The notes beneath the pieces were generated by a model that worked only from the letters and a program-made list of their open reading frames with translations, searched no databases and was not told the DNA's origin. A program made the position numbers and the translations under genes. 64,000 bases of DNA, taken from IMG/VR virus record IMGVR_UViG_3300033752_000289. One strand, 5' to 3'. The number at the start of each line of letters is the position of its first letter. Positions within the stretch are counted from its first letter, which is position 1. This document shows, one piece after another, positions 1-64,000 of the stretch. Source of the DNA: a virus.

Positions 1-828
1 GCGGCCGCGGCCGGTATCCCCTGCATGCTGCTCCACACCGACGGGGTTGGCCTGGACCCAGCGGCCCTGCTCGCGGCCGGCATCCAGTGGGTCGGGCTGT
101 CGACCGCTGCATCCACGAACACCGTCGCGACGCTGCTGGCCGCTGGGATGCGCGTCGTGATATGGACCATCGACCGTCAGGTAGCCCGAGACGAGGTGCT
201 GGCGGAAGGGGTACACGGGATGTTCACCCGGGAGCCTCAATACATCGGGCTTCCCCCATCTGTGTACCGGCGCACGAACCTGACGTTCGACGGTCAAACG
301 TGGCCACCTGGTTTCGTCCCTGGGTCGAGCGCCCCGGGCCGCGGCCAGTTCGTGCCACCAAACTGGTGGCAGACACCCCCCGCCGCCGCCGGGGGTGCCC
401 ATTGGCTGTGTGGGTGGCTTTCCCCTGTCCCGTCACCGACGGGCACCTACCAGGTGCAGGTAGACATTCGCGTCGACGCGAGTTCCGACACCACCAGCCA
501 TGCAGGTTTGATCGTCGCCGCCCCCACCGACGCATCCGGCAGCCTGTCCGGCTACATCGGCTTCCTTCGGGTCAACGGCCAGCTCGTCCTGCAGCGGCTG
601 ACCTCGGGATCGACCTCCTCGCTCGGAACCGCTTCGACGCCGGCGTTGTCCGTCGGTTCCACGGCGACCCTTCGGTTCACAGTGACCCCGACCTCGGTGA
701 CTCTAGAGCGCGTCGGCTCATCCTCGGTCGTCGGCAACGACGCCACGCACCGCGGCGGCTACGTATCGCTGTACGCCACTATTTCGGCCAGCAACCAGTT
801 CTCGTTCGCCAACATCACGGTCACCTAG
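1..828 (+). CDS. tail-associated protein, C-terminal part, glycerophosphodiesterase (GDPD)-like; 5' end outside window
   Basis: Frame open from nt 1 into ORF 25..828. VVIWTIDRQ..GVHGMFTREPQY resembles the end of a GDPD barrel. Ser/Thr-rich beta tail. Confidence 0.6.
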   Translation, partial: AAAAGIPCMLLHTDGVGLDPAALLAAGIQWVGLSTAASTNTVATLLAAGMRVVIWTIDRQVARDEVLAEGVHGMFTREPQYIGLPPSVYRRTNLTFDGQTWPPGFVPGSSAPGRGQFVPPNWWQTPPAAAGGAHWLCGWLSPVPSPTGTYQVQVDIRVDASSDTTSHAGLIVAAPTDASGSLSGYIGFLRVNGQLVLQRLTSGSTSSLGTASTPALSVGSTATLRFTVTPTSVTLERVGSSSVVGNDATHRGGYVSLYATISASNQFSFANITVT

Positions 829-838
829 GAGCGCCACC

Positions 839-3697
839 GTGCCCAGGTTTCTGTTCGGCGGTACACCCGCGCTCGTCACACGATCGCCGGCCGGCCCCGC
901 CATCCCGGGCGCCCGCGGCACCGCCTGGTCAGCCCAAACCGGCGGCGTCCGCTACACCGACCTGCTCGACGAGGAAGGCCGACCGATCCCCGACGGTGTG
1001 CTGATCTCCGACCGACAGGCCCGCCTCCGGTTTTTCGGCCCCAACAACGTTGACGAGTTGTGGGTGGACTTCGGCCGCGGCCGGCTCCTGGTCCACGCAA
1101 CTGGTCTTGCTGACCGGATCGACGCGATTGAAGACGCGCTACTGGTCGCGACCACCACAGCGCAGGACGTGACCGCCCGCCTGCAGACGCTTGAGGCATC
1201 CGCCGGGCAGCCCAACGGTCTGGCCACGTTGGACAGTGGTGGCAGAATTCCCGCCGAGCAGCTGCCGGCCGCGGTGCCGCCACGGCTCGCCGAGCTGTCC
1301 GATGTCTCCCCGGTGCCGCCACTCGACGGCACGTTGCTCGTCAACCCGGACGGGCAGCTGTGGCGGCCAGGGTTCCCTGGGCCAGAGTTCTACCCGGACG
1401 AGCTGCCCAAGGGCGTGGCCCTGCTCGACATCCGGCTCCCCGGCCAGATGCCCGGACCGTATCCGCAGACCCTCGCGTGGGCTGTATCAGCATCAATCCC
1501 GATCTGGGTCGACGTTATTCGCACGGGCGAAGGCATCCTCGTGCCCTCGGCCTTCCTCAGCCAGCTCAACCCGCACCTAGGGCTCTCGACCGACATCGCG
1601 AGCATCTACCAGTCGCCGCTGGCCACAGCGATCGGTCATCCCGCCGCGGCCGACCTCTCGTTCGGTACTTGGTCCACCGGGTACCCGGTCATCACGGTCG
1701 ACGAGATCCTGACCCAGGTGGACGGTCGCGTGCCGGTATTCCTGTTCGCCTCGAACACCGCCGACGTTCCCGCGATCGTTGAACTCGTTCTCCGCCACCG
1801 CGCCCAGGAATGGGTTGTGGTCGGTTCGATCGGCCTCGCCGGTGCCGCGGCCGCGGCCCAAGCCGGCATCCAGGCGATGGGGTACGCCTCGAGCCCCAAC
1901 CTCGGTGGCCACCGGCCGCCGCCGGCGATGGTGATTGCGACCGGGGCCCGATGGCTGCTGTTCGCCGCAGACAGCGCGTATCCGGAGCTCGCGGAACAGT
2001 ACGTCGCAGCGGACCTCCGTGTTCTCGTGCACGCCTTTGACCACGTGTCGCGGGACGAGTGGGGCGACGGGCCGTATGGCTGGATCACGTCCGAGCCGCT
2101 CTACCTAGGCGACCCCGGCCGGTACCGGACCGCCGCGAGCCCGTACCGTGGCCAGGCACCCTGGCCGGGCATGTTCGTCAAGCACGGGGTGGCGGATCGA
2201 GGGACGTTCCTGGCGCCGGATCGGTGGGTGGTGCCCCAGCTCTTGTCCGGCCCATTCGAAAGCTCCACCTGGGTCACCCAAGGCTGGGCCAACCCAATCC
2301 CCTACGACGTCGATGGCGCCGCCGAGATCCGCTGGACGTGGCGAGCCGAGTCGGTTGGCGACGCCTCCGGGTGGACGTGGACCGCGCACCTGTCCACTAC
2401 GGACCAATCCGCCGAGCTCAACGGGTACGAGGTTCGGCTGGCGTACCCGTCGGGAAAGCTATCGGTCCACCGGTGGGTCGATGGCGTCGTGACCGAGCTG
2501 GCTTCCGCCACCGTCCTGGGCTTGTTGCCCGGCCAGGACGTTCAGATGGAGCTGCACGTAGTGCTGAACGAGATCCACGTCCTGCGTAATGGCGTTAAAA
2601 CCCTCATCGTCGAAGACGACGACCTCCTGACCCAACCGCCGCGGTACCTTTCGTTCGGCCACGCCATCGGGCCCGGCCCAGGCCTAGAGGAGCCTGGCGG
2701 CCTCAAGCTACCCGGGGCGGTAGGCAGCTTCGCGTTTACCCCACACCACCCGGCCCTCACCACCCCCAACCGGTTCGGCGTCCGGGTGGAGATCACGCCC
2801 AACACATGGAGGCCGGCCAGCGAGCAGACGATCGCGGCCAAGTACATCGGCATCGGCCTTCGTCGCTCTTGGCGTCTGAGGCTTCAGTCCGATGGGCGGC
2901 TCCGGCTCGACGTCTCCAACGACGGGTTCTCAACAGAGAACTATGTGTCCACGATCGCGGCCGCGTCGCCGTCGGCTGGCCGTCTCTGCGTCGGCCTCGA
3001 CTGGGCTGGCCACGCCGGCTCCGTTTCGCGGTGCATCTACTACACCGCGCCGAGCATGGACGGCCCCTGGGTCGAGCTCGGTGACCCGCTGGAGGCGGCT
3101 GAGCTGACCATGCTCTCGTCGGACGCCCCCGTCGAGGTGGGGAGCCGGGAGGGTGGGACTCTCGAGATGTTCGCCGGCACCATCCACTCCTTCGAGCTCC
3201 GCGACGGCGGCTTCGACGGGGTGATCGTCGCCAAGGTCGACTTCTCCAGGCTCGCCCCTGGATTGACCACCTTCCTGGATGCCACTGGTCGCACGTGGAC
3301 GGTGCAAGGCTCGGCAAGGATCGTGCTGCCGCCAACCCATTTCGTGTCAGTCCGCGCCGCCGAGATCACCACCCACGAGGGTCCGATCGAGCCAGCCCTG
3401 TACGACGTGGACCGCTATGACAGCGACGGCCTCACCGTCGCAGCACCGTTCCAGGTCGGTGTCGACACCGCCCTACTCGTCAACGTGGACGCCCCGGCGC
3501 TCTGCCCCACCGACCCGGACGAGTTCCCGCTCGTCATCGCGGTCGCAGACTGGGAGCTCGAGGTCACCGCCATCACCGGCGCTTCCAGCCCGCAGGCGTT
3601 CACCATCTCGCAGACGCCGGTGGCTGGGCCGGCCACCGGCACGATCCCGGCCGGGGCGGAGATCCATCCAGCGAAGATCCCTAGGTACCTGCCTTGA
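839..3697 (+). CDS. large tail-fibre / minor-tail-like protein (952 aa) with a GDPD-like segment and a lectin-like C-terminal region
   Basis: Longest ORF in the region. GTG start 11 nt after the previous stop. N-terminal coiled-coil-like stretch, then GDPD-like motifs (VLVHAFDH, WITSEPLYLGDP). Confidence 0.65.
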   Translation: MPRFLFGGTPALVTRSPAGPAIPGARGTAWSAQTGGVRYTDLLDEEGRPIPDGVLISDRQARLRFFGPNNVDELWVDFGRGRLLVHATGLADRIDAIEDALLVATTTAQDVTARLQTLEASAGQPNGLATLDSGGRIPAEQLPAAVPPRLAELSDVSPVPPLDGTLLVNPDGQLWRPGFPGPEFYPDELPKGVALLDIRLPGQMPGPYPQTLAWAVSASIPIWVDVIRTGEGILVPSAFLSQLNPHLGLSTDIASIYQSPLATAIGHPAAADLSFGTWSTGYPVITVDEILTQVDGRVPVFLFASNTADVPAIVELVLRHRAQEWVVVGSIGLAGAAAAAQAGIQAMGYASSPNLGGHRPPPAMVIATGARWLLFAADSAYPELAEQYVAADLRVLVHAFDHVSRDEWGDGPYGWITSEPLYLGDPGRYRTAASPYRGQAPWPGMFVKHGVADRGTFLAPDRWVVPQLLSGPFESSTWVTQGWANPIPYDVDGAAEIRWTWRAESVGDASGWTWTAHLSTTDQSAELNGYEVRLAYPSGKLSVHRWVDGVVTELASATVLGLLPGQDVQMELHVVLNEIHVLRNGVKTLIVEDDDLLTQPPRYLSFGHAIGPGPGLEEPGGLKLPGAVGSFAFTPHHPALTTPNRFGVRVEITPNTWRPASEQTIAAKYIGIGLRRSWRLRLQSDGRLRLDVSNDGFSTENYVSTIAAASPSAGRLCVGLDWAGHAGSVSRCIYYTAPSMDGPWVELGDPLEAAELTMLSSDAPVEVGSREGGTLEMFAGTIHSFELRDGGFDGVIVAKVDFSRLAPGLTTFLDATGRTWTVQGSARIVLPPTHFVSVRAAEITTHEGPIEPALYDVDRYDSDGLTVAAPFQVGVDTALLVNVDAPALCPTDPDEFPLVIAVADWELEVTAITGASSPQAFTISQTPVAGPATGTIPAGAEIHPAKIPRYLP

Positions 3698-3779
3698 CTC
3701 GGATCTGACCCTGGGACGGTAACGCGCATCGCTCGGCACCATCCCGATCGACCTAAACTGCGATCGGGAGGTCTGTCCC

Positions 3780-4283
3780 GTGACACTGCCCGTCATGCCC
3801 CTCGGCAGGATTCGCGCCGAGCAGCATGTCATCAAGGTTCAGTCGTACACGCCGCAGCTGCTTGCCGAGAACACCAACCCAACGCTGGGTACCGATCCAC
3901 TAGTACGCGGCCGCTGGTGGCGTGACCCCATCACCGGACGGGTGTGGGGCGACTTCATTATTAAGTTCGGCACCGCGGGCACTTCTGCCGGTAACGGCAT
4001 ATACAGCGTCACCATGCCCACGGCGTTCGATGGCTTCGAGTCGACATCCGTTGGCCAGGCCGACATTCTGGGCTGGTTCAGCATCCGCGACGACTCCGCC
4101 TCGTCGGCGTCTCGCCGAGGGTACTTGACCCGCAACACCCAGGCCGGTGGCCCCGGCGGTGTGGCACTGGTCCACCTGTCAATCTTGGACGGAACGAACG
4201 TCCGAGTGGACCACCAGACACCATGGACGTGGGCCCCACGCGATGCGATCGCCGGCAAGTTTGACTACATGAGCCCGATCTAG
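3780..4283 (+). CDS. small beta-rich protein, paralog 1 of a duplicated family (ends ..GKFDYMSPI)
   Basis: 167-aa ORF that aligns along its full length with 4557..5057 (RWWRDPITGRVWG, GIY.VT.PT, DYMSPI). Confidence 0.7.
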   Translation: MTLPVMPLGRIRAEQHVIKVQSYTPQLLAENTNPTLGTDPLVRGRWWRDPITGRVWGDFIIKFGTAGTSAGNGIYSVTMPTAFDGFESTSVGQADILGWFSIRDDSASSASRRGYLTRNTQAGGPGGVALVHLSILDGTNVRVDHQTPWTWAPRDAIAGKFDYMSPI

Positions 4284-4331
4284 CGATCGGTGACGGTAGC
4301 TGTTACCGCCGCCTATGGTTGCGGGCATGGC
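4263..4331 (+). repeat. junction repeat J1 (3' end of paralog 1 + spacer + ATG)
   Basis: gactacatgagcccgatcta-gcgatcggtgacggtagctgtKaccgccgcctatggtKgcgggcATGgc. Near-identical to 5037-5106. Confidence 0.8.
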
Positions 4332-4485
4332 TCGCAACACGGTCAACGCAGGGCCCGGTGGGGTCGCTCTCGCATTCCTGTCTCTGTTCGACGGCACCGC
4401 CACGAACGTCACCCACGCCTACCCGTTTGCATGGACGAATGGCGATGCGGTCGCGGCCACGTTCTGCTATCCGGGCCCGCCCTGA
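4327..4485 (+). pseudogene. truncated third copy (C-terminal 52 aa) of the 3780/4557 family, fused to the ATG of the junction repeat
   Basis: My own translation is MARNTVNAGPGGVALAFLSLFDGTATNVTHAYPFAWTNGDAVAATFCYPGPP. It parallels LTRNTQAGGPGGVALVHLSILDG..WTWAPRDAIAGKF. Below the ORF-track size cutoff. Confidence 0.4.
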
Positions 4486-4556
4486 CGCCGCGACATTAGT
4501 CCGGACCGCTTGACAACATCCTCTATCCATTCCGCGGGAAGTCACGAAAGGCTGCC

Positions 4557-5057
4557 ATGACTCAGCCAGGCCCCCTCGGCAAGATCCGGGTCGAGCATCA
4601 CGCCATCCAGATGCAGACCTACCAGCCGCAGTTGCTGGCGTCGATCACTAACCCGTCGATCGGCGCTGGAAGCACGGGCGGGCGCTGGTGGCGTGACCCG
4701 ATCACAGGGAGAGTGTGGGGCGAGCTATACATCCTCTTCGGTCAAGGCGCCAATCCTGGCGACGGCATATACAGGGTGACCCTTCCCACGCCGGCAACCG
4801 GGTTCTTCTCCGGCGGATCGACCGGGCGAGCCGACATCTGGGGTCAGTTCACCGTCCGCGACGACTCCAACACAGGGGGGTCTGTGCTCGGCTTCCTGAC
4901 GCGCAACACGGGGAGCGGTGGCCCCGGTGGAGTCGCGGTGGCGGACCTGTCGCTCCTTGACGGCTCAGGAGCGGCATACATCCGCAACAACGTGCCCTTC
5001 CCGTTCGCCCCCGGGGACGCGATCGTCGGCAGGTTCGACTACATGAGCCCGATCTAA
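4557..5057 (+). CDS. small beta-rich protein, paralog 2 (ends ..GRFDYMSPI)
   Basis: 166-aa ORF, paralogous to 3780..4283. Confidence 0.7.
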   Translation: MTQPGPLGKIRVEHHAIQMQTYQPQLLASITNPSIGAGSTGGRWWRDPITGRVWGELYILFGQGANPGDGIYRVTLPTPATGFFSGGSTGRADIWGQFTVRDDSNTGGSVLGFLTRNTGSGGPGGVAVADLSLLDGSGAAYIRNNVPFPFAPGDAIVGRFDYMSPI

Positions 5058-5106
5058 GCGATCGGTGACGGTAGCTGTGACCGCCGCCTATGGTGGCGGG
5101 CATGGC
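5037..5106 (+). repeat. junction repeat J2
   Basis: Same about 70 nt, with 2 substitutions and 1 indel relative to J1. Supplies the ATG of 5102..5359. Confidence 0.8.
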
Positions 5107-5359
5107 CGGTGCGCACAGGAAACCACCGCGCCGGCGCCTCCCCACGGGCTTCCGATCCGTTCGAGATCTGGTGTCCTACCTCCTCGGTGCCGGCGTCCTG
5201 ATCTACGAGGTCGTCGTCACCGACGAGATGCGGTGGGGAGTCATCACCGTGGCGATGGTGCTCCTCGGCCTTCCGCTTGCCCTCGGCTCCGGTGACCCGG
5301 CCGGCCGTGAGCACCGCGAGGACGCAAGAGGAGGCGACCGCGCATCCTGGCGGGCATGA
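5102..5359 (+). CDS. small membrane protein, holin-like (2 predicted TM)
   Basis: The ATG is supplied by the second junction repeat. Hydrophobic stretches LVSYLLGAGVLIYEVVV and VITVAMVLLGLPLAL. Confidence 0.5.
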   Translation: MAGAHRKPPRRRLPTGFRSVRDLVSYLLGAGVLIYEVVVTDEMRWGVITVAMVLLGLPLALGSGDPAGREHREDARGGDRASWRA

Positions 5360-5790
5360 CTGACGTTCTCCTGTGGACAGACGCTCACTCGCTGGCGCTG
5401 GCGCTCGGCGTTGTCGCCTCCCTGCTCACCTCGCTCGTCACCAACGTCCACCCCGAGTGGTGGACGGGCTGGAAGAAGCAGCTCGCCGCGCTCGTCATCG
5501 CGGTGTGCACCGGCGTAGGCGACGCGATCGCCACCGGCCAGATCACCAACGGCATGCACTGGCTGACCGTGGTCGCCGTCGTCGTCGCCGTCTCCGAGGC
5601 GGCCTACCGAACCGTGCTGTCCCGCATCTCCGCGGCCGTGCAGAACCAGCAGAAGACGGTGGACGGCCAGGTCGTCGGTGCCGTGGTCGATACCCCCTAC
5701 CCGGACGGGCGTGCGGTGGGTGTGGCGTCGGTCAACACCAGCCACCCGGAGGGCTACCCGACGGCGGCTGCGGCCTCGTCCTCGCCCTAG
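5356..5790 (+). CDS. membrane protein, holin-like (3 predicted TM)
   Basis: ATGA overlap with the previous gene. Three hydrophobic helices followed by a hydrophilic tail. Confidence 0.55.
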   Translation: MTDVLLWTDAHSLALALGVVASLLTSLVTNVHPEWWTGWKKQLAALVIAVCTGVGDAIATGQITNGMHWLTVVAVVVAVSEAAYRTVLSRISAAVQNQQKTVDGQVVGAVVDTPYPDGRAVGVASVNTSHPEGYPTAAAASSSP

Positions 5791-6272
5791 GCCCGCTCCC
5801 GCTCCTCGCGGAGCAGCTGGAGGAACCGACGGGCATGCCCGGGGGTGAGCTGGACCAACGCGCGCATACTCACCGGCGAAGGGCGGGTATCCACCAGCGT
5901 CCGCCAGTCGTCCGCGTACTCCTCGGCGAGCCGCTGGAAGGCCAGCCGACGCAGGGAAGGCGGGCCTGCCTCGGTATCAGCCAGGCTGAGCAGCACGGCG
6001 CGCTCAGCCTTCGCCTGCTCGCGCCGGTGCCGCCACGCGGCGCGGTCCTTCTCGGGGGCGCCGTGACGGTCGCCGTGCCGATCCGCGTATCGGAGCACCT
6101 TCGCGATTGCCTTTTGCGTGCGGCGCCGAAGGGCTGGGTGCCGGAACAGCACGGCGAGATCGTCGGGCCGGCCGCGGTCAAGGTAGGCGATGAAGGCTTC
6201 CCGGTACTGGTCGTCCTCAGCCATGCCCAGGGCAGCAAGCCGGGCAGGATCTACCTCTACAGGCATGGGCAC
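5787..6272 (-). CDS. hypothetical protein (Arg/Glu-rich, helical)
   Basis: 161-aa ORF converging on 5356..5790. GTG at 6272 or ATG at 6266, preceded by GAGGGG. Confidence 0.55.
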   Translation of the reverse strand: MPMPVEVDPARLAALGMAEDDQYREAFIAYLDRGRPDDLAVLFRHPALRRRTQKAIAKVLRYADRHGDRHGAPEKDRAAWRHRREQAKAERAVLLSLADTEAGPPSLRRLAFQRLAEEYADDWRTLVDTRPSPVSMRALVQLTPGHARRFLQLLREERERA

Positions 6273-6279
6273 CCCCTCA

Positions 6280-6296
6280 GACGGTCGCTCAACGTC
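6280..6296 (-). promoter_or_regulatory. PH element, diverged copy
   Basis: On the minus strand: gacgttgagcgaccgtc, then GAGGGG and the start at 6272/6266. Confidence 0.4.
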
Positions 6297-6369
6297 ACAT
6301 CGGATGGTACCGGCCGGAGATCAGGGCGAGCCATTCGCCTCGCCCCGGGGAATCTTGCTACAGTCACTA

Positions 6370-6390
6370 CGACAGGTCTCAGACTTGTCG
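6370..6390. promoter_or_regulatory. 21-bp near-palindrome CGACAGGTCTcAGACTTGTCG
   Basis: One mismatched pair. Lies in the 437-bp divergent gap 6273-6709. Confidence 0.4.
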
Positions 6391-6570
6391 CAGCGAAAAG
6401 CATCCGCTGCCCTGGGTTAGGCGCCAACGCGGTCGGAGTGTACCTTCCGCCGGCCGGCCGGCTGTCTCTACAGCTGGTGTGCCAACCCTGGGGGCCCGGG
6501 TGCCTGTCCGGGGAGTGTTTCGCTCGCGCGTAGATCCGGACTAGCTGCTGCAGGTGAGACCTACGTGACG

Positions 6571-6593
6571 GGCCCGGTCCATCGGACCGGGCC
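6571..6593 (+). other. 10-bp GC hairpin followed by TTGATCATTT (orphan terminator-like structure)
   Basis: ggcccggtcc atc ggaccgggcc. No annotated gene lies upstream on the plus strand. Confidence 0.3.
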
Positions 6594-6667
6594 TTGATCA
6601 TTTCCTCGCTGTCGGCGGCCCGGAGTAGACTGCTGGTCGGACGCAAGGAGCGTCCGCGGCAGATCAT

Positions 6668-6686
6668 CGCCCGTGAGCGACGGGCG
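6668..6686 (+). promoter_or_regulatory. PH element, stem-swapped copy
   Basis: cgcccgtGAGCGacgggcg has the same loop but a different, still perfect, 7-bp stem. The recT ATG at 6710 follows. Confidence 0.5.
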
Positions 6687-6709
6687 CCACGCGAAGGGAC
6701 TAACCACCC

Positions 6710-7978
6710 ATGACTGCTGCTGTCGTTGACCCTGCCCACCTTCCCGACGACCCCGACGAGACCGGTGACGCTTCGGCTGGGGGTCAGGTCGTCGCGATCC
6801 GCCCCGACGTCACCCTCCACCGCGGGCCGTGGTCGGACCCCGACGGCACCATCCACATCCCCACGCCGGTCGCGGGCCTGATCCTGACCTTCACCCCGGA
6901 CCAGAAGACCCTCACCGAGGCGCAGATGTCGGTGCTCGGCCCGCTCGGCATCGAGGCCGACTGGGACCCTGCCGCCGTCAAGCTGTTCCTGGTCGCCGCC
7001 CTGGCGCAGGGCTTCAACCCGTGGCTCAACGAGATCTACTTGTTCCGGTACCGGGACCCGTTCGGCGGCGCGCGGTACGTGCGGCACGTCTCGATCCACA
7101 CCATGCGTGCCCGCTGCGAGCAGACCGGCGAGTACCGCGGCCAGCTGCCCCCGCAGTTCGCCGGCGAGGACGGTGTGTGGAGGGATGTCTGGACGGACCG
7201 TAACCGTGCCCCGCTCGCCTGCCGGGTCGGGGTCATGCGCGAGGCCAACGACCAGATCATCTACGGCGTCGTCTACTACGACGAGGTGGCCCCGACGGAG
7301 CCGATCTACGGCACCGGACCGGACGGCAAAGAACGGATCGAGATCGGCCGGAAGCCGGTGAAGATGTGGTTGCCCGGCGCGCAGGGCGGCAAGGCCTGCC
7401 TGATGCTCGCCAAGGTCGCCGAGGCGCTCGCGCTTCGGCAGGCGTTCCCACAGATCCTCAGCGGCGTTTTCACCCCGGAGGAGTTGGCCCGGCAGGCGGA
7501 GGAGGACCGTGCGGCGCGCGCCGCAGAGGCCGCGGAGAGGGCGCGCAAGCGGCGCGAGGAGGCCATGCTGGCGGCCCAGCAGGCGGCCGCCGCGCCACCG
7601 CCGGCCACTGCGCCGGCGGCCGCCGCCGAGGACCCGCTGCCGGACGCTCCGGCTGAGGTCGACCGGAAGGCACTGCTGCTGGACGAGCTCACCGCCCAGG
7701 CCCTCGTCATGAGCGTCGCGCGGGAGACCCTGGCGCATCGGCAGCTGAGCCTTCACGGCGTCGACGAGGTGGACCAGCTGAGCGAGGAGCAGCTGGCCGA
7801 GCTGGTGCAGACGGTCCGGCCCGCGGTGGTCAACCGGCTGCGGGTCGCCGGCCTGCACGAGGAGGCGGACGCCTACAGCACCGTGACGGCCCCGAACACG
7901 GTCCAGCTGCTGTTCGGCCGGTCGCTCGAGGAGCTCACGGAACTGCTCAACGCAGCCGAGGGCGCCGGCCAGGCGTGA
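6710..7978 (+). CDS. recT: RecT-family single-strand annealing recombinase with an Ala/Pro/Glu-rich C-terminal extension
   Basis: Motifs FNPWLNEIYL, GEYRG, CLMLAKVAEALALRQAFPQ are typical of RecT. An exonuclease gene lies downstream. Confidence 0.8.
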   Translation: MTAAVVDPAHLPDDPDETGDASAGGQVVAIRPDVTLHRGPWSDPDGTIHIPTPVAGLILTFTPDQKTLTEAQMSVLGPLGIEADWDPAAVKLFLVAALAQGFNPWLNEIYLFRYRDPFGGARYVRHVSIHTMRARCEQTGEYRGQLPPQFAGEDGVWRDVWTDRNRAPLACRVGVMREANDQIIYGVVYYDEVAPTEPIYGTGPDGKERIEIGRKPVKMWLPGAQGGKACLMLAKVAEALALRQAFPQILSGVFTPEELARQAEEDRAARAAEAAERARKRREEAMLAAQQAAAAPPPATAPAAAAEDPLPDAPAEVDRKALLLDELTAQALVMSVARETLAHRQLSLHGVDEVDQLSEEQLAELVQTVRPAVVNRLRVAGLHEEADAYSTVTAPNTVQLLFGRSLEELTELLNAAEGAGQA

Positions 7979-8068
7979 TCCTGGCACGGACGGTTGGGCC
8001 CGGGGTGGGCGTACAGCCACCCCGGGCCCAACCGCTTTCCGCCAAATCTGCTGCTAACTGCTACCAGA

Positions 8069-8097
8069 TTAGAAGATCATGTTTACACTTGTAATAC
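8069..8097 (+). promoter_or_regulatory. sigma70-like promoter TTAGAA-17 nt-TAATAC in an AT-rich island
   Basis: Spacing counted directly. The -10 box ends 9 nt before the GTG at 8107. Confidence 0.5.
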
Positions 8098-8106
8098 AGT
8101 GGTCGT

Positions 8107-8388
8107 GTGCCCGAGGAGCGATACCACTTCACCGAGGAGACCTTTGACCGGTTGGCCGAGGTCGAGGTCAGCCCCATTTCGGTGCTGCAGGTACTCCACG
8201 GCGGGAGGGTCGCCCGACGGCACATCGGCTCGGTCCTCCACATCGCCGGCCAGGACCGGGCCGGAACCTGGCTGGTGGTCGCCCTGATCGAGCAGGGGGA
8301 CGACGAGTACCTCGTCCTGTCCGCCCGGTACCTCGACCAGGAGGAGATCCAGGCCATCGCACGGATGAGGGGAGAGAGCCATGGGTAA
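8107..8388 (+). CDS. possible BrnT-like (DUF497-like) toxin
   Basis: 93-aa ORF. Its GTG lies 9 nt after a -10 box, so the mRNA would be near-leaderless. The C-terminal ..LVLSARYLDQEE.. resembles the BrnT ..IISAR..E.. end. Overlaps a downstream RHH gene. Confidence 0.4.
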   Translation: MPEERYHFTEETFDRLAEVEVSPISVLQVLHGGRVARRHIGSVLHIAGQDRAGTWLVVALIEQGDDEYLVLSARYLDQEEIQAIARMRGESHG

Positions 8389-8665
8389 GACGATGAGAGT
8401 GGCGGATCACCTCGAGTCACGCGACTGGTCCCGGGCGGTTCCCGACACCGGCCAGCCAGCCGAAACCGTCGTCATGTCGCTGCGGATGCCGGTCGCCTTG
8501 GCCGAGCGGATCTTCCGCGAGGCCGAGCGACGCCAGATGAAGCCCTCCGCGCTGATGCGGGAGATCCTCGACAGAGGCCTCACCGAGATTGACCAGTCCG
8601 CCACCGTGAGCGTCGCCGACCTACAGGCAGCGATCGCCCGCCTCGCCAAGCGCGAGGCGGCATAG
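8381..8665 (+). CDS. ribbon-helix-helix (CopG/BrnA-like) antitoxin-type protein
   Basis: The segment VVMSLRMPVALAERIFREAERRQMKPSALMREIL fits an RHH pattern. 8-nt overlap with 8107..8388. Confidence 0.55.
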   Translation: MGKTMRVADHLESRDWSRAVPDTGQPAETVVMSLRMPVALAERIFREAERRQMKPSALMREILDRGLTEIDQSATVSVADLQAAIARLAKREAA

Positions 8666-8701
8666 ACACCGCGGTTCGTTTCGCCAGCCTCGTAGACGTA
8701 A

Positions 8702-8734
8702 CAGAGCCCCACCCTGAGATGAGGTGGGGCTCTG
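8702..8734 (+). terminator. hairpin terminator after the RHH gene
   Basis: cagagccccacc-N9-ggtggggctctg. Confidence 0.5.
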
Positions 8735-8853
8735 TCGCCTTCATCCACGAGACCCTGAACCAGGATCTAAAGGAAGCTCCTTCAGCTTAGCGGCTGGCCA
8801 GTTCCGCGGCGCGCGCGACACGCCGACGCCCGCCGCGCAGGGGTCCGCGCAGT

Positions 8854-8883
8854 TTGCATAACTGTGACTAGCGCCCGTAGGAT
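8854..8883 (+). promoter_or_regulatory. sigma70-like promoter TTGCAT-18 nt-TAGGAT
   Basis: Upstream of the exonuclease-whiB operon. The spacer contains TGTGACTAG, which also occurs at 28455-28463. Confidence 0.5.
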
Positions 8884-8937
8884 GTGGGCGCGACGCAAAC
8901 CCAGGCCCGCACCTACGGTGCCGGCCTGGGTCGCGTA

Positions 8938-8956
8938 GGCGGGTGAGCGACCCGCC
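8938..8956 (+). promoter_or_regulatory. PH element copy
   Basis: ggcgggtgagcgacccgcc, then GGGAGGA and the ATG at 8978. Confidence 0.65.
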
Positions 8957-8977
8957 CCAAAAGGGAGGAACCGCCCT

Positions 8978-10246
8978 ATGACGAGCACTGTGGGCGCTTC
9001 GGCGCCTGCTGATCTCTCCCCGGAGGTGCTCCGGGCCCGGGAGTTCGTGGCCGCTGGCCGGGCGAATGACCCGGACACGGCCGTCTGCGTCTGCGGGGCA
9101 ACCAGACCGGACCACTCGACCGCGGCCTGCTCCGAGTTCCGCGTCGATCCGGCGTGGGAATTGGCCCGGCGCGCTGCCGCGGCGGACGAGAGCGACCCGC
9201 TCGCGGACATCGCCGCCCACTCCGAGATCCAGCGCGCCGGACGGCTCGGTAACGGCTGGGGGGTCGGCCCGTCCGACTACGGCACGTGCCGCCGGGCCAT
9301 CGAGTACCGGGAGCGGCCGCCGGCCGGCTACGAGCCCCTGCCGGAGGACACCCGCAAGGCCGACCTCGGCACCGCGTTCCACACCGGGCTGACCGCGGCC
9401 CGCCGCGCCCTGTACCCGTGGCGGATGTACGGGATGCAGGTCTACCTGCGGGGCCTGGATCGGCCCGGCGAGATCGACGAGTACGACCCGGTGACCGGGA
9501 CGGTCACCGACTGGAAGACGGCCGGCGACTGGACGTGGGACCGGGTGCGCACCGGGCCTCGGCCGGACCACAAGGGGCAGGTCCAGATCTACGCGATCGC
9601 GCTGCACCGCCAGGGCTACGAGGTTCGTCGGTGCCGCATCCTGTACGTCCACCGGGCGACCGGCGCGGCCGAGTACTTCGAGTGGGACTTCGACCCCGCC
9701 GACGACGAGCCGGTTCGCTGGCTCATGAACGTGCTCACGATGCTCGACTTGGGCATCGAGCTGCCCCGTGACCGTAGCGGCCCGTCGACCGACCCGATCT
9801 GCCGTCGGTGCCCGGCCCGAGCGCACTGCTGGAACATCCCTGAAGCCCTCGTGGCCGACCGCTCCCCCGAGTCGTACACGCTGCTCGGCCCCGACCCGGA
9901 CGACCCAACGATCGCGTGGGCCGCCCGGCGGCTGTACGAGGCCAACGAGGCGTACAAGGCCGCTGAGGCGGCGCGCGAGCAGGCGAAGGCCCTGCTGCAA
10001 GGCGTGCGGCCCGGCGTCGTCAACGACGGACAAGGGCCGCTCGAGATCTACCGGGGCGTGAGCTACGGCCGCCCCGACTACCGCGGCGCCTACGAGCGGG
10101 CGCTCGAGCTGATGCGACTTCCCGAGCACCTGCGCCCGGCAGAGCTGCCGCCACCGCGCAAGGCGCCGAACACCTACTACACGCAGGTCCGCCCGGCGCG
10201 GGCCGGCAAGAAGCCCCCCCGCAAGAACGGAAGGAGTACTCGGTGA
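8978..10246 (+). CDS. PD-(D/E)XK exonuclease, Cas4/RecB-like with a CxxCx5C cluster
   Basis: GTAFHTG, EIDEYD..VTDWKT, QVQIYAIAL and the C-terminal CRRCPARAHC. Logical partner of RecT. Confidence 0.75.
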   Translation: MTSTVGASAPADLSPEVLRAREFVAAGRANDPDTAVCVCGATRPDHSTAACSEFRVDPAWELARRAAAADESDPLADIAAHSEIQRAGRLGNGWGVGPSDYGTCRRAIEYRERPPAGYEPLPEDTRKADLGTAFHTGLTAARRALYPWRMYGMQVYLRGLDRPGEIDEYDPVTGTVTDWKTAGDWTWDRVRTGPRPDHKGQVQIYAIALHRQGYEVRRCRILYVHRATGAAEYFEWDFDPADDEPVRWLMNVLTMLDLGIELPRDRSGPSTDPICRRCPARAHCWNIPEALVADRSPESYTLLGPDPDDPTIAWAARRLYEANEAYKAAEAAREQAKALLQGVRPGVVNDGQGPLEIYRGVSYGRPDYRGAYERALELMRLPEHLRPAELPPPRKAPNTYYTQVRPARAGKKPPRKNGRSTR

Positions 10247-10752
10247 CGAAGACCCTCAACGCGGCCGAGGTCGAGCTGATCGAGGCCGGCATCATGCTCC
10301 CGGACGGCCGCACAGGAGAGTGGGCGGACCGGGCGTCGTGCAAGGAGACCGATCCCGAGGCGTTCTTCCCCGAGAAGGGCGGCTCGACCCGCGAGGCGAA
10401 GCGGGTCTGCGCCCGGTGTGAGGTCAAGGCCGAGTGCCTCAAGTACGCGCTGGGCACCCGGCAGCCGTACGGGATCTGGGGCGGCCTCTCCGAGCGGGAG
10501 CGTCGGAAGCTGCGGAACAAGCTGTCTTCGGCCAACGATGCCCAGCGGAGCCCGGTGACCGTCGGCGGCGTGTCCATCGACCCGGGTCGCATTCACCCGG
10601 ATCGGGTCGCTCAGGTCGTGCACCTTCGGAGCAACGGCCACCCCGTCGATGAGGTCGTGCGCGAGACCGGCGTCTCGCCCCGGCAGATCCGCCGGGTCGT
10701 CGCCAACTGGGAAGAGGCGCGCCGGCAGTCCAGCGACGCGACCGCGGCATGA
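10243..10752 (+). CDS. whiB: WhiB-family transcription factor with a C-terminal HTH-like extension
   Basis: C-x..-CxxC-x5-C (CKETD..CARCEVKAEC) followed by GIWGG. Confidence 0.85.
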   Translation: MTKTLNAAEVELIEAGIMLPDGRTGEWADRASCKETDPEAFFPEKGGSTREAKRVCARCEVKAECLKYALGTRQPYGIWGGLSERERRKLRNKLSSANDAQRSPVTVGGVSIDPGRIHPDRVAQVVHLRSNGHPVDEVVRETGVSPRQIRRVVANWEEARRQSSDATAA

Positions 10753-10807
10753 CCGGCCGCTGCAGGGACGCGGCTAGGGCCGCGCGTCGCGGCCTGAATG
10801 ACACGTT

Positions 10808-10860
10808 CGTGATTCAGATTCCGACACGCCGGAGTGCATCCGTGATTCTGATTCAGACTC
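10808..10860 (+). repeat. direct repeats CGTGATTC(TGATTC)AGAYTC
   Basis: 10808-10821 and 10841-10860, just upstream of the RHH gene 10877. Confidence 0.5.
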
Positions 10861-10876
10861 CCGGTACAAGAGAGCC

Positions 10877-11104
10877 ATGGCTGGACGCAGACCAGGACGT
10901 GCCCCCAAGGGCGGCCGGCGCCTACCCGTTCGCTTCCCGGACGACCACGCGCGGCTCTACCAGGAGCAGGCTCGCAAGCTCGGCCTCTCGCTCAGTGACT
11001 ACATCGCGACGGTGGTCGCCCACGCCCACGGACTCCCCGCGCCGTGGCCGTCCGCGCCGGCGTCAGACGATCAGCCGGCGCTGGATCTCGCGTCCGCCGC
11101 ATAG
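10877..11104 (+). CDS. small ribbon-helix-helix-like DNA-binding protein
   Basis: RLPVRFPDDHARLYQEQARKLGLSLSDYI fits an RHH pattern. Direct repeats lie upstream. Confidence 0.5.
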   Translation: MAGRRPGRAPKGGRRLPVRFPDDHARLYQEQARKLGLSLSDYIATVVAHAHGLPAPWPSAPASDDQPALDLASAA

Positions 11105-11356
11105 CCCACAAAACAACGACGGTCGCGCTACCAGGCTTCCACACCTGCGCGACCGCCGCACCACACCTGACCGACGAGCCCCGTTGCGCGCTCGTCGAGA
11201 AAGGAACAACGTGGCCAGTATGCCACGCGCCGCTGCACCCTGCCCGCATTGGGTGGGCGTGTCGCGGTCGCGACGAGACGTTAGCCCGTCCGGGCGCGTA
11301 CACCACCGGGCCATGACCACTCCCCCGGTGGCCGCTCCAGCCTGGGCGGTGACGCC

Positions 11357-12364
11357 GTGAGCATCGAGGCCCTCACACACGTTCTTTCACTGAACGTCGG
11401 CGACTCTACCCGGAAGCTCGTGCTCATCGGCTACGCCAACCACGCCCACCGTGATGGCCGAAACGCATGGGCCTCCGTCGAGACCATCGCCAAGTACGCG
11501 AACTGCAGCACGCGGACGGTGCAGCGTCACGTTGCCCAGCTGGTGGCCGACGGCTTCATGCGCGAGGGCGACCAGACCCTCGTGGCTCATCTGCGGGGCG
11601 ACCGCCGGCCGATCGTCTACGACGTCGCTATGAGCGAGGAGCAGCGGCTCGCCTGGCAGGAGGCAGCGAAGTCGGGCACCGGGGTCCGTGCCGCAGCGGC
11701 TGAGCGTGGCCGTCGGCGGCGGGGTGACAATCTGACACCCGGTGGTGAGCAGCCGGTAGAACCGGGTGTCAATCTGTCACCCGGTCGAGGTGACAGTTTG
11801 ACACCTCGTGAACCGGAACGGGGTGACACCGGTGACGTGAACGGGGTGACACCGGTGACGCAACGGGGTGACATAGCTGTGTCACCCAAACCGTCAGTGA
11901 ACCGTCATCTAGAACCAGACGGTTCCCTCGCTTCGCTCGGGAACCGCGCGGACTCGGGTTCGACGGTTGTCCAGCCGACCCTCGACGGCACCACACCGCC
12001 ACCGCCCGAGCCGAAGGAGCCAACCGTCCGGGATCGAGCCTTCGGGATCGCGCGTGACTGGATTCAGCACCGCACCGACGCCGGCACGCCGCCGGTCATG
12101 CGGGGCGGGAACCCGCTTCACGCGATCGCGAAGCTCGTCGAGCCGGCGCTCGAGGCCGGATACAGCGACCTCGAGGTCAAGCACGCGCTGGCGCTGACAG
12201 ATACCTCGCTGCCGACAGCCCAACAGTTCGAGCGGGCACTGGCCGCGGTGCGGAACGGTGTGCGGGCGCACCCCACTAGGCCCGGGCGAACGGTGTCGTC
12301 GGTGAACGAGAAGTGGGATCGATTCGCTGCCCAGCAGCGGGCGGCGTCTGGAGGTGGAGCATGA
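11357..12364 (+). CDS. replication initiator-like winged-HTH protein carrying internal iterons
   Basis: N-terminal LVLIGYANHAHRDG..ASVETIAKYANCSTRTVQRHVAQLVADGF. GGTGACA repeats inside the gene. A loader gene follows. Confidence 0.65.
   Translation: MSIEALTHVLSLNVGDSTRKLVLIGYANHAHRDGRNAWASVETIAKYANCSTRTVQRHVAQLVADGFMREGDQTLVAHLRGDRRPIVYDVAMSEEQRLAWQEAAKSGTGVRAAAAERGRRRRGDNLTPGGEQPVEPGVNLSPGRGDSLTPREPERGDTGDVNGVTPVTQRGDIAVSPKPSVNRHLEPDGSLASLGNRADSGSTVVQPTLDGTTPPPPEPKEPTVRDRAFGIARDWIQHRTDAGTPPVMRGGNPLHAIAKLVEPALEAGYSDLEVKHALALTDTSLPTAQQFERALAAVRNGVRAHPTRPGRTVSSVNEKWDRFAAQQRAASGGGA
11723..11886 (+). repeat. iteron cluster (six units built from GGTGACA/TGTCACC), candidate origin
   Basis: Units at 11723-11739, 11765-11781, 11789-11805, 11822-11836, 11845-11859 and 11867-11886, all inside the initiator gene. 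Confidence 0.6.
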
Positions 12365-13185
12365 GCCAGGAGGGCGTCGTCGGGGCCGCCAGCGTGGCCA
12401 CGGCTGACCGTACGGATAGCGGCTGGGGTGCGCTGCTGGCCGGGCTGATCCGGCGGGTCCCAGAGTCGCTGCGCGACCGGTTCGGCACCGAGGTGGAGCG
12501 GGGCCGGGCGGCGGCCGCGGCCGGCACGGTCGTCCACGACGCCGACGCCGAGCAGGCGCGCGTCGAGATCGCGGAGCGGCAGGCGCAGATCCGCGCGGCC
12601 GCGCTGGACGCGGCGATACCGCCAGGGCGGGAAGCGGCCCGTGCAGGGCTCGCTGCACTCGACCCTGACCAGCACCCGGACGGGCTCGCCCGGTGGCTGG
12701 CCGATCCGCACGCGCTCATGTTGGTCCTCGCTGGCCGCACCGGGGCTGGGAAGAGCTTCGCCGCGCTGGCCCTGGCCGCTGAGGCGGCGCTCCGAGGCGC
12801 CGCTGTCGAGTTTGCTCGCCGCCGGCCGCTGCTCGTGCGCAGGTGGACGGTCGACGGCTACCTGTCGGCCCTGCGGCCGGACGGCTCCCCCGAACCAGGC
12901 TGGCTCATCCGGCACCGGGCGTCCACCGCTGAACTGCTCATCCTCGACGACCTCGGTGCCGGCCTCGACGGACCCGCTTCCGAGCATGCCCGGCGGGAGC
13001 TGACCGAGCTGCTCTCTGGCCGGCTCGAGGCGGGCCGGCGCACCGTCGTGACCACGAACCTGCAGTCCGCCGAGGTACGGGCCATGTACGGGGATCAGGT
13101 CCTCTCCCGGCTCACGGAATGCGCCACTGCGCTGCTGTTCCTCGGGTCCGACCGGCGTCAGGCCGGACGGGACCTCGGCTGGTGA
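12361..13185 (+). CDS. DnaC/IstB-like AAA+ helicase loader
   Basis: Walker A GRTGAGKS and Walker B LLILDDLG. ATGA overlap with the initiator gene. Confidence 0.75.
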   Translation: MSQEGVVGAASVATADRTDSGWGALLAGLIRRVPESLRDRFGTEVERGRAAAAAGTVVHDADAEQARVEIAERQAQIRAAALDAAIPPGREAARAGLAALDPDQHPDGLARWLADPHALMLVLAGRTGAGKSFAALALAAEAALRGAAVEFARRRPLLVRRWTVDGYLSALRPDGSPEPGWLIRHRASTAELLILDDLGAGLDGPASEHARRELTELLSGRLEAGRRTVVTTNLQSAEVRAMYGDQVLSRLTECATALLFLGSDRRQAGRDLGW

Positions 13186-13217
13186 CTTCCATCCACAGGT
13201 ATCGAAAGGAGAGTTTT

Positions 13218-13613
13218 GTGGAGACAGAGACCCAGGCGCACGTGCGGCTTCTCGAGAGCGTCAGATCCCTGACGCTCGGGTACCTGTTCACCGCGGCCTC
13301 ACGCATCTTCGTCGAAGCGCAGCCGGCCGGGCTCACCATGACCTTCCTCGTGGCGGCCGCGGCTCTGATCGTGTTCCGGTCCCTGGTGGGGACCCGGCCG
13401 CTCCGAAAGATCAAGTTCTTTGTCGTCTTCAATCGCGTCCACGCCTGGATCGCGGCCCTCGCTTCCACCGTCGTGTTCACCGGCACCTGGCTGATCTTGG
13501 ACGACCTCAGGAGTGCGGTGTTGTGGCTGCCGCTCGCCGTTGGCGGCTGGATGGCGGTCGGCATGCTGTGGCCCGTTTCGAAGTCCAACCAGGTCGTGGC
13601 TGACCAGTCCTGA
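13218..13613 (+). CDS. membrane protein (4 predicted TM)
   Basis: GTG start after AAAGGAGAG, within ORF 13119..13613. Hydrophobic throughout. Confidence 0.5.
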   Translation: METETQAHVRLLESVRSLTLGYLFTAASRIFVEAQPAGLTMTFLVAAAALIVFRSLVGTRPLRKIKFFVVFNRVHAWIAALASTVVFTGTWLILDDLRSAVLWLPLAVGGWMAVGMLWPVSKSNQVVADQS

Positions 13614-13631
13614 GCGATGACTGGAGAACCT

Positions 13632-13796
13632 GTGATTGATTCCGTCGAGCGGGTCCGGCGCGCAATCGCCGACCACCGGCCGGTCACCCGCACCCCGGCC
13701 CGTGAAGGCCACAACGGGATCGAGCCGACCGGCCCCACCCAGGTCGAATGCTCGTGCGGCGCCGGCCTCCGGCGAACCCGGGAAGCCAGGACGTAA
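13632..13796 (+). CDS. small hypothetical protein (54 aa)
   Basis: My own translation is VIDSVERVRRAIADHRPVTRTPAREGHNGIEPTGPTQVECSCGAGLRRTREART. GGAGA lies upstream and third-position GC is high. Below the track cutoff. Confidence 0.4.
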   Translation: MIDSVERVRRAIADHRPVTRTPAREGHNGIEPTGPTQVECSCGAGLRRTREART

Positions 13797-13849
13797 CCCG
13801 CCACCCGCCGCTACGGTCCGCCCCGACGTCATCCCCGGAAGGGACCACC

Positions 13850-14362
13850 ATGTCGCTCCAGGACCTCACCCTCACCGTCCAGGCCCGCGCCAACGTCGCC
13901 CAGGCCCCCACCAACGCCCTCACCCTCACCGGCGTCCTCAACTTCTCCCGCGGCCTCAGCTACCGGCCCGGCGCCGGCGCCGGCCAGGCCGACCGCCTCT
14001 ACCACGAGAAGCTCACCGTCCCCGGCTCGGGCAACCTTGACCTCGACCTCACCGGCGGCAGCCTCAAGGACGTCGACGGCAACACCCTCACCCTCGCCCG
14101 CGTCAAGGGCCTCATCGTCGTCGCCGACGCCGCGAACGAGCACAACATCGTCGTCGGCGGAGCCGACAGCAACGCCTGGGTCGGCCCCTTCGGCGCCGAC
14201 ACCGACACCATCGAGGTCCAGCCCGACGGCCAGCTGTCCTTCTGGACCCCCAGCGAGACCGGCTGGCCCGTCACCGCCGGCACCGGCGACATCCTCCGCC
14301 TCGCCAACGCCGGCGCCAACGACGTGGTGTGCGAGGTCCTGATCGTCGGGTCCGCGGCGTGA
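13850..14362 (+). CDS. hypothetical beta-rich protein (170 aa)
   Basis: Internal ATG of ORF 13748..14362, preceded by GGAAGGGA. Confidence 0.55.
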   Translation: MSLQDLTLTVQARANVAQAPTNALTLTGVLNFSRGLSYRPGAGAGQADRLYHEKLTVPGSGNLDLDLTGGSLKDVDGNTLTLARVKGLIVVADAANEHNIVVGGADSNAWVGPFGADTDTIEVQPDGQLSFWTPSETGWPVTAGTGDILRLANAGANDVVCEVLIVGSAA

Positions 14363-14571
14363 CCGAGACGACCGTCACCGGCGAGCCGGCCCGCAAGCCG
14401 TACCTCGTCCTCTGCCAGCCCAGCCTCAAGGCTCGCGTCGAGGCGGTCGTGTCGGACGCGGGCCTGGCCGACCAGTACGAGGTCGTGTCCAGCGCCTTCG
14501 TCCCCGACGGCCAGGTCGTCGTCGTCAACGAGGACGCGGTTGGGCGCCGGCGCGAGCCCGGAGTCGGGTAA
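14359..14571 (+). CDS. hypothetical protein (70 aa)
   Basis: GTGA start/stop overlap with the previous gene. Confidence 0.5.
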   Translation: MTETTVTGEPARKPYLVLCQPSLKARVEAVVSDAGLADQYEVVSSAFVPDGQVVVVNEDAVGRRREPGVG

Positions 14572-14624
14572 GCGTGTCCCCGGCTGTCTGGCCGATTCGC
14601 GCGAGACACTATCCACGACCGCGC

Positions 14625-14640
14625 TACGTCATCTGACGTA
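14625..14640. promoter_or_regulatory. palindrome TACGTCAtcTGACGTA
   Basis: In the intergenic region upstream of the PH copy at 14695. Confidence 0.35.
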
Positions 14641-14694
14641 AGGCCGGCGGGTTCGGCACCCTGTGCCGGTGCCCGCCACCACATCCCTGCATCA

Positions 14695-14711
14695 CCGGGT
14701 GAGCGACCCGG
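14695..14711 (+). promoter_or_regulatory. PH element copy
   Basis: ccgggtgagcgacccgg, then GGAAGGAAGG and the ATG at 14723. Confidence 0.65.
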
Positions 14712-14722
14712 AAGGAAGGCTG

Positions 14723-15130
14723 ATGGAATCGGGCAAATACCCCCGCCCACTACCTGTGGGTGTGGGGCGGGTTCAGCGTCGCCGTGTCTGTGATTGGCGG
14801 GCCCCGAGCGGGGCTGTCTACGTTGGGCGGCCTACCCGGTGGGCGAACCCGTACTGGGTGCTGTCGGCCGGCCGTGGGGTTTGGGCGGTTGAGGGCCGCG
14901 GCAGTCGGCTTGCGCAGTTCGACACTCGGGAGGCGGCGCATCGGGACGCGGTGGACCGCTACCGGGTTGCGCTGCTCGAGGGGCACCCCGATGTGCCGAC
15001 GGTCGACGAGGTACGCCGGCAGCTGGCCGGCCGGGTGTTGATGTGCTGGTGCCCGCTCGAGCTGCCCTGCCATGCCGACGTGCTCCTCGCGGTGGCCGCC
15101 GGCGCGGACCTCGAGGACGGTGCGCGGTGA
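14723..15130 (+). CDS. DUF4326-like protein
   Basis: VYVGRPTRWANPY...LMCWCPLELPCHADVLL is the DUF4326 signature as I recall it. PH element and SD upstream. Confidence 0.65.
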   Translation: MESGKYPRPLPVGVGRVQRRRVCDWRAPSGAVYVGRPTRWANPYWVLSAGRGVWAVEGRGSRLAQFDTREAAHRDAVDRYRVALLEGHPDVPTVDEVRRQLAGRVLMCWCPLELPCHADVLLAVAAGADLEDGAR

Positions 15131-15642
15131 GCGCGGCGTGCCCGGCGTGCGGCGGGCTGCTCGCGTTCGACGCCGACGGCGACCTCGTGTGCCGGTGTGC
15201 GACCGACGGTGGCGCCGGCCGGGCGGCGTGGGACCACATCCTCGCGATGCTCATGGCGCGCGCCGGCGGCGCGTGCGAGGCGCGCACCCCCGAGTGCATC
15301 GCCGACCCGCGCACCGGGTCGCTCGACGCGCTACCGCGCCACAAGGTGTCGATCCACCACCGTCAGCCGCGCGGCATGGGCGGCACCCGGCGAGCGCACG
15401 TCCACGCGCTGCCCAACCTGCTGCTCATCTGCGGCCACGGCACCATCGGCTGCCACCACTACATCGAGCAGCACCGGACCTGGGCTGAGGACCACGGCTA
15501 CCTCGTGCCCCACGGCAGCCTGCGGCACCCCATCGACCCGGCCGACGTCCCCGTCGTCCTCTGGTCCGGTCGGGAAGTCCTGCTCGACCCATCCGGCCTG
15601 TACGTTGCCACCGGCCGGTGGGTATTCAAGGCCGCAGCCTGA
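15127..15642 (+). CDS. HNH endonuclease
   Basis: SIHHRQPRGMGG...NLLLICGHGTIGCHHYIE. GTGA overlap with the previous gene. Confidence 0.7.
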   Translation: MSAACPACGGLLAFDADGDLVCRCATDGGAGRAAWDHILAMLMARAGGACEARTPECIADPRTGSLDALPRHKVSIHHRQPRGMGGTRRAHVHALPNLLLICGHGTIGCHHYIEQHRTWAEDHGYLVPHGSLRHPIDPADVPVVLWSGREVLLDPSGLYVATGRWVFKAAA

Positions 15643-15659
15643 CGTGTACGATAACTGTG

Positions 15660-15678
15660 TGCGGGTGAGCGACCCGCA
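15660..15678 (+). promoter_or_regulatory. PH element copy
   Basis: tgcgggtgagcgacccgca. TACGAT at 15647-15652. The next start (15761) is unusually far away. Confidence 0.6.
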
Positions 15679-15760
15679 GCCACCACGTGTACGTTCCCCA
15701 ATGACGAAAGCCCCGGCGGCGCTTCGTGGCCGGATGCGCCACCGGGGATAAGGAGGTTCC

Positions 15761-16225
15761 ATGGCACAGACTAGCCTGCATCGCGTCGAATGGGTCACGC
15801 CGGACCAGTGGCAAGCCCGGTTCCGGCCGGCCTACACCACACCGCCCTGGCCGGAGGGTGTCACCGCGGTCAGCCGCGCCCGGTACACCCTCACCGATCA
15901 CTTGGCCGAGTCCTTGCGATTGTCGAGGGCCGCTTGCTGGGAACTCGTCGTCGTGGAGGACCCGGGGTTCGGTGCTCCTTGGTGGGGATCTCGCATCCAG
16001 TCCCGCCAGGTGTCCGCGGTCGCTCCTGGACCGGACGGCTCCGCCCGTCAGGAAGTGGTCCTCGACTACGAGGAGCTCATCGAGATCGACGGCCGGCTGT
16101 ACGAGCTGATCGCAGCGCCTGATCCGGTGCCGGCCTACAGCGCGCTCGCGGTCAGACCGCTCGGAGAATCGCGCGAGCGCGACTGGCGCCGCCGGTACGC
16201 CCACCTCTTCTCCACCGAGAGCTGA
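15761..16225 (+). CDS. hypothetical protein
   Basis: 154-aa ORF. AAGGAGG lies 5 nt upstream of the ATG. Confidence 0.6.
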   Translation: MAQTSLHRVEWVTPDQWQARFRPAYTTPPWPEGVTAVSRARYTLTDHLAESLRLSRAACWELVVVEDPGFGAPWWGSRIQSRQVSAVAPGPDGSARQEVVLDYEELIEIDGRLYELIAAPDPVPAYSALAVRPLGESRERDWRRRYAHLFSTES

Positions 16226-16270
16226 TTCCGCAATGGTGCTCATGGCGCCGAGCCGCAAAGATGTGCGGCT

Positions 16271-16759
16271 GTGACCACATCGGCATCCGCGCGCGCCGCC
16301 CGGAACCGCTCCGGCGTCGCGCGCGCGTTCCGGGACCCGCGCGTCACGCGCGCGGTCAAGCTCTACCGCGCCGGCGCGACGGCGCGCGCGGTCGCCGCGC
16401 AGCTGGGCGTCCACGAATCGACCGTGCGCGACTGGCTCGAGCGCGCCGGCGTCGCGCGCCGACCGCGCGGGGTGCGGCCCGCCGAAGAGGCCCCTGACCG
16501 GCGAAGACGGCACCTCACCGACGCGGAAGCGGCGCGGCTCCGCCGCCTCTACGAAGCGCGGCCCGAGCTGCCGTTCGTCCGCACCAGCAACGGTCAACCC
16601 GGGCGCGCCACCGCCGGTCGGGGCGGCCGCCACCTCCGCGACTACCTACGGAAGCTGAACGCCTCCGGCGTACCATGGGTCGAGCTCGGACAAGCGCTCG
16701 GACTGACCAAGTGGGGGGTCCAGAACATCGTTCGCCGGGCAGGCGGCAGGACGTACTAA
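16271..16759 (+). CDS. HTH DNA-binding protein
   Basis: AVKLYRAGATARAVAAQLGVHESTVRDWLERAG. A second HTH-like segment sits near the C-terminus. Confidence 0.6.
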   Translation: MTTSASARAARNRSGVARAFRDPRVTRAVKLYRAGATARAVAAQLGVHESTVRDWLERAGVARRPRGVRPAEEAPDRRRRHLTDAEAARLRRLYEARPELPFVRTSNGQPGRATAGRGGRHLRDYLRKLNASGVPWVELGQALGLTKWGVQNIVRRAGGRTY

Positions 16760-16769
16760 CATAGATGTG

Positions 16770-16788
16770 TGCGGGCGAGCGACCCGCA
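16770..16788 (+). promoter_or_regulatory. PH element copy
   Basis: tgcgggcgagcgacccgca. TAACAT at 16757-16762. GTG at 16804. Confidence 0.7.
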
Positions 16789-16803
16789 CAGGAAGGGGGC
16801 ACC

Positions 16804-17424
16804 GTGCAAGACTCACTGGACGGACGCCGGAAGTACCTGCGCCAGCTGATGTACAGGTGCTACGGCGATACCCACGAGCGGTGGGATCTGGCCCAAGCTC
16901 GGTTGGAAAGCATCACAACCGCGGAAGAGGTCGAAGACCATATCCGAGTCCTGGAGGCAGCGGGATTCGGTGACCCAAGATTTGTACGATCCCGAAAGGG
17001 ATGGGTCATTCAGGGCATGGCGGAAGAAATCCGCCCGGATCGGCAGATGTTCGCCGTCCTGCCTGATGGCAGCAGCGCAGCCATCAAGATCATCTCGGTG
17101 GGCAAGGCGTGGCGCCCCAACGAGCACGTCACCCCCCAGAGGTACGGCTACATAGAGCCGTTCCCGAAATGCCACCACGTGACCTGGGCGCTCGAGAAGG
17201 CCCAGGGCGGCGGGAAGGTCGAGTTCGCCCCGCCCGAGGACCCACGGGCGAAAGCGAACCAGAAGGCCACACCCGCCCAGGTCGATGAGGCAGAGCGCCT
17301 CGTTCGTGCCCGATGGCACGACAGCGACATCGGCCAAGGCTTCCACCCTCCCGCCCGTCACGAGCTCGAGCGAATGACCCAGTGGGAGATCGGGATGCTC
17401 ATCAGGGAGCTCAGGGGCCAGTAG
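16804..17424 (+). CDS. hypothetical protein
   Basis: GTG start 15 nt after the PH hairpin. The upstream part of ORF 16765.. merely translates the repeat. Confidence 0.6.
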   Translation: MQDSLDGRRKYLRQLMYRCYGDTHERWDLAQARLESITTAEEVEDHIRVLEAAGFGDPRFVRSRKGWVIQGMAEEIRPDRQMFAVLPDGSSAAIKIISVGKAWRPNEHVTPQRYGYIEPFPKCHHVTWALEKAQGGGKVEFAPPEDPRAKANQKATPAQVDEAERLVRARWHDSDIGQGFHPPARHELERMTQWEIGMLIRELRGQ

Positions 17425-17432
17425 CGGAGCCA

Positions 17433-17474
17433 AAGACTGTGGGCCTCGACCGTCCGGTCGAGGCCCACAGTCTT
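17433..17474. terminator. bidirectional terminator, 19-bp perfect stem
   Basis: aagactgtgggcctcgacc gtcc ggtcgaggcccacagtctt, between convergent genes. Confidence 0.7.
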
Positions 17475-18052
17475 CACGCCGTCTGCGCCGCGGCCTTGAG
17501 CGCAGGCCCGAGCAACTCCCCGAGGGTGACCCGCTGGTCGTCCGCGAGCTCCATGAGGGCGAGCACCTCGTCCGGGTGTGCGTTGAAGATCGTAATGAGG
17601 GCCTGGTTGACCCGCGACATGTCCACACCCCGGGCGAAGGTCTGCTGCTTGAACGCCCAGTGCTCGCCTGGCGGCAGGTAGACCTGCAGCGGCTTGCGTG
17701 ACTCCCCGAAGGACGCCGGCATGTCCGGCACCCCCGGATACCCGCTCCGGGCCCGGGCCCGGAGCGTTGCCCGCCGGCTCGTCGACCGTGGTTGCACGGC
17801 CAACGGCCGGGTCGGCTCCGGGTCAACTGCGGCCGGGCGCTCCTCGCGAGCTGCCGGTCTCGGCTCGGGCTCGACGGCCGGCGGCGGGTCAGCCGGGGGC
17901 TCCTTGGGAGGGGCCGGCACCACCGCGTGTGTTCCGGTGGCCTCCTGCATCACCGAGTCCAGCACGGCACTGCCGGTAGTTGGTCGGCCGAAGGCTCCCA
18001 TCCCACCAGGGACGGGAACTGTGGGCGACGGCCGCGCCGGCTTGGTCGCCAT
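17474..18052 (-). CDS. ParA partner protein (putative centromere-binding adaptor, no recognised ParB fold)
   Basis: Start overlaps the parA stop (TGATG). Pro-rich N-terminus and a helical C-terminal domain. Confidence 0.5.
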   Translation of the reverse strand: MATKPARPSPTVPVPGGMGAFGRPTTGSAVLDSVMQEATGTHAVVPAPPKEPPADPPPAVEPEPRPAAREERPAAVDPEPTRPLAVQPRSTSRRATLRARARSGYPGVPDMPASFGESRKPLQVYLPPGEHWAFKQQTFARGVDMSRVNQALITIFNAHPDEVLALMELADDQRVTLGELLGPALKAAAQTA

Positions 18053-20178
18053 CAGGCCACCACCTCCGCAGCCTGGTCAGCCTCCTCGGCCGCAGGCACC
18101 ACCCAACGTCGCACGAGTTCTTGAGCCATCGCCCGGAAGGCCTTCGATGCCTTCTCCTTCGGGGCATAGACAGTGATTGGCAAGTGGGCGGTGGTGGCCT
18201 CCCGCATCTTCACGGTGTCGGGCACCGAGCCGATCACCGCGCCCGGGTACGCATCACGGAATCCCTCGATGAGCTGGGTGTCGAAGATCGAGTTCGGCTT
18301 GGTGCGCCCGACCACGATGGCCGCGATCCGCAGGTCTGGCCGGTCCATCAGGCGCTGTACCCGATCGAGTACGTCGAGCAGTTCCTGCATACCCACCGTG
18401 TCGAGGTCGGACGCCTGCAACGGGATGATGATCTCGTCCGCGGCCGCAATTGCACCGACTGCGATCACGTCCAAGGTGTGGGGGGCATCGATGATGTCGA
18501 TGTTGACCTCGGCATCGGAGCCAGCCAGGGCGCGGCGCAGTACCTGATCCGCTCCGGCGAGCCGATCTTGCTCGACCACGCGCATGCTGGTCCAGCTCGG
18601 CACGATGAGGAGATTCTCGACCGTGGTCAGCGAGGTCACGTGGTCGATCGTCAGGTTGCCGGTTCCATAGAGCAGCGTCTTGTAGACCTCGAGTAGGCCG
18701 GTCTCTACTTCCTGCTGGGGCGGTAGCCAGTGCGTCACCGACCCTGCCTGCGGGTCAGCGTCGATGACCCGCACAGTGAGGCCCATCTCGGCAAACGCGG
18801 CGCCGAGGTTGACCGCGGTGGTGGTGTTGTGGACGATCACGTCGTTGGCAACGAAGCAGTGGGTCTCGTCGACCGTGAGGTCGTAGACCTGCTGCTCGCC
18901 AGCTGGCTCGACAGACACGATCCGATCCCAGTAGACGTCGGTGTCTGTCCGGTACAGCCAGGAGAGCTCGTCCTCGACGCCGAACACCTCGGCGAATGCC
19001 CGGAGCGGGCCGCGGCAAATCTGCCCGCTGCCGCCATTGACCAAGAAACTGAACTGGAAGTGACCCCGGTTGTAGCCAAGTCGCTCCCCGACCATCCTCA
19101 TGGTCGGGGCGCCTGCCTTGCCACGCGCAGTCGGTGCGAGCTCGCGGAGTCTTTGCCGCAGCGGCTCGGTCATCGTCGGGAACCCGAGATTGGACGTGCC
19201 GGGCTGCTCCGCCATCGAGATGAGTCGCTCCTTCTTCTCCCCCCAGAGTGGGATGTGCGTGAGGAAAGCCGGCCACGAGACCTTGGGGACCGAGAGTCGC
19301 CACGCCTCGAACGCCTTGCCGTTTAGTTTGGCGTCAGCCCGCCGGACGGTCGACTGGACGCCGAACCGTAGCAGCAGGTGCTGGAGCGCCCGGACCAGCG
19401 ACTCGGAGGCGAGTACGACACGGGGCCCATCCTTCGGCATCGAGCCATCGCACATCCAAAAGATGCCCAGGAAGTCAGCCAGCTGGTCTTCCGGCAGGCG
19501 GTAGACCGCCGTGGGCATCGTCTTGTGCTTGGCGAGTTTGGCGATGCCGTGCTCGCGGGCGAACGCCATAGGACCGGCCAGTCGCGGCCCGTTGATCCGG
19601 TAGTCATACCGGCCGATGTGTGTCACCGTCCACCCCAGTGCCTGAGCCGCGTCCGTGGCCCGTCGCAGCATCTCCGGGTCAGCGGTGCTGAATCTGGCCT
19701 GACGCTGGGACAGGCCGCCCTCTGCGAGCAGCAACGCCAGCATGGTGACCTCGGCGTCCTTGAGCCGTACCGGGTCGGACGGATGGGGCAGGCGCCGCGG
19801 CAGCGCGGCCGTGTGGCCGATCGTGAGCTCGTCGGCGCGCCTCCAGCCGTCGGGCAGCAGGAATGGATGGTTGGGGGTGCAGGTCACCGACCGTCCCGAA
19901 GCGAACGTGACCTTGAGGGTCGGCCGGACGCCGTTGTCGACCTTCGCCGCGATCGGGGCAGGGACGATCGTGGTCCGGTCTCGCAGGGTCACGACCTGAT
20001 CGTGCTGCGGGTCGGTCATCACCTCGTGCAGCGTGCGGGGCACCCCGGTCACCGGGTCGGGGATCAGCGTGTCGCCGGCCAGGCACTTGGTGGTGCCGCC
20101 CTTGTGGTTGATCACCGTGAGCACCACCCGCTTGCTCAGCTTGGGTGGTGGCGGTGGGGTCTTCTGCTTCGGAGGCAT
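18052..20178 (-). CDS. parA: ParA/Soj-type partition ATPase interrupted by a 420-aa intein (exteins 31 + 257 aa)
   Basis: INHKGGTTK | CLAGDTL...VIVHN | TTTAVNLGAAF. The joined exteins give the deviant Walker A KGGTTKTTT. IDADPQ follows downstream. Confidence 0.9.
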   Translation of the reverse strand: MPPKQKTPPPPPKLSKRVVLTVINHKGGTTKCLAGDTLIPDPVTGVPRTLHEVMTDPQHDQVVTLRDRTTIVPAPIAAKVDNGVRPTLKVTFASGRSVTCTPNHPFLLPDGWRRADELTIGHTAALPRRLPHPSDPVRLKDAEVTMLALLLAEGGLSQRQARFSTADPEMLRRATDAAQALGWTVTHIGRYDYRINGPRLAGPMAFAREHGIAKLAKHKTMPTAVYRLPEDQLADFLGIFWMCDGSMPKDGPRVVLASESLVRALQHLLLRFGVQSTVRRADAKLNGKAFEAWRLSVPKVSWPAFLTHIPLWGEKKERLISMAEQPGTSNLGFPTMTEPLRQRLRELAPTARGKAGAPTMRMVGERLGYNRGHFQFSFLVNGGSGQICRGPLRAFAEVFGVEDELSWLYRTDTDVYWDRIVSVEPAGEQQVYDLTVDETHCFVANDVIVHNTTTAVNLGAAFAEMGLTVRVIDADPQAGSVTHWLPPQQEVETGLLEVYKTLLYGTGNLTIDHVTSLTTVENLLIVPSWTSMRVVEQDRLAGADQVLRRALAGSDAEVNIDIIDAPHTLDVIAVGAIAAADEIIIPLQASDLDTVGMQELLDVLDRVQRLMDRPDLRIAAIVVGRTKPNSIFDTQLIEGFRDAYPGAVIGSVPDTVKMREATTAHLPITVYAPKEKASKAFRAMAQELVRRWVVPAAEEADQAAEVVA
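18826..20085 (-). mobile_element. intein in the ParA P-loop with a LAGLIDADG-type homing-endonuclease domain
   Basis: Starts with Cys (CLAGDT) and ends HN, followed by a +1 Thr. LALLLAEGG and FWMCDGS blocks. Coordinates come from counting residues 32-451. Confidence 0.85.
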
Positions 20179-20505
20179 GTCGGTCCTCTCGATGGATGGG
20201 ATAGAGGGCTGCCGCGCAGTGTGACCGCGCGCGCACGCGCGATCAAGGAGGCGCGCGGACTACCGCGCACCCGATTTGGCCGGACCCCTCCCAATTCGGC
20301 CAGCCAGACCACCACCCGGCCCGTACGCCGGCCCGCCACGCCGCTACCCCGCCACCCAGGCAGCCGTCGACCCGGCCTGACGGCGTGCCGCCAGACCAGC
20401 CAGCCACACGGCTGGCACCCTGGACGGAGAGCGTGCCGGCAAGCCCCCCGCTGTGCACGCCGTCCAGCCCGCCGGGAAGCAAGCCTCACAGCCAGGCGGG
20501 CATCA

Positions 20506-20617
20506 GGCCAGCCGGGCGGATTGCGGAGCGGCGATCCTGGCGACTATCACTCCTCCACGCACGCCCGGCTGGCCGCCATCTCGTCGCCCGGCTGGCCGTC
20601 GTCCCAGCCGGGCGGCC
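20506..20617. repeat. four copies of CGCCCGGCTGGCC (two in each orientation), candidate parS or operator
   Basis: Copies at 20506-20519 (reverse complement), 20562-20575, 20585-20597 and 20604-20617 (reverse complement). They lie in the 505-bp gap upstream of parA. Confidence 0.4.
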
Positions 20618-20630
20618 TTCATGACGGCCA

Positions 20631-20644
20631 TCATGACGTCATGA
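20631..20644. promoter_or_regulatory. perfect 14-bp palindrome TCATGACGTCATGA (site 1) with an extra half-site at 20619-20626
   Basis: Read directly. Lies in the gap between the parA start and the stop of the HTH gene. Confidence 0.7.
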
Positions 20645-20683
20645 AGGCATGACCCCCTGACGGCCGGGAGGCGGGACGGCAGG

Positions 20684-21448
20684 TCAGCCAGCGGGGCTGA
20701 CTGCCGGGGTGGTAGTGGGCCGTCGGGCTGGCAGGACCGCACGCAGCTTGGCCACCGCGTCGACCACCTGGCTGGGCAGCTGTCCGGGCGGCAGGGACTC
20801 GAGCTTGTCGCACAGCAGGCGACCCTGCGAGATCGCTGCCGGCCGGACCGTCCTGGCGCCATGCAGGATGTACGCGAGGTGGTCGACGTCCTCCACGATG
20901 TCGTCCGAGAGAGCCCCGCGGTACTCGCCCATGGTGCGCAAAAACAGCGCCAGAGGCGTCCTGAGCGCCTCACGGGCCCTTTCCTCGGCCTCTCTCTCGC
21001 GTGCGGCCCGTTTCGCGGCCTCACGGGCCTCCTGGCGGCGTTTCCGGGCCTCCTTGTCGTCCTTCGAGCCCCCCTCGGGGTCAACGAGGTTCTCGAGTCG
21101 GCGCACGGTCATCTCGACCGCCTGCCGGGTGGTCACCCCGAGTGCCGGCGCGATGCGGGAGTAGGGGATCTCGTGGGCACGCACAGAGCGCAGAACCCTG
21201 AGCATCAGCTCGTCGAGCTCCCGCTTGACGTGCCGCAAGATGAGGAGCGCGTCGGATAGGTCCTCCGCCAGGACCTCGGCCGGGACCTGCTGGTAGCGAC
21301 AGACGTATTCGACCAGGGCGACCGCGTTGTCCGGGAGTTTGCTGAGGTCGGGGTCGCGACAGTCGTACCTGCGCTGGCCGATCCGATCGGCTGCCTTCTC
21401 GGCGACGTCGCGCGGGACCTTGGGGCGGCGGACGTTTCCCTTCGGCAT
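20684..21448 (-). CDS. HTH-containing regulator-like protein (254 aa)
   Basis: IPYSRIAPALGVTTRQAVEMTVRRL followed by a charged coiled coil. Flanked by TCATGACGTCATGA palindromes. Confidence 0.6.
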   Translation of the reverse strand: MPKGNVRRPKVPRDVAEKAADRIGQRRYDCRDPDLSKLPDNAVALVEYVCRYQQVPAEVLAEDLSDALLILRHVKRELDELMLRVLRSVRAHEIPYSRIAPALGVTTRQAVEMTVRRLENLVDPEGGSKDDKEARKRRQEAREAAKRAAREREAEERAREALRTPLALFLRTMGEYRGALSDDIVEDVDHLAYILHGARTVRPAAISQGRLLCDKLESLPPGQLPSQVVDAVAKLRAVLPARRPTTTPAVSPAG

Positions 21449-21534
21449 GGCGTCAATGATTTCATGGACGCCTGCGAGCTAGGATTAGGCGCGCGGTGGT
21501 CATCGATCGAGCTGTCCGTCATGACGGCAAGCAA

Positions 21535-21548
21535 TCATGACGTCATGA
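21535..21548. promoter_or_regulatory. TCATGACGTCATGA (site 2) with a half-site at 21519-21526
   Basis: 87 nt upstream of the start of the HTH gene 20684..21448. Confidence 0.7.
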
Positions 21549-21765
21549 GCCCCCTGACCTGCGAAAACGCAACTCCGTCAGCGACGGTGGATCGAGGGAA
21601 GGAACTAGAAGTGGACGCCGATGCGGAGCGGTTCAAGCAATTGGTCCGCCGGCAGAGCGATGCGTTCCGGGGACGACGCGGTGGCGCCCGCCCTGTCGTC
21701 TCCGTTGGCGGCGTCGTGGATACCGGCCTGGGCGCGTGAAGACCAACCGTCATGACAGCTGGCCA

Positions 21766-21779
21766 TCATGACGTCATGA
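21766..21779. promoter_or_regulatory. TCATGACGTCATGA (site 3) with a half-site at 21749-21757
   Basis: Overlaps the last codons and the stop of the DUF3560 gene. Confidence 0.7.
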
Positions 21780-22474
21780 AGGCCGTGACCTGCGGGGCCA
21801 GCCCATCGGCCTCGGTCCGGAGCCGTTGCTCCCACTGCTGGTTGCCGGCGGACGTGGCCTTGAGCAGCGCACGGTCGACCTTCCGGGCCTCGGCCTCGAG
21901 CCGCGCGATCCGCCGCTCAATCACCCGCGGGTCGGTCCGATGCGCCTGATGGGCGGTCACCGCGGCCGCCCGGGCGGTCAGCTTCTCGGCCTCCGCGATG
22001 AGCTCCAGGCCCCGGTCGACCTTCGCGATCGCCCGGTCCCGGGCCCGCCGGAACCCTCCCGCCGAGTGGTGGTCGACCAGCACAGGCTGCCCCAGCGGGA
22101 TCTCGTCGAGCCGCTCCCGGCCCCGCTTGTACAGCGCCAGACCGTCCGCCGAACGTCTCTCCGCCCGGGCAGCGAGCCGGTCAGCACGGGCCGCGGCCCG
22201 GGCCGCCCGGTCCCGCTCGACCGCCTCGATGGGCCGCGGCGTGTTGTCGACGTGCACCTCGACGTCGTGTCCGGCGGCCCCGCAGAGCCGCCGCTAGGGA
22301 GTCAATCAGCGCCTGGTCGGCGTCGCGGTCGCGGCTGCCCCGCAGGTACCAGCCGACCTTGCTAGACCACCGGAACTGGTGCCGGTGGAGGATCGGCTGG
22401 GTGCCGTCGCCGCGGCTCGTACCGGTCACGAGGGTGCCGTCGGCGTGGCTGTGGCTGATGGTGATGGTGCTCAT
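21766..22474 (-). pseudogene. DUF3560-family gene split by a 1-nt frameshift at a G4 run
   Basis: N-terminal part MSTITISHSHADGTLVTGTSRGDG (ORF 22181..22489). C-terminal part in ORF 21766..22257. Removing one G at 22278-22281 gives LRAAGHDVEVHVDNT. Confidence 0.7.
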
Positions 22475-22494
22475 CCGGGCGCCTCCCAAAACCG

Positions 22495-22513
22495 TGCGGG
22501 TCGCTCACCCGCA
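22495..22513 (-). promoter_or_regulatory. PH element copy
   Basis: The reverse complement is tgcgggtgagcgacccgca. TAGACT lies 7 nt upstream on the minus strand. ATG at 22474. Confidence 0.7.
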
Positions 22514-22718
22514 CACACCTAGTCTAGTCGTGGGCATCGGTCCCGGCCCTCGCGTACGCGCGCGTGCGCGCGTCTGTGCGCGAGAGACGAGCCAGCCGGG
22601 GCCCAGGGGCGTGAACTTCACGCGAATATGAAAATCGGCTACCGCGTCTCCCTAAACGCGCTGGTGCCCCGCAGGACCGCGCCTACGGGGCACCAGAAAG
22701 TGCGCTCGAGACGCGCGC

Positions 22719-24098
22719 CTACGACGCTGAATCAGATCCGCGCACCGCGCCCTCCAGCGCGGGCAGCGCGGTCGTCAACGACGCGGTGGTCGCCCTGAGG
22801 CGCGCGACTTCCTCGGCAATCTGGGGCGGCAGCTCCGCGCGCGGCTGGCGCGCGCCCTCGACGACCTCACGCGCGTACCGCTCGCGGAACTTGGAGTTGC
22901 GCGCGTTGCGCGCCCCACCATCGGATCTGCCCAGCTCAGGCATCAATTCGGTCGCGCTGCGTTCCGTACCGGTCTCATCCAGCTGGCGCGCGTAGTCGCG
23001 GTACATCTTCTCGCGCGGCGGTGTCCACCAGGGGTCCGTAGGGCGCGCGCCGCGGGCGCGCTGACGCGACGCGCGTCCACGGTCCTGAGCGCGCGCCGCG
23101 CCCGCGTCGCCCTCGTCGAGGTCCGGCGCGGTGCGCGCGTCGACCGGCGCGGTCACCGCGCGCGCCCCTGCGGCTGAGGTCGCCGCGGCGACCGCGCGGG
23201 GGACCGCGCCGTTGACGGTGGGCGGAGGCGCGCTCTGCCGCGTCGGCAGCGGGACCGGTGCTTGCTCACCGCGCCGGCCGGTGCGACTGAGGATGGTCTC
23301 GGCCGCCAACTCGGTGGCCATGAGCGTCGAGTAGCTACCCCAGTTGATCTTCTCGGCCAGCTCGGCGGCGAACCGGTTCGGGTCGTAGATCTCGACAATC
23401 GCCTTTGCCACGCGCCGGTTGTGCGCCTGCTCCAGCCGCCACTGGACGAAGGCGTTCATCCGCTTCCGGAGCCGGACCTGCCGGATCGACTCGTGCAGGC
23501 CAAGGCCCTCCTCGATGGCGATAGCCCGGGCCTGTGCGGTCTCGATCGGGTGACGCAGCCAGCGCCACAGACCGTACGCCGGCCCGGTGTCTCGCATCTT
23601 GCCGGCGGCCCGGAGCTCGTCCCGCCGGCGGTGCTCCGACCGGATCAGCCAGATGATGTAGGCCAAGCCGCTCATGCCGGCGAAGAACGCTGCCTGCATG
23701 ATGTGATCTTGGTGCCCGAACCAGTTCAGCAACACGGCACCGATGGCCACCGCCGCAGACAGCAGCCGCTCGATGATGGCCTGCTCGCCCAGGCGGCGAC
23801 GCTCATCGGCGAGGGCGAGCAGGTACACGCCGCCGATCTCGACTCCGATGACCGCCACGACCGCGAACTGCAGCGGCCACTCCAACCAGTTGACGGCGGC
23901 CGTGGACGATCCCCAGGCGGCGATGCCCAACGCCCACAAATAGAACAGCGAGCCGATGACCGTGAGGTTCCCGTGCAAGGAGAACCGCTTCCTCGGCGGC
24001 CCGGCCTTGCTGGGCGGCGTTGTCGCTGGCGCCGGTCCGGCCGCTGCCGTCACCGCCTTCGGTGGAGGCGGCGGGGGAGGAACGGCGGTGTCGGTCAC
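22719..24098 (-). CDS. DUF2637-like membrane protein with a long Arg/Ala-rich tail
   Basis: Pro-rich N-terminus, then 4 TM helices (LFYLWALGIAAW.., FAVVAVIGVEIGGVYLLAL..). Sits next to the FtsK-like gene, as in actinomycete conjugative elements. Confidence 0.65.
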   Translation of the reverse strand: MTDTAVPPPPPPPKAVTAAAGPAPATTPPSKAGPPRKRFSLHGNLTVIGSLFYLWALGIAAWGSSTAAVNWLEWPLQFAVVAVIGVEIGGVYLLALADERRRLGEQAIIERLLSAAVAIGAVLLNWFGHQDHIMQAAFFAGMSGLAYIIWLIRSEHRRRDELRAAGKMRDTGPAYGLWRWLRHPIETAQARAIAIEEGLGLHESIRQVRLRKRMNAFVQWRLEQAHNRRVAKAIVEIYDPNRFAAELAEKINWGSYSTLMATELAAETILSRTGRRGEQAPVPLPTRQSAPPPTVNGAVPRAVAAATSAAGARAVTAPVDARTAPDLDEGDAGAARAQDRGRASRQRARGARPTDPWWTPPREKMYRDYARQLDETGTERSATELMPELGRSDGGARNARNSKFRERYAREVVEGARQPRAELPPQIAEEVARLRATTASLTTALPALEGAVRGSDSAS

Positions 24099-24499
24099 GC
24101 AGGTACCCCTTCCTTCTCTCTCTCCTTCTCGGCGGCGGTGATGTGGTGGCGCAGAGTCGACTCGTTGACCCCGAGCTCCCGAGCCACCGCCCGCCGGGAC
24201 ATGCCGTGCACTTCCTCCAGCGCTTTCACCACTGCGACGAGCTCTTCGCGGACTCGACGGCGCCGACGGTCGAGCTCCTCGAGCTCAACCACTCGGCACC
24301 AGGCCAGACGGACCAGCTCCTCAGCGGAGGCCCGACTGACCAACTCCTGGACGGTCACCCGGACGAAGCTAGGAACGAAACCGGCCAGGGCCGCGCAGCT
24401 GTCCGCGCATCGGTGTGTCGGGGGCCGGGGGCGACGGTGGCCGCCGCCCCCGGCCCGCACCTTCCTTGCCCCGGGTCGCTCACCCGGACTCCTTCCCAT
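24095..24499 (-). CDS. small HTH protein; true start probably downstream of 24499 (e.g. GTG near 24358)
   Basis: C-terminal HGMSRRAVARELGVNESTLRHH. The N-terminal 45 codons of the ORF run through two PH hairpins. Confidence 0.5.
   Translation of the reverse strand: MGRSPGERPGARKVRAGGGGHRRPRPPTHRCADSCAALAGFVPSFVRVTVQELVSRASAEELVRLAWCRVVELEELDRRRRRVREELVAVVKALEEVHGMSRRAVARELGVNESTLRHHITAAEKEREKEGVPA
24471..24487 (-). promoter_or_regulatory. PH element copy (tandem pair, proximal)
   Basis: The reverse complement is ccgggtgagcgacccgg, followed by AAGGAAGG. Confidence 0.6.
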
Positions 24500-24500
24500 C

Positions 24501-24517
24501 GCGGGTCGCTCACCCGC
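24501..24517 (-). promoter_or_regulatory. PH element copy (tandem pair, distal)
   Basis: The reverse complement is gcgggtgagcgacccgc, 13 nt upstream of the other copy. Confidence 0.6.
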
Positions 24518-24520
24518 GGC

Positions 24521-24718
24521 TCACACGACGAAAGCCAGCACCACACCGACGAGGCTCGCGACGACCAGCGCGAGGGAGGCCCATCCGAGCACGGCACCCA
24601 GGCGACGCCAGTCGGTACGGAGCCGAACCACCTGCCGCGGGACAAAGGGCTGCCGCGGCGGGGCCGGTGGGGTGATGACGCGGACCTCGACTCGAGGACG
24701 CTCACGAATGGCGGTCAC
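24521..24718 (-). CDS. small C-terminally membrane-anchored protein
   Basis: GTGA overlap with the FtsK-like stop. C-terminal LGAVLGWASLALVVASLVGVVLAFVV. Confidence 0.45.
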   Translation of the reverse strand: MTAIRERPRVEVRVITPPAPPRQPFVPRQVVRLRTDWRRLGAVLGWASLALVVASLVGVVLAFVV

Positions 24719-26619
24719 TCCGAGGCTCCCTTCTTGATCCGCCACATGCCGTGACGGGGCTTCAACACCTCGCCGGCGTTCAGGGCCCGGGTGAGCGCCT
24801 CTGACACCGTGGTCACGTTCAGCCCGAGCGCCTTGGCGATCGCGCCAGTGCCCATCGGCTTGTCCTGCTCCGCGAGGAGCGCGACGGCACGCTTCCGGGC
24901 GCTGCCACCCGGGTCATCGGCCGTCGCTGGCTCGGCATCGGCCGCGGGCGACGGAACGAGGTACGGGCCGAGACCCGTGGTGACTCCGGTCGAGGCGTAG
25001 TCGTAGGGGTCAGCCAGTAGGTACGCCCGGAACGGGCTGGTTCGCGGCTGGGGGCCGAGCAGGTAGCCGAGGCCGGCAGTGGTCTTGCCGCCCGGGAACT
25101 CCCGGGGGAGGTTCCGCGGGTCGACCGGCAGGTTGCCGTTGAAAGCCACCTGTCCGCTGAGCGCGTTGGCGGTACGGAACACGATGACGTTTCCGGCCGA
25201 CACCATGTCGCGCAGCGTGGTCGATCCGCCCAGCTGGTCCAACAGCGGCACCTGGACGACCAGCCGTAGCTTCAAGCCGCACTTGCGGCCCATCTTCGCG
25301 ATCTCTTCCACCGCGCCCTTGGCTACGGGGTCGGCCAGTACCACTGAGGCCTCGTCGATGGTGATGACGACGAGCGGCAACTCCGGGGTCGGGTCGAACG
25401 CCGACTTGCCCTTCCGCTGGTTGCCCCGCTCGTCCACCCACGGGGCGGTGGCGAGGTGCTCGTTCCTTGCGTACATCAGGTCCCGCATTTCGATCAGCAG
25501 CTGGCGGGCCTGGTCGACACTCTTAGCGAACCGTGCTGTCGCCGAGGTCTCCAGCCACACCGGCAGCGACTGGCCGCCCTGCGGGTCGATCACCACCGAT
25601 GCCATCAGCGGGCTGTGGCGCTCGTAGGTGAGCAGCACGTTCAGGATGCTCGACTTACCGGAGCCGGTGGTGCCGGCGATCAGGTCGTGCACCGGGCCCG
25701 ATCCCGGGGTCCAGAACCGGTACATCGCAGGGGCACCGTCCGGGTAAATCCCGATCGGCGCGATCCCGGTCTCCTCGTCGAGGAGATGCGGCCCGGGGAA
25801 CTCCCGGGTCTCGTGCAGCGGGTTGCGGGTGTAGAGCGTCACCACTGCCTTGTTCGCCGCACCGTCCGGCGCAGCCTCGATGGCGATGTCGCTGGGCGCG
25901 ACCCCGAACGCCGACGCGACGCGCTCGGTGGCCGCGATCGCGTTGGCGGTGGTGGCCCGTCCACGCGGTAGAAGGACGATCGCCCGCTGCCCAAGGGGAG
26001 GCCCTCCATCGGCAGACGGAACCTCCTCCAGGTCCGTAAGCACGGACCCCGGCAGAGGCCCGCCCTGCTCGGCAACGGCAGCGCGCCATGTTTCGACCAG
26101 CGGCGAGACCTCTTCCGGGGGGAGGACCGGAGCGGGCCGCCGCCGGTGATGCCACCACCAAGCGAACCCGCCGACCAGGAACAGGATGAACATCGAGGCG
26201 CGGACGGGCGGGATGAACCCGAACGCAGCGCATGCAATCAGCCAGGCGGACATGAGCGTCCACATCGTCCAGATCGCGACGAGCCGCCGCTGAGGCATCC
26301 GGCCGCGCCGACGGGTGCGGTAGTGCTGCCACACCAACAGCGCGATGCCGGAGAGCACGTCGACCGCGATGGCGGTACGGGGCCCGTCCGGGGCCGCATG
26401 CAGCGCCGCACCGACGATGCCGTAGACGATGAGGGTGTAGATCGGTGCGAGGTTGCGCCGACGGGTCCACAAGCTGCGCAGGGCCCGCTTCATCAGGGCG
26501 CGCGCCGCGGCGCGGAGCCGCACGCCGATGGGGACACGTCGGCCAAGATGGTCACGCTTCGGCGGTAGTAGTCCGGTGGGTGCCGCCGACGGAACGGGCG
26601 GCGGGGCCAGCTGTGTCAC
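24715..26619 (-). CDS. FtsK/SpoIIIE-family DNA translocase (TraB-like) with N-terminal TM helices and a C-terminal winged HTH
   Basis: Walker A GTTGSGKS and Walker B VVITIDEAS. C-terminal GTGAIAKALGLNVTTVSEALTRAL. Confidence 0.9.
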   Translation of the reverse strand: MTQLAPPPVPSAAPTGLLPPKRDHLGRRVPIGVRLRAAARALMKRALRSLWTRRRNLAPIYTLIVYGIVGAALHAAPDGPRTAIAVDVLSGIALLVWQHYRTRRRGRMPQRRLVAIWTMWTLMSAWLIACAAFGFIPPVRASMFILFLVGGFAWWWHHRRRPAPVLPPEEVSPLVETWRAAVAEQGGPLPGSVLTDLEEVPSADGGPPLGQRAIVLLPRGRATTANAIAATERVASAFGVAPSDIAIEAAPDGAANKAVVTLYTRNPLHETREFPGPHLLDEETGIAPIGIYPDGAPAMYRFWTPGSGPVHDLIAGTTGSGKSSILNVLLTYERHSPLMASVVIDPQGGQSLPVWLETSATARFAKSVDQARQLLIEMRDLMYARNEHLATAPWVDERGNQRKGKSAFDPTPELPLVVITIDEASVVLADPVAKGAVEEIAKMGRKCGLKLRLVVQVPLLDQLGGSTTLRDMVSAGNVIVFRTANALSGQVAFNGNLPVDPRNLPREFPGGKTTAGLGYLLGPQPRTSPFRAYLLADPYDYASTGVTTGLGPYLVPSPAADAEPATADDPGGSARKRAVALLAEQDKPMGTGAIAKALGLNVTTVSEALTRALNAGEVLKPRHGMWRIKKGASE

Positions 26620-26715
26620 TGTCGTCGTTCCTTACTCAGGCGGGATGCTGGATGGGGCCGGCCCGCGCACAGGGGTGGCGGGCGGGGGAGATGCGGGCCG
26701 GCCCCATGGGTGGGG

Positions 26716-27504
26716 TCAGGCGTTGACGTAGGCCTCCTTGCGGGCCATACCGCCGGCCGCGGCGGCCGCGTCCTGGATGCCGCGGTGCCGGTACAGCTCA
26801 TCGAGAACGGCGGTGGTCTCCGCGAGCCGCTGCTCGGCGGCCTCGAGCTTCTTCCGAGCCGCCTCCTCGTCGGCGCGGTTCGACTCGATCAGGGAGAGGG
26901 CCTTCGCCTTGAGGGTGTCCGGGAAGTCGAGCGCAGCGATGGTCTCGGCGTCGGCCGTGACGCGAGCCAGATCCTGCTGCGCCCGGGTGACGGCGGCCTG
27001 GGCCTCCTCGAACTCGGTCTGAGCGTCCGCACGGAGCTGCTCGTACTCACGGATCGCGGTCTCGAGGTTCTCGATCACGACGGGCTCAGATGCCATGGAT
27101 TCCTCCGATGGTTGAGTAGTGGTGGTTTTCTGCTGCTCGTCGACCGGGGTGGTCGGCGGCTGTTCAGCCGCTCTCTGCTGCGGCGGCTGAGGACTAGGAG
27201 GAGCGGACGGCCGCGTCTGCTGCTCGGGCTCGGGGTTCACTACCGGGCGGATGCGGCCGTACTCCCAGCCGATGCGCAAACCGGCACGGCCGGCCGCAGC
27301 CCACATGCCGAGGGCGAAGAACAGGCCGGACAGCCAGCTGGCGGTACGTCCGGGTTGGCCAGCGGCGCGGCGGGCCTTCTCCTGCTCGACGGCCGTCCGC
27401 CAGGCGTCCATGACCGCGCGGACGCGGGTGGTGGTGGCGTTGGTCAACGACCGGATGCCGGCCGCGGCGAAACCAAGCACCAGGAGTGTGAACAGGATCT
27501 CCAT
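26716..27504 (-). CDS. membrane-anchored coiled-coil protein
   Basis: N-terminal TM helices, a Pro/Gln linker and a long helical C-terminus. Confidence 0.55.
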   Translation of the reverse strand: MEILFTLLVLGFAAAGIRSLTNATTTRVRAVMDAWRTAVEQEKARRAAGQPGRTASWLSGLFFALGMWAAAGRAGLRIGWEYGRIRPVVNPEPEQQTRPSAPPSPQPPQQRAAEQPPTTPVDEQQKTTTTQPSEESMASEPVVIENLETAIREYEQLRADAQTEFEEAQAAVTRAQQDLARVTADAETIAALDFPDTLKAKALSLIESNRADEEAARKKLEAAEQRLAETTAVLDELYRHRGIQDAAAAAGGMARKEAYVNA

Positions 27505-27507
27505 GCG

Positions 27508-27972
27508 TCACACTCCGAAGACCCAGCTGACGCCCGAGGCGATGAGCGCCGCCGGGATGGAGATGATGGTCATCACGATCTGGCCGGCTGCGCCGGGGAT
27601 GAGCGCGGCGGCGGGCGGCGCGACGCTGGCCGCGATCAGCGTTCGATCGTCGATGCGGTTCTGGTAGAGGCGGAAGGCCAGATAGGCGATGATCGTGAAG
27701 GCCAACAGGCCGGCGACAACAGCCCCGGTGAACTTGCCGATGATGCTGCCGACGAGCTGGTCACCGGTGTTGATCACCCCGGCGACCCACTGCCCGACCG
27801 GACTGGCGGTCAGCCCGACCGAACCGGTGATGATGAGGGCCACGACGAGTCGCGGCCAGGCGTGGTTGCCGAACACCCAGATGAGGATGCCGGCGACCAG
27901 GCAGATGATCCCGACGGCGAGTGACACACCGCCGATCAGTCCGCTGAGTTCAGGGAACACGGGAACCTCCAT
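27508..27972 (-). CDS. integral membrane protein (4 TM)
   Basis: 154-aa hydrophobic ORF, 3 nt upstream of the next gene. Confidence 0.6.
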   Translation of the reverse strand: MEVPVFPELSGLIGGVSLAVGIICLVAGILIWVFGNHAWPRLVVALIITGSVGLTASPVGQWVAGVINTGDQLVGSIIGKFTGAVVAGLLAFTIIAYLAFRLYQNRIDDRTLIAASVAPPAAALIPGAAGQIVMTIISIPAALIASGVSWVFGV

Positions 27973-28177
27973 TGAGGGATTGAGCGAAGTCGCGGATCAG
28001 CCGGCCCAGCTGCCGGTAGGCGTCGGGTCGGTGCTCCGCGGGTAGGTCCTCGATTAGGGCGCGCGTCGCGTCGTAGTAGTACGCGCAGAGACGCGCGGGG
28101 TCGTTGCCGGCGGCGGCGCGCTTGCGCGCGTAGTGCGCGGCGACGCGGGCGCGGCGCGCTTCCTGCCGCCGGCTCAC
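27950..28177 (-). CDS. hypothetical small basic protein
   Basis: 75-aa ORF overlapping its neighbours by 4 and 23 nt. Confidence 0.45.
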   Translation of the reverse strand: MSRRQEARRARVAAHYARKRAAAGNDPARLCAYYYDATRALIEDLPAEHRPDAYRQLGRLIRDFAQSLNGGSRVP

Positions 28178-28425
28178 AAGACGGTGAGCAGGTCGTCACC
28201 GTCTTCGTCGACGGTGAATGTGCTGATGACGCGCTGGTCCTTCGGCGAGTGAATGTCGATGCGGAACCGGGACAGATCGAAGTCGTCGGTCCCGTTCCGC
28301 TCGGTTGCCCAGCGGACCAACAGCTTGCGGAGAACTCGCGCGCTACGGGGATTGAGGTGAACCCTCTTGTCCCCGAGGTGCTTGGAGCCCTCGTACAGCT
28401 TCACGACGTGCGGGAACGCCGCCAT
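28174..28425 (-). CDS. hypothetical protein, first gene of the leftward membrane/translocase operon
   Basis: 83-aa ORF. An 18-bp inverted repeat and AGGGGG lie upstream. Confidence 0.55.
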   Translation of the reverse strand: MAAFPHVVKLYEGSKHLGDKRVHLNPRSARVLRKLLVRWATERNGTDDFDLSRFRIDIHSPKDQRVISTFTVDEDGDDLLTVL

Positions 28426-28444
28426 GAACGGATACCCCCTGTGC

Positions 28445-28489
28445 TGTGCATAGTTGTGACTAGACGAAGGTTAGTCACGACTATGCACA
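28445..28489. promoter_or_regulatory. 18-bp inverted repeat TGTGCATAGTTGTGACTA-9 nt-TAGTCACGACTATGCACA
   Basis: One mismatch. Lies directly upstream of the leftward operon starting at 28425. Confidence 0.55.
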
Positions 28490-28508
28490 GATCACAAGAG
28501 GTGTAATT

Positions 28509-29723
28509 TCAGCGGCCGCGGCGTGTCGCGGCCAGCACCGCAACCGCGGCCGCCGCGTAGACCGCGACCGCGAGGAGGATCGGGGCGCGCAGCGATACCA
28601 CGGCGAGCGCGCCACCGATGAGCGCGCCGAGCGGGCCCGCACCGTTGCCGGCGAGCCGGAACGTGGAGATGACGCGGCCGAGCATCTCGGCCGGGGTGTG
28701 CCGCTGACGCGCGCCAGAGATGACGACCCCGGCGACGGAGACTCCGGCCCAGCAGAGCGCGAGTCCGAACCCGCCCAGCAGCGGGTTGGTCGCGGCGGCC
28801 AGCAACCCGAATCCGACGGCGTGGCTGACGAGCGCCACTCCGAGCGCCCGGCCGGTGGGCAGCAGCCGCAGCAGACGCGGCGCGACCATCGCACCGGTGA
28901 GCCCGCCGACGGCCATCGTGGCGAGCAGCAGCCCGTACCCGGCCGGCGCCATGCCGAGCCCAGCCGGGTCAGTCGCGTACAGCACGAGCGTGGCCGTGGC
29001 CGCGTTCCACGCCGCGTTGGCCACCGCGGTGAGCGCGGCGAGCGCGCGGAGCTGGCGGTGCCGCGCGAGCCACCGGATACCGTCGCGCAGCGACGCCCAC
29101 ACCGATTCGTTCGTGCGCGGCGGCCGGGGCGTGGCCGGCGTCGCCGCGGTCAGCGCGGCCGACGCGGCGAGCGTCGCCGCGTGCCCGACGAACGGCAGCC
29201 ACGGCGCGAGGGCGAACCCGGCCGATCCCGCCGGCGGCCCGACCAGCTGCCGGCCGAACATGTTCCCGGCCTGCAGATGGCTGTTCGTCGCGTTCAGCGT
29301 CTCCGGGTCACGGTCGGCCAGGTCCGCGACGGTGGCCTCGAGCGCGGCGGAGTGGAACACCAACCCGGTGACGATCAGGAACGCGCACGCGGACAGGGCC
29401 GGGATGGACGCGGCCCCGAGGGCGACCAGCAGCGCGAGCGCGGCGAGCGCCAGGCCTCGCACCACATCGGACACGATCATGGTCGTCCGGCGGGGCCACC
29501 GGTCCACCCACACGCCGGCGAGCGGGGATACGAGAAGCCATGGGGCGGTCTCGGCCGCGACCACGACGGAGACCGCCGCGGGGTCGCGGGTGACGGTAGC
29601 GGCGGCCAGCGGCGCCGCGGCGAGGAACACGCCGGCGCCTGCTGATGAGGCCGCGTTCGCTGCTACGAGAAGCCGCAGCCCACGCCGGCGCTGAGGCGTG
29701 GGCTGCGACAGGTCTACATGCAC
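28509..29723 (-). CDS. MFS transporter (about 12 TM)
   Basis: Hydrophobic throughout. DRWPRR-type loop after TM2. I chose the GTG at 29723 because the longer ORF overlaps the DUF397 gene. Confidence 0.7.
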   Translation of the reverse strand: MHVDLSQPTPQRRRGLRLLVAANAASSAGAGVFLAAAPLAAATVTRDPAAVSVVVAAETAPWLLVSPLAGVWVDRWPRRTTMIVSDVVRGLALAALALLVALGAASIPALSACAFLIVTGLVFHSAALEATVADLADRDPETLNATNSHLQAGNMFGRQLVGPPAGSAGFALAPWLPFVGHAATLAASAALTAATPATPRPPRTNESVWASLRDGIRWLARHRQLRALAALTAVANAAWNAATATLVLYATDPAGLGMAPAGYGLLLATMAVGGLTGAMVAPRLLRLLPTGRALGVALVSHAVGFGLLAAATNPLLGGFGLALCWAGVSVAGVVISGARQRHTPAEMLGRVISTFRLAGNGAGPLGALIGGALAVVSLRAPILLAVAVYAAAAVAVLAATRRGR

Positions 29724-29730
29724 TGTGGTG

Positions 29731-29964
29731 TCAGCTGTTGCGGGCAAGCCACGACCTCGCCCAGTCGTCGAGCTCGCTCTCCGTGAATCGCAGCGGCTGC
29801 TGCTCCGCGAGGTCGACCTTGGTGTCCGCGACCTCATACATGCCGTCCTCGGCGCGCCGGACCGCGACGCAGTTGCCGTCCCAGCTCGAGCCGTCCGGGC
29901 CGACCTTGGCCGCACGGCCATCCCAGACAGCACCGGACGGGATACGCCAAACCGAGTCGAACAT
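29731..29964 (-). CDS. DUF397 (BldB-like) small protein
   Basis: WRIPSGAV..GNCVAVRRAEDGMYEVADTK..PLRFTESELDDW matches the DUF397 pattern. Confidence 0.75.
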   Translation of the reverse strand: MFDSVWRIPSGAVWDGRAAKVGPDGSSWDGNCVAVRRAEDGMYEVADTKVDLAEQQPLRFTESELDDWARSWLARNS

Positions 29965-30010
29965 AGATGCCGTCCTTCCCGGCCCCGGGGTGGGGCCAAC
30001 CTAGTCGGGA

Positions 30011-30892
30011 TTATGCACCCGATGGTGGCGTCGCGCGACCCCGCTCCGCCTCCCGCTGCTCCCGGAGCAGCCGGCGGAGCAGCGCCGCCGACTTCTGGGG
30101 GGAGAGCGCCGCCGAGACGTACTGGTCCCAGGCCCGCAGGTACCAGTCCACCTCGTCGATCCCGGCGAGCGTGACCTCGACGGTCGGAAGCTCAAGGAAC
30201 ACCACAGGCTGCGGGTCGTCGGCCTCGAAGACGATGAACGGGCACATCGGCGGTAGGGGGGACGGGGCATCCGCGGGGATGACGCGAAGGCTGATGTTGG
30301 CGGCCTCTGTGAACCGCAGCACCGTCCGCCAGGCCTCGCCGCGCGCCGCCGGGGCAAGGTTGGGGGTGCGCCACCGTAGCGCCTGCTCCGTCACGATGAT
30401 CTCGTAGGTCGGTGCGTCCGGCTGCAGCAGCTGCTCGCCGCGCTGCAGCCGCGCCTCGATCGCCTCCTCCAGGTCGCCCTCGTCGCTCGGCCGCAGCGCC
30501 AGCATCACCGCCCGCGCGTAGTCGGCGGTCTGCAGCACACCGGGGATCATCGCCGGCTGGAAGTGCCTGACCCTGGTCGCGTGCCTCATGACTTCCAGCA
30601 GCTCGCGCTGCCGGCCGGCCAGCGAGCCGCGCAACACCTCCCGATGGCTGACGATCTCGGTCCGCGCCTTCTCGAAGAGCTGCATGATCTCCGTCCGCTC
30701 CTCGGCGGTAGCACCGGTCGCTTCCAGCCACCGCTCAACGAGCCGCCGCGGGGCGGGAACCACAGCACGCTCGTACCGAGAGATCGTTGACTGGCTCGTG
30801 CCGAGGATCTCGGCCAGGCGTGGGCCGCTCAGGTCTGCCCGTATCCGTAGGGCCCTGAGCCGCTGTCCGAGCAGGATGCGGGGGCGATCCAA
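30011..30892 (-). CDS. XRE-family HTH regulator with a DUF5753-like C-terminal domain (WhiJ/Scr1-like)
   Basis: LGQRLRALRIRADLSGPRLAEILGTSQSTISRYER and IPGVLQTADYARAVM. Divergent from the rightward early genes. Confidence 0.8.
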   Translation of the reverse strand: MDRPRILLGQRLRALRIRADLSGPRLAEILGTSQSTISRYERAVVPAPRRLVERWLEATGATAEERTEIMQLFEKARTEIVSHREVLRGSLAGRQRELLEVMRHATRVRHFQPAMIPGVLQTADYARAVMLALRPSDEGDLEEAIEARLQRGEQLLQPDAPTYEIIVTEQALRWRTPNLAPAARGEAWRTVLRFTEAANISLRVIPADAPSPLPPMCPFIVFEADDPQPVVFLELPTVEVTLAGIDEVDWYLRAWDQYVSAALSPQKSAALLRRLLREQREAERGRATPPSGA

Positions 30893-31008
30893 CCTATGTA
30901 CGCTCCATCCGACTAGTCACTGGTATGCATCACGCACCGTAGCAGAGGTCACCCGCTCGGCCCCGTAGCTCGGAACATCTTCCTGAGAGTGGGTATCCGG
31001 CGGCGCCT

Positions 31009-31022
31009 TCATGACGTCATGA
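31009..31022. promoter_or_regulatory. TCATGACGTCATGA (site 4) followed by two CGTCATG direct half-sites (31031-31045)
   Basis: In the divergent region between the XRE gene (start 30892) and the first rightward PH unit (31076). Confidence 0.7.
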
Positions 31023-31075
31023 AGGCATGCCGTCATGGCGTCATGAACGCAAACCCGCTACAGTGATAGTTGGTG

Positions 31076-31094
31076 TGCGGGTGAGCGACCCGCA
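31076..31094 (+). promoter_or_regulatory. PH element copy (first rightward early unit)
   Basis: tgcgggtgagcgacccgca. GATAGT-like box upstream. ATG at 31111. Confidence 0.7.
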
Positions 31095-31110
31095 CGGAAA
31101 GGAGTCGATC

Positions 31111-31518
31111 ATGCCTGCCCGAGTGGGTAGCGGAAACCTGCGCGGCGCGCTCCGCGTCGTCGCGCGCCTCGACAACGGCGGCGGGGTGCCGTGGAGCACG
31201 CTGTCGAGCGTCGTGCACTTCGAGACGCTCCAGCGGCTCGTGTGGGCCGGCGCGCTGACCAGCACCGGCCTGGACCCGGCCAAGTGCCGGCCGCGGCCCG
31301 GAGTCACGAACCCGGTCTTCCACCTGACCCGGTTCGGACGCCAGATCCTGGCCGAGATCGACGGCCAGCACGCCGCCCGGCGGGTGTACCTCGGGTGTGC
31401 GGGCCGCCGCCCCGCCCAGGCAGCAGGACCTGACGGTAGCCACCCGGCCACGGGTCGTCCGCCTCGCCGGCGCCGGCCGGAGTCGAAGCGCCACCGCCGC
31501 TACCAGCCTGAGCAGTGA
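31111..31518 (+). CDS. hypothetical protein, first rightward gene after the switch region
   Basis: ATG 16 nt after the PH hairpin, with SD GGAAAGGAG. Confidence 0.55.
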   Translation: MPARVGSGNLRGALRVVARLDNGGGVPWSTLSSVVHFETLQRLVWAGALTSTGLDPAKCRPRPGVTNPVFHLTRFGRQILAEIDGQHAARRVYLGCAGRRPAQAAGPDGSHPATGRPPRRRRPESKRHRRYQPEQ

Positions 31519-31583
31519 CCTCCCGAGCCGGTCACAGCGCCTTACGGTGCCGTGGCCGGCTCGTGTGCTATGATGTTCGTGTG

Positions 31584-31602
31584 TGCGGGTGAGCGACCCG
31601 CA
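31584..31602 (+). promoter_or_regulatory. PH element copy
   Basis: TGcTATGAT at 31566-31574. ATG at 31621. Confidence 0.75.
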
Positions 31603-31620
31603 CGGAAAGGGGAAGCACCG

Positions 31621-31929
31621 ATGGCAGGCGTGCCTGTCAGTGAGCTCCGGGTCGAGGAGCCCAAGCCGCTGACCGAGCGGGATCTCGGTCCCTACGCCAC
31701 CGACCCGCGCCTCCTCTCCTGGAGCGCGGCGAGCGTCCGGGTCAGGACCGACGAGGGCGAGTTCCTGATTCGGCACCAGCCTCTGTTCGGCTGGACGGTC
31801 TACGTCCTGCCGAGCCACCAGATCCTGTCCGGCGTCCGCAACGGGCTGACCAAGGCCGGCCTCGCTACCGGGATCGCGTCGTGCGTCGACGCGCTCCAGG
31901 TCGTGCTCGGCGACCCGCAGATCCGCTGA
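31621..31929 (+). CDS. hypothetical protein
   Basis: ATG 18 nt after the PH hairpin. Terminator hairpin downstream. Confidence 0.6.
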   Translation: MAGVPVSELRVEEPKPLTERDLGPYATDPRLLSWSAASVRVRTDEGEFLIRHQPLFGWTVYVLPSHQILSGVRNGLTKAGLATGIASCVDALQVVLGDPQIR

Positions 31930-31943
31930 GTCCCCAACCACCC

Positions 31944-31979
31944 GGCCCGGGCGGTCGCCACAAGGTTCCCGCCCGGGCC
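31944..31979 (+). terminator. hairpin terminator
   Basis: ggcccgggcgg-N14-ccgcccgggcc. Confidence 0.5.
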
Positions 31980-32013
31980 ACCGTCATCTGAACCGGGAGA
32001 AGGAGACGTTGCC

Positions 32014-32265
32014 ATGGCCAAGATCCAGCGTCCGGTTGAGGGCTGCCAGGCGGCCTGCTGCCGGTACGGCGTAGAGCTGCGGAACATCCCGCCCAAGCCG
32101 TACGGGGTCACCTGGGCGGAGTACACCCCTCACCTCACTGGTAATCAGGACCAGTACCTAGTGATGCGGTGGGAGAAGGAGTACTCCCGCAACACCGGTC
32201 GGCCGCCGCGGCGCTTCCCGACCGGGTGGCCCGCCGACCTCGGCGCCTCCGAGCGGGTGGCGTGA
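32014..32265 (+). CDS. hypothetical protein
   Basis: 83-aa ORF with GGAGAAGGAG upstream. Confidence 0.6.
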   Translation: MAKIQRPVEGCQAACCRYGVELRNIPPKPYGVTWAEYTPHLTGNQDQYLVMRWEKEYSRNTGRPPRRFPTGWPADLGASERVA

Positions 32266-32274
32266 CCGGACATC

Positions 32275-32548
32275 ATGGCTGAGCAGACGTATCAGGGCCA
32301 GCGGCGCTACTGCCGCTGGCCCGGGACGCCAACACCAGCGAGGGCGTCGAGTTCGGGTTCTGCTGGCACCGCCTCGGGGTGCTGCTGTGCCGCCTAACCA
32401 CGACCTCGGCCACCATCCCGGCCACCGACGGGACCCGGACGGCAACTGTGCCGCCTGCACCTGCGGATGGGTCGCCACCGAGACGAGCTCCACGGCCGGC
32501 GATCTAATCCAGGCGTGGGCAGACCACCTCGCCCAGATCAGCCACTGA
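32275..32548 (+). pseudogene. small gene readable only across three frames (two apparent 1-nt deletions)
   Basis: MAEQTYQGQRRYCRWPG (frame 1), DANTSEGVEFGFCWHRLGVLLC (frame 3), PPNHDLGHHPGHRRDPDGNCAACTCGW..ADHLAQISH (frame 2). All three have high GC3. Confidence 0.35.
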
Positions 32549-32561
32549 TCCAACCCGCTAC

Positions 32562-32593
32562 CGGGCCGGTCAGCCATCGAGCTGACCGGCCCG
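32562..32593 (+). terminator. hairpin terminator, 13-bp stem
   Basis: cgggccggtcagc catcga gctgaccggcccg. Confidence 0.55.
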
Positions 32594-32641
32594 TCCTCGT
32601 GCCGAGACACTAGCGATCCGCGGTGCCTACCGTGCCCGACC

Positions 32642-32929
32642 ATGACTGCCACCCCCCCAGCTGTGGAGCCGGTGGGCCGCCGCGAGGTGTGGCCCACGAT
32701 GATGCTGCCGCTGTACGCGGCGACCGCGGAGGCGCTCGGTATCCGCCCGGACCGGCCGGTCGAGGACCCCGACGTCGTGCTGGCCCGGACCGTCCACGAG
32801 TTCGTCTCAACCGTGAACCGGCTCACCGCCGCCGGCCTGCCGGCCACGCTCGACCGCGACCGGGCCCGCGCGCTCCTGGCTGACGCCACGGACGCCTGCG
32901 AGCGGCTGAGGAAGGCGGTCGCCGCATGA
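32642..32929 (+). CDS. hypothetical protein
   Basis: 95-aa ORF, co-directional. Confidence 0.55.
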   Translation: MTATPPAVEPVGRREVWPTMMLPLYAATAEALGIRPDRPVEDPDVVLARTVHEFVSTVNRLTAAGLPATLDRDRARALLADATDACERLRKAVAA

Positions 32930-33177
32930 GCCGGTACGTCGCATGGAACCCGAGCACCGCGCAGCTGGTAACGACCGTGCCTCCGGTCCGGCTGATCGTC
33001 GCCGAGACCCCCGAAGAGCGTGACGAGCTCCGGCGCCTGTTCGGCGACCGCGGCTTCGAAGTCATCCCCTTCCAGACGGTCACCGTCACCGAGTGGCTGC
33101 GCGAGAGCGGCGCCCAAACCTACGCCAACGGAGACCCTCTCCCGCCCCGACCCGACGGGAGCCACACCGCCCCGTAA
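32926..33177 (+). CDS. hypothetical protein
   Basis: ATGA overlap with the previous gene. Confidence 0.55.
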   Translation: MSRYVAWNPSTAQLVTTVPPVRLIVAETPEERDELRRLFGDRGFEVIPFQTVTVTEWLRESGAQTYANGDPLPPRPDGSHTAP

Positions 33178-33179
33178 CC

Positions 33180-33752
33180 ATGACCGCCCCCACCCGACGC
33201 CCAGTAGGACGACCCAGCAAGCTCCGCCCCGAGGTGCGCGAGCGGCTCATCCATGCCCTCGAACAAGGCGCCACCTACGAGGCCGCCGCCACCTACGCCG
33301 GCATCCACGTCAGCACCCTCCACCGCTGGATAGCCCGCGCCGACGACCCTGATTCTGATTCCGCGTATCGCGAGTTGCGCAACGCGGTTGAACGCGCGCG
33401 CGCGAAGCTCCAAACGGACCTGCTCGAGTGCGTCCTCGAGACGGTGCGCGGCGGCGCGCTCATCAAAGAGACCACGCGCACCTTCCCGAACGGCGACGAG
33501 CTGACCGAACGCCAGTACGCGCCACCGGACGGCCGGCTCGGGCTCGAGCTGCTGTCGCGTCTGTGGCCGCGCGACTTCGCGCGCCGCAACGCACTCGAGG
33601 TCACCGGCGCCGACGGTGGCCCCATCCAGATCGCGTCCGCCGAGAAGCTCGCCGCGATCGCCGCGACGGTGAAGGACGCGCTCAACAAGTCCGAGCTCGT
33701 CGACGCTGAGGTCGTCGACGAGCAGCCGCGCGCGATCGGCCAGGCGGCATGA
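33180..33752 (+). CDS. HTH DNA-binding protein of the terminase-small-subunit-like type
   Basis: GRPSKLRPEVRERLIHALEQGATYEAAATYAGIHVSTLHRWI. No large terminase gene is adjacent. Confidence 0.5.
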   Translation: MTAPTRRPVGRPSKLRPEVRERLIHALEQGATYEAAATYAGIHVSTLHRWIARADDPDSDSAYRELRNAVERARAKLQTDLLECVLETVRGGALIKETTRTFPNGDELTERQYAPPDGRLGLELLSRLWPRDFARRNALEVTGADGGPIQIASAEKLAAIAATVKDALNKSELVDAEVVDEQPRAIGQAA

Positions 33753-34045
33753 CCGGGAAGCCCATCGAGCACGGCACGGAGCGCGGCTACCGCTCTGGCT
33801 GCCACTGCGAGCCGTGCCGCGCCGCGCACCGGGAGACGATGCGCGCCCAGCGGGAGCGGCGGCTCAACCTGCCGCGCGCCCTGGTGCCGCACGGCTACAG
33901 CGGCTACCAGAACTACGGCTGCCGCTGCCCCGTGTGCCGGGCCGCCTACTCGGCGCGGGAGACGCGGCCGGAGCGAGTGGCGTACAAGCGGGAGCACCGG
34001 CGCCGGCGCAGCGCGGCGCAGCTGGTCGTGGCTGGTGGTGCGTGA
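33749..34045 (+). CDS. Cys-rich protein with a repeated GY..GC.C..CR.A motif
   Basis: GYRSGCHCEPCRAAH and GYQNYGCRCPVCRAAY. Confidence 0.55.
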   Translation: MTGKPIEHGTERGYRSGCHCEPCRAAHRETMRAQRERRLNLPRALVPHGYSGYQNYGCRCPVCRAAYSARETRPERVAYKREHRRRRSAAQLVVAGGA

Positions 34046-34101
34046 TGAGCCATCGGCGTGGGACCGCCTGTCGATGGCCGGTCAGCGGTACAGTCGAGGT
34101 C

Positions 34102-34118
34102 GCTGGTGAGCGACCGGC
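34102..34118 (+). promoter_or_regulatory. PH element, variant copy
   Basis: gctggtgagcgaccggc. The stem needs one U.G pair. ATG at 34140. Confidence 0.5.
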
Positions 34119-34139
34119 AGCAAAGGGAAGGGATGACCT

Positions 34140-34436
34140 ATGGGTCATGGCCGCCTGTTTTGCGTAGGCGGGCGTCTGTACACCGTCGACTGTGGAACCT
34201 GGATCGCCCCGGACGTCCTCGTCGATCGGCTGCGGCGGCTCGGGCTGATCAACGCCGGCACCGACCGCGGCGACGTCGAGGTCGTCTCCGCCCGGGAACT
34301 CGAGGCCATCCTCCGGGAGCGGGACGGCAGCCTGTGCCGGCATGTCGCCGACGACGGCGGCTGGTGCGACCAGAAGGCCGCGCCAGGCGAGACCCGCTGC
34401 AGGGAGCACCTGGCCGTGGCGGCGGTGGCGGCGTGA
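34140..34436 (+). CDS. hypothetical protein
   Basis: ATG 21 nt after a variant PH hairpin. Confidence 0.55.
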   Translation: MGHGRLFCVGGRLYTVDCGTWIAPDVLVDRLRRLGLINAGTDRGDVEVVSARELEAILRERDGSLCRHVADDGGWCDQKAAPGETRCREHLAVAAVAA

Positions 34437-34900
34437 ACCCCGGGGACGTCAAGGTCGGCGACCTGGTGCTGATCCCGGGCGTCGTCACACAGAAGCACGG
34501 GTCCCTCGCGATGGTGGACGCCGGAACGGTCATCACCGTGCCCGTCCGCGACATCTACCCCCATCCGGGGGCCGACCAGCTGCCGGAGGAGCCACCGGAC
34601 GGCACCGTCCTGGTCAACCCTTGCGACCGCATCACTGGGTTCCCCGAGGTCGCCATCCGCAAAGACGCGGACGCACCGGTCGAGCCGGATCGCCGCCACC
34701 AGCGCCACTGGTACCTGCACGTGCGCGTCGAGGACGAGGACGAGCGTTGGGTCGACTGGCGGACGCTCCTCAACCGCGGGTTCGACCCGTCGCAGCGCTT
34801 CAACGCGGTGCTCGACGAGATCGACGCGCGCACGGGTACCGACTCCCACAAACCGACCACCCGCGAGGAGGCATCTGATGTCGGTAGCGACCGGATCTGA
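34433..34900 (+). CDS. hypothetical protein
   Basis: GTGA overlap. In frame with ORF 34058..34900. Confidence 0.55.
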   Translation: MNPGDVKVGDLVLIPGVVTQKHGSLAMVDAGTVITVPVRDIYPHPGADQLPEEPPDGTVLVNPCDRITGFPEVAIRKDADAPVEPDRRHQRHWYLHVRVEDEDERWVDWRTLLNRGFDPSQRFNAVLDEIDARTGTDSHKPTTREEASDVGSDRI

Positions 34901-35045
34901 GCAACAGCAGCTCGTCAACGAGTGGAACGCACGGCACCCGGTCGGCACCCGGCAGGTGGCCGCGGTCGACCGGGCGATGCGGATGGCGCGGCTCGTCGAG
35001 GCCGCCGAGATCAACGGTGCTCTGCCGGAGGTGACCCGTGTCTGA
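34878..35045 (+). CDS. small hypothetical protein (55 aa)
   Basis: My own translation is MSVATGSEQQQLVNEWNARHPVGTRQVAAVDRAM... GAGGAGG lies 7 nt upstream. Below the track cutoff. Confidence 0.4.
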   Translation: MSVATGSEQQQLVNEWNARHPVGTRQVAAVDRAMRMARLVEAAEINGALPEVTRV

Positions 35046-35583
35046 GGCCAACGTCCGGGAGTACGTCGTCCACGTGCTGTCCGATCTGGACGCCAACCAC
35101 AAACGCGGATGCGTCGTCCAGGTCGGCGCTGACTATGCCTTCACGGTGCCGCCGGGCCGCGCCACCCTGTACGGCTGCGTCGTGATCCAGGCGGCCACGG
35201 TCGCCGACTACCTGGGTGCGGTCTACCGGCAGATGCGCCGCGAGGGGCTGACGGATGAGATCGCCATCGAGGTTGTCAACAACGTCTTCAAGGCCAGCTG
35301 GGAACCGCCGGACATCAGCGAGATCACGCCCTACGTCCAGTTCGAGCCGCGGCTGGGCGGCAAGCGCCGGCTGCCCATTGTGCAGGTGACACTGCGGGGC
35401 GAGCCGGTCGAGGACTGGACACCGGGCTTTGCCCGGGACCACGCCGTGGAAGTCATGGGCACCGTCTCCTGGGCGATCCTCGACGACCGGTACTTCCGCG
35501 TCCTCGTCGAGAAGCACAGCGTCCCCGAAGCGGACGCCGACAGCTTCGTCCGCAACCTCGTGCGGTGGATGGCGGTGACCTGA
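35038..35583 (+). CDS. hypothetical protein
   Basis: 181-aa ORF. Confidence 0.6.
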   Translation: MSEANVREYVVHVLSDLDANHKRGCVVQVGADYAFTVPPGRATLYGCVVIQAATVADYLGAVYRQMRREGLTDEIAIEVVNNVFKASWEPPDISEITPYVQFEPRLGGKRRLPIVQVTLRGEPVEDWTPGFARDHAVEVMGTVSWAILDDRYFRVLVEKHSVPEADADSFVRNLVRWMAVT

Positions 35584-35882
35584 TGTTTCAGGCCCAGCGC
35601 GCGGTCAAGTCCGCTTTGCACGAGGCACAGGCCGAGGGCGGCCTAGTGTTGCGGTGCACCGGCCAGGCGTACGACCGGTTCATGCGGCCCGTCGGCAGCA
35701 TGTGCACCGCCGTGCTGGTCCCGTTCCTCCACGAGACACCGAAGGAGACCGTCAACAGGGCCCGTGCCAAGGGGTGGGCGATTCTGACCGACTCGAGAAC
35801 GGGACAGGTCAAGTCGGCGATGTGCCCTTCCTGCCGGGCCCCCGAGGGTCGGCCCGTACCCGCGATGGCGAGGTCGCGATGA
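35583..35882 (+). CDS. hypothetical Cys-containing protein
   Basis: Internal ATG of ORF 35565..35882, overlapping the previous stop (TGATG). Confidence 0.5.
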   Translation: MFQAQRAVKSALHEAQAEGGLVLRCTGQAYDRFMRPVGSMCTAVLVPFLHETPKETVNRARAKGWAILTDSRTGQVKSAMCPSCRAPEGRPVPAMARSR

Positions 35883-36439
35883 GGGCCATCACCGTACGGC
35901 AGCCGTGGGCCTGGGCGATTGCCCACGGGTGGAAGCCGGTGGAGAACCGGGTGCAGCCCACCCGGCACCGCGGAGTGATCGCCATCCACAGCGCGCTCAC
36001 CCTCGAAGAGGGCGCGAGGTTCCCGGACCGCGATGCGGAGGAGGCGCGGCGCCGCGCCGGCGCCTACTGGAACCCGGCCGTGCCCGGCGACCGGCCCCAC
36101 GACGACCACCCCGACCCCGCAACCGCGCTCGGAGCGGTGATCGCGGTGGCGAACCTCGTCGACTGCCACTCGGCCGCCACCGTGCCGCGGCTCGACGGCA
36201 CCACCGGAACCTGCTGCGAACCGTGGGGCATGCCCGGCCACCACCACCTCGTGTTCGAGGGCGTGCTGCTGCTGGAAGATCCGATCCCGTTGCCCGGCCA
36301 GCTGGGCGTCTGGTCTTTCCAGTCGGACGAGCGGCTGTACATGCAGACGCTTCGCTACGGCGACCACTCCATCACACGACTGCTCACGAAGGAGGCTCAT
36401 GTCGCTCGGACGAAAGCTCCGTCGCGCCACGGCCGTTAG
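35879..36439 (+). CDS. ASCH-domain protein
   Basis: MRAITVRQPWAWAIAHGWKPVENR is the classic ASCH N-terminus. Confidence 0.7.
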   Translation: MRAITVRQPWAWAIAHGWKPVENRVQPTRHRGVIAIHSALTLEEGARFPDRDAEEARRRAGAYWNPAVPGDRPHDDHPDPATALGAVIAVANLVDCHSAATVPRLDGTTGTCCEPWGMPGHHHLVFEGVLLLEDPIPLPGQLGVWSFQSDERLYMQTLRYGDHSITRLLTKEAHVARTKAPSRHGR

Positions 36440-36797
36440 CCGCAGCCGGATCGAGGTCAAACGCGCCGCGGCCGAGCGTCGGATCGACGCCTACCGGTGC
36501 TCCGGCGACGGGGTACAGCCGCAAGCCCACATCACCATCACCATCCAGGTCGACCGCGGCCACGCACCGGACACCATCCCCTGCCCGGAGTGCGGTGGCA
36601 CCGCGCGGTCGCTTCGCCGCCCGAGAGCCGCGATCAGGTTCGAGCCGACTCACGAGCTGTATCTGCCCAGGGGCCCCGAGGCGAAGGCGATCCTCGACGC
36701 CGGCGGGGAGGACGCCGATCGGCTCCGCCGGGCCGAGCTGTTCCTCCGGCCGCGCCGCCACCCGTTGCACCTCAAGGCGGTGGCCAATGGCCGGTGA
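36399..36797 (+). CDS. hypothetical protein with a CPEC zinc-ribbon-like motif
   Basis: 132-aa ORF with AAGGAGG upstream. Confidence 0.5.
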   Translation: MSLGRKLRRATAVSRSRIEVKRAAAERRIDAYRCSGDGVQPQAHITITIQVDRGHAPDTIPCPECGGTARSLRRPRAAIRFEPTHELYLPRGPEAKAILDAGGEDADRLRRAELFLRPRRHPLHLKAVANGR

Positions 36798-37152
36798 CCT
36801 GCTGACCCCGGACGAGCACCGGGCGCTGGAGCTCACCGCCGAGCTATCGGCTGTGCTCAGTCGGATCATCCGCGCTGGCGCGCAGGAGGCCATCGCGCAG
36901 CCGCACGTGACGCGGGAGATGATCGCCGCGGAAGCAGACCGGCGGGAAGTCACTGCGCTCATCCACAGCATCCAGAACGCGATCCTGGCCCAGGCCGCGG
37001 CCCGCGCCTACCCGGACCGGTACCGGCTGTTGGGCGGGGTACTCAGTCGAGTCGAGATGGCTGTCCCTGGCCGCTGTGTCGCCAACCGCGAGACACAAGC
37101 CGAAGGCTCGTCTGATCCTGCACGCCATGACCCGCCACCCCTCGGGAGGTAG
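36787..37152 (+). CDS. hypothetical protein
   Basis: Internal ATG of ORF 35905..37152. Sensible helical sequence from MAGDLLTPDEHRALEL onward. Confidence 0.5.
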   Translation: MAGDLLTPDEHRALELTAELSAVLSRIIRAGAQEAIAQPHVTREMIAAEADRREVTALIHSIQNAILAQAAARAYPDRYRLLGGVLSRVEMAVPGRCVANRETQAEGSSDPARHDPPPLGR

Positions 37153-37159
37153 TGACCCC

Positions 37160-37441
37160 ATGACCGTTGCCACGGTCGCCCCACGGCCGCCATGGGACGC
37201 GGAAACCACCGTGCTGCGGCCGGTGCACGCCCGGCCCGTGGCCGCCCCACCGGTACGACCGAAGCCGCTGCTGATCATGCCGCTGGCCGGAACCGATGTT
37301 GGCCTGCAGAGCCGGCTCCTGGATGCGGTCGCCTCGTGGTACGAGCGCGAGTTCCAGCGGCCGATGCCGAACACCCACGTCGCGTATGAGGAGACTCCGC
37401 TCGGGCCAGCGATGGTCGTCTACTCACGGCCTGTGGCGTGA
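37160..37441 (+). CDS. hypothetical protein
   Basis: GGGAGG upstream. In frame with ORF 37076..37441. Confidence 0.5.
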   Translation: MTVATVAPRPPWDAETTVLRPVHARPVAAPPVRPKPLLIMPLAGTDVGLQSRLLDAVASWYEREFQRPMPNTHVAYEETPLGPAMVVYSRPVA

Positions 37442-37457
37442 GGCGGAGGGAGAACCG

Positions 37458-37826
37458 ATGGGCATCGTTAACGCCGCTCTCGGGCCGCACGACGTCGAGC
37501 CCACCGACGGTCCCGAGCCGCTCGCGCCCGGGAAGTGGGCCGGCATCGTCCGCACCGACCACGAGGGGTTCATCATCGAGGTGCTTGGCGACCCGCCGCA
37601 CACCGTCGTCCTGCGCACCGACCGGGGCGACTACACCCTGCCCGCCGACACCGTGGAGCTCCGCGACGAGCCCGGCATCCCCGAGGCGATGGCCGCGGCC
37701 CGCACCGTGCTCGACGAGTACTTTGAGGACTTGGACAGCATCACCATCGAGGACCTCTTGCATGACGTCGTGCGCGCCGTCCTCGACGCGCACCGGGCCG
37801 CCTCGAAAGCGAGGCCCCATGCGTAA
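37458..37826 (+). CDS. hypothetical acidic protein
   Basis: GGAGGGAG upstream. In frame with ORF 37296..37826. Confidence 0.55.
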   Translation: MGIVNAALGPHDVEPTDGPEPLAPGKWAGIVRTDHEGFIIEVLGDPPHTVVLRTDRGDYTLPADTVELRDEPGIPEAMAAARTVLDEYFEDLDSITIEDLLHDVVRAVLDAHRAASKARPHA

Positions 37827-38133
37827 CCACGGTCCCTGCCCCGAGTGCGGTGACGGTACCCACCGCACCTTCGCGGTGCCGCCCGAGTGGGGCACCTACG
37901 ACCCGGCCAACCCGTGGCGGTCCCTAGCACCGACCGTCGACTGCGGCGATGGGCGTATGGCGCTGGCCAGCGTCGGCGACTTCCCGACCCGCGAGGAGGC
38001 GTGCGCCGCCGCGGTCGCGAAGGTGATCATCCACAACGCCGACGACCTCAAGCCCGCGGTCGAGCAGGCCGAGAGGATCGTCGCGGCCGTGCGACGCGAG
38101 GCCGCCCAGCTGGCCGCGGGGAGTCAACTGTGA
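37819..38133 (+). CDS. hypothetical protein with a CPEC motif
   Basis: In frame with ORF 37438..38133. Confidence 0.55.
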   Translation: MRNHGPCPECGDGTHRTFAVPPEWGTYDPANPWRSLAPTVDCGDGRMALASVGDFPTREEACAAAVAKVIIHNADDLKPAVEQAERIVAAVRREAAQLAAGSQL

Positions 38134-38135
38134 CG

Positions 38136-38621
38136 TCAGCCAAGGGCGGCTGGGTCAACGAACCGCACCGACACGCCCGCCTGGAGACCGGTCCCGACCA
38201 GCTCAGCAACTGTCTCCCGGTCGAGGCCGGTCACGGGCATCTCGATCGGTGTGCCGGTGGCGATCGCGGCCGCCGTCCGCAGCCTGGCCGCCATGATGCA
38301 GTGCAGCCGCCCCGCGAGCGGCCCGTCAGGGGCCAGCGCCGTGTCGACGTCCTGCCACCGCACCCCCGTCGCCCGGCCGGTGTCGTCCCAGTCGAGCAGC
38401 AGCGTGCACACCTGCGTGTTGTCGAGCACCGAGGACAGCACGGTCACCGCGAGTACTTCCGCAGGTGTGCTGGCCGCCTCGAGCAGAGACGCCCAGATCT
38501 GGGCCGGGTCGATGACCGGAGTCGGCTCGGGGCCCGGCTCCTCACCGCCGGGCAGCTCCTCACCCGGTGGCTCCTCCGGCTCCGAGGGCTCGTCGGGTGG
38601 TGGGTTCTCCGGTTCGGTCAT
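38136..38621 (-). CDS. hypothetical acidic Pro/Glu-rich protein (lone leftward gene)
   Basis: High GC3 from MTEPENPP onward. The overlapping plus-strand ORFs are Arg/Pro-rich shadow ORFs. Confidence 0.5.
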   Translation of the reverse strand: MTEPENPPPDEPSEPEEPPGEELPGGEEPGPEPTPVIDPAQIWASLLEAASTPAEVLAVTVLSSVLDNTQVCTLLLDWDDTGRATGVRWQDVDTALAPDGPLAGRLHCIMAARLRTAAAIATGTPIEMPVTGLDRETVAELVGTGLQAGVSVRFVDPAALG

Positions 38622-38668
38622 GGCTTCACATCGTCCCCACATCCCCGATTTGCGTCTGGAGCGCACTG

Positions 38669-39199
38669 ATGACCACCACTGCCACCCCTATCGAGCAGGA
38701 GCAGCTGCCGTTCGGCGGCACCTGGCGCGAGTACCAGCGCGAGCTCGTCGAGCGGGCGATGGCCAATGACGCGCGGTTCGCACGTCTCAGCGCGCCAGGG
38801 ATGGAGCCGCACCCCCCCGAGGAGGTCGACGCGGCCTGGACCGCGGCCTACGGTGCCATCGACGCCTGGTCGCTTGTCGCGGTGCTCGAGTGGATAGCCC
38901 GCACTTACGGCGAGCGTGCCGCCTGGGTTGCCGCCGGCATCGCCCAGGTCACCGGCTACGACGGCAACCCGGACCTCATCGGCAACGCCGTCGCCGGCGC
39001 CCGGCCACACCCGGCCCCGGCAGCTGTCGCCCGGCTGCTGCCGCTGGTGCGGCGCCTGGTGGACGCCCAGCAGGACATGGCCACCCGCTACGCCACCGCC
39101 GGCGAGGACGAACGCATGGAGATCTGGACCCGGCTGCACGAGGCCGGCCGGCAGCTGCGAGAGGCCCTGGCTCAGATCGACGGGGTAGCCGGTGGCTGA
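38669..39199 (+). CDS. hypothetical protein
   Basis: In frame with ORF 38567..39199, from MTTTATPIEQ onward. Confidence 0.55.
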   Translation: MTTTATPIEQEQLPFGGTWREYQRELVERAMANDARFARLSAPGMEPHPPEEVDAAWTAAYGAIDAWSLVAVLEWIARTYGERAAWVAAGIAQVTGYDGNPDLIGNAVAGARPHPAPAAVARLLPLVRRLVDAQQDMATRYATAGEDERMEIWTRLHEAGRQLREALAQIDGVAGG

Positions 39200-39425
39200 C
39201 GACGCCGACCTCGCCGTCGGCAACGGCCGGAACCGGGCCAACGTCGCCCACGGCACCGGTGCGGTGCTGCTCCAGATCCGCGAGCAGCACGCCGACGCGA
39301 TCTATACCCCGGGCGAGGCCGTGCGCCTCGCCTTCAACCTCGTCCGTCAGGCCATCTACGCCTGGCGGGAAGCCAGGAAGTTCAGGAGAGCAGCTCGACA
39401 GGTCATTGGCGACTGGAGGGTGTGA
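39192..39425 (+). CDS. hypothetical protein
   Basis: 77-aa ORF. Confidence 0.45.
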   Translation: MADDADLAVGNGRNRANVAHGTGAVLLQIREQHADAIYTPGEAVRLAFNLVRQAIYAWREARKFRRAARQVIGDWRV

Positions 39426-39426
39426 C

Positions 39427-40113
39427 ATGCGCGATCCGCTATGCGTTGCCTTCACAGTCCGGGCACCTGTTCCACGGCGCAGCGAGTCCGGTGACCGCCT
39501 CGCGCGCCGGCGCGGGGTGCGGTGGGGCCGAGTTCTCACCTACGTGGTGCTCGCCGGTCGCGCCTACGACTTTCCGCCCCTCGTGACGGTGTGGCACCGG
39601 GAGCCGCGCGGTCGCGACTCCGGCACGGTCTGCCGTAACCCCAAGGCGCAGCGCTGGCACATCCACCACTGGAAGCTCCAGGTCCACCCGCTTCAGGAAG
39701 CGCGGCGATGGCTGCTGACCCGCTGCACTTGGTGCGGCGGGCCGCACCGCCGCAACGATCCCGTGAACGTCAGCGGCTCCTGGAGCCGACCACGCACACC
39801 GTGGTGGCGCGGCGAAGTAGGCCTCTACCACCTTGACTGTCACTCGATCTCGCGGGCGCACGATACCTGCCTGTGCCCGCGGCCTCGGCCCGAGCACGGT
39901 GACTACGGCTGGTGCGCTCTGTGCGGGAAGTTCCGCCCGTTCGGCCTCAAGGAGGAGCAGCTGCGCCGCATGAAGCTGCTCACCACGATCCCGCCTGGCC
40001 AGCGTGATCGAGAGATCTATGGCCGGTACTGCGAGCTCGCCCGGAGCGAGCAGGCAGTCGTAGCCGAGGCCGAGCGAATAGTCCGAGCCGCAGCAGGAGG
40101 GACTGATGTCTGA
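39427..40113 (+). CDS. Cys/His-rich protein (several CxxC pairs)
   Basis: TRCTWCGG..., CHSISRAHDTCLC, WCALCGKF. Confidence 0.55.
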   Translation: MRDPLCVAFTVRAPVPRRSESGDRLARRRGVRWGRVLTYVVLAGRAYDFPPLVTVWHREPRGRDSGTVCRNPKAQRWHIHHWKLQVHPLQEARRWLLTRCTWCGGPHRRNDPVNVSGSWSRPRTPWWRGEVGLYHLDCHSISRAHDTCLCPRPRPEHGDYGWCALCGKFRPFGLKEEQLRRMKLLTTIPPGQRDREIYGRYCELARSEQAVVAEAERIVRAAAGGTDV

Positions 40114-40501
40114 CGAACGTGCCGAGCTGGTGGCCATCAACGTACGACCGGTCGCGACGTGCCGCGTCGGTGGATGCCGGTGGAGTTCCGGCCTCACGAC
40201 ACGGGTCTGGTCGCCCTGTACCTGCCGCCGCGTCACCGACCCGGAGACCGCGGCGCGCCACGCCGATCGGTGGCAGCAGTTCGCGCTGTACCTGGTCATC
40301 GCTTGCGTGCTGATCACGCCAGGCATCGTCTTCAAGGGCGCGCTCGCCTTCCACGAGATCCTGATCGTGATCACCGTCGAGTGGCTCGCCGTGGTGCTGC
40401 CGCTGCTGCGCGGCATGTGGTGGCAGGGCTATGCCCGGGGCCTCGCCAACCGGGACCAGGCGGCCGAGCAGCCGAGGGAGCTCGAGGTCGTCCAGCGATG
40501 A
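40106..40501 (+). CDS. membrane protein
   Basis: 131-aa ORF with 2-3 hydrophobic helices. Confidence 0.5.
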   Translation: MSDERAELVAINVRPVATCRVGGCRWSSGLTTRVWSPCTCRRVTDPETAARHADRWQQFALYLVIACVLITPGIVFKGALAFHEILIVITVEWLAVVLPLLRGMWWQGYARGLANRDQAAEQPRELEVVQR

Positions 40502-40689
40502 CCGGCCGCCGCCGTCCACCCCCTCGGCCACGGTGCCCGGAGTGCGGCATCCCGCTGCACCATCGGTTGGTCGCCGCCGGCGAGACCATCCACCCCACCT
40601 GTGACCCCGCCGACCGGCACCTGTATGCAAGCAAACGGCCGGGAACCTTGAATCCGGCCGTCGGAATTCAAGAGAGGTCGCAACCGTGA
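40498..40689 (+). CDS. small zinc-ribbon-like protein
   Basis: CPECG...HPTC. ATGA overlap with the previous gene. Confidence 0.45.
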   Translation: MTGRRRPPPRPRCPECGIPLHHRLVAAGETIHPTCDPADRHLYASKRPGTLNPAVGIQERSQP

Positions 40690-40916
40690 CCACGCCACCC
40701 CCGGACACCCGGCCCTACCGACTCCCGAGCGCCTCCGGTCCCGAGCGCGCCACCACGACCATCAGCGAGGGCTGGCTCGGGCAGAGCGGGGCCTTCTACT
40801 CCCTGGACGAGGACCCGAAGCCGCACGAACCGGGCTCGTACAGTCCCCTGTGGATACTTGCCGACGACGACCTGATCCCCGAGGACGAGTGGGACGCAAC
40901 CCGACCAAGGTCATAG
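40686..40916 (+). CDS. hypothetical protein
   Basis: 76-aa ORF with a GTGA overlap. Confidence 0.45.
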   Translation: MTTPPPDTRPYRLPSASGPERATTTISEGWLGQSGAFYSLDEDPKPHEPGSYSPLWILADDDLIPEDEWDATRPRS

Positions 40917-40927
40917 CCTCCGGGGCC

Positions 40928-41395
40928 ATGGTCACCTCGCTCGCTGCGCAGGCGTTCCCCAGTCTTGCAATCGTGCCTTTCGATCTGCTCCGTATCGCCA
41001 TCGTCGTCGCCGCCGCGCTCATCGGCGGCCTGCTCGTCTGGGAGATCCGGCTGCGCTGGCAGGACCGTACCGTCTGGTACCAGCTGGCCGCCGCGCTCAT
41101 CTTCGGCGCCCCGCTCGTCCTCGGCGAGATGCACGCGATCGGCACCCCACCGACGGGGCGACTCGCCCTGGTGTGCGCCGGGATGGCCTTGGTCGCCGCC
41201 GGCATCGTGCGGACCCGCCGGCAACGGCGCGCTGCGGTCGAAGCCACCCGTGTCGCCCGGACCCGAACGATGGTGCTGCCACCGCTCCGACCCGGTGTGG
41301 CCCGGGGGATCGCCCCCTTCGTGCCGCCGCCCGGTCCGCCGAACGTGGTTCGGATGACCGTCGGTGTCGCCCCGGTCCGGGCGTTCCGCCGCTGA
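40928..41395 (+). CDS. membrane protein (3-4 TM)
   Basis: In frame with ORF 40850..41395, from MVTSLAAQAF onward. Confidence 0.5.
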   Translation: MVTSLAAQAFPSLAIVPFDLLRIAIVVAAALIGGLLVWEIRLRWQDRTVWYQLAAALIFGAPLVLGEMHAIGTPPTGRLALVCAGMALVAAGIVRTRRQRRAAVEATRVARTRTMVLPPLRPGVARGIAPFVPPPGPPNVVRMTVGVAPVRAFRR

Positions 41396-41421
41396 CAGAC
41401 CCTCCCGGTATACTACGTGTG

Positions 41422-41440
41422 TGCGGGCGAGCGACCCGCA
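41422..41440 (+). promoter_or_regulatory. PH element copy
   Basis: TATACT at 41409-41414. ATG at 41451. Confidence 0.75.
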
Positions 41441-41450
41441 CAGGGAGGAG

Positions 41451-41816
41451 ATGAGCATGAGGGTCAAGATGTTCTGGGAGATCGCCGAAGAGTACGAGGC
41501 GGTGCTCTCGGAGAAGACGCTGGCTCGCCTCGGCGTCGAGGTCGAGAACGGCCGGATCGTCGACAGCACGCCGGAACTGGAGCACTACCTGGCGTCGCTG
41601 GAGCGCGGCGACACCAGCGTCGCGGTCCGCGAGCGGCTCATCTCGTACGAGGTCGAGCCCACCGACGAGCCGGAGACGCCCGAGTTCCGGGCCAGCTCGG
41701 ACCTACTGGAGCTGTACCGGCGCTGCAAGGCGCTGGAGAAGCCCGACGGCACCTGGCCGGCCGCCGACATCACCCAGGAGCTGACCCGGTTCTTCGCCGA
41801 GCGCGGCCTTCAGTAG
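41451..41816 (+). CDS. hypothetical acidic protein
   Basis: ATG 10 nt after the PH hairpin, with SD GGGAGGAG. Confidence 0.6.
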   Translation: MSMRVKMFWEIAEEYEAVLSEKTLARLGVEVENGRIVDSTPELEHYLASLERGDTSVAVRERLISYEVEPTDEPETPEFRASSDLLELYRRCKALEKPDGTWPAADITQELTRFFAERGLQ

Positions 41817-41898
41817 CACCGCATCATCGATGCCCGGGGTCGGGCCGCCGGCCCCGGGCACCTTCCTGTGCTCGCCCGGCTGTGGTATCATTTGTGTG

Positions 41899-41917
41899 TG
41901 CGGGCGAGCGACCCGCA
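41899..41917 (+). promoter_or_regulatory. PH element copy
   Basis: TGgTATCAT at 41883-41891. ATG at 41936. Confidence 0.75.
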
Positions 41918-41935
41918 CAGGAAGGAGCGGTGCTC

Positions 41936-42469
41936 ATGGCCCAACACCGGACCGAGCGCCGATCCCTCAAGTGGATCGGAGTTCTGCTCGGCCTCCTCCT
42001 CCTGGCACTGCACGGATGTCTGGCCCTCATGCCGACTCCGCCCGACAGTGCCCGGTCGGTGGGAACCGCAGTCACAGCCCCGGCCACGGCCGAGGCGGAC
42101 CGGGACCCGGAGCGGAAGACAGTGCGGCGGCTGACCGGAGCCCGCACGACGCCGACGCCGACCGACACCCCCACCACCCCCATCACGGTGATGGACACGG
42201 TGCCGGACGGCCCGGCCCCCGCCCCGACCAACCGCACCGCCGCAGGCGCACCGGCGAAGCCAGCGGCAGGGTCGGCACCCACCCCCCGGGTGGAGCCGAC
42301 GGGCCAACCAACCACCCGACCGCCGGCCACCACGCCGGCACCCACCCCGTCCCCTGAGCGGACGACGCCGGAGCCCACGACGGCACCCACCACGGTGGCA
42401 CCCACCACGGTGGAGCCCCCCGTGGAGCCGTCGCCCACTCCCTCGCCCACCCCGCCCCTGCGGGACTGA
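41936..42469 (+). CDS. putative secreted lipoprotein, Pro/Thr-rich
   Basis: Signal peptide with a lipobox-like LLALHGC, then a long PT-rich region. PH element upstream. Confidence 0.6.
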   Translation: MAQHRTERRSLKWIGVLLGLLLLALHGCLALMPTPPDSARSVGTAVTAPATAEADRDPERKTVRRLTGARTTPTPTDTPTTPITVMDTVPDGPAPAPTNRTAAGAPAKPAAGSAPTPRVEPTGQPTTRPPATTPAPTPSPERTTPEPTTAPTTVAPTTVEPPVEPSPTPSPTPPLRD

Positions 42470-42489
42470 GCGAGAGGGGACCTGACCCA

Positions 42490-42521
42490 GGGGCCGCCAG
42501 TCATCCGGGGCTGGCGGCCCC
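42490..42521 (+). terminator. hairpin terminator, 11-bp stem
   Basis: ggggccgccag-N10-ctggcggcccc, directly before the promoter of the next unit. Confidence 0.55.
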
Positions 42522-42543
42522 GCCGTTGGCATAATCGCGGGTG

Positions 42544-42562
42544 TGCGGGTGAGCGACCCGCA
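42544..42562 (+). promoter_or_regulatory. PH element copy
   Basis: CATAAT at 42530-42535. GTG at 42583. Confidence 0.7.
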
Positions 42563-42582
42563 GCCGGGAAAGGAAGGCAGCC

Positions 42583-42780
42583 GTGATCATCAACGGGCCA
42601 ACCATCGAGCAGACCTACATGCTCCAACTCAAGGGCCCAAGGGGGTGGAACTGGTACTCGTCAGCCGAGTACACCGACCCCGAGGACATCCGTACATTGC
42701 TCCGCGACATCTACGGCGGGGCGTTCGCGGCGGAAGGGATGCACCGCATCATCGTGGTCACCCGGACCGTGATGAAGTGA
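42583..42780 (+). CDS. hypothetical protein
   Basis: GTG 20 nt after the PH hairpin, with SD GGAAAGGAAGG. Confidence 0.55.
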   Translation: MIINGPTIEQTYMLQLKGPRGWNWYSSAEYTDPEDIRTLLRDIYGGAFAAEGMHRIIVVTRTVMK

Positions 42781-42837
42781 CCTTCGGCCCGGACCACCAC
42801 GTGTGGTCCGGGCCGGTCGTCTTCATGGGAGCCAGCT

Positions 42838-43065
42838 ATGGCCGAAGACTTCGCCACCATCTACCGCCGCTACCGCGCCGGCGAACCGTATGCGCGTGTC
42901 GCAGCCGAGCTGGAGCACAGGCGCCAGACACTGGAGGAACAGCGGCGCCGCGAGGACGCGATCCTCGCCGCCGCTGACCGGCCTGGCGCCGACCCGCATC
43001 TGCTTGCAGTGGCGCAGCAGATCCGGGAGCACCGCGACGCCGGCAACTACACCACCATCGGTTGA
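42838..43065 (+). CDS. hypothetical protein
   Basis: 75-aa ORF. Confidence 0.5.
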   Translation: MAEDFATIYRRYRAGEPYARVAAELEHRRQTLEEQRRREDAILAAADRPGADPHLLAVAQQIREHRDAGNYTTIG

Positions 43066-43145
43066 CGTCCGGGTGTGTACCGGGGGTGCCAGCAGCGCGC
43101 GGGCCGAACCGCAGTCATCCGGGTCGGCCGGAAGTCGGAGCTGCC

Positions 43146-43171
43146 GCGGGGTTCGACTCCCCGCAGGTCCA
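43146..43171 (+). other. tRNA 3'-end-like fragment (T-arm CGGGG-TTCGACT-CCCCG plus 7 nt plus A)
   Basis: GGTTCGACTCC T-loop signature. No matching 5' acceptor strand or anticodon arm. Confidence 0.3.
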
Positions 43172-43203
43172 CCCGGCATCACCGATGGTACGATGACCGT
43201 GTG

Positions 43204-43222
43204 TGCGGGTGAGCGACCCGCA
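43204..43222 (+). promoter_or_regulatory. PH element copy
   Basis: TGgTACGAT at 43186-43194. ATG at 43238. Confidence 0.75.
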
Positions 43223-43237
43223 AAGAGAGGAGGGATC

Positions 43238-43537
43238 ATGGCAACGCCGATGAAGCCGGAACCGCACGTCACCGTCGGCGGCCGGCGGCTTGACCAGTAC
43301 GAGCCGCTGCGCAACGGCTGCCGAGGTCCGCACAGCCTCCACAACATCAACGGCTACGTCGTCGTGCGCGCTACCGACGCCAAGGGCCGCCAGCTGGAGC
43401 CGGTGCAGGACCTGTATGTGTTCGAGGGAGACAGCAGCTACGGCGACGCGGTGCAGCTCCAACACGACATCGAGATGGATCGCAAGGGCCTAGTCTTGAT
43501 CGATTTCCTTTACGGCTGCGGCTGCCGCAGCAAGTGA
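43238..43537 (+). CDS. hypothetical protein
   Basis: ATG 15 nt after the PH hairpin, with SD GAGGAGGG. Confidence 0.6.
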   Translation: MATPMKPEPHVTVGGRRLDQYEPLRNGCRGPHSLHNINGYVVVRATDAKGRQLEPVQDLYVFEGDSSYGDAVQLQHDIEMDRKGLVLIDFLYGCGCRSK

Positions 43538-43992
43538 AGGGGCCCGGGATGCTGCGCAAAATGAGCCCCCACCGGTACGAGTTCCTCGTCGCCCTGCTGG
43601 CCCGCGCCGGCGGGATCAGCAACGCCTGGTACGAGGTGGTCGAGAACAACGTCCCCGGCAACCCGTTCCATCCGCACCTGATGATCCGGGACCGCGCCGG
43701 GAACACCCCGGCAAGCACCGTCCCATGCAAGGTAGACGTCGACCACTTCGACCAGGGCCTGCGGATGATCCGTGGAGCCCGGCCCGACCTCCTAGCGACC
43801 GGTCTGCGCCGCGACGGCTCCGAGTACCCGATCGCCGGGTACGTTGACGACACCGGCCGGCCGCTCGGAATCGACTCCGAGACCCGGGACCGGATCGTTC
43901 GCGCCGACGAGGCAGAGGACTCTAGCTGCCTGACCAACGACGACATCCTGAACATCCTCGAGGTCGCCCTGTTCGGGGCGCGCCAGCACTGA
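43534..43992 (+). CDS. hypothetical protein
   Basis: 152-aa ORF with a GTGA overlap. An alternative ATG lies at 43549. Confidence 0.55.
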   Translation: MKGPGMLRKMSPHRYEFLVALLARAGGISNAWYEVVENNVPGNPFHPHLMIRDRAGNTPASTVPCKVDVDHFDQGLRMIRGARPDLLATGLRRDGSEYPIAGYVDDTGRPLGIDSETRDRIVRADEAEDSSCLTNDDILNILEVALFGARQH

Positions 43993-44099
43993 CCCAGCGA
44001 CGCCGGCCCGATGCCATCGCCGCGGCACCGGGCCGGCGTCGCTGCACTGAGACACAAGCCCGGCTCGCCGGCCATCGTGCTGCTGGCGAGCCCGCCATC

Positions 44100-44118
44100 G
44101 GCGGGTGAGCGACCCGCC
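44100..44118 (+). promoter_or_regulatory. PH element copy
   Basis: ggcgggtgagcgacccgcc, the same subtype as 8938. The methyltransferase ATG at 44133 follows. Confidence 0.65.
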
Positions 44119-44132
44119 CCCCGGAGGAACCG

Positions 44133-47100
44133 ATGAGCAGGAAGCAGCAGGCTAGGTCGCCGCGACCGGTACCTCGCCCGCAACGGGGTGATCCCGTGAA
44201 GCTCGTGCCGTTCGACCGGGTGCCCCGTCTCGTCGAGCCGCCGATCAACCAGTGGGTGTGCGAGGACACCGTACGGGAGCTTCGCGGCCTACCGCCGCGG
44301 GTGCTTCCGACCCGACCCGTGCCGTCCGGCGTCCAGTTCACCTGGCTCGACGGGCTCGCCGGCGCCGGCGGGTCCACCGGCGGCATCCACCAAGTGCCCG
44401 GCCAGCACGTCCAGATGGCCATCAACCACTGGCCGCTCGCTGTCGAGACGCACAACCACAACTTCCCGCTGACGGACCACGACGTCGCCAACATCGCCCG
44501 GCCGGACCCGCGCCGCTACCCACGCACCGACCTCGCCTGGTTCAGCCCGGAGTGCTTCCCGGCCGGGACCACGGTGCTTACGGCCCGTGGCGTCATCCCG
44601 ATCGAACAGGTTCGCGTCGGGGACCTGGTGCTCACCCACCGTCTCCGCTGGCAGCCCGTCACCGCGGTGATGCGTAAGACCGCACCCACCATCAAGGTCA
44701 CCGGGTACGGTCACCCAGGAATCGAGGTCACCGCGGACCATCCGTTCTACGTCCGTACTGCGGCCCGCGAGTGGAACAATGACCGGCGCGCGTACGGCCG
44801 CGTGGTCCGGGATCATCCGGCATGGGTTCGTGCCGGTGACCTCGTGCCCCGTCCGGTCGGGCAGAACAACCGCCGCCCGGAAAGCCACATGTGGGCATCG
44901 CCCTTGGCCTACCCGCACGTCCTGCCGATCCCGGCTGTTGGGGGTCGGGGCATGGATCAGACCCGCGAGGACTTCTGGTGGCTGGTCGGTCGGTGGCTCG
45001 GCGATGGAAGCGTCCGGCTTCGTGACCGGTCGTCGGAGGTCACCATCGCCTGCGGGAATCACGAAGCAGACGAGCTCGAGGCCCGGCTCAAGGCGTGGGC
45101 ACCAACCGGTGAGCGCGCGGGGCACGACGAGCTTCGCTGGCGCCGTCGACGGGTACGGACCGCCACCTTGTTTGAGACCGGCTTCGACGAGTTCGCCCGG
45201 TGGCTGGTCGAGCACTTCGGTCGTCACGCCAGTGGCAAGCGGATGCCCGCATGGGCACTGACGATGCCCGAGGCGTATCGGCGCGCGCTGCTCGACGGCT
45301 ACGCCTCGGCGGACGGGCAGCTGGCCGAGATGTCGGAGCAGCGCCCTGTGATCGCCTGCACCACCATCTCCCGACCGCTCGCGGTAGGTGTCCGCCTGCT
45401 CGCGCTATCGCTCGGCTTCAAGGTGTCGATGACGGTGGGCAAACGGACAGCGGGAGTGATCGAGGGCCGGCCCGTCAAGATGCGGCCGCTCTGGCAGGTC
45501 CGCTGGTGCATTGACCCGTCTCCTGCCCACGACCAGACGGTTGCCGAGGACGGCTTGCGTTGGTCACCGGTGACCGCGGTCAGCGCCGGACGGGAGCAGG
45601 TCGAGGTATTCAACCTCTCGGTCGCCGAGGACGAGTCCTATGTGGCCGACGGGCTGATCGTCCACAACTGCACGCACTGGAGCATCGCCCGCGGCGAGAA
45701 GGTCGACTACGACAGCGAATGGGAGCAGCCCGCGCTCGACGCCGTGCTCGAGGACGAGGACGACACCCCGGCGGCGAAGGAGGCCCGCTGGCGGTCCCGG
45801 ATGCTCATGTCCGACGTCATTCGGTTCAGCGCCGTGCACCGGTATCGCGGGGTGATCGTCGAGAACGTGCCCGACATCCTGCGGTGGTGGGCGTTCGACC
45901 GGTGGCTCGCCGAGATGCACAAGCTCGGCTACCGGTCGAAGGTCATCCACCTCAACTCAGCGTTCGCCATGGCGCTCGGAGCGCCGGCCCCGCAGCTGCG
46001 CAACCGGGTCTACATCGTCTTCTGGCAGAAGCGGTACCGCACCCCGAACTGGCGGAAGTGGCTGTCCCCGCTCGCCTGGTGCCCCACCTGCCGGGAGGTG
46101 GTCCGCGGCGTCTATAGCCCGAAGCCGGGCCCGCGCCGACCGATGCTCTACGGTGTGCGGCACCAGTACGTGTACCGGTGCCCCAACACCAGCTGCCGGC
46201 ACGCCATCGTCCAGCCGTATGTGCTGCCCGCGCTCGCCGCGATTGACTTCTCGCTGCCGGCGCAACGCATCGGCGACCGCAAGCGGCCGCTGCAGCCAGC
46301 CACCCGCGCCCGGATCGAGGCCGGGCTACGCCGGTACGCCACCCGGCCGGTGGCACCCGTCTCGAGCCCGTCGGTGTGCCCGCCGCTGCTCGTCCCCGCC
46401 GGGGGATCTCGCCGCAGCCGGGGCGACCGCGGGGCGGCGCCGGCCACTGTGCCGATGGCGACCCGTGATCTCGATGAGCCGCTCGCGACGGTGGTGGCCG
46501 ACGGGTCATCAGGGAACGCCCTGGTCGTACCGGTCGAGGCCCGCGACGGGCAGACCGCGCGGCCGGTCACCCAGCCGCTGCGCACACAGACCGGCCGGCA
46601 CCAGGACGCGCTCGTCGTCCCCCTGCGCCGTCACGCCGTCCCTACCCAGGCCAGCGAGCACCCGCTCGTAACCCTGGCCGCCGGCGGCACGCACCACGCC
46701 CTCGTGATGCGCAACATGACCGCGCGCGGGGACCAGGGGCAGATGTGCACGCCGGTCATTGAGCCGCTGCGCACGTTCCTCGCCGAGGGCGGCAAGCAGT
46801 CACTCATCCAGTTGCCCGGCGACGGTCACCTGCTCTACTCGTACGACTCAGGCGCGCTGCGGCCGCTCGTCGAGCCGCTCGCCACCCAGACCACCGTCGA
46901 GGGCGAGGCGCTAGTCGGCCAGCTGGCGGTCGACGTGGACGACTGCACGCTGCGGATGCTCGCCGTCCACGAGATCCAGGCCGGCATGGCGTTCCCGGAC
47001 GGCTTCCGGTGGCTCGAATCCGCGAAGCGGGACCGGGTGCGGATGCTCGGCAACGCCGTCACCCCACCGGCCGCGCGGGACCTGGCCGCCGCACTCGTCG

Positions 47101-47150
47101 AGGCCATCAGCGAAGAAGAGATCGAACTCACGGGATGGGCAGGGTGCTGA
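44133..47150 (+). CDS. DNA (cytosine-5) methyltransferase interrupted by a 372-aa intein
   Basis: Motif I LDGLAGAGG. Motif IV FSPE|C..THWS is split by the intein. Motif VI VIVENVPD. Motif X LGNAVTPP. Confidence 0.9.
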   Translation: MSRKQQARSPRPVPRPQRGDPVKLVPFDRVPRLVEPPINQWVCEDTVRELRGLPPRVLPTRPVPSGVQFTWLDGLAGAGGSTGGIHQVPGQHVQMAINHWPLAVETHNHNFPLTDHDVANIARPDPRRYPRTDLAWFSPECFPAGTTVLTARGVIPIEQVRVGDLVLTHRLRWQPVTAVMRKTAPTIKVTGYGHPGIEVTADHPFYVRTAAREWNNDRRAYGRVVRDHPAWVRAGDLVPRPVGQNNRRPESHMWASPLAYPHVLPIPAVGGRGMDQTREDFWWLVGRWLGDGSVRLRDRSSEVTIACGNHEADELEARLKAWAPTGERAGHDELRWRRRRVRTATLFETGFDEFARWLVEHFGRHASGKRMPAWALTMPEAYRRALLDGYASADGQLAEMSEQRPVIACTTISRPLAVGVRLLALSLGFKVSMTVGKRTAGVIEGRPVKMRPLWQVRWCIDPSPAHDQTVAEDGLRWSPVTAVSAGREQVEVFNLSVAEDESYVADGLIVHNCTHWSIARGEKVDYDSEWEQPALDAVLEDEDDTPAAKEARWRSRMLMSDVIRFSAVHRYRGVIVENVPDILRWWAFDRWLAEMHKLGYRSKVIHLNSAFAMALGAPAPQLRNRVYIVFWQKRYRTPNWRKWLSPLAWCPTCREVVRGVYSPKPGPRRPMLYGVRHQYVYRCPNTSCRHAIVQPYVLPALAAIDFSLPAQRIGDRKRPLQPATRARIEAGLRRYATRPVAPVSSPSVCPPLLVPAGGSRRSRGDRGAAPATVPMATRDLDEPLATVVADGSSGNALVVPVEARDGQTARPVTQPLRTQTGRHQDALVVPLRRHAVPTQASEHPLVTLAAGGTHHALVMRNMTARGDQGQMCTPVIEPLRTFLAEGGKQSLIQLPGDGHLLYSYDSGALRPLVEPLATQTTVEGEALVGQLAVDVDDCTLRMLAVHEIQAGMAFPDGFRWLESAKRDRVRMLGNAVTPPAARDLAAALVEAISEEEIELTGWAGC
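44553..45668 (+). mobile_element. intein inserted immediately before the catalytic Cys of the methyltransferase, with a LAGLIDADG endonuclease domain
   Basis: CFPAGTTVL...GLIVHN followed by the +1 Cys of SPEC-THWS. WLVGRWLGDGSV and LLDGYASADG blocks. Residues 141-512 by my count. Confidence 0.85.
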
Positions 47151-47166
47151 GGGGAGAGTAGCCATG
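47136..47166 (+). repeat. 31-nt direct repeat, copy 1 (end of the methyltransferase gene + RBS + ATG)
   Basis: tgggcAgggtgctgaggggagaGtagccatg. Confidence 0.8.
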
Positions 47167-47709
47167 ACGCGACGCCGTTGGGGGAAGGCCGGGGTACGGC
47201 TGACCGACGAGGAGATCCGGCGCCGCGGTTACCAGCGCGCCCTCGCCAGGCAGACCTTCGAGCGGAACCTCGAGGAAGCGCGGAAGCTGTGGGCGGCCGG
47301 TCAGGTCAAGCCGTACCGGATCACCCGGGCGCTCAATCTCCGGGGCCTGTACGGACCGGAGGTCGACGAAGCCTGCGGCGCGAAGGAGCCCGACGTCGAC
47401 ATGTGGGAGGCCGGCACCCTGTACCCGACGTGGGAGCAGCTGGTGAAGCTGGCCAAGCTCACCGGGTTCACGCCGCGGTTCTTCGTCACGTCGTGGCATG
47501 GCGACTTCCAGCCTCTGCGGACCAGCCTGCGGTTCCACGGCTACCCGGAAGAAGACCAGGAACCGCTCATCACCGAGTACCCGCCCGAGGTGTGGCGCCG
47601 CACGGTCGATCAGGAGGGCCTCGAGACCACCGCAGAGCTGCGGGCCGAAGTGGAAAGGCTCCGCAGGGCCCTATATGAGCTGCGCCTGTTGGACGGAGGC
47701 TCACGATGA
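47164..47709 (+). CDS. HTH (XRE-like) DNA-binding protein
   Basis: ITRALNLRGLYGPEVDEACGAKEPDVDMWEAGTLYPTWEQLVKLAKLTGF. Confidence 0.55.
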   Translation: MTRRRWGKAGVRLTDEEIRRRGYQRALARQTFERNLEEARKLWAAGQVKPYRITRALNLRGLYGPEVDEACGAKEPDVDMWEAGTLYPTWEQLVKLAKLTGFTPRFFVTSWHGDFQPLRTSLRFHGYPEEDQEPLITEYPPEVWRRTVDQEGLETTAELRAEVERLRRALYELRLLDGGSR

Positions 47710-47993
47710 AGACCGTGCTGGTTGCCGCGGTGGCCGAGGCTCTCGCGGCGCTCGAGGCGGTGGAGCAGTTGCATCGCCCCAAAGACGGGTGGGAGCTGGA
47801 GTGGAAGAAGCCCGAGGAGGCGCTCGCCGAGGGCTGGCCGTTCTGCGAGGGCTGCACCCACGCCACACCGAGGAGATATTCCCGCCGGGGTCGACCGGCT
47901 GCGCATCACCAGTCTTCGCCTGCCCTCGTCACCCGGGTTAGGCAGACCCGCTTGCGCGCCCCGGCGGGGAGAGCCAGTCTACACCGGGGGTGA
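47706..47993 (+). CDS. hypothetical protein; only the first 50-60 codons look genuine, the 3' part is doubtful
   Basis: ATGA overlap. The sequence after WPFCEGCTH becomes Arg/Pro-rich, and GC3 falls in all frames. Confidence 0.3.
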   Translation: MKTVLVAAVAEALAALEAVEQLHRPKDGWELEWKKPEEALAEGWPFCEGCTHATPRRYSRRGRPAAHHQSSPALVTRVRQTRLRAPAGRASLHRG

Positions 47994-48093
47994 CAGCGAC
48001 CGACGCCGGTCGGGGGAGCGATACGTGTCCTCGCCACCATCGACCCACGTCGGTGTATCGAGGTCGTTGACACCATCAAGGCGGGCCTTGTAC

Positions 48094-48124
48094 TGGGCCG
48101 GGTGCTGAGGGGAGATTAGCCATG
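48094..48124 (+). repeat. 31-nt direct repeat, copy 2 (its ATG is followed at once by TGA)
   Basis: tgggcCgggtgctgaggggagaTtagccatg. 29/31 identical to copy 1. Confidence 0.8.
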
Positions 48125-48582
48125 TGACGGGCTCCGTAGGGCCGCGGAGCTACGTCGCCGCACGCGGAGGGGAGCAGTGGCGTGAGGCATTCCTGGAGGC
48201 GCCTCGGCGGGTCCGAGTCGCAGTGTCGACGATGCAGGATGCGGAAGATCGTCGTACCGCACCCGCACGCAGGCCGGTGGGTCACCCAGTGGATCACTGC
48301 GGCCGGGGAGCACCTGCCCAGCAGCGAGCATGAACCCCACCCTGTGAACCGGCGACGGCTCTACCGCGCGACGGTTCGCCCGGCGCAGCTCTCTGCGCCG
48401 GCTGGGCCCAGGTAGCTGCGGGCGTCCGGCGCCGGCGGGGAAACTTCTTGTCGGGCTGGACGGAGCAGGACTGGCGCAACGTGGGAGTCGAGCCAGAGGA
48501 CGGGGACGAGGCCGCCGCTGCCGGTCAGCCGGGGGAGTGAGGCCGTTCGCGGATTGTCCGCCCACCCGGTATCATTGATGTG

Positions 48583-48601
48583 TGCGGGCGAGCGACCCGC
48601 A
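48583..48601 (+). promoter_or_regulatory. PH element copy
   Basis: TATCAT at 48570-48575. ATG at 48617. Confidence 0.75.
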
Positions 48602-48616
48602 TGGAATGGAGGGGAC

Positions 48617-49180
48617 ATGGGCTACAAGACCTACCTCGACGGCTCGGTGCAGATCGACCCGCCGATCCCCAGCGAGCTGGTCAGGGCCAGCCGGTTCCAT
48701 CCCAACGGCGACCTGTACGGGACGCAGCTTGCGTTCGTCCTCGACGGGGCCGGCAACGCCGTCAGGATCGCGGCTCGCCGCTACGACGAGGAGAACGCGG
48801 ACGCGGATCGCGTGGTCGACGAGCTGCGGGAAATCATCGGGGCGTACCCGCATCACCGGTTGACGGGGCACCTGTTGGGCGTGGGCGAAGATCCGGGTGA
48901 CATGTGGCGCGTGGATCTGGTGGATGGCGAGCCCTACGCCCACAACGCCGAGATCTGCTGGCCGGACGCTCCGACCGGCCCCGAAGGCGGCCGGCTGCTT
49001 GAGCGGATCATCAACCAGCTCTACGACGCGAACCGTCACCGGACCGCGACCAGTCTCGACGACGCCCTTCTGCAGGCCGGTCTGGTGTGGCGCTGCGGCG
49101 AGTGTGACTGCCTGACGCCGCGGCACATCACCTGGTGTGACGGGTGCGGGAAGGAGCGGCCGGAGCCGGCGCAGAGCTGA
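48617..49180 (+). CDS. hypothetical protein with a C-terminal CxxC..CxxC zinc ribbon
   Basis: ATG 15 nt after the PH hairpin. CGECDC...WCDGCG. Confidence 0.6.
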   Translation: MGYKTYLDGSVQIDPPIPSELVRASRFHPNGDLYGTQLAFVLDGAGNAVRIAARRYDEENADADRVVDELREIIGAYPHHRLTGHLLGVGEDPGDMWRVDLVDGEPYAHNAEICWPDAPTGPEGGRLLERIINQLYDANRHRTATSLDDALLQAGLVWRCGECDCLTPRHITWCDGCGKERPEPAQS

Positions 49181-49193
49181 CCGTCGCGACGGT

Positions 49194-49225
49194 ACGGGCC
49201 ACCAGCTTGCAGGCTGGTGGCCCGT
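49194..49225 (+). terminator. hairpin terminator, 13-bp stem plus TCTTCGTGTG
   Basis: acgggccaccagc ttgcag gctggtggcccgt. Confidence 0.6.
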
Positions 49226-49280
49226 TCTTCGTGTGGGGGCGGAGTTGCGATGGCTGATCTTCCATGCTACTATTTGTGTG

Positions 49281-49299
49281 TGCGGGTGAGCGACCCGCA
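49281..49299 (+). promoter_or_regulatory. PH element copy
   Basis: TGcTACTAT at 49265-49273. ATG at 49319. Confidence 0.75.
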
Positions 49300-49318
49300 C
49301 AGGAAGGAGAGGCCCACG

Positions 49319-50167
49319 ATGACCACCTACACCAAGCACGCCGTCGGCCGTTGCCCCAACTGCGGATTCGGCATCGCCGCGATGGGCGCCACCTCGATCA
49401 GCTGCCCGAACTGTGGCGAGCGCGTCCGGCTTCGCTTCGTCGCCGTCCTGGCCTGGAACGGCAACCAGCTGTGCGACGACCGGTGCATGTACGCGACATC
49501 GAACACCTGCAGCTGCCGGTGCGACGGTGAGAACCACGGCGCCGGCTACCTCGGCATCGACACCGTGCCGCAGTGGGTGCGGGAGCGCGACGCCAAGGCC
49601 GCCGAGCAGCGCAAGCGGCGGGCCGAGGAGCGGAAGGCCCGCGAGGCGAAGAAGGCCGCGGACGCCCGCGACGAGATCCTCGCCGCCCACCCGCTCCTCC
49701 GCGAGCTGGCGAACGACGAGATCGCCTTCAAGTCGGACTTCCTGCTCGACATGCGGCGGGTGCTCGAGACGGGCCGGATGACCGAGCGGCAGATCGCCGC
49801 CGCCGAGAAGGTCATCACCGAGATCCGGCGGCGCGAGGAGGAGCGGGCCGCCCGGGAGCGCCGCCAGGCCGAGCTCCGCGCCGCTGGCGTGACCGTCCCG
49901 ACCGGTCGGCGCACCTTCACCGGCACCGTCATCGCGGTCCGGAGCGAGCCGAGCCGGTTCCGGAACGGTGACGAGCACCGGATGCTCGTCGAGGCCGCCG
50001 AGGGCTGGCGGGCGTGGGGCACGGTCCCCCGGTCCCTGCGCACCGCGGTCGAGACGCCGCGGGAGCTCATCGGCCGGAAGGTGGAGGTGACCGCCACCAT
50101 CGAGCGCCGCACGGAGGACTCCCTGTTCGGGATCATGCGGCGGCCGATTGCCCAGCTGATGGGCTGA
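49319..50167 (+). CDS. zinc-ribbon plus coiled-coil protein
   Basis: CPNCG..CPNCG and CSCRCDGENH, then a charged helical region. PH element upstream. Confidence 0.6.
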   Translation: MTTYTKHAVGRCPNCGFGIAAMGATSISCPNCGERVRLRFVAVLAWNGNQLCDDRCMYATSNTCSCRCDGENHGAGYLGIDTVPQWVRERDAKAAEQRKRRAEERKAREAKKAADARDEILAAHPLLRELANDEIAFKSDFLLDMRRVLETGRMTERQIAAAEKVITEIRRREEERAARERRQAELRAAGVTVPTGRRTFTGTVIAVRSEPSRFRNGDEHRMLVEAAEGWRAWGTVPRSLRTAVETPRELIGRKVEVTATIERRTEDSLFGIMRRPIAQLMG

Positions 50168-50176
50168 CAGAACTGA

Positions 50177-50206
50177 GACGGCCCACCCCACAGCGGGTGG
50201 GCCGTC
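50177..50206 (+). terminator. hairpin terminator, 12-bp stem
   Basis: gacggcccaccc cacagc gggtgggccgtc. Abuts the TGgTATCAT box. Confidence 0.6.
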
Positions 50207-50222
50207 TGGTATCATAGTTGTG

Positions 50223-50241
50223 TGCGGGCGGGCGACCCGCA
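50223..50241 (+). promoter_or_regulatory. PH element copy (loop variant GGGCG)
   Basis: TGgTATCAT at 50207-50215. GTG at 50258. Confidence 0.7.
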
Positions 50242-50257
50242 CGGGAGGGAGAAGATC

Positions 50258-50698
50258 GTGACTCTCGAGTACGTCCAGACCGAGCCCGAGCCCACGACCA
50301 CCTGGGACGGGACGATCGCCACCATCACCGGTGTCCGGTACGTGTGGTTCGGCCATTGCTCCTGGTGCCGGAAGGCGATCGAGGTCTGGTCCGACGGCGG
50401 CACCGTTCGCGTCGGCATCCGCGAGAGCGGGCGGACCGTCCGGTGGTTCCGCGAGGATGAGCCGCCGTCGACTCCCTCAGCGCCGACCAAGTGCCCGCAC
50501 TGCGGTTACGAGTCCGAGCACGGCGTCTGCCGGTTTGAGCGAGTCCCTTCCTGGCTCCGGCGCACTGACGACGCGATCAGCGCGGTGTACGCCCAGCTCA
50601 GGGCGGACCACCCGGATCTGACCCATCGGGCCGACCGGGAAACCCGGGGGACGCGCTGGTGGACGCTCTACGGCGGTCGCCGCATCGCGCGGGCATAG
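50258..50698 (+). CDS. hypothetical Cys-containing protein
   Basis: GTG 16 nt after the PH hairpin, with SD GGGAGGGAG. Confidence 0.55.
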   Translation: MTLEYVQTEPEPTTTWDGTIATITGVRYVWFGHCSWCRKAIEVWSDGGTVRVGIRESGRTVRWFREDEPPSTPSAPTKCPHCGYESEHGVCRFERVPSWLRRTDDAISAVYAQLRADHPDLTHRADRETRGTRWWTLYGGRRIARA

Positions 50699-50712
50699 TC
50701 GGCGTCAATGAG

Positions 50713-50745
50713 GTGGGCCCGCCTCCCCCACCGGGGCGGGCCCAC
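50713..50745 (+). terminator. hairpin terminator, 11-bp stem
   Basis: gtgggcccgcc-N11-ggcgggcccac. Its left flank ATGAGGTGGGC recurs at 51701. Confidence 0.5.
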
Positions 50746-50810
50746 AGGGCACCGTAACCAATGAGGCACCGGCCAGGGTATCCCCTGGCTATCGGAGGGA
50801 GACCGGCACG

Positions 50811-51155
50811 ATGACCGTTCAGACCCCATCACGGCCTACCGGTGCCGCTGGTGCCACCAGTGGCACACCACCTCGTCCCGCCCCGACGACCCCCGCTCCC
50901 GCACCGCCTGACCCGAGAGGAGACCACCCGATGACCACCACCTACGGCGTCTACGCCCCGGCCCTGTACGGCCGCCGCCACGACTCCCACGCCGACGCCA
51001 GGGCCGCCCGCCTCGGCCGCAGCCTGCTCCGCTGGACGGTCTACAGCCGCAGCGACCATGGCAGCGTCTGTGCCGTGGAGCGCGTCTCTCGCCACTGGAC
51101 CCGCCGAGCCGCCATCCAGGCCGCCGCCCGCCTCACCGAGGAGACCACCCGATGA
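50811..51155 (+). CDS. hypothetical protein
   Basis: 114-aa ORF with GGAGGGAG upstream. Confidence 0.5.
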   Translation: MTVQTPSRPTGAAGATSGTPPRPAPTTPAPAPPDPRGDHPMTTTYGVYAPALYGRRHDSHADARAARLGRSLLRWTVYSRSDHGSVCAVERVSRHWTRRAAIQAAARLTEETTR

Positions 51156-51475
51156 CCACCGACCCGACCAAGCCGCACATGACCACCTCGCCCACTATCG
51201 GCACCCAGCAGGCGCGCACCGCCCTGGACGCCCTGATCACCCAGCATCGGCTACCCGCACCCCTGTACGTGGACCTCAGCCCCCACCACCTCGGGGTGAC
51301 GGCATGGGCCCGGCTCGCGTCAGCGGAGCACGTCGCACCATGGGCGGCCGCGCTATCAGTCGCCGTACGCGCGGGCCACAACACGGACACCGGAGCATGG
51401 ACGCTGGACCTCGACCGCGCGGCCCTGGCGGAGGGCATCGACGTCTACTGCTACTGGGACGGCTCCGATGCCTGA
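51152..51475 (+). CDS. hypothetical protein
   Basis: ATGA overlap with the previous gene. Confidence 0.5.
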   Translation: MTTDPTKPHMTTSPTIGTQQARTALDALITQHRLPAPLYVDLSPHHLGVTAWARLASAEHVAPWAAALSVAVRAGHNTDTGAWTLDLDRAALAEGIDVYCYWDGSDA

Positions 51476-51681
51476 CGCCCGCGAGCGGCTGCGCACCCTG
51501 CGGGAGGCCGCGCAGATCGTCGCCGATGCCCTCGACGCCGAGGTCGCGCGGATGGCGCTCAAGTGCGCCGACCTGCGCGACGTGCGTCGACGGCCCCAAG
51601 TGGGTCGCCTGGGCGTGGGGTCCCACTGGCGAGGCTGACGATACCGTCGCAGTCTCGGAGGCCGATCTGGCGTCCGCCTGA
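51468..51681 (+). pseudogene. small gene with an apparent 1-nt insertion in a C4 run
   Basis: MPDARERLRTLREAAQIVADALDAEVARMALKCADLRDVRRRP, then after dropping one C at 51594-51597, KWVAWAWGPTGEADDTVAVSEADLASA. Confidence 0.4.
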
Positions 51682-51753
51682 ACGGGACCGCATCAATCAT
51701 GAGGTGGGCTCGCCCCTACCCAGGGCGGGCCTTCTTCATGTACACTTCTTGTG

Positions 51754-51772
51754 TGCGGGTGAGCGACCCGCA
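51754..51772 (+). promoter_or_regulatory. PH element copy
   Basis: TACACT at 51741-51746. ATG at 51791. Confidence 0.7.
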
Positions 51773-51790
51773 TAGAAGGGAAGTGCCACC

Positions 51791-52174
51791 ATGGATCAAT
51801 CATTCCTGACCCCCTACGCCGTACCGGTCTGGAAGATCCCGGCGCCGTCGGTCTGGCAGATCCTGGAACAGCCGGCCTGGCAGATCTGGACGCCGGAGCG
51901 GGCCCTCGAGGTCGAGCTCGAGGGAGTGCTCAAGCGGGACGACCGCTTCGAGCTTCACCGCAGCGGCCGGGCCCTGGTCTTCCACGGGAACCACGCCATC
52001 GGCTACGTCGACATCGACGTCCGGTCGAACGGGTTCCTCGGGACCGTGCAGAGCGTGCCGGGGGTCGGTCCTGTCGAGCAGGCACGGTTCGCCCGGGCCC
52101 GGCTCGCGCAGGACTGGGTGGCAGAGCAGGTCGTCACCTGGGCCAAGCGGCACGGGCCGCAGCGGCTGAGGTAG
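51791..52174 (+). CDS. hypothetical protein
   Basis: ATG 18 nt after the PH hairpin. Confidence 0.6.
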   Translation: MDQSFLTPYAVPVWKIPAPSVWQILEQPAWQIWTPERALEVELEGVLKRDDRFELHRSGRALVFHGNHAIGYVDIDVRSNGFLGTVQSVPGVGPVEQARFARARLAQDWVAEQVVTWAKRHGPQRLR

Positions 52175-52185
52175 GACCTGCAACA

Positions 52186-52220
52186 GAGGAGGCCACCGGC
52201 GTTGTGCCGGTGGCCTCCTC
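52186..52220. terminator. bidirectional terminator, 15-bp perfect stem
   Basis: gaggaggccaccggc gttgt gccggtggcctcctc, between convergent genes. Confidence 0.65.
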
Positions 52221-52240
52221 GCATTACTAGGTCGCTGGCG

Positions 52241-52411
52241 TTACCGCTCGAGGTCCGCCGCGTCGCCCTCCCAAGCCCACTTGGCCAGCGGAAGGTCGTA
52301 CCAGGACGTGGGCTGCTGGTTGCCGGTCGGCTACTCGGACTCGGTGTCCTCCGGCTCCGGGAGCGGGTTGCACTCGTAGCAGAGCTCGGGGACTAGGCAG
52401 TTGTGCGCCAT
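52241..52411 (-). pseudogene. small leftward ORF with an in-frame TAG (26 aa + stop + 29 aa)
   Basis: GGGAGGAAA lies 6 nt upstream of the ATG. Translation is MAHNCLVPELCYECNPLPEPEDTESE*PTGNQQPTSWYDLPLAKWAWEGDAADLER. GC3 stays high after the TAG. Confidence 0.35.
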
Positions 52412-52473
52412 GCTGGCGTTTCCTCCCTTCCGGTCACTCGCTCCGCGACCACCACAATGGTAACATAGGTGTG

Positions 52474-52492
52474 TGCGAGTGAGCGACCCGCA
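52474..52492 (+). promoter_or_regulatory. PH element copy
   Basis: tgcgagtgagcgacccgca, with one stem mismatch. TGgTAACAT at 52458-52466. ATG at 52509. Confidence 0.7.
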
Positions 52493-52508
52493 CGGGAGGG
52501 AGGCCGCC

Positions 52509-52973
52509 ATGCGGCTCATTCACTTCAGCAACCGATCGATCGCCAAGGTCGGGCGCCGGGCCCAGCACAGCCCCGACGACCACCTGCTGTACTGGAGCAA
52601 GCCGGAAGGGCTGTGGGTCTCGGATGAGACCAACGCCTACGGGTGGCGGGAGTGGGTGCGGGACAACCTCCCGCGTCACCGGCTCCGTGACTACCGCGTC
52701 GCGAACGAGGTCACCCTCGCCAACGACGCGAACATCCTCGTCATCTCCGACGCGGCCGGGCTCGACGCCTTCACCAATCAGTTCGGCCGGCGCGACCGGC
52801 CGACATGCTGGCTGAACTGGTCGGCGGTCGCCGAGCAGTGGCAGGGCATCGTGATCACTCCCCACATCATGGAGCGGCACGGTCACGCCAGCTGCCTCTG
52901 GTACATGGTCTGGGAGGTCGCCTCGGGCTGCATCTGGGACCCGGCAGCGATCGCATCGATCCGGCGCCTGTAG
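52509..52973 (+). CDS. hypothetical protein
   Basis: ATG 16 nt after the PH hairpin, with SD GGGAGGGAGG. Confidence 0.6.
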   Translation: MRLIHFSNRSIAKVGRRAQHSPDDHLLYWSKPEGLWVSDETNAYGWREWVRDNLPRHRLRDYRVANEVTLANDANILVISDAAGLDAFTNQFGRRDRPTCWLNWSAVAEQWQGIVITPHIMERHGHASCLWYMVWEVASGCIWDPAAIASIRRL

Positions 52974-53050
52974 CCCAGGAGCGGGGCCGCCGGCACCAGC
53001 TGGCGGCCCTTCGTCGTGCTCGGACACAAGCATCTGGTATCATTAGTGTG

Positions 53051-53069
53051 TGCGGGCGAGCGACCCGCA
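53051..53069 (+). promoter_or_regulatory. PH element copy
   Basis: TGgTATCAT at 53035-53043. ATG at 53084. Confidence 0.75.
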
Positions 53070-53083
53070 TGGAGGGAGCGAAG

Positions 53084-53296
53084 ATGTCCCAGCAGGTGAG
53101 CCGCGCCGAGATCAAGGCCATGTGGGAGCTGGCCGACCAGCGGTCCGGTCGCGCCGGGATGGTCCAGTGCCCCGGGTGCCCGGAGGGCTACCTGGTCCCG
53201 GACACCCCCGAGACCGAGGGCTACTGCTCACGGCACCGGGAGCCCATCGGTCGGCTGGACGGCATCGGCCCGATCGGCGACGACCATTACCCGTGA
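53084..53296 (+). CDS. hypothetical small protein
   Basis: ATG 14 nt after the PH hairpin. Confidence 0.55.
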   Translation: MSQQVSRAEIKAMWELADQRSGRAGMVQCPGCPEGYLVPDTPETEGYCSRHREPIGRLDGIGPIGDDHYP

Positions 53297-53529
53297 CATC
53301 ACCACCGGGGCGGCCACCCGGCGCCCAGAGCGAGACCGGATACTGCGGCATCCCCGACGGCGGTCGGCCGGGGCCGTGCCCTTGGTGCGGAGCGCCGCAG
53401 CATATCGACCGATGCCCGCAGTACAGCATCCGACGCGCGTATGACGCGCTTCGGCGTACCTCGACCCTCACTCCGCCGGTTGCGGCCCGCACAGGGGTTG
53501 CGCCGCGCAACTCCGTTGCGCTATGCTGA
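53293..53529 (+). CDS. small Cys-rich protein
   Basis: GTGA overlap. Tail of ORF 53050..53529 (GYCGIPDGGRPGPCPWCGAPQHIDRCPQY). Confidence 0.45.
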   Translation: MTSPPGRPPGAQSETGYCGIPDGGRPGPCPWCGAPQHIDRCPQYSIRRAYDALRRTSTLTPPVAARTGVAPRNSVALC

Positions 53530-53540
53530 CTCATGTCAGC
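53497..53540. promoter_or_regulatory. operator-like cluster: GTTGCGCcGCGCAAC + GTTGCGC + GCTGACtcatGTCAGC around a TATGCT box
   Basis: Read directly. Lies upstream of 53567 in place of a PH element. Confidence 0.4.
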
Positions 53541-53566
53541 GAGGAGCACAGAGAGAGGACAGCCCC

Positions 53567-53887
53567 ATGAACACCAGCCTCGACGAGATGATCGCCCACC
53601 ACCGCGCACTGATCGGCGAGTACGCCGCCGTCGTCAACGAGCTGCACGCCCTGGGCGCGGCCGACCCCTACACGCCCCGAGACACCCCGGCACACCCCGA
53701 CTACCTGGCCCTGGCCATCGGGGACCTGGAGGCAGAGATCCAGTACCTGCGGCGAGTCATCGCCACCCCGAACCTGCTCGCCGAGGCGCGGGCCGCGTAC
53801 GCCAACCGCCACCGCCCCCGCTGCCACTACTGCGGGCTGCCTACCCGTCGCGGTATCTGCGACGAGTGCGGCACCGAGCCCATGTGA
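53567..53887 (+). CDS. hypothetical protein with a C-terminal CxxC..CxxC motif
   Basis: In frame with ORF 53441..53887. GAGAGAGGA upstream. Confidence 0.55.
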   Translation: MNTSLDEMIAHHRALIGEYAAVVNELHALGAADPYTPRDTPAHPDYLALAIGDLEAEIQYLRRVIATPNLLAEARAAYANRHRPRCHYCGLPTRRGICDECGTEPM

Positions 53888-53965
53888 GACCTGCGACGAC
53901 GCCGGCCCGGAGCGCCCCACATCGCTCCGGGCCGGCCCCGCCAACACACCACAGGAGAGCCTCCC

Positions 53966-54469
53966 ATGACCACCACCACCACCATCGACGTCGCTGACCT
54001 GACCGTCGACCAGCTACGCGACGGGCTGACCGCCGCGATCCGGGCAACACCCATCGGCCACCGCACCACCTACCAGCACGGCCCCGTCACCATCGAGGTC
54101 TACGGCGCCAGCCGCGCCGCCACCGACCTGCCGGACGCCACCGCCGAGGTCACCGTCTACACCCCGGACGGCCGCTACGAGCGCCGCCTCGGCGACGGCC
54201 TGACGTGGGACGCGCTGCACGCCCTCGTGCAGGAGATGGCCGCCGAGTGGACCGCGGCCGTAGAGACGGAGCTGCACGAGCTACGGCGCCGGCACCGCGC
54301 CCTCGTGCAGGCCGAGGCTCGAGTCGAGCAGCTGCGCGCGGCCCGGGACGAGGTGGTGGTCCGCGCGGCCCGGCTGGGGGTGCTGCCGGCGCACATCGCC
54401 GCCGCGCTGCCGGGAGTACACAGATCCACTGTCGGGCGGATCCTGGACCGCGTCGGCCTCGGGGACTAA
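53966..54469 (+). CDS. hypothetical protein with a C-terminal HTH
   Basis: ...AALPGVHRSTVGRILDRVG. Confidence 0.55.
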   Translation: MTTTTTIDVADLTVDQLRDGLTAAIRATPIGHRTTYQHGPVTIEVYGASRAATDLPDATAEVTVYTPDGRYERRLGDGLTWDALHALVQEMAAEWTAAVETELHELRRRHRALVQAEARVEQLRAARDEVVVRAARLGVLPAHIAAALPGVHRSTVGRILDRVGLGD

Positions 54470-54606
54470 CAGACTGCACGTGCGCCCCGCCCATCACTGT
54501 CCTGACGCTCACGGTCCCGCCCAGCCGTGTCTGGGCGGGTGCCGTGGCCGCCAGGGCCACCCCCGCGCCGCAGGGGAACTGCGGCACGAGTCGGAGGGAG
54601 ACCGAC

Positions 54607-55008
54607 ATGGACGCCTACCGGCGGGCGGCACGGCAGTGGCGCGAGGACCAGGAGCGCGCGACCGAGGAGCCCGTGGTGGAGGGCATCGACGAGGCGACGC
54701 TCAAGAAGCTCTGGGACAGGAACGTCCGGCTGTTCCTCGACCTGTCCACCGACCACCTGCCGCGCGACCCGGACGACCCAGATGAGCGGGTCAACCCGAA
54801 CTCGTTCGACGGGGTGACCGCGTACCGGCTCCGCTACGGCTGGCTGATGTGGGTGCCGGACGACCCGGACGAATCGGCCGCGGTCATGGACGAGGAGGTG
54901 CCGCCGGAGATCCTCACCATCCAGCGGTACGCGCGCAGGCTAGGCTGCGACTACGTGCTGTTCGACGATGAGGCCCGGCAAGTCGACGATCTGCCGATCT
55001 TCGCCTAG
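54607..55008 (+). CDS. hypothetical acidic protein
   Basis: GGAGGGAG upstream. In frame with ORF 54205..55008. Confidence 0.55.
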   Translation: MDAYRRAARQWREDQERATEEPVVEGIDEATLKKLWDRNVRLFLDLSTDHLPRDPDDPDERVNPNSFDGVTAYRLRYGWLMWVPDDPDESAAVMDEEVPPEILTIQRYARRLGCDYVLFDDEARQVDDLPIFA

Positions 55009-55020
55009 TGGCGACGCTGT

Positions 55021-55050
55021 GGCCCCCGCCTGTTTCCGCAGGTGGGGGCC
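55021..55050 (+). terminator. hairpin terminator followed by TATTTCTGT
   Basis: ggcccccgcc-N10-ggtgggggcc, with one G.U pair. Confidence 0.6.
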
Positions 55051-55085
55051 TATTTCTGTCGTACCCCTGGCGTACCTTATCTGTG

Positions 55086-55104
55086 TGCGGGCGAGCGACC
55101 CGCA
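55086..55104 (+). promoter_or_regulatory. PH element copy
   Basis: TACCTT at 55073-55078. ATG at 55124. Confidence 0.7.
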
Positions 55105-55123
55105 TAGGAAGGATCAGGTACCC

Positions 55124-55711
55124 ATGTCCACTAGGGGCTTCCTCGGCTTCGTCATCGACGGCGCCGAGAAGATCACCTACAACCACATGGACTCCTACCC
55201 GAGCTGGCTCGGGCTGCGAGTCCTCGAGTGGGCACGCCAGGCCCACCCGGGCGAGACGATCAACGCTGCCCGGGCGCTGCGGGTGGTCGACCAGGACGCC
55301 GTACCGACTGACGAGGACGTGGAGCGGCTGCGCCGCTACCTCAACGAGAACGTCGATACGACGGTCACCATCGGCGGCGCGAGGCGGACCTGGCCGAGCT
55401 GGTACCAGCTGCTACGGGGGACGCAGGGTGACCCTGCCGCGATCCTCGAGGCCGGCGTGATCATCGACGCCTCGGACTTCCCGAGCTACTCGCTAGACGC
55501 GGAGTGGGGGTACCTCATCGACATCGACACAGGGACGCTCGAGGTCTACCGCGGCTGGCAAAGCAAGCCACACAACCGAGGCCGGTTCGCCGGCCGTAGC
55601 TCCGCGGGGCGCGGGTACTACCCGTGCGCCCTGGTGGCCTCGTGGCCTCTGCTGAACCTGCCGAGCGACGAGGCGTTCCTCGCCACCCTGGCGGAGTTCG
55701 GAGAGGTCTGA
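55124..55711 (+). CDS. hypothetical protein
   Basis: ATG 19 nt after the PH hairpin. Confidence 0.6.
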   Translation: MSTRGFLGFVIDGAEKITYNHMDSYPSWLGLRVLEWARQAHPGETINAARALRVVDQDAVPTDEDVERLRRYLNENVDTTVTIGGARRTWPSWYQLLRGTQGDPAAILEAGVIIDASDFPSYSLDAEWGYLIDIDTGTLEVYRGWQSKPHNRGRFAGRSSAGRGYYPCALVASWPLLNLPSDEAFLATLAEFGEV

Positions 55712-55722
55712 CCCAGTTTTTG

Positions 55723-55755
55723 GGGTGAGGCGCCGGAGGGACCGGCGCCTCACCC
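55723..55755 (+). terminator. hairpin terminator, 14-bp stem
   Basis: gggtgaggcgccgg aggga ccggcgcctcaccc. Confidence 0.6.
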
Positions 55756-55784
55756 GGTTCCTGCCGTGTACCATGGTTGCTGTG

Positions 55785-55803
55785 TCCGGGTGAGCGACCC
55801 GTA
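55785..55803 (+). promoter_or_regulatory. PH element, variant copy
   Basis: tccgggtgagcgacccgta. TACCAT at 55769-55774. ATG at 55816. Confidence 0.6.
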
Positions 55804-55815
55804 TAGGGAGGATCA

Positions 55816-56085
55816 ATGCCGGAAGAGCGTGTCAGCTACTTCAAGGCCCGCGACTGGGCCTCGGACAAGAAGGACAACTGGGACGGCACTCCTGATCCCG
55901 AGGGGCCGTTGAAGGCCATCTGGGACGAGGTGCGGTCGGATTACCCCGACCTGACGGGTGAGGAGCTGCTTGGACGGTTCCTCAACGATGTGTGGGATGT
56001 AGCTTCCGACGCTGATTGGGACGACCTCGAGTCCATCTGCGACGAAAATTGCGACATCCTCCCGGACGACACCTACCACCTGTGA
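55816..56085 (+). CDS. hypothetical acidic protein
   Basis: ATG 12 nt after the PH hairpin, with SD GGGAGGA. Confidence 0.55.
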   Translation: MPEERVSYFKARDWASDKKDNWDGTPDPEGPLKAIWDEVRSDYPDLTGEELLGRFLNDVWDVASDADWDDLESICDENCDILPDDTYHL

Positions 56086-56129
56086 CGGGTTGCGCGAGCG
56101 CAGGCCAGCCACTAGGGTAGGTTTGTGTG

Positions 56130-56150
56130 TGCGGGCGAGCGACCCGTGCA
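56130..56150 (+). promoter_or_regulatory. PH element, variant copy
   Basis: tgcgggcgagcgacccgtgca. TAGGGT at 56113-56118. ATG at 56166. Confidence 0.6.
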
Positions 56151-56165
56151 GAAACGGAGGATGAG

Positions 56166-56492
56166 ATGGTTCCGCTGCTGAACACGTCGATCGTCACGGC
56201 CCCCGGCGACTACCGCGTCGAGGACATCACGGTCGACCAAGCCCGGCAGCTGGTGGAGGCGGCCGGCGGGAAGGTCCGCTCCTTCGTCGGGCATCCCGAG
56301 ACGGCGCAGATGCTCAGCACGCTGCTGGGAGTCGAGGTCCCGACCAGCCGGGACCGGTACGAGCAGCAGGCAGGGGAGACGGCCATCGTCTTCCAAATCA
56401 ACGGCCGCCGCCCCGAGCCCGGCGTCGAACTCACAGCCGAGCAGATCCAGGAGATCGGCTTCACGCTGCGTTCGATGACGCGGCTGTCGTAG
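56166..56492 (+). CDS. DUF1874 (STIV B116-like) protein
   Basis: LLNTSIVTAPGDYRVEDIT..A..L....KVRSFVGHPETAQMLSTLLGVEV matches the B116-like pattern from memory. Confidence 0.55.
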   Translation: MVPLLNTSIVTAPGDYRVEDITVDQARQLVEAAGGKVRSFVGHPETAQMLSTLLGVEVPTSRDRYEQQAGETAIVFQINGRRPEPGVELTAEQIQEIGFTLRSMTRLS

Positions 56493-56605
56493 CCGGACGC
56501 ACAACGACGGCCCCTCGGAACCTCGATCCGAGGGGCCGTGACCCCGGGTTGCGGCCGGCCGGTGTCGACGGTCACCGTCCGGGAGACTGGCTGATCGGAC
56601 CGCGC

Positions 56606-56639
56606 TGTGGGGCGTAGGGCGACTGTCCTACGCCCCACA
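56606..56639 (+). terminator. hairpin terminator, 13-bp stem
   Basis: tgtggggcgtagg-N8-cctacgccccaca, then TGCGTTTGG. Confidence 0.6.
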
Positions 56640-56675
56640 TGCGTTTGGCGTCGTGGTCATGGTAGACTCTGTGTG

Positions 56676-56694
56676 TGTGGGTGAGCGACCCGCA
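56676..56694 (+). promoter_or_regulatory. PH element copy
   Basis: tgtgggtgagcgacccgca. The stem needs one U.G pair. TGgTAGACT at 56660-56668. GTG at 56712. Confidence 0.7.
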
Positions 56695-56711
56695 GATGGG
56701 AGGTTTCCACA

Positions 56712-56945
56712 GTGGCAACCATCGCCGGTTTGGACGACAGCGGCGACCCGCAAGTCTGTCTGGGGCTCCTGATCGAGACGGAAGAGCTCGAGCGGTGGGC
56801 CGGCCGCAAGCTGACTGGCGCCGAAATCGAGCGGCTCGCGGCATGCGTCCCGTTCTCGAGCATCCCGGAGGCGATCCAGACGATCGTCGACAGCTGGGAG
56901 GAACCGCAGCACCACGTCGAGATTGCGGCATCGAGAGTCCTGTAA
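56712..56945 (+). CDS. hypothetical protein
   Basis: GTG 17 nt after the PH hairpin. Confidence 0.5.
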   Translation: MATIAGLDDSGDPQVCLGLLIETEELERWAGRKLTGAEIERLAACVPFSSIPEAIQTIVDSWEEPQHHVEIAASRVL

Positions 56946-56994
56946 GCCCGCGGGGTGCCACCCCTGCCCCGCCCGACGGCCGGAAGGAGGCGCC

Positions 56995-57240
56995 ATGCCT
57001 ATCGTCGTCATCAGCCGCACGTACCTCGCGAACGGCCACCCCGGAGAGATCCGCGAGGCGACCGGGCAGGAGGAGTGGGAGGCGCTGCTCAACCGGCTCC
57101 GCGACCGGGGACTCACCCCGGAGCCGTTCCGGACCGAGGACGGCACCGACGGCGTGACCGTGGAGTGCCCGGGCCTCCTCGACGCCCGCGACGTCCACGG
57201 CATCGCGTGCGCCTACCGCGCCCTGCCGGTCATCAGTTAG
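56995..57240 (+). CDS. hypothetical protein
   Basis: GGAAGGAGG upstream. In frame with ORF 56923..57240. Confidence 0.5.
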   Translation: MPIVVISRTYLANGHPGEIREATGQEEWEALLNRLRDRGLTPEPFRTEDGTDGVTVECPGLLDARDVHGIACAYRALPVIS

Positions 57241-57296
57241 GCCGCCGGGTGGGGGGTCTTGGCGTCTCGGGACGCTAACTCACAGGGCAGCGCAGC

Positions 57297-57803
57297 ATGG
57301 CGCGCATGACAGCGCTGTACGACGCAGCCGGCCAGCGGCTCACCAAGAGCCAGGCGCAGGCTCTCACCACCCCTGTTCCCGACCCCCAGCTGGTCACGGT
57401 CGAGGAGGACATCTACGCCGACCGGCCGTACGACCAGACGGCCGGCCGCGGCGCCACCGACCAGTCGGTCGACGGCTCGATTCGCCAGCTGCTGTACCCG
57501 AAGGGGGCGGTCATCCCGGCGGCCGAGCTTGCCGCCCACTTCCCGACGGCGACCGTCACCGACATCGACCCGGACACGGGCCCGGAGGAGGGCGGCACCG
57601 AGGTGACGATCACCGGCACCAACCTGTCGGGCGTCTCTGCGGTGCTGTTCGGCGCGAACGCGGGCACCGACCTCAAGATCGTGTCGCAGACCGAGATCAC
57701 GGTGAAGACCCCGGCTGGCAGCGCCGGCGCGGTGAACGTCACCGTCAAGGACGACTCCGGCGACGTCGTGAAAACCAACGGCTTCACCTACGTCGGCGGC
57801 TGA
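57297..57803 (+). CDS. IPT/TIG-domain protein
   Basis: VTDIDPDTGPEEGGTEVTITGTNLSGVSAVLFG....VSQTEITVKTPAG.AGAVNVTV. Confidence 0.6.
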   Translation: MARMTALYDAAGQRLTKSQAQALTTPVPDPQLVTVEEDIYADRPYDQTAGRGATDQSVDGSIRQLLYPKGAVIPAAELAAHFPTATVTDIDPDTGPEEGGTEVTITGTNLSGVSAVLFGANAGTDLKIVSQTEITVKTPAGSAGAVNVTVKDDSGDVVKTNGFTYVGG

Positions 57804-57921
57804 TTCGCCCGACCTACCCTGTTCGCCCAGCGGCCCGGGACCGTCCGGGCCGCCCGTCTTTCCGGACCTGCGCGGAGCACCGCGAGACGCTAACTGGTCG
57901 GCCGGTGCAGGGTGCCGGACC

Positions 57922-58959
57922 ATGACGTACGCACCGCAGACGTACAAGGACGCCCGAGCATTTCTGCTGCACGAGCTCGACACCCACCCCGGCGTGACCG
58001 TCAACGACGACCTCGACCCGCTCGAGGTCGGCATCGTCGGCGACGAGGCCCACATTCGGGCCGGCACCAGCTACCACCTCGGGCTCGTGCACCTCAAGCC
58101 GAACGCCTACTCGCTGCGGCTCCCGCGGGACCGGGCCGGCGCCACGAACGGCGCCGCCGCGCTCGATATCGGCTGGTTCAGCAAGACGCTGCCGAACGGC
58201 CGGACCATCAACCTGCGCACCCTGTCGACGTGGCTGGTCCAGCAGTGCCAGGCCGGCGCCTCGGACACCCTGTGGATTCGGGAGATCGGCTACAGCCCCG
58301 ACGGCAACGTGGTGCTGCACTGGGACCGCGAGCGTGGCCGCACCAGCGCCCCGGTCGCCGGTGTGTTCGACCTCTCGCACCGGTGGCACACCCACATCTC
58401 GGGCTACCGCGACTGCGAGACCGTCGACAAGACGTCCCTGTTCCGCCGCGCCCTCAAGGAACTGTCCGAGGGTCTGTGGACCCCGACCCCGCCCAAGCCG
58501 AGCGCCTGGGTGCCCACCCTGCACCAGGGGCTGCCGACGCTGAAGCGGCGCGACTCCGGCACCTTCGTCCGGTCGGCCCAGGCCGCCCTCTACGCCCACG
58601 GGTTCCCGCCGTTCCCGAACGACCCGCGGCGCAGCATCGATGGGGACTTTGGCCCCAAGACCGAGGCGGCCGTCCGCAACTTCCAGGCCGCCCGCGGGCT
58701 CAAGGTGGACGGCATCATCGGCACCGGGGAGACCTGGCCGGCCCTGTTCAGCGCCGCCGGCACCGTCGCCCGCGGCAACCGCGGCACCGCCGTCAGCATC
58801 GCCCAGGCGCTGCTGTGCGCCCGCGGCCAGTGGATTCTGATCGACGGCATCGCCGGTCGGCAGACCGACGAGGCGATCAGGTCCTTCCAGCGGGCCCGCG
58901 GCCTCAAGGTCGACGGCATCGCCGGCCCGGCGACCTGGCCAAGGCTGATCCGCGGCTGA
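57922..58959 (+). CDS. endolysin: N-terminal putative peptidase domain plus three PG_binding_1-type repeats
   Basis: Three copies of the D/G-FGP/I.G..T..A.R.FQ.ARGLKVDGI.G..TW..L pattern. Confidence 0.75.
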   Translation: MTYAPQTYKDARAFLLHELDTHPGVTVNDDLDPLEVGIVGDEAHIRAGTSYHLGLVHLKPNAYSLRLPRDRAGATNGAAALDIGWFSKTLPNGRTINLRTLSTWLVQQCQAGASDTLWIREIGYSPDGNVVLHWDRERGRTSAPVAGVFDLSHRWHTHISGYRDCETVDKTSLFRRALKELSEGLWTPTPPKPSAWVPTLHQGLPTLKRRDSGTFVRSAQAALYAHGFPPFPNDPRRSIDGDFGPKTEAAVRNFQAARGLKVDGIIGTGETWPALFSAAGTVARGNRGTAVSIAQALLCARGQWILIDGIAGRQTDEAIRSFQRARGLKVDGIAGPATWPRLIRG

Positions 58960-58965
58960 CCCGCC

Positions 58966-59253
58966 ATGGCTGCCCCGGACCTCCCCCAGGTTGGCGACGA
59001 AGTGCTGGTGGCCGGCCGGATCGTCGACATCCTCGACACCGGCCGGCAAACCTTCGCCGTCGTCTCGGTCCCCGGCGCCCGACCCCACCTCGGCCACATC
59101 GCGGTGCCGCTGCACGACGTCCAGACCCGCCCCGGCGGCTGGACCCCACCCGATCTTGAGACAAAGCACAGCCCTGGCATTTCGTCGGGGTCGTGCATAG
59201 AATTGACTAGGGATCGGGTGAGCGACCCGACCACAACGGAAGGACCTCGCTGA
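58966..59253 (+). CDS. hypothetical protein (the 3' end contains a PH element)
   Basis: 95-aa ORF. Its stop overlaps the next ATG (TGATG). Confidence 0.45.
   Translation: MAAPDLPQVGDEVLVAGRIVDILDTGRQTFAVVSVPGARPHLGHIAVPLHDVQTRPGGWTPPDLETKHSPGISSGSCIELTRDRVSDPTTTEGPR
59214..59230 (+). promoter_or_regulatory. PH element copy inside the 3' end of the upstream ORF
   Basis: tcgggtgagcgacccga, a compensated stem. TAGAAT at 59198-59203. ATG at 59253. Confidence 0.6.
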
Positions 59254-59621
59254 TGTCTCGTTCTCGTCGTGGGCGGCGTCGCCGCCGCATCCCTGTTCTG
59301 ACCGTCTCGGCCGGAGCATCCCGTCCTGGGGGCCTCCCCGTCGCCAACCTGCCAGAGAGCGTTGGCGGTGGGAGAGCCCAGGGGGACGCCCCGGCCGGGA
59401 CGGTTCTCGCTTCTCGGATGGCTACCCGGGACCGGCGGCACCAGTACGCCTGGCACATCGTTGGCCCCGACCACACCGCGGCCTGCGACAACAGGCTGCG
59501 GCTCAGCACCACCTACGACCGGCCGGCCACGCAGACCATGCCCCGGCTCCGGTGCCGGCGCCGGCCGTGCGCGGCCGCTTTCGCTGCGGCGCTCGAGGCA
59601 CCGGAGGCGGCAGCCGCATGA
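59253..59621 (+). CDS. hypothetical basic protein
   Basis: ATG 22 nt after the PH hairpin, with SD GGAAGGA. Confidence 0.45.
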   Translation: MSRSRRGRRRRRIPVLTVSAGASRPGGLPVANLPESVGGGRAQGDAPAGTVLASRMATRDRRHQYAWHIVGPDHTAACDNRLRLSTTYDRPATQTMPRLRCRRRPCAAAFAAALEAPEAAAA

Positions 59622-60106
59622 GCAAGTTGGTCACCGACAAGCAGCGCGCCGTGCTCGCCGCCGGTGTCGCGTGGCTGTACGACACCGTTCAGCCCGCCCA
59701 CGCGATCCTGCAACACCACGGGATCACGCAGCGGGCCGGCCACAACCGCCTCCTCGGGTTCTGCCCGGTCGGCTACAGGGGGCACCCCGTCGTCACCGTG
59801 GCGGACACCGAGGCCGACATCCACGACGACCGGCCAACGGACGAGGAAGCCGACGAGTGGGTTGCCCTGCTCGCTGACCTCGGTCACCCCGTTGTTGACC
59901 GGTGGCGCGGCGGACCTACCCCGACTGTCTGCCTCAGCCTTAAGGACCGCGCGCACTCGTCGTTGCGCGCGATCGTCGCGGCCTACCTGCGCGGCTGCCC
60001 CGACCACACACACCCGCTGTGCGGTTGGACCGGCTGCCCGTGGCACCGGGACGGCCGCGCGGCAGTCGTCATGCCTGACTGGCCGAAGGCGAGGATCGAT
60101 GCTTGA
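59618..60106 (+). CDS. hypothetical protein
   Basis: ATGA overlap. In frame with ORF 59552..60106. Confidence 0.5.
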   Translation: MSKLVTDKQRAVLAAGVAWLYDTVQPAHAILQHHGITQRAGHNRLLGFCPVGYRGHPVVTVADTEADIHDDRPTDEEADEWVALLADLGHPVVDRWRGGPTPTVCLSLKDRAHSSLRAIVAAYLRGCPDHTHPLCGWTGCPWHRDGRAAVVMPDWPKARIDA

Positions 60107-60323
60107 TCGTAAGAAGTTCGCCCGCCTCGTCGGCAGGCTGACCACCCGTCTGCGTGCCGGCGGCGCGGTGCAGGCGTCGCCCGAGCCGGCCGGGTCGCTC
60201 GAGCGCGTCGACCGGCGTCCGGTGTTCGCCGCCGTCGGTGCGGCCGACCCAGGCGTCTGCTCCGGGTGCGGCCAGCCCATGCAGTTCGGCATCGCCCACT
60301 ACTGCCGGGGGTGGCGGCCATGA
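60099..60323 (+). CDS. small protein with a CxxC motif
   Basis: In frame with ORF 59664..60323, from MLDRKKFARL onward. Confidence 0.4.
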   Translation: MLDRKKFARLVGRLTTRLRAGGAVQASPEPAGSLERVDRRPVFAAVGAADPGVCSGCGQPMQFGIAHYCRGWRP

Positions 60324-60679
60324 GCGCCGTCGTGCTCGATTCGCCGCCAGCCGCGGATGCGCCGACGAGGACGTTGCCCACGGCTGCGCTGCACAAGCTC
60401 GGCCTGAGCGAGCGGAAGCTCGACTACTGGACTCGCATCGGCGTCCTGCGCCCGGCCGGGGACTCTCACCCCGGCCATGGACGAAGCCGTCAGTGGACGC
60501 CGGCGGAGGTCCAGGTCGCCCGGCTGGTGATCCAGCTGCGGCGGCTCGGGTTCGGTCTGCGGGCCGCAGCCCGACTCGCCCGCGACCCGGCCGCCCGTAG
60601 CGCGGTGGCCGCCGAGCTGCTCGCCATGCCAGCACACCCCGACGCCGCGGTGGTGGAGGCGGTGGCCGTCGATGCCTAA
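60320..60679 (+). CDS. MerR-family HTH protein
   Basis: LHKLGLSERKLDYWTRIGVLRP....RQWTPAEVQVARLVIQLR. Confidence 0.6.
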   Translation: MSAVVLDSPPAADAPTRTLPTAALHKLGLSERKLDYWTRIGVLRPAGDSHPGHGRSRQWTPAEVQVARLVIQLRRLGFGLRAAARLARDPAARSAVAAELLAMPAHPDAAVVEAVAVDA

Positions 60680-61415
60680 CGCAGGGGCCACCCTGTTCCG
60701 CTCGCCGCGGTGGGACCCGGTTGCCGGCGCGCTTATGACGGCGGACGACGAGCAGGTCGTCGCGGTGATCGCCGAGGCCCTCGTCCGGTCGGTCGGCGTG
60801 CTGGTGCTCGGCGTGCCGATGCAGCGCTCGGTGCTCACCGGCCCGTTCCCGACCCTGGTGCCGTACGAGGAGTCGCTCGAGCTGTCCCGGCTCGTGCTGC
60901 TCGACGAGGTACCGGCCAACGCCGAGAGCTGGTTCTGCGCCCGCGCGTTCGAGCTCGCCGCCCGTGAGGGCGTGCGCGGCGCGGTCGCGTTCTCCGTCCC
61001 GATCCCGCGCACCCGCCACACGGCCGCCGGGGTCGAGACCGTGATGCCCGGCCACGTCGGCACCGTCTACCAGGCGCTCGGAGCCACCTACACCGGCCGC
61101 GGCACACCGCGGTCGCTGGTGATGCTGCCCGACGCCACCGTGCTGACCGCCCGGGCCCAGCAGAAGGTCCTCGCGGGGGAGCGCGGCGCCGACGGCGTGA
61201 TCGAGCGGCTCGTCCAGCTCGGCGCACCCCGGCCGGCCCTTGGCGCGGACCGTCGCACGTGGATGCGCGAGGCGCTCGCCGCCGTCGGCGCGTACACGGT
61301 GCGGCACCCCGGCAACCACCGGTACGCCTTCCGGCTCGGCAACCGCAGGCAGAGCAGCCGCACGGTCATAGGCCTGGCTGCCTGCCCGTACCCGAAGCGT
61401 CACGCCACGGCGTGA
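60672..61415 (+). CDS. conserved protein, possibly GNAT-fold / Mom-like (unverified)
   Basis: LELSRLVLLDEVPANAESWF and PGHVGTVYQA recall acyltransferase-fold phage DNA-modification proteins. This rests on memory only. Confidence 0.4.
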   Translation: MPNAGATLFRSPRWDPVAGALMTADDEQVVAVIAEALVRSVGVLVLGVPMQRSVLTGPFPTLVPYEESLELSRLVLLDEVPANAESWFCARAFELAAREGVRGAVAFSVPIPRTRHTAAGVETVMPGHVGTVYQALGATYTGRGTPRSLVMLPDATVLTARAQQKVLAGERGADGVIERLVQLGAPRPALGADRRTWMREALAAVGAYTVRHPGNHRYAFRLGNRRQSSRTVIGLAACPYPKRHATA

Positions 61416-61453
61416 CCACCCCACCCCCACACCCCCTCGGAGGAACCAGCGCC

Positions 61454-62446
61454 ATGGCGCGACATTCACACATCGACTGGTGTGACGCGACCTGGAACCC
61501 GGTCGTCGGATGCCGCCACGTGTCGCCCGGCTGCGACCACTGTTACGCCGCCCGCGAGGCCGGCCAGCGGCTGCGGCACCTGCCGCTCTACCGCGGCCTG
61601 GCGAAGGACGGCAGATTCACCGGTGAGGTCCGGCTCGCTCCAGAGCGGCTCAGCGACCCGATCCGGTGGCGGCAGCCGAAGCTCATCTTCGTCAATTCGA
61701 TGAGCGACCTGTTCGAGGGCAGCGTGCCGGACTGGTTCATCGCCCAGGTCTGGGACGTGATGGGCCGCTCGCCGTGGCACACCTTCCTGATCCTCACCAA
61801 GCGGCCCGGCCGTATGCGGTCGTGGGTGCGGCGGTGGGCCGACATCGACGCCGACGCCGCTGTCCCCGACAACGGCGGGCTGCCGCCGATGCCGCGCGGA
61901 CCGGAGGCCGTCCGTGCGACCTACCGGTCCGGCCGGGCGCAGCTGTTCGCCGAGATGCTCGAGCACATGGGCCCACCGCCAGCCGGGGCCGCCTACCCGC
62001 TCTACGACTGGATGGAAGGCTGGCGGTTCTGGCCGCGGGTGCTGCCCAACGTGTGGCTCGGTGTCTCCGTCGAGGGCCAGCAGTGGGCCGATGTGCGCAT
62101 CCCGCTGCTGCTCGACACCCCGGCCGCCGTGCGGTGGATCTCCGCCGAACCGCTGCTCGGCCCGATCAACCTCAATGAGTCGTGGCTGACCGGCAGCCCG
62201 CCGGTGGACTGGGTGGTCGTCGGCGGCGAGTCCGGCCCGAACGCCCGGCCAATGCATCCGGACTGGGCCCGGTCCCTACGCGACCGGTGCGCGGCCGCCG
62301 GCGTGCCCTTCTTCTTCAAGCAGGCCGGGACCGTGCTCGCACGTGAGTGGGGCGCCAGAGCAGCCGGGAATGACCCGGCCGAACTGCCCGAAGAGTTCCG
62401 AGTTCGCTCCTACCCGTTCCAGGCGACCGTTGGGGGTGTGCGATGA
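61454..62446 (+). CDS. phage Gp37/Gp68 family protein (DUF5131)
   Basis: IDWCDATWNPVVGCRHVSPGCDHCYA, IFVNSMSDLF, WISAEPLLGP, VVVGGESGP..RPMHPDW. Confidence 0.75.
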   Translation: MARHSHIDWCDATWNPVVGCRHVSPGCDHCYAAREAGQRLRHLPLYRGLAKDGRFTGEVRLAPERLSDPIRWRQPKLIFVNSMSDLFEGSVPDWFIAQVWDVMGRSPWHTFLILTKRPGRMRSWVRRWADIDADAAVPDNGGLPPMPRGPEAVRATYRSGRAQLFAEMLEHMGPPPAGAAYPLYDWMEGWRFWPRVLPNVWLGVSVEGQQWADVRIPLLLDTPAAVRWISAEPLLGPINLNESWLTGSPPVDWVVVGGESGPNARPMHPDWARSLRDRCAAAGVPFFFKQAGTVLAREWGARAAGNDPAELPEEFRVRSYPFQATVGGVR

Positions 62447-62817
62447 CCGTCGTCCCGACCACGTACTTCTCCAAGTCGGCGTGGGACGAGATTCATCGGG
62501 CCGCCGACACCGCCGTTGCAGTGGTGCGGACTCTGCCCGCCACGATGGACGACCACAGCCGTTTCGTGAAGGCCATCGTCGAGCTCATCCACAGCGGTCT
62601 ACTCGTGCTTCCGTCACAGCGGGAATCAGACAAGCAGAGGGTCGACGCGGACGCCCGCGAGAAGATGTACGCCCACTGCAGGGCCCTAGCCCGCACGTTG
62701 TGGGCTCGGGCCGAGGCCGCCCTGGACAAGGATCTCGTGCCTGGCCTGCGCGCCGCCGCCCGGCTGCTCGACCCCGAGCTGTTTGACGACCTCGAGAGAT
62801 GGGGTGGCCAGCGGTGA
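62443..62817 (+). CDS. hypothetical protein
   Basis: ATGA overlap with the previous gene. Confidence 0.5.
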   Translation: MTVVPTTYFSKSAWDEIHRAADTAVAVVRTLPATMDDHSRFVKAIVELIHSGLLVLPSQRESDKQRVDADAREKMYAHCRALARTLWARAEAALDKDLVPGLRAAARLLDPELFDDLERWGGQR

Positions 62818-63185
62818 ACAGTATCGATCCCACCGGCGGCAAGCGGGTCACGGCGTACGGCGTCCGCTACCGGGTTACCGGCGACCATTACGACCGGGTG
62901 GCCGTCATCGGCCACGCGCCGGGCCCCGAGGTGCCGAGGGACATGCTCCTCGCGAGCGCGGCCGACATGAAGCGGCGCAGCCGGGTCAAGTACGCCGTCC
63001 CGGTGCAGCGGGTGGAGGTGCGGTGGCCGGACGAGTCGCTGCCCAGCGACGCCTGGCCCACCTACCTCGGTCCGTGGACGCCGGTCGTCTGCTGCGACGC
63101 GCACGGTCGCGGCTGCCAGGCGGGTGCCTCGTGCTGCCAGTTCTGCAGCGAGGCCCTGCGGCATCGGGCGGGGGTGTCCGGATGA
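62814..63185 (+). CDS. hypothetical Cys-rich protein
   Basis: GTGA overlap with the previous gene. Confidence 0.5.
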   Translation: MNSIDPTGGKRVTAYGVRYRVTGDHYDRVAVIGHAPGPEVPRDMLLASAADMKRRSRVKYAVPVQRVEVRWPDESLPSDAWPTYLGPWTPVVCCDAHGRGCQAGASCCQFCSEALRHRAGVSG

Positions 63186-63547
63186 CCGTCCAGGACGTCT
63201 GCGACCTCATCGCTGGGTACCGGTACCGGTACCGCGGCGAGCACGACCTGCAGAACGCCATCGCCGAAGTGCTCAAGACCGCCCAGCTCGAGGTCCACCG
63301 GGAGGTCCGGCTCAGCGGTCAAGACCGGATCGACTTCCTGGTCGAGCCCGAGCAGCTCGGCCTCGGCATCGAGGTCAAGGTCGCCGGCGACGCCGCGTCC
63401 GCGATCCGGCAGCTGGCCCGCTACGCGACGTTCCCACAGATCCGGCAGCTGCTGCTGGTCACCACCCGCTACACCCACCGCGGTTCCGTGCCGGCAGAGC
63501 TTGGTGGGAAGCCCGTCACCACGCTTCACGTCAGGAGCGCCCTGTGA
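63182..63547 (+). CDS. VRR-NUC / PD-(D/E)XK-type nuclease
   Basis: DRIDFLV...GIEVKV pattern. ATGA overlap with the previous gene. Confidence 0.55.
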   Translation: MTVQDVCDLIAGYRYRYRGEHDLQNAIAEVLKTAQLEVHREVRLSGQDRIDFLVEPEQLGLGIEVKVAGDAASAIRQLARYATFPQIRQLLLVTTRYTHRGSVPAELGGKPVTTLHVRSAL

Positions 63548-64000
63548 AGACCTACGGCACGTACACGTACCTGCCTGGTGGGTCAGGCGTTCGCGCGAAG
63601 TGGGTCATCCGGGCCGAGCCGCACGTGATGATCCTGGTCAAGCGGATCTTCCCGCGCGCCAACCAAGCCCACACCGGCGCCGTCACCATCGCTGATACGC
63701 CAGACGTGGCCCGGGACATCGAGTGGCTGATGCAGCGGTACCCGCTCGCCCCGGTCGACGAGGTGAGCGCCCGGCGTCTCGCTGCGCAGGCCAACGTGTG
63801 CCGCCGGCGCGAGACCGCGGTGCAGCAGATCCTCGACGGGCTCGCCATCCCGTCGCGTGACGACTGGCCGGAGCCGACCCTCACCCCGCGCGACTACCAG
63901 CTGCAGGCGGCTGAGCTGGTGTGGGCCACCGGCCGGCTGCTGATCGCGGACGAGCTCGGCCTCGGCAAGACGTTCGAGGGCGCACTCGTGTTGCGCCACC
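63544..64000 (+). CDS. SNF2-family helicase, N-terminal part (continues beyond the window)
   Basis: My own translation in frame 1 reads ..LTPRDYQLQAAELVWATGRLLIADELGLGKTFEG. GTGA overlap with the previous gene. Confidence 0.7.
   Translation, partial: MKTYGTYTYLPGGSGVRAKWVIRAEPHVMILVKRIFPRANQAHTGAVTIADTPDVARDIEWLMQRYPLAPVDEVSARRLAAQANVCRRRETAVQQILDGLAIPSRDDWPEPTLTPRDYQLQAAELVWATGRLLIADELGLGKTFEGALVLRH

Follow-up and report, generated by a model that had tools for sequence, protein, structure and literature searches.

Stem-loops that stabilize a message from its 5′ end are known from the E. coli ompA leader and from B. subtilis leaders of the ermC/aprE type, single-gene features without a conserved loop; the hairpin described here, in contrast, is reused about 30–40 times per replicon and conserved between replicons. 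In phiC31, as in the present system, the inverted repeats of an actinomycete mobile element are intergenic and recur in many copies. A direct reading of the phiC31 sequence gives 16 sites, all of them copies of one perfect 18-bp palindrome, CCTACTCACGTGAGTAGG; the arms do not vary, and since this repeat has no asymmetric centre it has no orientation. About 30 mostly intergenic copies per genome are likewise found for the Cluster A stoperators and the 17-bp Cluster O repeats (PMC4351075); the former share with our element an asymmetric sequence oriented with transcription but lack dyad symmetry, whereas here covariation maintains a dyad and the element is tightly linked to the SD, and the latter differ in their invariant arms, variable 3-nt centre and lack of orientation or start-codon link (PMC4351075).

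The SAS/ESAS elements of Cluster K mycobacteriophages are likewise built on a 13-nt asymmetric motif with the outline GGG-N7-CCC (PMC3203893), occur in 10–20 or more copies in one orientation, at non-structural genes only and directly upstream of the starts of unrelated genes, and are kept across diverged genomes; both systems may act via a host or element factor, and SAS/ESAS function was still untested in 2025 (PMC12699233). The centre of SAS is the SD itself (GGGATAGGAGCCC, 3–7 nt from the start codon), whereas here it is (Y)GAGCGA with a separate SD after it; for ESAS little support for RNA pairing was reported, whereas the compensatory changes described below are clear. Unlike SAS, most present copies are joined to a −10 box; the two systems also differ in host and have unrelated sequences. 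Finally, the PeSL of T4-type phages are composite regulatory cassettes between small ORFan genes of a plastic region, each gene being turned into its own transcription unit (PMC2839356, PMC4122927), as here; in a PeSL, however, the stem-loop is a terminator and an early promoter comes after it, whereas the present stem-loop follows the promoter, being part of the leader by the SD, has an invariant loop and also occurs promoter-less.

The window, by which we mean the whole 64,000-nt stretch analysed (IMG/VR record IMGVR_UViG_3300033752_000289), represents one end of a metagenome contig of 126.5 kb, and the cassette is also present in a relative of 87 kb and in a conjugative Micromonospora zamorensis plasmid of 203 kb. 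In full it runs from a −10 box (sigma-A-type, often extended) over about 5 nt to a hairpin, a GC stem of 5–8 bp enclosing an invariant (Y)GAGCGA loop, and then over 0–15 nt to a strong SD and the start codon. Covariance model R1 finds 28 copies in the window at E<0.01 (≥23.5 bits), 24 on the plus strand and four on the minus (6277, 22493, 24468, 24498); its runners-up (18.8 bits) are reverse-strand echoes of sites already counted. R1 misses a divergent 29th copy, GGTCGC-G-GAGCGA-GTGACC, on the minus strand at 52429–52451, which has a TGTTACCAT box and an SD of its own. The count of 28 in the first-pass annotation thus stands for R1 matches, but not its split of 23 plus and five minus, and the claim of a repeated hairpin on the coding strand is borne out, all 29 accepted copies being in sense orientation relative to the following gene. 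The tagged genes are unrelated to one another. Allowing at most one mismatch, the core GGGYGAGCGACCC has 25 matches in the window against 1.3 expected (equalled in 0 of 100 shuffles), and 28 of the 54 YGAGCGA heptamers have at least five of six flanking pairs, against 4% at random positions. The element is scored as a 23-mer, and the −10 distances below run from the end of the hexamer to its start:

6277–6299, minus: degenerate copy TGTGACGT-TGAGCGA-CCGTCTGA with a 4-bp stem, R1 23.5 bits; TACCAT 4 nt upstream; SD GAGGGGG, then gene 5787–6266(−), a homologue of which is present in the M. zamorensis plasmid
6666–6688, plus: no −10, swapped stem CGCCCG/CGGGCG; before RecT-like gene 6710–7978
8936–8958, plus: no −10, stem GGCGGG/CCCGCC; before PD-(D/E)XK nuclease gene 8978–10246
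14692–14714, plus: no −10, stem CCGGG/CCCGG; before DUF4326 gene 14723–15130
15658–15680, plus: TACGAT 5 nt upstream; neither an SD nor a start codon in the following 30 nt, next plausible ORF 15761–16225
16768–16790, plus: TAACAT 5 nt, 8-bp stem; SD GGAAGGGGG, then gene 16804–17424
22493–22515, minus: TAGACT 5 nt; gene 22181–22474(−)
24498–24520, minus: first of a tandem pair, no −10, stem CGCGGG/CCCGCG; directly after the stop of ORF 24521–24745(−)
24468–24490, minus: second of the pair, no −10, stem CCGGG/CCCGG; SD AAGGAAGG, then HTH_23 gene 24095–about 24460(−)
31074–31096, plus: opens the rightward cassettes and is divergent from the XRE gene; TACAGT 9 nt; gene 31111–31518
31582–31604, plus: TGcTATGAT 7 nt; gene 31621–31929
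34099–34121, plus: short stem GCTGG/CCGGC with one U·G; TACAGT 4 nt; gene 34140–34436
41420–41442, plus: TATACT 5 nt, loop CGAGCGA; gene 41451–41816
41897–41919, plus: TGgTATCAT 5 nt; gene 41936–42469
42542–42564, plus: TGgCATAAT 6 nt; gene 42583–42780
43202–43224, plus: TGgTACGAT 7 nt; gene 43238–43537
44098–44120, plus: no −10, stem GGCGGG/CCCGCC; before intein-containing C5 methylase gene 44133–47150
48581–48603, plus: TATCAT 5 nt; DUF6205 gene 48617–49180
49279–49301, plus: top-scoring copy, R1 38.8 bits; TGcTACTAT 5 nt; gene 49319–50167
50221–50243, plus: TGgTATCAT 5 nt, loop variant CGGGCGA; gene 50258–50698
51752–51774, plus: TACACT 5 nt; gene 51791–52174
52429–52451, minus: divergent 29th copy, TGtTACCAT 5 nt; SD AGGGAGG, then a 26-codon ORF
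52472–52494, plus: TGgTAACAT 5 nt, one A·C stem mismatch; gene 52509–52973
53049–53071, plus: TGgTATCAT 5 nt; gene 53084–53296
55084–55106, plus: TACCTT 5 nt; terminator-like hairpin 55021–55050 ahead; gene 55124–55711
55783–55805, plus: TACCAT 8 nt, stem TGTCCGGG/CCCGTATA; gene 55816–56085
56128–56150, plus: TAGGTT 4 nt or TAGGGT 9 nt; STIV B116-like gene 56166–56492
56674–56696, plus: TGgTAGACT 5 nt, one U·G; gene 56712–56945
59211–59233, plus: short stem TCGGG/CCCGA; TAGAAT 7 nt (CTGGCA-18-TAGAAT); gene 59253–59621

The −10 boxes of the 52429(−) and 52472(+) copies overlap back to back, and the small ORF 24521–24745(−), upstream of the tandem pair, sits downstream of an FtsK/TraB-like gene. 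The 6.3-kb copy, counted among the 28 of the first-pass annotation, proves degenerate, with its 4-bp stem, and the exception noted at 15660 is confirmed.

A −10-type hexamer ends 4–9 nt before the 23-mer in 23 of the 29 copies (22 TANNNT, one CATAAT; background frequency of TANNNT in the window, 0.0011 per position), with a spacing of exactly 5 nt in 14 of the 23, and nine promoter-linked copies have an extended TGnTAnnnT box, where about 19 and at least eight, respectively, had been claimed; the entire window has 12 TGNTANNNT sites, of which nine are at hairpins. Across all elements examined, 73 of 84 copies have an SD and, 11–32 nt past the stem, a start codon that opens an ORF of 35 codons or more, a combination seen at 5% of random positions, so that the anatomy first described (−10 box, hairpin at about +1, SD, start codon) holds and is statistically strong. 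The six window copies without a −10 box, whose stem sequences differ, still lie upstream of an SD and start codon, promoter-less copies often following a preceding stop codon by 5–20 nt, and the relatives, too, carry many such copies; the element therefore tracks gene starts, not promoters. Since hairpin-free promoters also exist, for example ahead of the XRE gene, the hairpin is a separable module.

We give an even chance to the repeat being an RNA leader hairpin, 5′-terminal after promoters and intercistronic in operons, with a loop probably bound by a trans-acting factor. It would form the core of a modular expression cassette in Micromonosporaceae mobile elements and supply one common leader to every tagged gene: after a promoter the hairpin is predicted to lie at or within 1–3 nt of the transcript 5′ end, and in operons its promoter-less form would stand after the stop codon of one gene and before the SD of the gene that follows. 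Such a 5′ or intercistronic structure may protect the message from 5′-end-dependent decay (RNase J or RNase E) and may keep the adjacent SD clear of upstream pairing. The loop may be the contact point of a single trans-acting factor, possibly host-encoded, which would place the tagged genes under joint control. A point against the reading is that a plain stabilizer or insulator leaves the invariant loop unexplained. If the −10 box is followed by the customary gap of 6 nt, +1 is predicted at the second base of TGTGCGGG. The predicted transcripts fold with a 5′-terminal hairpin and, in the clearest cases (49280, 31075), an unpaired SD. Of the eight contexts folded, three (8925, 44085, 53050) have a minimum-energy structure other than the hairpin. 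T-type loops are predicted to fold with a U–A closing pair and a 5-nt loop beginning GA on the GC stem.

Evidence for pairing comes from copies picked by the 13-nt core alone, which gave 53 distinct flanks with a chance complementarity of 0.39: among these paralogous copies, flanking pair 4 is complementary in 51 of 53 and pair 5 in 50 of 53, the latter in six types (GC 34, CG 8, GU 3, UG 1, UA 2, AU 2). All eight stem pairs vary on both sides, and none of 500 shuffles matches the observed score; structure rather than arm sequence is conserved. Since the copies occupy non-orthologous positions in the relatives, this covariation is among paralogous copies and not along phylogeny. The earlier argument that U·G pairs favour RNA is not significant, with eight GU against two AC in the inner five pairs and a copy selection biased towards GU. 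In the loop, G10, G12, G14 and A15 are invariant across 65 aligned copies (window and its extension, 87-kb element and contig L035 of Micromonospora sp. NPDC006766, an alignment that leaves out those of the M. zamorensis plasmid), and TGAGCGA is found in 16 of 16 printed M. zamorensis plasmid copies. The first loop position varies, with C and A besides T, and differs from the TGAGCGA centre claimed earlier as nearly invariant in that eight window copies have C there.

Where a copy is linked to a promoter its arms (TGTGCGGG...CCCGCA) hardly vary, and this is also compatible with a DNA site. Large plasmids commonly carry many-copy global operators (RK2 KorA/KorB, R388 systems), and it is conceivable, if rather unlikely, that an element-encoded repressor binds the asymmetric GGGYGAGCGACCC duplex at about +1 to +23 of promoters and within operons, silencing backbone and establishment genes until a new host is entered. 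HTH proteins of the element are encoded at 10243–10752, 24095–24499, 30011–30892 (XRE) and 33093–33752. The position directly downstream of the −10 box in 23 of 29 copies, the near-invariant 13-bp core and the strict orientation and intergenic placement, as reported for Cluster A stoperators (PMC4351075, PMC3203893), would suit such an operator. However, pairs 4 and 5 lie outside the core and are complementary through double changes, for which a duplex-DNA site has no need, and copies precede an SD and start codon even without a promoter. The true operators compared, those of phiC31 and Cluster O, show the reverse pattern in their arms. Moreover, the family has a classical palindrome of its own, TCATGACGTCATGA, which clusters beside the XRE/ParA genes, is conserved in the relatives, follows the operator pattern unlike the hairpin and is likely the element's DNA operator. 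Considering also that neither the window nor its relatives encode a homologue of the phiC31 c repressor, phiC31-like repressor operators, one of three explanations first offered, are disfavoured. An mRNA leader or translational operator, the second, fits best of the three because the arms covary, the asymmetric centre is invariant and promoter-less copies still precede an SD.

The third, a recognition 8-mer (GACCCGCA or GACCCGGA) guiding the FtsK/TraB-like translocase as a dispersed clt or KOPS-like site, is unsupported, and we consider it extremely improbable. Seventeen copies have GACCCGCA within the hairpin and a single copy has GACCCGGA, only two proteins, ParA and an FtsK-like one, are common to all three lineages in the DNA examined, and the sole tandem pair is directly downstream of the translocase gene, an arrangement that the M. 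zamorensis plasmid does not share. clt loci, however, are clustered direct 8-bp repeats (PMC4447253), whereas the present copies are dispersed, one per gene start, and the 8-mers outside hairpins are at background level and scattered, with no cluster. Positions 19–21, in the 3′ part of the 8-mer, are variable and change together with the 5′ arm, so that selection does not act on a fixed 8-mer; nor would an 8-mer account for the 5′ arm, loop, −10 box or SD.

The predicted U–A-closed GAGCG pentaloop on a 5-bp stem has a geometry like lambda boxB, the hairpin is promoter-proximal and terminator-like hairpins lie between cassettes, features that a nut/boxB-like signal would share, a small protein on the nascent hairpin letting polymerase read through the inter-cassette terminators. 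We regard this as highly improbable: a GNRA-like boxB fold requires a final loop A and the present loop ends in G, loops that begin with C or A are unable to form the closing pair, and copies number about 29–41 per genome instead of about two. Antitermination also does not require a tight SD link, no partner of the boxA type was noticed, and no N-like protein was identified.

The leader hairpin that we favour belongs to a family of large Micromonosporaceae (Micromonospora-type) mobile elements and is conserved in three diverged lineages whose common proteins are merely 27–57% identical. All 22 matches in the 87-kb relative are on one strand, each followed by an SD and start codon, and in the M. 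zamorensis plasmid 18 of 18 model matches are on the strand of the annotated genes, with independently called (PGAP) starts 13–19 nt after the hairpin and a −35-like TTGCG 17–18 nt upstream of the −10 box; there only 5 bp pair, so that a few unpaired 5′ nucleotides are predicted. The element had been framed as a phage and an induced lysogen, but the relatives include a conjugative plasmid and, since no virion genes (nor an integrase gene) were seen in the 84 kb examined, a phage nature is unsupported. Among phage records the cassette gave no sequence match beyond one weak, chance-level match (E about 0.8); the element has no match in Rfam, and no earlier description was found in the literature searched. 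A search of about 27 tagged products, 26 of them against Pfam, gave no RNA-binding protein, most having no Pfam match; of eight compared with PHROGs a few match families of unknown function only.

Between 41 and 57 kb, 15 copies lie in 16 kb, about one per small gene, each gene with its own preceding terminator-like hairpin, and the products give two Pfam matches (DUF6205 and STIV B116-like). Cassettes of one genome are 90% identical over 51 nt, and the window element encodes RecT and a PD-(D/E)XK nuclease. Together with the non-orthologous positions of copies and the PeSL precedent (PMC2839356, PMC4122927), this would agree with the roughly 50-bp promoter–hairpin–SD block being kept mainly as a portable homology patch, by which single ORFan genes are exchanged, possibly via the RecT/nuclease pair. 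As a main function we think this very unlikely, given that a homology patch needs neither a compensating paired stem nor an invariant loop, that promoter-less copies share just about 13–17 nt, too little for homologous recombination, and that no actual shuffling junctions were observed; a gene-shuffling role could, nevertheless, coexist with an expression function.

The repeated hairpin described in the first-pass annotation is real, and the finding is clean. A covariance model built from the hairpin copies (R1), applied unfiltered to the whole window, gave 28 matches of 23.5–38.8 bits, 24 on the plus strand and four on the minus strand (6277, 22493, 24468 and 24498), and below a clear score gap it found only reverse-strand echoes of the same sites, at no more than 18.8 bits. 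One further copy is divergent:

52429–52451, minus strand, divergent 29th copy, GGTCGC-G-GAGCGA-GTGACC, with its own -10 box and Shine–Dalgarno sequence (SD)

The core GGGYGAGCGACCC occurs 25 times in the window at one mismatch or fewer (1.3 expected), and a count of YGAGCGA heptamers, which serves as a check on the hairpin copies independent of pairing, showed that 28 of the 54 in the window have at least five of six flanking positions complementary, as against 4% of random positions; the other 26 or so represent the background frequency for a heptamer of such composition. All 29 window copies, the promoter-less ones included, are in sense orientation relative to the next gene.

One of the window's proteins has an identical counterpart on the JGI metagenome contig Ga0373397_000156 (126,536 bp), and the window is one end of that contig. 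IMGVR_UViG_3300033750_000123 (L009) was considered as an independent relative and rejected: window positions 61485–64000 match its positions 1–2516 with 100% identity over 2,516 nt, so that it belongs to the same genome and the 12 further hairpin copies in the 20.4 kb by which it continues past the window are an extension of the window and not a replication. This extension encodes DnaB, an SNF2 helicase and an ADP-ribosyltransferase. The cassette (-10 box, hairpin, SD and start codon) is found in three independent relatives:

87-kb IMG/VR contig, 22 copies in the 39 kb examined
Micromonospora sp. NPDC006766 contig, 3 copies in 8 kb
Micromonospora zamorensis NBC_00407 plasmid, NZ_CP107937.1, 203 kb, circular and complete, 18 model matches

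Megablast with 20-kb pieces of the window found no close relatives among deposited phages and plasmids, and the M. zamorensis plasmid was retrieved only by a 45-nt cassette query. All 18 of its model matches lie on the strand of the annotated genes, with PGAP start codons 13–19 nt past the hairpin; 17 fall within 129–157.6 kb and one near 172 kb, and the remaining ~150 kb of the plasmid (cargo) contain no model match. Host REP-like repeats are scattered through the chromosome and not tied to gene starts. The plasmid copies keep to ~129–172 kb, and in a 17-mer scan of the genome collection almost all of the matches listed were single and chance-like (in GC-rich genomes). Most matches in a 20-mer metagenome scan were likewise singletons lacking a -10 box or SD and look chance-like, and from these searches true relatives appear to be rare in metagenomes.

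The context of the hairpin bears out the promoter and ribosome-binding site that had been claimed around it. The window-genome consensus reads ggTAnnaT-nn-gTG-TGTGCGGG-YGAGCGA-CCCGCAc-GaagGGag-(5-10 nt)-ATG/GTG. The -10 boxes were assessed by a direct -10 enrichment test; a consensus sigma-70 scan is blind to the cassette promoters because it needs a -35. TANNNT is otherwise rare in this DNA (0.0011 per position at 70% G+C), and a -10-type hexamer stands 4–9 nt before the 23-mer hairpin span in 23 of the 29 copies, exactly 5 nt before it in 14; nine of the 12 TGNTANNNT sites of the whole window are at hairpins. The promoter reading gains strength from the plasmid cassettes, where TAAACT-type -10 boxes have a -35-like TTGCG 17–18 nt before them. 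The SD stands apart from the hairpin, 0–17 nt downstream of it, with the start codon 11–32 nt past the stem, and SD, start codon and ORF follow the hairpin in 73 of 84 copies as against 5% of random positions. Six copies have no -10 box (6666, 8936, 14692, 24468, 24498 and 44098) and carry shorter, different stems (CGCCCG/CGGGCG, GGCGGG/CCCGCC, CCGGG/CCCGG and CGCGGG/CCCGCG), and these too precede an SD and start codon. A terminator-like GC hairpin of another kind, belonging to the upstream gene, comes before many cassettes, so that almost every small gene at 41–57 kb is its own unit. Hairpin-free promoters also exist, for example TGCTACGGT before the XRE/DUF5753 gene. At 52429–52494 two cassettes stand back to back, on opposite strands and with overlapping -10 boxes (ATGGTAACAT); the stem of the leftward one is entirely different, and all that follows it is a 26-codon cysteine-rich ORF, MAHNCLVPELCYECNPLPEPEDTESE.

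The decisive pattern is that of variable yet paired arms around a fixed asymmetric centre. Among 65 aligned copies all eight stem pairs are changed on both sides, and no shuffle matches the observed covariation. Since these copies had been chosen partly by pairing, the test was repeated with copies chosen by the 13-nt core only: in 73 such copies with 53 distinct flanks, the next two outward pairs are complementary in 51/53 and 50/53 flanks (null 0.39), and one of them shows six pair types. Within the 65 aligned copies loop positions G10, G12, G14 and A15 are invariant and A11 and C13 nearly so, despite only 27–57% identity between the proteins common to the lineages. The further argument that U.G pairs favour an RNA structure is not significant, and the comparison of G.U with A.C was biased by the choice of copies.

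We suggest, with about even confidence, that the hairpin acts as an RNA-level leader. It would stand at the 5′ end of the mRNA in promoter-linked copies and between cistrons in operon copies, shielding the message from 5′-end-dependent decay and leaving the neighbouring SD accessible, and a single trans factor would bind the invariant loop and so place the tagged genes under common control. At the usual 6-nt gap from the -10 box the predicted +1 is the second base of TGTGCGGG, so that the predicted RNA would start with the stem; in the clearest cases the predicted transcripts fold into a 5′-terminal 8-bp hairpin with the SD unpaired, and in three of eight folded contexts other structures are preferred over the hairpin. 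A possible likeness to 5′-terminal mRNA stabiliser hairpins draws on this +1, predicted from the -10 spacing, and on these folds. Of the earlier proposal of an RNA leader or translational operator, the covarying arms, the fixed loop and the link to the SD are borne out, and the leader role itself is what we infer from them.

The principal rival is an oriented, stoperator-like or global repressor site acting as DNA, which we consider rather improbable. Cluster A stoperators are bound by the L5 gp71-type immunity repressor. They are asymmetric 13–14-bp sites without dyad symmetry, oriented with transcription (PMC4351075, PMC3203893); the hairpin too is oriented and has an asymmetric core, but this core is embedded in a dyad kept by compensatory changes. 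The other DNA operators compared (those of phiC31 and Cluster O, and a palindrome in the window itself) show the opposite pattern to the hairpin. Read de novo, the phiC31 CIR is the perfect palindrome CCTACTCACGTGAGTAGG, present 16 times with no variation in its arms, whereas the hairpin arms vary and covary; tblastn of the phiC31 c repressor against the window, its relatives and the plasmid gave no homologue at E≤1, and the suggested phiC31-type operator array is disfavoured on both grounds. A cassette BLAST against phage records gave nothing beyond one weak, chance-level match (E ~0.8). About nine copies of a second conserved block, GGTTGCCGACTCCCTTAC on the gene strand, lie upstream of early genes in phiC31 (L167 12989–36235, minus-strand matches) and presumably represent a conserved early promoter class of that phage. 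The 17-bp repeats of Cluster O have invariant 7-bp arms and a variable 3-bp centre, lack orientation and are not linked to starts (PMC4351075), and each of these features is reversed in the hairpin. In the window the perfect palindrome TCATGACGTCATGA forms four tight intergenic clusters (20619–20644, 21517–21548, 21748–21779 and 31005–31050), one of them separating the XRE/DUF5753 gene from the first rightward cassette; CGTCATGR gives 17 matches as against 6.3 expected, and the cluster at 31.0 kb has an 8-bp periodicity. Both the 87-kb relative and the M. zamorensis plasmid keep TCATGACGTCATGA beside XRE/ParA (L145 5750–5810 and 8032/8052; L144 25150/25170; L011 8866), and it probably serves the family's DNA-binding protein as operator or centromere.

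The closest described feature is the start-associated sequence (SAS) of Cluster K, a 13-nt GGGATAGGAGCCC that contains the SD and lies 3–7 nt from the start codon (PMC3203893). Both elements have a GGG-N7-CCC outline and occur in one orientation at the starts of unrelated non-structural genes. The centre of the SAS is the SD itself, whereas the hairpin core is GGGYGAGCGACCC with the SD separate, and RNA pairing is without support for the SAS whereas the hairpin stem shows compensatory changes. Rfam gave no match at gathering thresholds over the whole window and none on the hairpin at E≤5 over 41–57 kb, and a literature search for the motif string found no paper containing it.

Three other alternatives bear on the cassette. 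A nut-like antitermination signal has only a slight likelihood. Lambda nut boxB has a 5-bp stem and a GNRA-like pentaloop, is partnered by boxA, is present at about two sites per genome and is recognized by an N-type protein. A U-A-closed GAGCG pentaloop is predicted here for T-type loops only, and the hairpin differs from nut in copy number and in its linkage to the SD; no N-type protein was identified and no boxA noticed. A PeSL-like recombination module, which might coexist with an RNA leader, appears marginally less improbable than that: PeSL cassettes are promoter and stem-loop repeats on either side of ORFan genes, at which indel boundaries fall (PMC2839356, PMC4122927). A repeated cassette and an ORFan context are found here, with the parts in a different order. 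That the element acts as a TraB recognition 8-mer is highly improbable. TraB clt/TRS are direct 8-bp repeats clustered at one locus and recognized by the cognate TraB (PMC4447253), whereas the copies here are dispersed inverted repeats and 8-mers outside the hairpins are scattered and unclustered; the proposal is unsupported because changes in the 3′ part of the 8-mer go together with changes in the 5′ arm and no cluster like clt is present.

Concerning the putative trans factor of the RNA leader, neither Pfam nor PHROGs revealed an RNA-binding domain in the proteins that are conserved or encoded by hairpin-tagged genes. For most of the tagged products Pfam gave nothing, and in the subset also run against PHROGs a few matched, all to families of unknown function. 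In the DNA compared, ParA and the FtsK-like protein are the sole proteins common to all three lineages, which hints that the trans factor is host-encoded. More tentatively, and as a rather unlikely extension, the (Y)GAGCGA loop may be the address label of a replicon-wide post-transcriptional regulon, read on dozens of unrelated mRNAs by a dedicated RNA-binding factor, element- or host-encoded, that switches, protects or preferentially translates genes for establishment and accessory functions on large conjugative plasmids of actinomycetes. We know of no description of global RNA-level control of this sort in plasmids.

In terms of gene content, the 84 kb examined of the 126.5-kb source contig contain no virion or integrase gene, so that 'phage' is not established for this genome, and the family includes at least one conjugative plasmid; the phage framing of the first-pass annotation is not supported, and the viral label may be a misclassification of a plasmid. 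The genes in these 84 kb serve replication, recombination and modification: RecT, PD-(D/E)XK, DnaB, SNF2 helicase, a Mom-like protein, DUF5131, a C5 methylase and an ADP-ribosyltransferase. The backbone proteins of window and plasmid are 29% (FtsK/TraB-like), 46% (XRE-DUF5753), 57% (ParA) and 47% (DnaC-like) identical, and the plasmid additionally encodes a relaxase, a coupling protein and SCO6880-type conjugation genes. It also carries a sigma-70-family factor (L144 29508–30107), divergent from the hairpin-tagged gene block, with no homologue in the window.

Leader cassettes of this repeated regulatory type are already known from mobile elements, and the function read from the sequence here is a proposed one. 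If the RNA reading is true, the hairpin would be a compact and apparently undescribed cis-regulatory RNA motif that coordinates dozens of genes carried by the large plasmids of actinomycetes that produce antibiotics, and it would give the unexplained start-associated sequences of Cluster K mycobacteriophages a counterpart open to testing. It could then expose a new RNA-binding regulator, or a general strategy of 5′-end protection in bacteria with both RNase J and RNase E, and the cassette would provide a natural modular promoter, 5′UTR and RBS part for Micromonospora and other high-GC hosts. Experiments are feasible, as the isolate M. zamorensis NBC_00407 carries the cassette on NZ_CP107937.1.

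Finally, two genes of the window each harbour an interrupting intein that has a LAGLIDADG homing-endonuclease domain, the ParA-type ATPase at 18052–20178 (minus strand) and the C5 cytosine methylase at 44133–47150 (plus strand). A tRNA T-arm-like GGGGTTCGACTCCCCGC at ~43145–43165, just upstream of the promoter of the 43202 cassette, recurs in a short, unrelated metagenome contig (L161 ~440–460), again upstream of a cassette; it gives a weak tRNA-like Rfam echo and no tRNA by ARAGORN, and could represent either a terminator or the 3′ part of a tRNA that persists as an att remnant.

What the first reader, a model, noticed from the sequence alone, without database searches (positions are those of the whole stretch)
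17474..28425. Plasmid / conjugative-element-type module inside a tailed-phage genome
One 11-kb leftward block encodes ParA with a coupled partner and an FtsK/SpoIIIE translocase that has TM helices and a C-terminal winged HTH. It also encodes a DUF2637 membrane protein, DUF3560 and at least four small membrane or coiled-coil proteins. This is essentially the gene set that Streptomyces-type plasmids and AICEs use for partition and dsDNA transfer and spread (TraB plus Spd-like proteins). The same contiguous sequence carries tail-fibre-like genes, holin-like genes and an endolysin. No integrase is visible in the 64 kb. The sequence may therefore be a phage-plasmid that can also move, or exclude incoming DNA, through a TraB-like pore.
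Basis: inference. Interest (0 to 1): 0.65.

Follow-up and report, generated by a model that had tools for sequence, protein, structure and literature searches.

The report
Phage-plasmid carrying a conjugation-type DNA pump
The block is real: a roughly 126-kb tailed phage of a Streptomyces-like host carries a plasmid partition system and a TraB-like DNA translocase cassette otherwise found on actinomycete plasmids and integrative elements, a combination already demonstrated experimentally in the Streptomyces plasmid-phage pZL12.

Summary
The leftward block runs from 17474 to 30892, further than reported. It encodes an intein-interrupted ParA, a ParG-like partner, a split DUF3560 gene, an unnamed membrane protein (not DUF2637), a TraB-like translocase with four upstream small genes, an MFS transporter and an XRE/DUF5753 regulator.

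The sequence is a genuine siphovirus. Contigs 100% identical in their overlaps extend it to capsid, tape measure and tail genes. One 126,536-bp contig is identical over 2,341 overlapping bases. Independent assemblies span the block, so it is not a chimera.

The translocase cassette recurs in AICE-like elements, linear and circular plasmids, another tailed-phage contig and PhiNon1. The capsid matches cultured phage Gilgamesh (which also has ParA, FtsK-like translocase and two tyrosine integrases) and eight 125–145-kb actinomycete "plasmids". The phage-plasmid reading is therefore well supported for the lineage.

One caveat: a XerD-like tyrosine recombinase lies about 24.6 kb beyond the window.

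Conjugative or intramycelial dsDNA transfer is the most likely role of the cassette, but this is inferred only. No clt was found. pZL12 (2010) is a functional precedent, so this is a new member of a known kind.

The parts
17474..18052 (-). ParG-like partition adaptor (192 aa): disordered Pro/Ala-rich N-terminal half and a conserved C-terminal domain of about 85 aa
   Evidence: Its start overlaps the ParA stop by one base. The family has 23 representatives. The family profile hits the ParG RHH domain, PDB 1p94, E 4.6e-5. Single members hit Pfam Antitox_RHH or ParG weakly. The C-terminal part is 48% identical to the 86-aa gene next to the ParA homologue on Micromonospora plasmid NZ_CP107937. AF2 on the single sequence gave low confidence.
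18052..20178 (-). ParA-type partition ATPase (288-aa extein) interrupted by a 420-aa LAGLIDADG intein in the Walker A loop (intein DNA 18826-20085)
   Evidence: Pfam AAA_31, CbiA, Intein_splicing and LAGLIDADG_3. NCBIfam ParA_partition, intein_Nterm and intein_Cterm. Junctions read KGGTTK|CLAGD...VHN|TTT. The extein is 57% identical to the ParA of NZ_CP107937.
20409..20613 (.). Four copies, in both orientations, of GCCCGGCTGG-type repeats upstream of parA. Candidate centromere (parS-like) site.
   Evidence: The 8-mer cluster analysis found this array, whereas Markov-shuffled sequences gave none in the direct-repeat control. The 11-mer CCCGGCTGGCC occurs only here in the window. The function is inferred.
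20631..20652 (.). Two overlapping copies of the palindrome TCATGACGTCATGA (operator-like), about 450 bp upstream of parA
   Evidence: The window holds 6 copies against 0.12 expected.
20684..21448 (-). 254-aa protein of unknown function
   Evidence: Coding-like GC3 of 0.86. No significant Pfam, PHROG or NCBIfam hit.
21535..21779 (.). Two further exact copies of the palindrome (21535-21548 and 21766-21779), flanking the g254 upstream region
21766..22489 (-). DUF3560 gene split into two reading frames (N-part 22489-22181, C-part 22257-21766)
   Evidence: PF12083 E 3e-24 on the C-part. Frame analysis. A fused 235-aa sequence still scores E 7e-24. The sequence of this stretch is 100% identical in one independent Logan assembly (L036), and three further Logan assemblies call the same 163-aa DUF3560 ORF.
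22719..24098 (-). 459-aa membrane protein (3-4 N-terminal TM segments, long C-terminal tail). Member of a tiny unnamed family, not DUF2637. Possible SpdB2 analogue.
   Evidence: Hydropathy. Only 4 homologues were found. Conserved RRRLGE, NWFGH and FFAGMS motifs. No DUF2637 hit. A 68-residue stretch of the C-terminal tail (residues 362-428) is 43% identical to a protein 0.8 kb beyond the translocase gene (two small ORFs lie between) on NZ_CP107937.
24095..24499 (-). Small HTH protein (134 aa; 87 aa by another start call)
   Evidence: HTH_23 E 3e-5. Gene tables.
24521..24745 (-). Small protein with one C-terminal TM helix, overlapping the translocase stop
   Evidence: Hydropathy 2.77. Called as 65 aa in independent assemblies.
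24715..26619 (-). TraB-like membrane-anchored dsDNA translocase (634 aa): N-terminal helix bundle, FtsK/HerA-type motor, C-terminal winged HTH
   Evidence: PF01580. Best NCBIfam hit plasmid_TraB, E 6e-18, 64.6 bits, far below the 800-bit cut-off; ArsR-like hit at 580-627. AF2 model and Foldseek hits to TcpA, FtsK and EccC. 205 actinomycete plasmid records hit. 83 homologues, best 48% identity.
26716..27504 (-). 262-aa protein with an N-terminal TM helix and a Gln/Glu-rich helical C-terminal half. Spd-like by position.
   Evidence: Syntenic homologues in L004, L002, L015-L021 and L050. Hydropathy.
27508..27972 (-). 154-aa polytopic membrane protein (4-5 hydrophobic segments). Spd-like by position.
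   Evidence: Homologues (29-43% identity) lie upstream of the translocase (in the same cassette) in 12 loci and in L050. Hydropathy.
27950..28425 (-). Two small genes (75 aa and 83 aa) that head the cassette
   Evidence: Syntenic homologues in L004, L020, L022 and L050.
28509..29630 (-). MFS transporter (373 aa), a cargo gene
   Evidence: MFS_1 E 3e-18 and MFS_3 E 2e-15. Called in independent assemblies.
30011..30892 (-). XRE-type regulator (HTH_31 + DUF5753, Sco1979 family). Candidate repressor that reads the palindrome.
   Evidence: Pfam and NCBIfam. phrog_9908. 46% identical to the regulator next to the ParA and Tra cassette on NZ_CP107937, where a 1-mismatch palindrome lies between that regulator and ParA.
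31009..31046 (.). Two palindrome copies in the divergent region between the regulator and the first rightward gene
11720..13185 (+). Candidate replication module outside the reported block. Six CGGGGTGACA iterons (11720-11887) lie in a 1.2-kb gene-free gap, followed by a DnaC/IstB-like ATPase (12313-13185).
   Evidence: TRF score 104. 8-mer cluster. phrog_50 and IstB_IS21. 47% identical to a gene beside the ParA pair on NZ_CP107937. The origin function is inferred.

Best explanation
The block is the plasmid-lifestyle module of a temperate siphovirus of about 126 kb infecting a Streptomyces-like actinomycete.

Shown:
1. It encodes a type Ib-like partition pair. This is a Walker-type ParA that must first splice out an intein from its P-loop, plus a ParG-like ribbon-helix-helix adaptor.
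2. It encodes an XRE/DUF5753 regulator.
3. It carries a five-gene cassette of two small proteins, a polytopic membrane protein, a TM/coiled-coil protein and a TraB-like translocase. The same cassette occurs on actinomycete plasmids and AICE-like elements.

Inferred:
1. The prophage is kept mainly as a low-copy episome. ParG-like dimers would bind the GCCCGGCTGG repeats upstream of parA and recruit ParA.
2. The regulator binds the 14-bp palindrome. The palindrome occurs at the divergent switch region, upstream of parA and g254, and just after the recombinase gene. Maintenance genes would thereby be coupled to the lysogeny circuit.
3. The translocase forms a membrane hexamer and recognises phage DNA through its winged helix. 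Together with the adjacent membrane proteins, it would pump double-stranded prophage DNA across hyphal cross-walls or into neighbouring mycelium. The element could then spread without virions, as shown for pZL12.
For: Phage identity:
- Contigs 100% identical in their overlaps (L035 directly with the window; L043 and L047 chained to it through L035) add capsid (PF05065), tail terminator, tail tube, a 972-aa tape measure, Dit and fibres on the left.
- On the right they add SNF2, DnaB and other genes.
- A 126,536-bp contig is identical over 2,341 overlapping bases.

Episomal lifestyle:
- ParA and the ParG-like pair.
- The pair is conserved at 57% and 48% identity on a circular Micromonospora plasmid, next to the same regulator, Tra cassette and DnaC-like gene.
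- The capsid matches eight 125-145-kb plasmid records of complete actinomycete genomes. One is circular NZ_CP107821, which carries capsid, portal, ParAB, DUF2637 and FtsK/SpoIIIE genes.
- No contig longer than 200 kb carries three of the phage's genes that were looked up.

TraB-like role:
- The best family hit is plasmid_TraB.
- The architecture is TM bundle, motor and winged HTH.
- The fold matches conjugative TcpA and FtsK.
- The cassette is syntenic with AICE-like and plasmid loci.

Recurrence in phages:
- L004 (tape measure, holin), PhiNon1 (PMC5431353) and Gilgamesh gp10.

Precedent:
- SpdB2 homologues in actinophages were proposed to aid spreading of phage DNA (PMC4447253).

Operator logic:
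- 8 palindrome copies in 111 kb, all at the sites listed above.
Against: - No experiment or read-depth data exist for this element.
- A XerD-like tyrosine recombinase (339 aa) lies about 24.6 kb right of the window. About 15-17 kb of the genome was not seen.
- No clt-like 8-bp repeat array was found near the translocase gene.
- The translocase scores far below the TraB equivalog cut-off (64.6 against 800 bits). It shows no BLASTP similarity to the pZL12 translocase.
- The small cassette proteins match no characterised Spd family.
- ParA function depends on intein splicing, which was not tested.
- The DUF3560 gene in the block is split, so some decay is possible.
Confidence: 0.55

Rival explanations
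1. The element is an ordinary integrating temperate phage. The XerD-like recombinase would be its integrase. The par genes would act only transiently or be a leftover, and the Tra cassette would be a captured moron.
For: A tyrosine recombinase lies in the same genome. Gilgamesh is annotated with two tyrosine integrases. PhiNon1 both replicates and integrates at a tRNA-Val gene (PMC5431353). L004 carries an excisionase-like gene.
Against: The recombinase is Xer-sized and has no arm-binding domain hit. It sits among rightward genes far from the regulator. It has no homologue in Gilgamesh or NZ_CP107821. Relatives are deposited as plasmid records in complete genome assemblies (one checked and circular). 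The par pair is intact and conserved with a true plasmid. pZL12 and P1 also carry Xer/Cre-like recombinases while being plasmids (P1 from general knowledge).
Confidence: 0.2
2. The FtsK-like protein serves vertical inheritance, not horizontal transfer. It would clear the 126-kb episome from closing vegetative or sporulation septa and activate Xer-type dimer resolution, as chromosomal FtsK does.
For: FtsK-fold motor with a DNA-binding winged helix. It co-occurs with a Xer-like recombinase and ParA here and in Gilgamesh. The palindrome is shared between the block and the recombinase locus.
Against: Its closest relatives lie in AICE-like elements and plasmids within Tra/Spd-like cassettes. The best HMM hit is TraB. 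The cassette occurs in AICE-like elements that lack par genes.
Confidence: 0.15
3. The cassette is an exclusion or defence device. It would block entry of competing plasmids or phages, or abort transfer, rather than move the prophage.
For: The cassette consists of membrane proteins plus an ATPase. Kil/kor-type toxicity of unregulated traB is known (PMC4447253). The genome carries other host-interaction cargo, including an MFS transporter, a beta-lactamase-like gene and an ADP-ribosyl toxin-like gene.
Against: No PADLOC scan or other defence evidence was obtained. Homologues sit in elements whose known biology is transfer.
Confidence: 0.07
4. The window is an assembly chimera, or it is a large plasmid that merely carries a defective prophage.
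For: Metagenomic origin. The contigs looked up at the window's left edge break inside or just after the tail-fibre gene.
Against: Logan contig L036 (25 kb, a different sample and assembler) is 100% identical to window 16767-34098 and so covers the reported block and its flank on either side; three further Logan contigs (L037-L039) carry the same genes on either side of the block in their gene tables. GC content is uniform. Plasmid-type and phage-type genes are interleaved.
Confidence: 0.03

Closest known systems
Streptomyces plasmid-phage pZL12 / phiZL12 (GQ919031; Zhong et al. 2010, J Bacteriol 192:3747)
   Same: A tailed-phage genome of about 90 kb maintained as a plasmid. It has parA/parB, an FtsK/SpoIIIE-type tra gene with adjacent membrane-protein genes, and a Xer-like recombinase. 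Conjugal transfer needs the major tra gene plus two neighbours (PMC3583192).
   Different: No BLASTP similarity between the two translocases. pZL12 has a type Ia ParA/ParB pair rather than ParA with a ParG-like partner. Among the block, regulator and recombinase proteins compared, none matched pZL12 at the thresholds used; pZL12 was not among the capsid matches listed. pZL12 is described as a singleton (PMC7157519).
Streptomyces phage Gilgamesh (MN234216, 129 kb) and eight 125-145-kb actinomycete plasmid records (seven Streptomyces, one Thermobispora; e.g. NZ_CP107821)
   Same: Same size class. Capsid, head-tail, tail-tube and chaperone genes share 33-43% identity (the tape-measure protein matched the plasmid only, at 25%). 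They also carry a ParA-like gene, an FtsK-like translocase behind a run of small genes, and a DnaC-like ATPase.
   Different: Only about 15 of 190 ORFs give hits at E<=1e-5. Translocase identity is 27-28%, limited to the motor. The window's small cassette genes gave no match to them at E<=1e-5. Their par systems differ. The window's recombinase is absent from them. No publication on this group was found.
TraB / Spd transfer system of Streptomyces plasmids and AICEs (pSVH1, pIJ101, pSAM2 type)
   Same: A membrane-anchored FtsK-like motor with a C-terminal winged HTH, preceded by translationally coupled small membrane proteins. The best HMM hit is plasmid_TraB. The closest homologue context is translocase, then DnaB/DUF3987 replicase, then integrase.
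   Different: Far below the TraB equivalog score. No GntR TraR/Kor regulator. No clt repeats found. No match to named Spd families. The host replicon is a phage.
PhiNon1 of Nonomuraea gerenzanensis (NZ_LT559120, 59 kb; PMC5431353)
   Same: A self-replicating plasmid-phage element with a homologous translocase (32% identity), preceded by small genes and a DUF2637 protein. It has an XRE/DUF5753-like regulator.
   Different: It is smaller and is documented to integrate at a tRNA-Val gene.
ParF/ParG (TP228) type Ib partition systems
   Same: A small Walker-type ParA plus an RHH adaptor with a flexible N-terminal tail, with repeats upstream of the operon.
   Different: ParA carries an intein. The adaptor is 192 aa, against 76 aa for ParG. 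Binding sites were not tested.

Membership tests
TraB (Streptomyces conjugative dsDNA translocase) | N-terminal membrane anchor | tested here: met
   AF2 helices 31-159 and hydrophobic segments at 57-75 and 113-149.
TraB (Streptomyces conjugative dsDNA translocase) | FtsK/HerA-type motor with Walker A and B | tested here: met
   PF01580. GTTGSGKS at 316 and VITIDEA at about 418. Foldseek hits to TcpA and FtsK, E 1e-13 to 1e-14.
TraB (Streptomyces conjugative dsDNA translocase) | C-terminal winged HTH that reads the clt | tested here: met
   Three helices and a beta-hairpin at 574-628, pLDDT about 90. ArsR-like hit at 580-627. Homologues carry MarR, IclR or Fe_dep_repress hits. DNA specificity was not tested.
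TraB (Streptomyces conjugative dsDNA translocase) | clt locus with direct 8-bp repeats near the gene (PMC4447253) | tested here: inconclusive
   No 8-mer array above the shuffled background in 22.0-31.1 kb. Degenerate repeats could have been missed.
TraB (Streptomyces conjugative dsDNA translocase) | Score above the NCBIfam plasmid_TraB equivalog cut-off | tested here: not met
   64.6 bits against a cut-off of 800. It is nevertheless the best-scoring family.
TraB (Streptomyces conjugative dsDNA translocase) | Mediates plasmid transfer and pock formation | not testable with these tools
   Requires mating assays.
Chromosomal FtsK/SpoIIIE | Match to FtsK equivalog models or the FtsK gamma domain | tested here: not met
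   No FtsK model appears among NCBIfam hits at E<=0.1. No FtsK_gamma hit in Pfam. All genomic contexts are mobile elements.
Type Ib partition system (ParF/ParG-like) | Walker-type ParA without an N-terminal HTH | tested here: met
   288-aa extein. ParA_partition, AAA_31 and CbiA hits.
Type Ib partition system (ParF/ParG-like) | Small ribbon-helix-helix centromere-binding partner encoded downstream | tested here: met
   Family profile against ParG 1p94, E 4.6e-5. Overlapping stop and start codons. The AF2 single-sequence model was of low confidence.
Type Ib partition system (ParF/ParG-like) | Repeated centromere site near the operon | tested here: inconclusive
   Four GCCCGGCTGG-type repeats at 20409-20613. 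Binding was not tested.
Phage-plasmid | Complete virion gene set on the same replicon | tested here: met
   Capsid, connector, tail tube, tape measure, Dit, fibres and endolysin. Terminase and portal were not reached.
Phage-plasmid | Plasmid maintenance genes (partition, replication) | tested here: met
   The par pair (above). Iterons plus a DnaC-like gene, and DnaB.
Phage-plasmid | Extrachromosomal state of the prophage | not testable with these tools
   Indirect only. Genome-length contigs of 119-128 kb were found, and none above 200 kb. Relatives are deposited as plasmids; the one opened, NZ_CP107821, is circular.
   A XerD-like tyrosine recombinase lies at window coordinates of about 88.6-89.6 kb. 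Its function is undetermined.
AICE | Integrase, replicase and Tra modules together in an element of 9-24 kb (size range from general knowledge of AICEs, not tested here) | tested here: not met
   No replicase or integrase is adjacent to the cassette. The element is a 126-kb phage. The AICE-like relative L002 does have these modules.
DUF2637 (PF10935) | Pfam HMM match | tested here: not met
   No hit at E<=5. hhalign against two DUF2637 proteins gave probabilities of 0.2% and 3.5%.
DUF3560 (PF12083) | Pfam HMM match | tested here: met
   E 3e-24, 86 bits against a cut-off of 27.
Intein | N-terminal Cys, C-terminal His-Asn, nucleophile at +1, splicing blocks and an endonuclease domain | tested here: met
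   C32 and H450-N451|T452. Intein_splicing, LAGLIDADG_3, TIGR01445 and TIGR01443 hits.

The most novel reading that the evidence does not exclude
A whole, so far undescribed lineage of 125-145-kb actinomycete siphoviral phage-plasmids may exist. It would comprise this element, Gilgamesh and at least eight 'plasmids' of sequenced isolates. These elements routinely keep a TraB/Spd-type dsDNA pump wired into the lysogeny regulon. They would then have two horizontal routes: virions, and virion-free conjugative or intramycelial spread across hyphal cross-walls. The pump cassettes appear to be exchanged with AICEs and plasmids.
Probability: 0.35. Interest if true: 0.7.

Novelty: new member of a known kind. 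Interest (0 to 1): 0.45.

Why it matters
Surveys of phage-plasmids detect conjugation through relaxase and type IV secretion markers (from my own knowledge of those methods). They therefore miss the one-protein TraB route used by mycelial actinomycetes. This element and its relatives suggest that large Streptomyces phage-plasmids commonly carry such a pump. If it works, the prophage and its cargo could move between hyphae without making particles. The cargo here includes an MFS transporter, a beta-lactamase-like gene and an ADP-ribosyl toxin-like gene. Only pZL12 has been examined experimentally. Gilgamesh is in culture, and the NBC strains carry related plasmids, so the question is directly testable. 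The intein in the ParA P-loop would also make partition dependent on protein splicing.

Tried and rejected
- Megablast of the block and of 39-64 kb against phage and plasmid collections found no match.
- IMG/VR scans with the translocase and the 952-aa tail protein found nothing. The genome-collection scan returned relatives but not the element itself.
- PDB sequence search with the translocase found nothing.
- The DUF2637 assignment was rejected.
- BLASTP of the translocase against pZL12.71c showed no similarity, so direct homology with the pZL12 tra gene at pairwise-sequence level was rejected.
- The word-index homologue search for the ParA partner found nothing. The exhaustive search did find relatives.
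- AF2 of the partner without an alignment was uninformative.
- The search for clt-like 8-mer arrays was negative.
- The Micromonospora plasmid that shares the par, Tra and regulator set looked like an ordinary plasmid in the 80 kb inspected. It was not counted as a phage-plasmid.
- Kitasatospora plasmid NZ_CP108210 (in the 39 kb inspected) is likewise an ordinary linear plasmid.
- An ARAGORN tRNA-Ala call inside the tail-fibre gene (L043 14429-14508) was treated as spurious.
- The pZL12 paper itself (PMC2897331) is not held. Its content is cited through other papers and my own recollection.
- The chimera hypothesis was rejected.

Full report
**What is in the sequence**

The window has about 70% G+C. 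Third-position GC statistics give a clear gene map:
- rightward genes from 1 to 17424;
- a leftward block from 17474 to 30892;
- rightward genes from 31027 to the end.

The reported block (17474-28425) is therefore real, but it is 2.5 kb shorter than the transcriptionally co-directional unit.

Reading the block in the direction of transcription (high to low coordinates), it holds the following.
- An XRE-type regulator with HTH_31 and DUF5753 domains (30011-30892), then a 77-aa gene.
- An MFS transporter (28509-29630). My GC3 filter missed it. Gene callers on independent assemblies found it and Pfam confirmed it.
- Two small genes of 83 and 75 aa.
- A 154-aa polytopic membrane protein.
- A 262-aa protein with one N-terminal TM helix.
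- A 634-aa FtsK/SpoIIIE protein.
- A small protein (65 aa by the independent gene calls, 74 aa from the first start codon) with a C-terminal TM helix.
- A small HTH protein.
- A 459-aa membrane protein.
- A DUF3560 gene.
- A 254-aa protein of unknown function.
- ParA, followed by a 192-aa partner whose start overlaps the ParA stop.

**Checking the individual claims**

*ParA.* It is confirmed.

*The partner.* It has no Pfam hit of its own. An exhaustive search found a small family of 23 representatives that share its C-terminal domain of about 85 residues. A profile of that family hits the ribbon-helix-helix domain of the partition protein ParG (PDB 1p94, E 4.6e-5). Single members hit Pfam Antitox_RHH and ParG weakly. 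Four GCCCGGCTGG-type repeats lie upstream of parA. Together these features look like a type Ib (ParF/ParG-like) partition system. The centromere assignment is inference.

*The translocase.* It has a Walker A motif (GTTGSGKS). The confident AF2 model (pLDDT 83.9) shows an N-terminal helix bundle, an alpha/beta domain, a RecA-like motor and, after a disordered linker, a three-helix winged-helix domain. Foldseek places the motor with the conjugative coupling protein TcpA, FtsK and EccC.

*DUF3560.* It is confirmed (E 3e-24). However, the gene is split into two frames. The sequence of this stretch is 100% identical in one independent Logan assembly (L036), and three further Logan assemblies call the same 163-aa ORF.

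*DUF2637.* It is not confirmed. The 459-aa protein gives no Pfam hit at E<=5 and has only four homologues. It does not align with two annotated DUF2637 proteins by hhalign. It is a membrane protein in the position where related plasmid modules carry a DUF2637 protein, so it may be an analogue.

**TraB or FtsK?**

- Against NCBIfam, the best family is plasmid_TraB (E 6e-18). EccC, VirB4 and TraD models follow, and no chromosomal FtsK model appears.
- The score of 64.6 bits is far below the equivalog cut-off of 800. The protein is a distant relative of characterised TraB, not an equivalog.
- tblastn finds 205 actinomycete plasmid records (176 of them Streptomyces) at up to 42% identity. Among phages it finds only a weak hit to Gilgamesh (two GenBank records) and a weaker one to Bacillus phage DLc1.
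- The protein database gives 83 homologues, the best at 48% identity.
- One close homologue (P0003, 47% identity; the closest, P0002, is 48%) lies in a typical AICE-like element. There the order is small genes, translocase, a DnaB/DUF3987 replicase and a tyrosine integrase.
- The four genes upstream of the translocase are syntenic with those upstream of its homologues in that element, in Streptomyces genomes, and on linear and circular plasmids.

The cassette therefore belongs to the plasmid/AICE transfer-gene pool. I found no array of 8-bp direct repeats near the gene of the kind that defines a clt (definition from PMC4447253). That defining feature remains open.

**Is it a phage, and is the assembly sound?**

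- A JGI contig identical to the first 898 bases of the window extends it 10 kb to the left. That stretch holds a tail terminator, tail tube, chaperone, a 972-aa tape measure, Dit, minor tail proteins and the full 606-aa tail fibre.
- Further contigs add an HK97-type capsid.
- To the right, identical contigs add SNF2 and DnaB helicases and many small genes.
- One contig, Ga0373397_000156, is 126,536 bp and 100% identical to the window over the 2,341 bases available for comparison. The window corresponds to its last 64 kb. Other contigs of 119,018 and 128,395 bp carry genes of the same phage (the 128-kb one was checked only for genes lying just outside the window).
- Logan contig L036, from a different sequencing run and assembler, is 100% identical to window 16767-34098, which covers the reported block and its flank on either side. 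Three further Logan contigs (L037-L039) show the same genes on either side of the block in their gene tables. A prophage/AICE assembly chimera is excluded.

**Integrase**

Within the window I found no recombinase. This rests on family scans of all ORFs above about 150 aa in the regions not covered by precomputed gene tables.

Outside it, about 24.6 kb to the right, the same genome encodes a 339-aa tyrosine recombinase. Its best matches are XerD/XerC models (E 4e-31, below their cut-offs).
- It is Xer-sized and is not adjacent to the regulator.
- It has only 30-35% identical relatives on assorted plasmids.
- It has no homologue in Gilgamesh or NZ_CP107821.
- pZL12, a proven plasmid-phage, also has a Xer-like recombinase.

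The enzyme could be a dimer resolvase or an integrase, and sequence alone does not decide. About 15-17 kb of the genome (terminase and portal region) was not reached.

**Relatives**

The capsid protein gave the most informative result.
- It matches, over its full length at 39-44% identity, eight records deposited as plasmids of complete actinomycete genomes, all 125-145 kb.
- It also matches the cultured Streptomyces phage Gilgamesh (129 kb) at 40%.
- The best plasmid, NZ_CP107821 (132.6 kb, circular), carries capsid, portal and tail genes, ParB/ParA, a DUF2637 protein and an FtsK/SpoIIIE protein behind nine small ORFs.
- Gilgamesh is annotated with an FtsK-like translocase, ParA-like and ParB-like proteins and two tyrosine integrases.
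- The structural modules are shared with the present phage at 33-43% identity (the tape-measure protein matches the plasmid only, at 25%). Little else is shared.
- Two further tailed-phage elements carry closer versions of the window's cassette. One is a 62-kb Logan contig with a tape measure and holin. The other is PhiNon1 of Nonomuraea, published as a self-replicating plasmid-phage that also integrates (PMC5431353).
- A circular 203-kb Micromonospora plasmid shares a syntenic set with the window: the regulator (46%), the cassette, ParA (57%), the ParG-like partner (48%) and the DnaC-like gene (47%). In the 80 kb inspected it otherwise looks like an ordinary plasmid.

**Regulation**

- The 14-bp palindrome TCATGACGTCATGA occurs six times in the window against 0.12 expected, and twice more just after the recombinase gene.
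- All copies lie at four kinds of site: the divergent region between the regulator and the first rightward gene; upstream of parA; around the g254 upstream region; and at the recombinase locus.
- A one-mismatch copy lies between the homologous regulator and ParA on the Micromonospora plasmid.
- I infer that the XRE/DUF5753 protein binds this operator and ties the maintenance genes to the lysogeny switch.
- A separate iteron array (CGGGGTGACA, six copies at 11720-11887) lies in a gene-free gap before the DnaC/IstB-like gene. It is a candidate origin.

**Mechanism and rivals**

The best-supported reading has two parts.
- The element is a phage-plasmid. Its block provides partition, regulation and a TraB/Spd-like DNA pump.
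- The pump moves double-stranded prophage DNA across hyphal walls.

The first part rests on the par pair and on plasmid-borne relatives. The second rests on homology, architecture and context, and on two pieces of published precedent. pZL12 transfer needs its tra genes (PMC3583192). Thoma et al. suggested that Spd homologues in actinophages help phage DNA to spread (PMC4447253).

The rivals are:
- an integrating lifestyle through the Xer-like enzyme;
- a role of the translocase in septal clearance and dimer resolution;
- exclusion or defence.

None of these is excluded. The chimera explanation is excluded.

**Novelty**

Streptomyces plasmid-phages with par and tra loci have been known since pZL12 (2010). 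Actinobacterial phage-plasmids have been surveyed (PMC10023795). Gilgamesh has been in GenBank since 2019 with the relevant annotations. The present element is therefore a new member of a known kind.

It does have its own features: a type Ib par system with an intein-split ParA, a cassette of AICE/plasmid lineage unrelated at pairwise-sequence level to the pZL12 tra gene, and an operator regulon.

I found no paper on Gilgamesh or, in searches on Streptomyces phage-plasmids and phage FtsK-like translocases, on the Gilgamesh-like phage-plasmid group as such or on TraB-like genes as a recurrent feature of it. That gap is what gives the finding moderate interest.

Noticed in passing
window 18826-20085 (-), inside ParA 18052-20178: A 420-aa LAGLIDADG intein sits in the Walker A loop of the partition ATPase (KGGTTK|C...VHN|TTT). 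Partition would depend on protein splicing.
   Followed up: partly
window 44133-47150 (+): The 1005-aa C5 DNA methyltransferase carries a second intein (Hint_2, LAGLIDADG_3 and Intein_splicing hits between residues 141 and 512).
   Followed up: partly
window 28509-29630 (-): An MFS_1/MFS_3 transporter gene lies between the Tra cassette and the regulator. It is phage-borne cargo of unknown substrate, and a simple GC3 filter misses it.
   Followed up: partly
window 21766-22489 (-): The DUF3560 gene is split into two overlapping reading frames (N-part 22489-22181, C-part 22257-21766). The stretch is 100% identical in one independent assembly (L036), and three further assemblies call the same C-part ORF. 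It could be a pseudogene or a programmed frameshift.
   Followed up: partly
window 20631, 20639, 21535, 21766, 31009, 31033; L045 19465 and 19485 (window coordinates 89635 and 89655): The 14-bp palindrome TCATGACGTCATGA occurs 8 times in 111 kb. All copies lie at the switch region, the par and g254 upstream regions, and the end of the recombinase gene. A 1-mismatch copy lies between regulator and ParA on Micromonospora plasmid NZ_CP107937.
   Followed up: yes
window 11720-11887: Six CGGGGTGACA iterons, including a 23-bp tandem repeat (TRF score 104), lie in a 1.2-kb gene-free gap upstream of the DnaC/IstB-like gene. This is a candidate replication origin.
   Followed up: partly
window 42147-42413: A second gene-free gap holds tandem repeats (GGCACCCAC, 4 copies; 15-bp units). 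Its function is unknown, and it is 16 kb from the translocase.
   Followed up: no
L045 18451-19470 (about 24.6 kb right of the window end): A 339-aa XerD-like tyrosine recombinase lies in the same genome, followed by a 266-aa gene and an Rmf/CrpP-like 77-aa gene.
   Followed up: partly
L047 2677-3618; L040 5807-7411; L040 16581-17027: Cargo genes outside the window: a beta-lactamase2-family protein between capsid and head-tail genes, a 534-aa ADP-ribosyl exotoxin-like protein, and an ArdC-N antirestriction-like protein.
   Followed up: no
window about 1-900 (tail-fibre gene, L035 9008-10828): Several independent contigs start or end inside or just after the tail-fibre gene (window positions of about -20, 78 and 898). 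This suggests strain variation or a repeat that breaks assemblies there.
   Followed up: no
window 33093-33752 (+): A 219-aa HTH_23 protein is 31% identical to the annotated small terminase subunit of Gilgamesh (gp85). It lies among early genes, far from the structural module.
   Followed up: no
window 5090-5790 (+): Two small proteins with 2 and 3 predicted TM helices lie directly after the tail genes. The endolysin-type gene is 52 kb away, at 57922-58959.
   Followed up: partly
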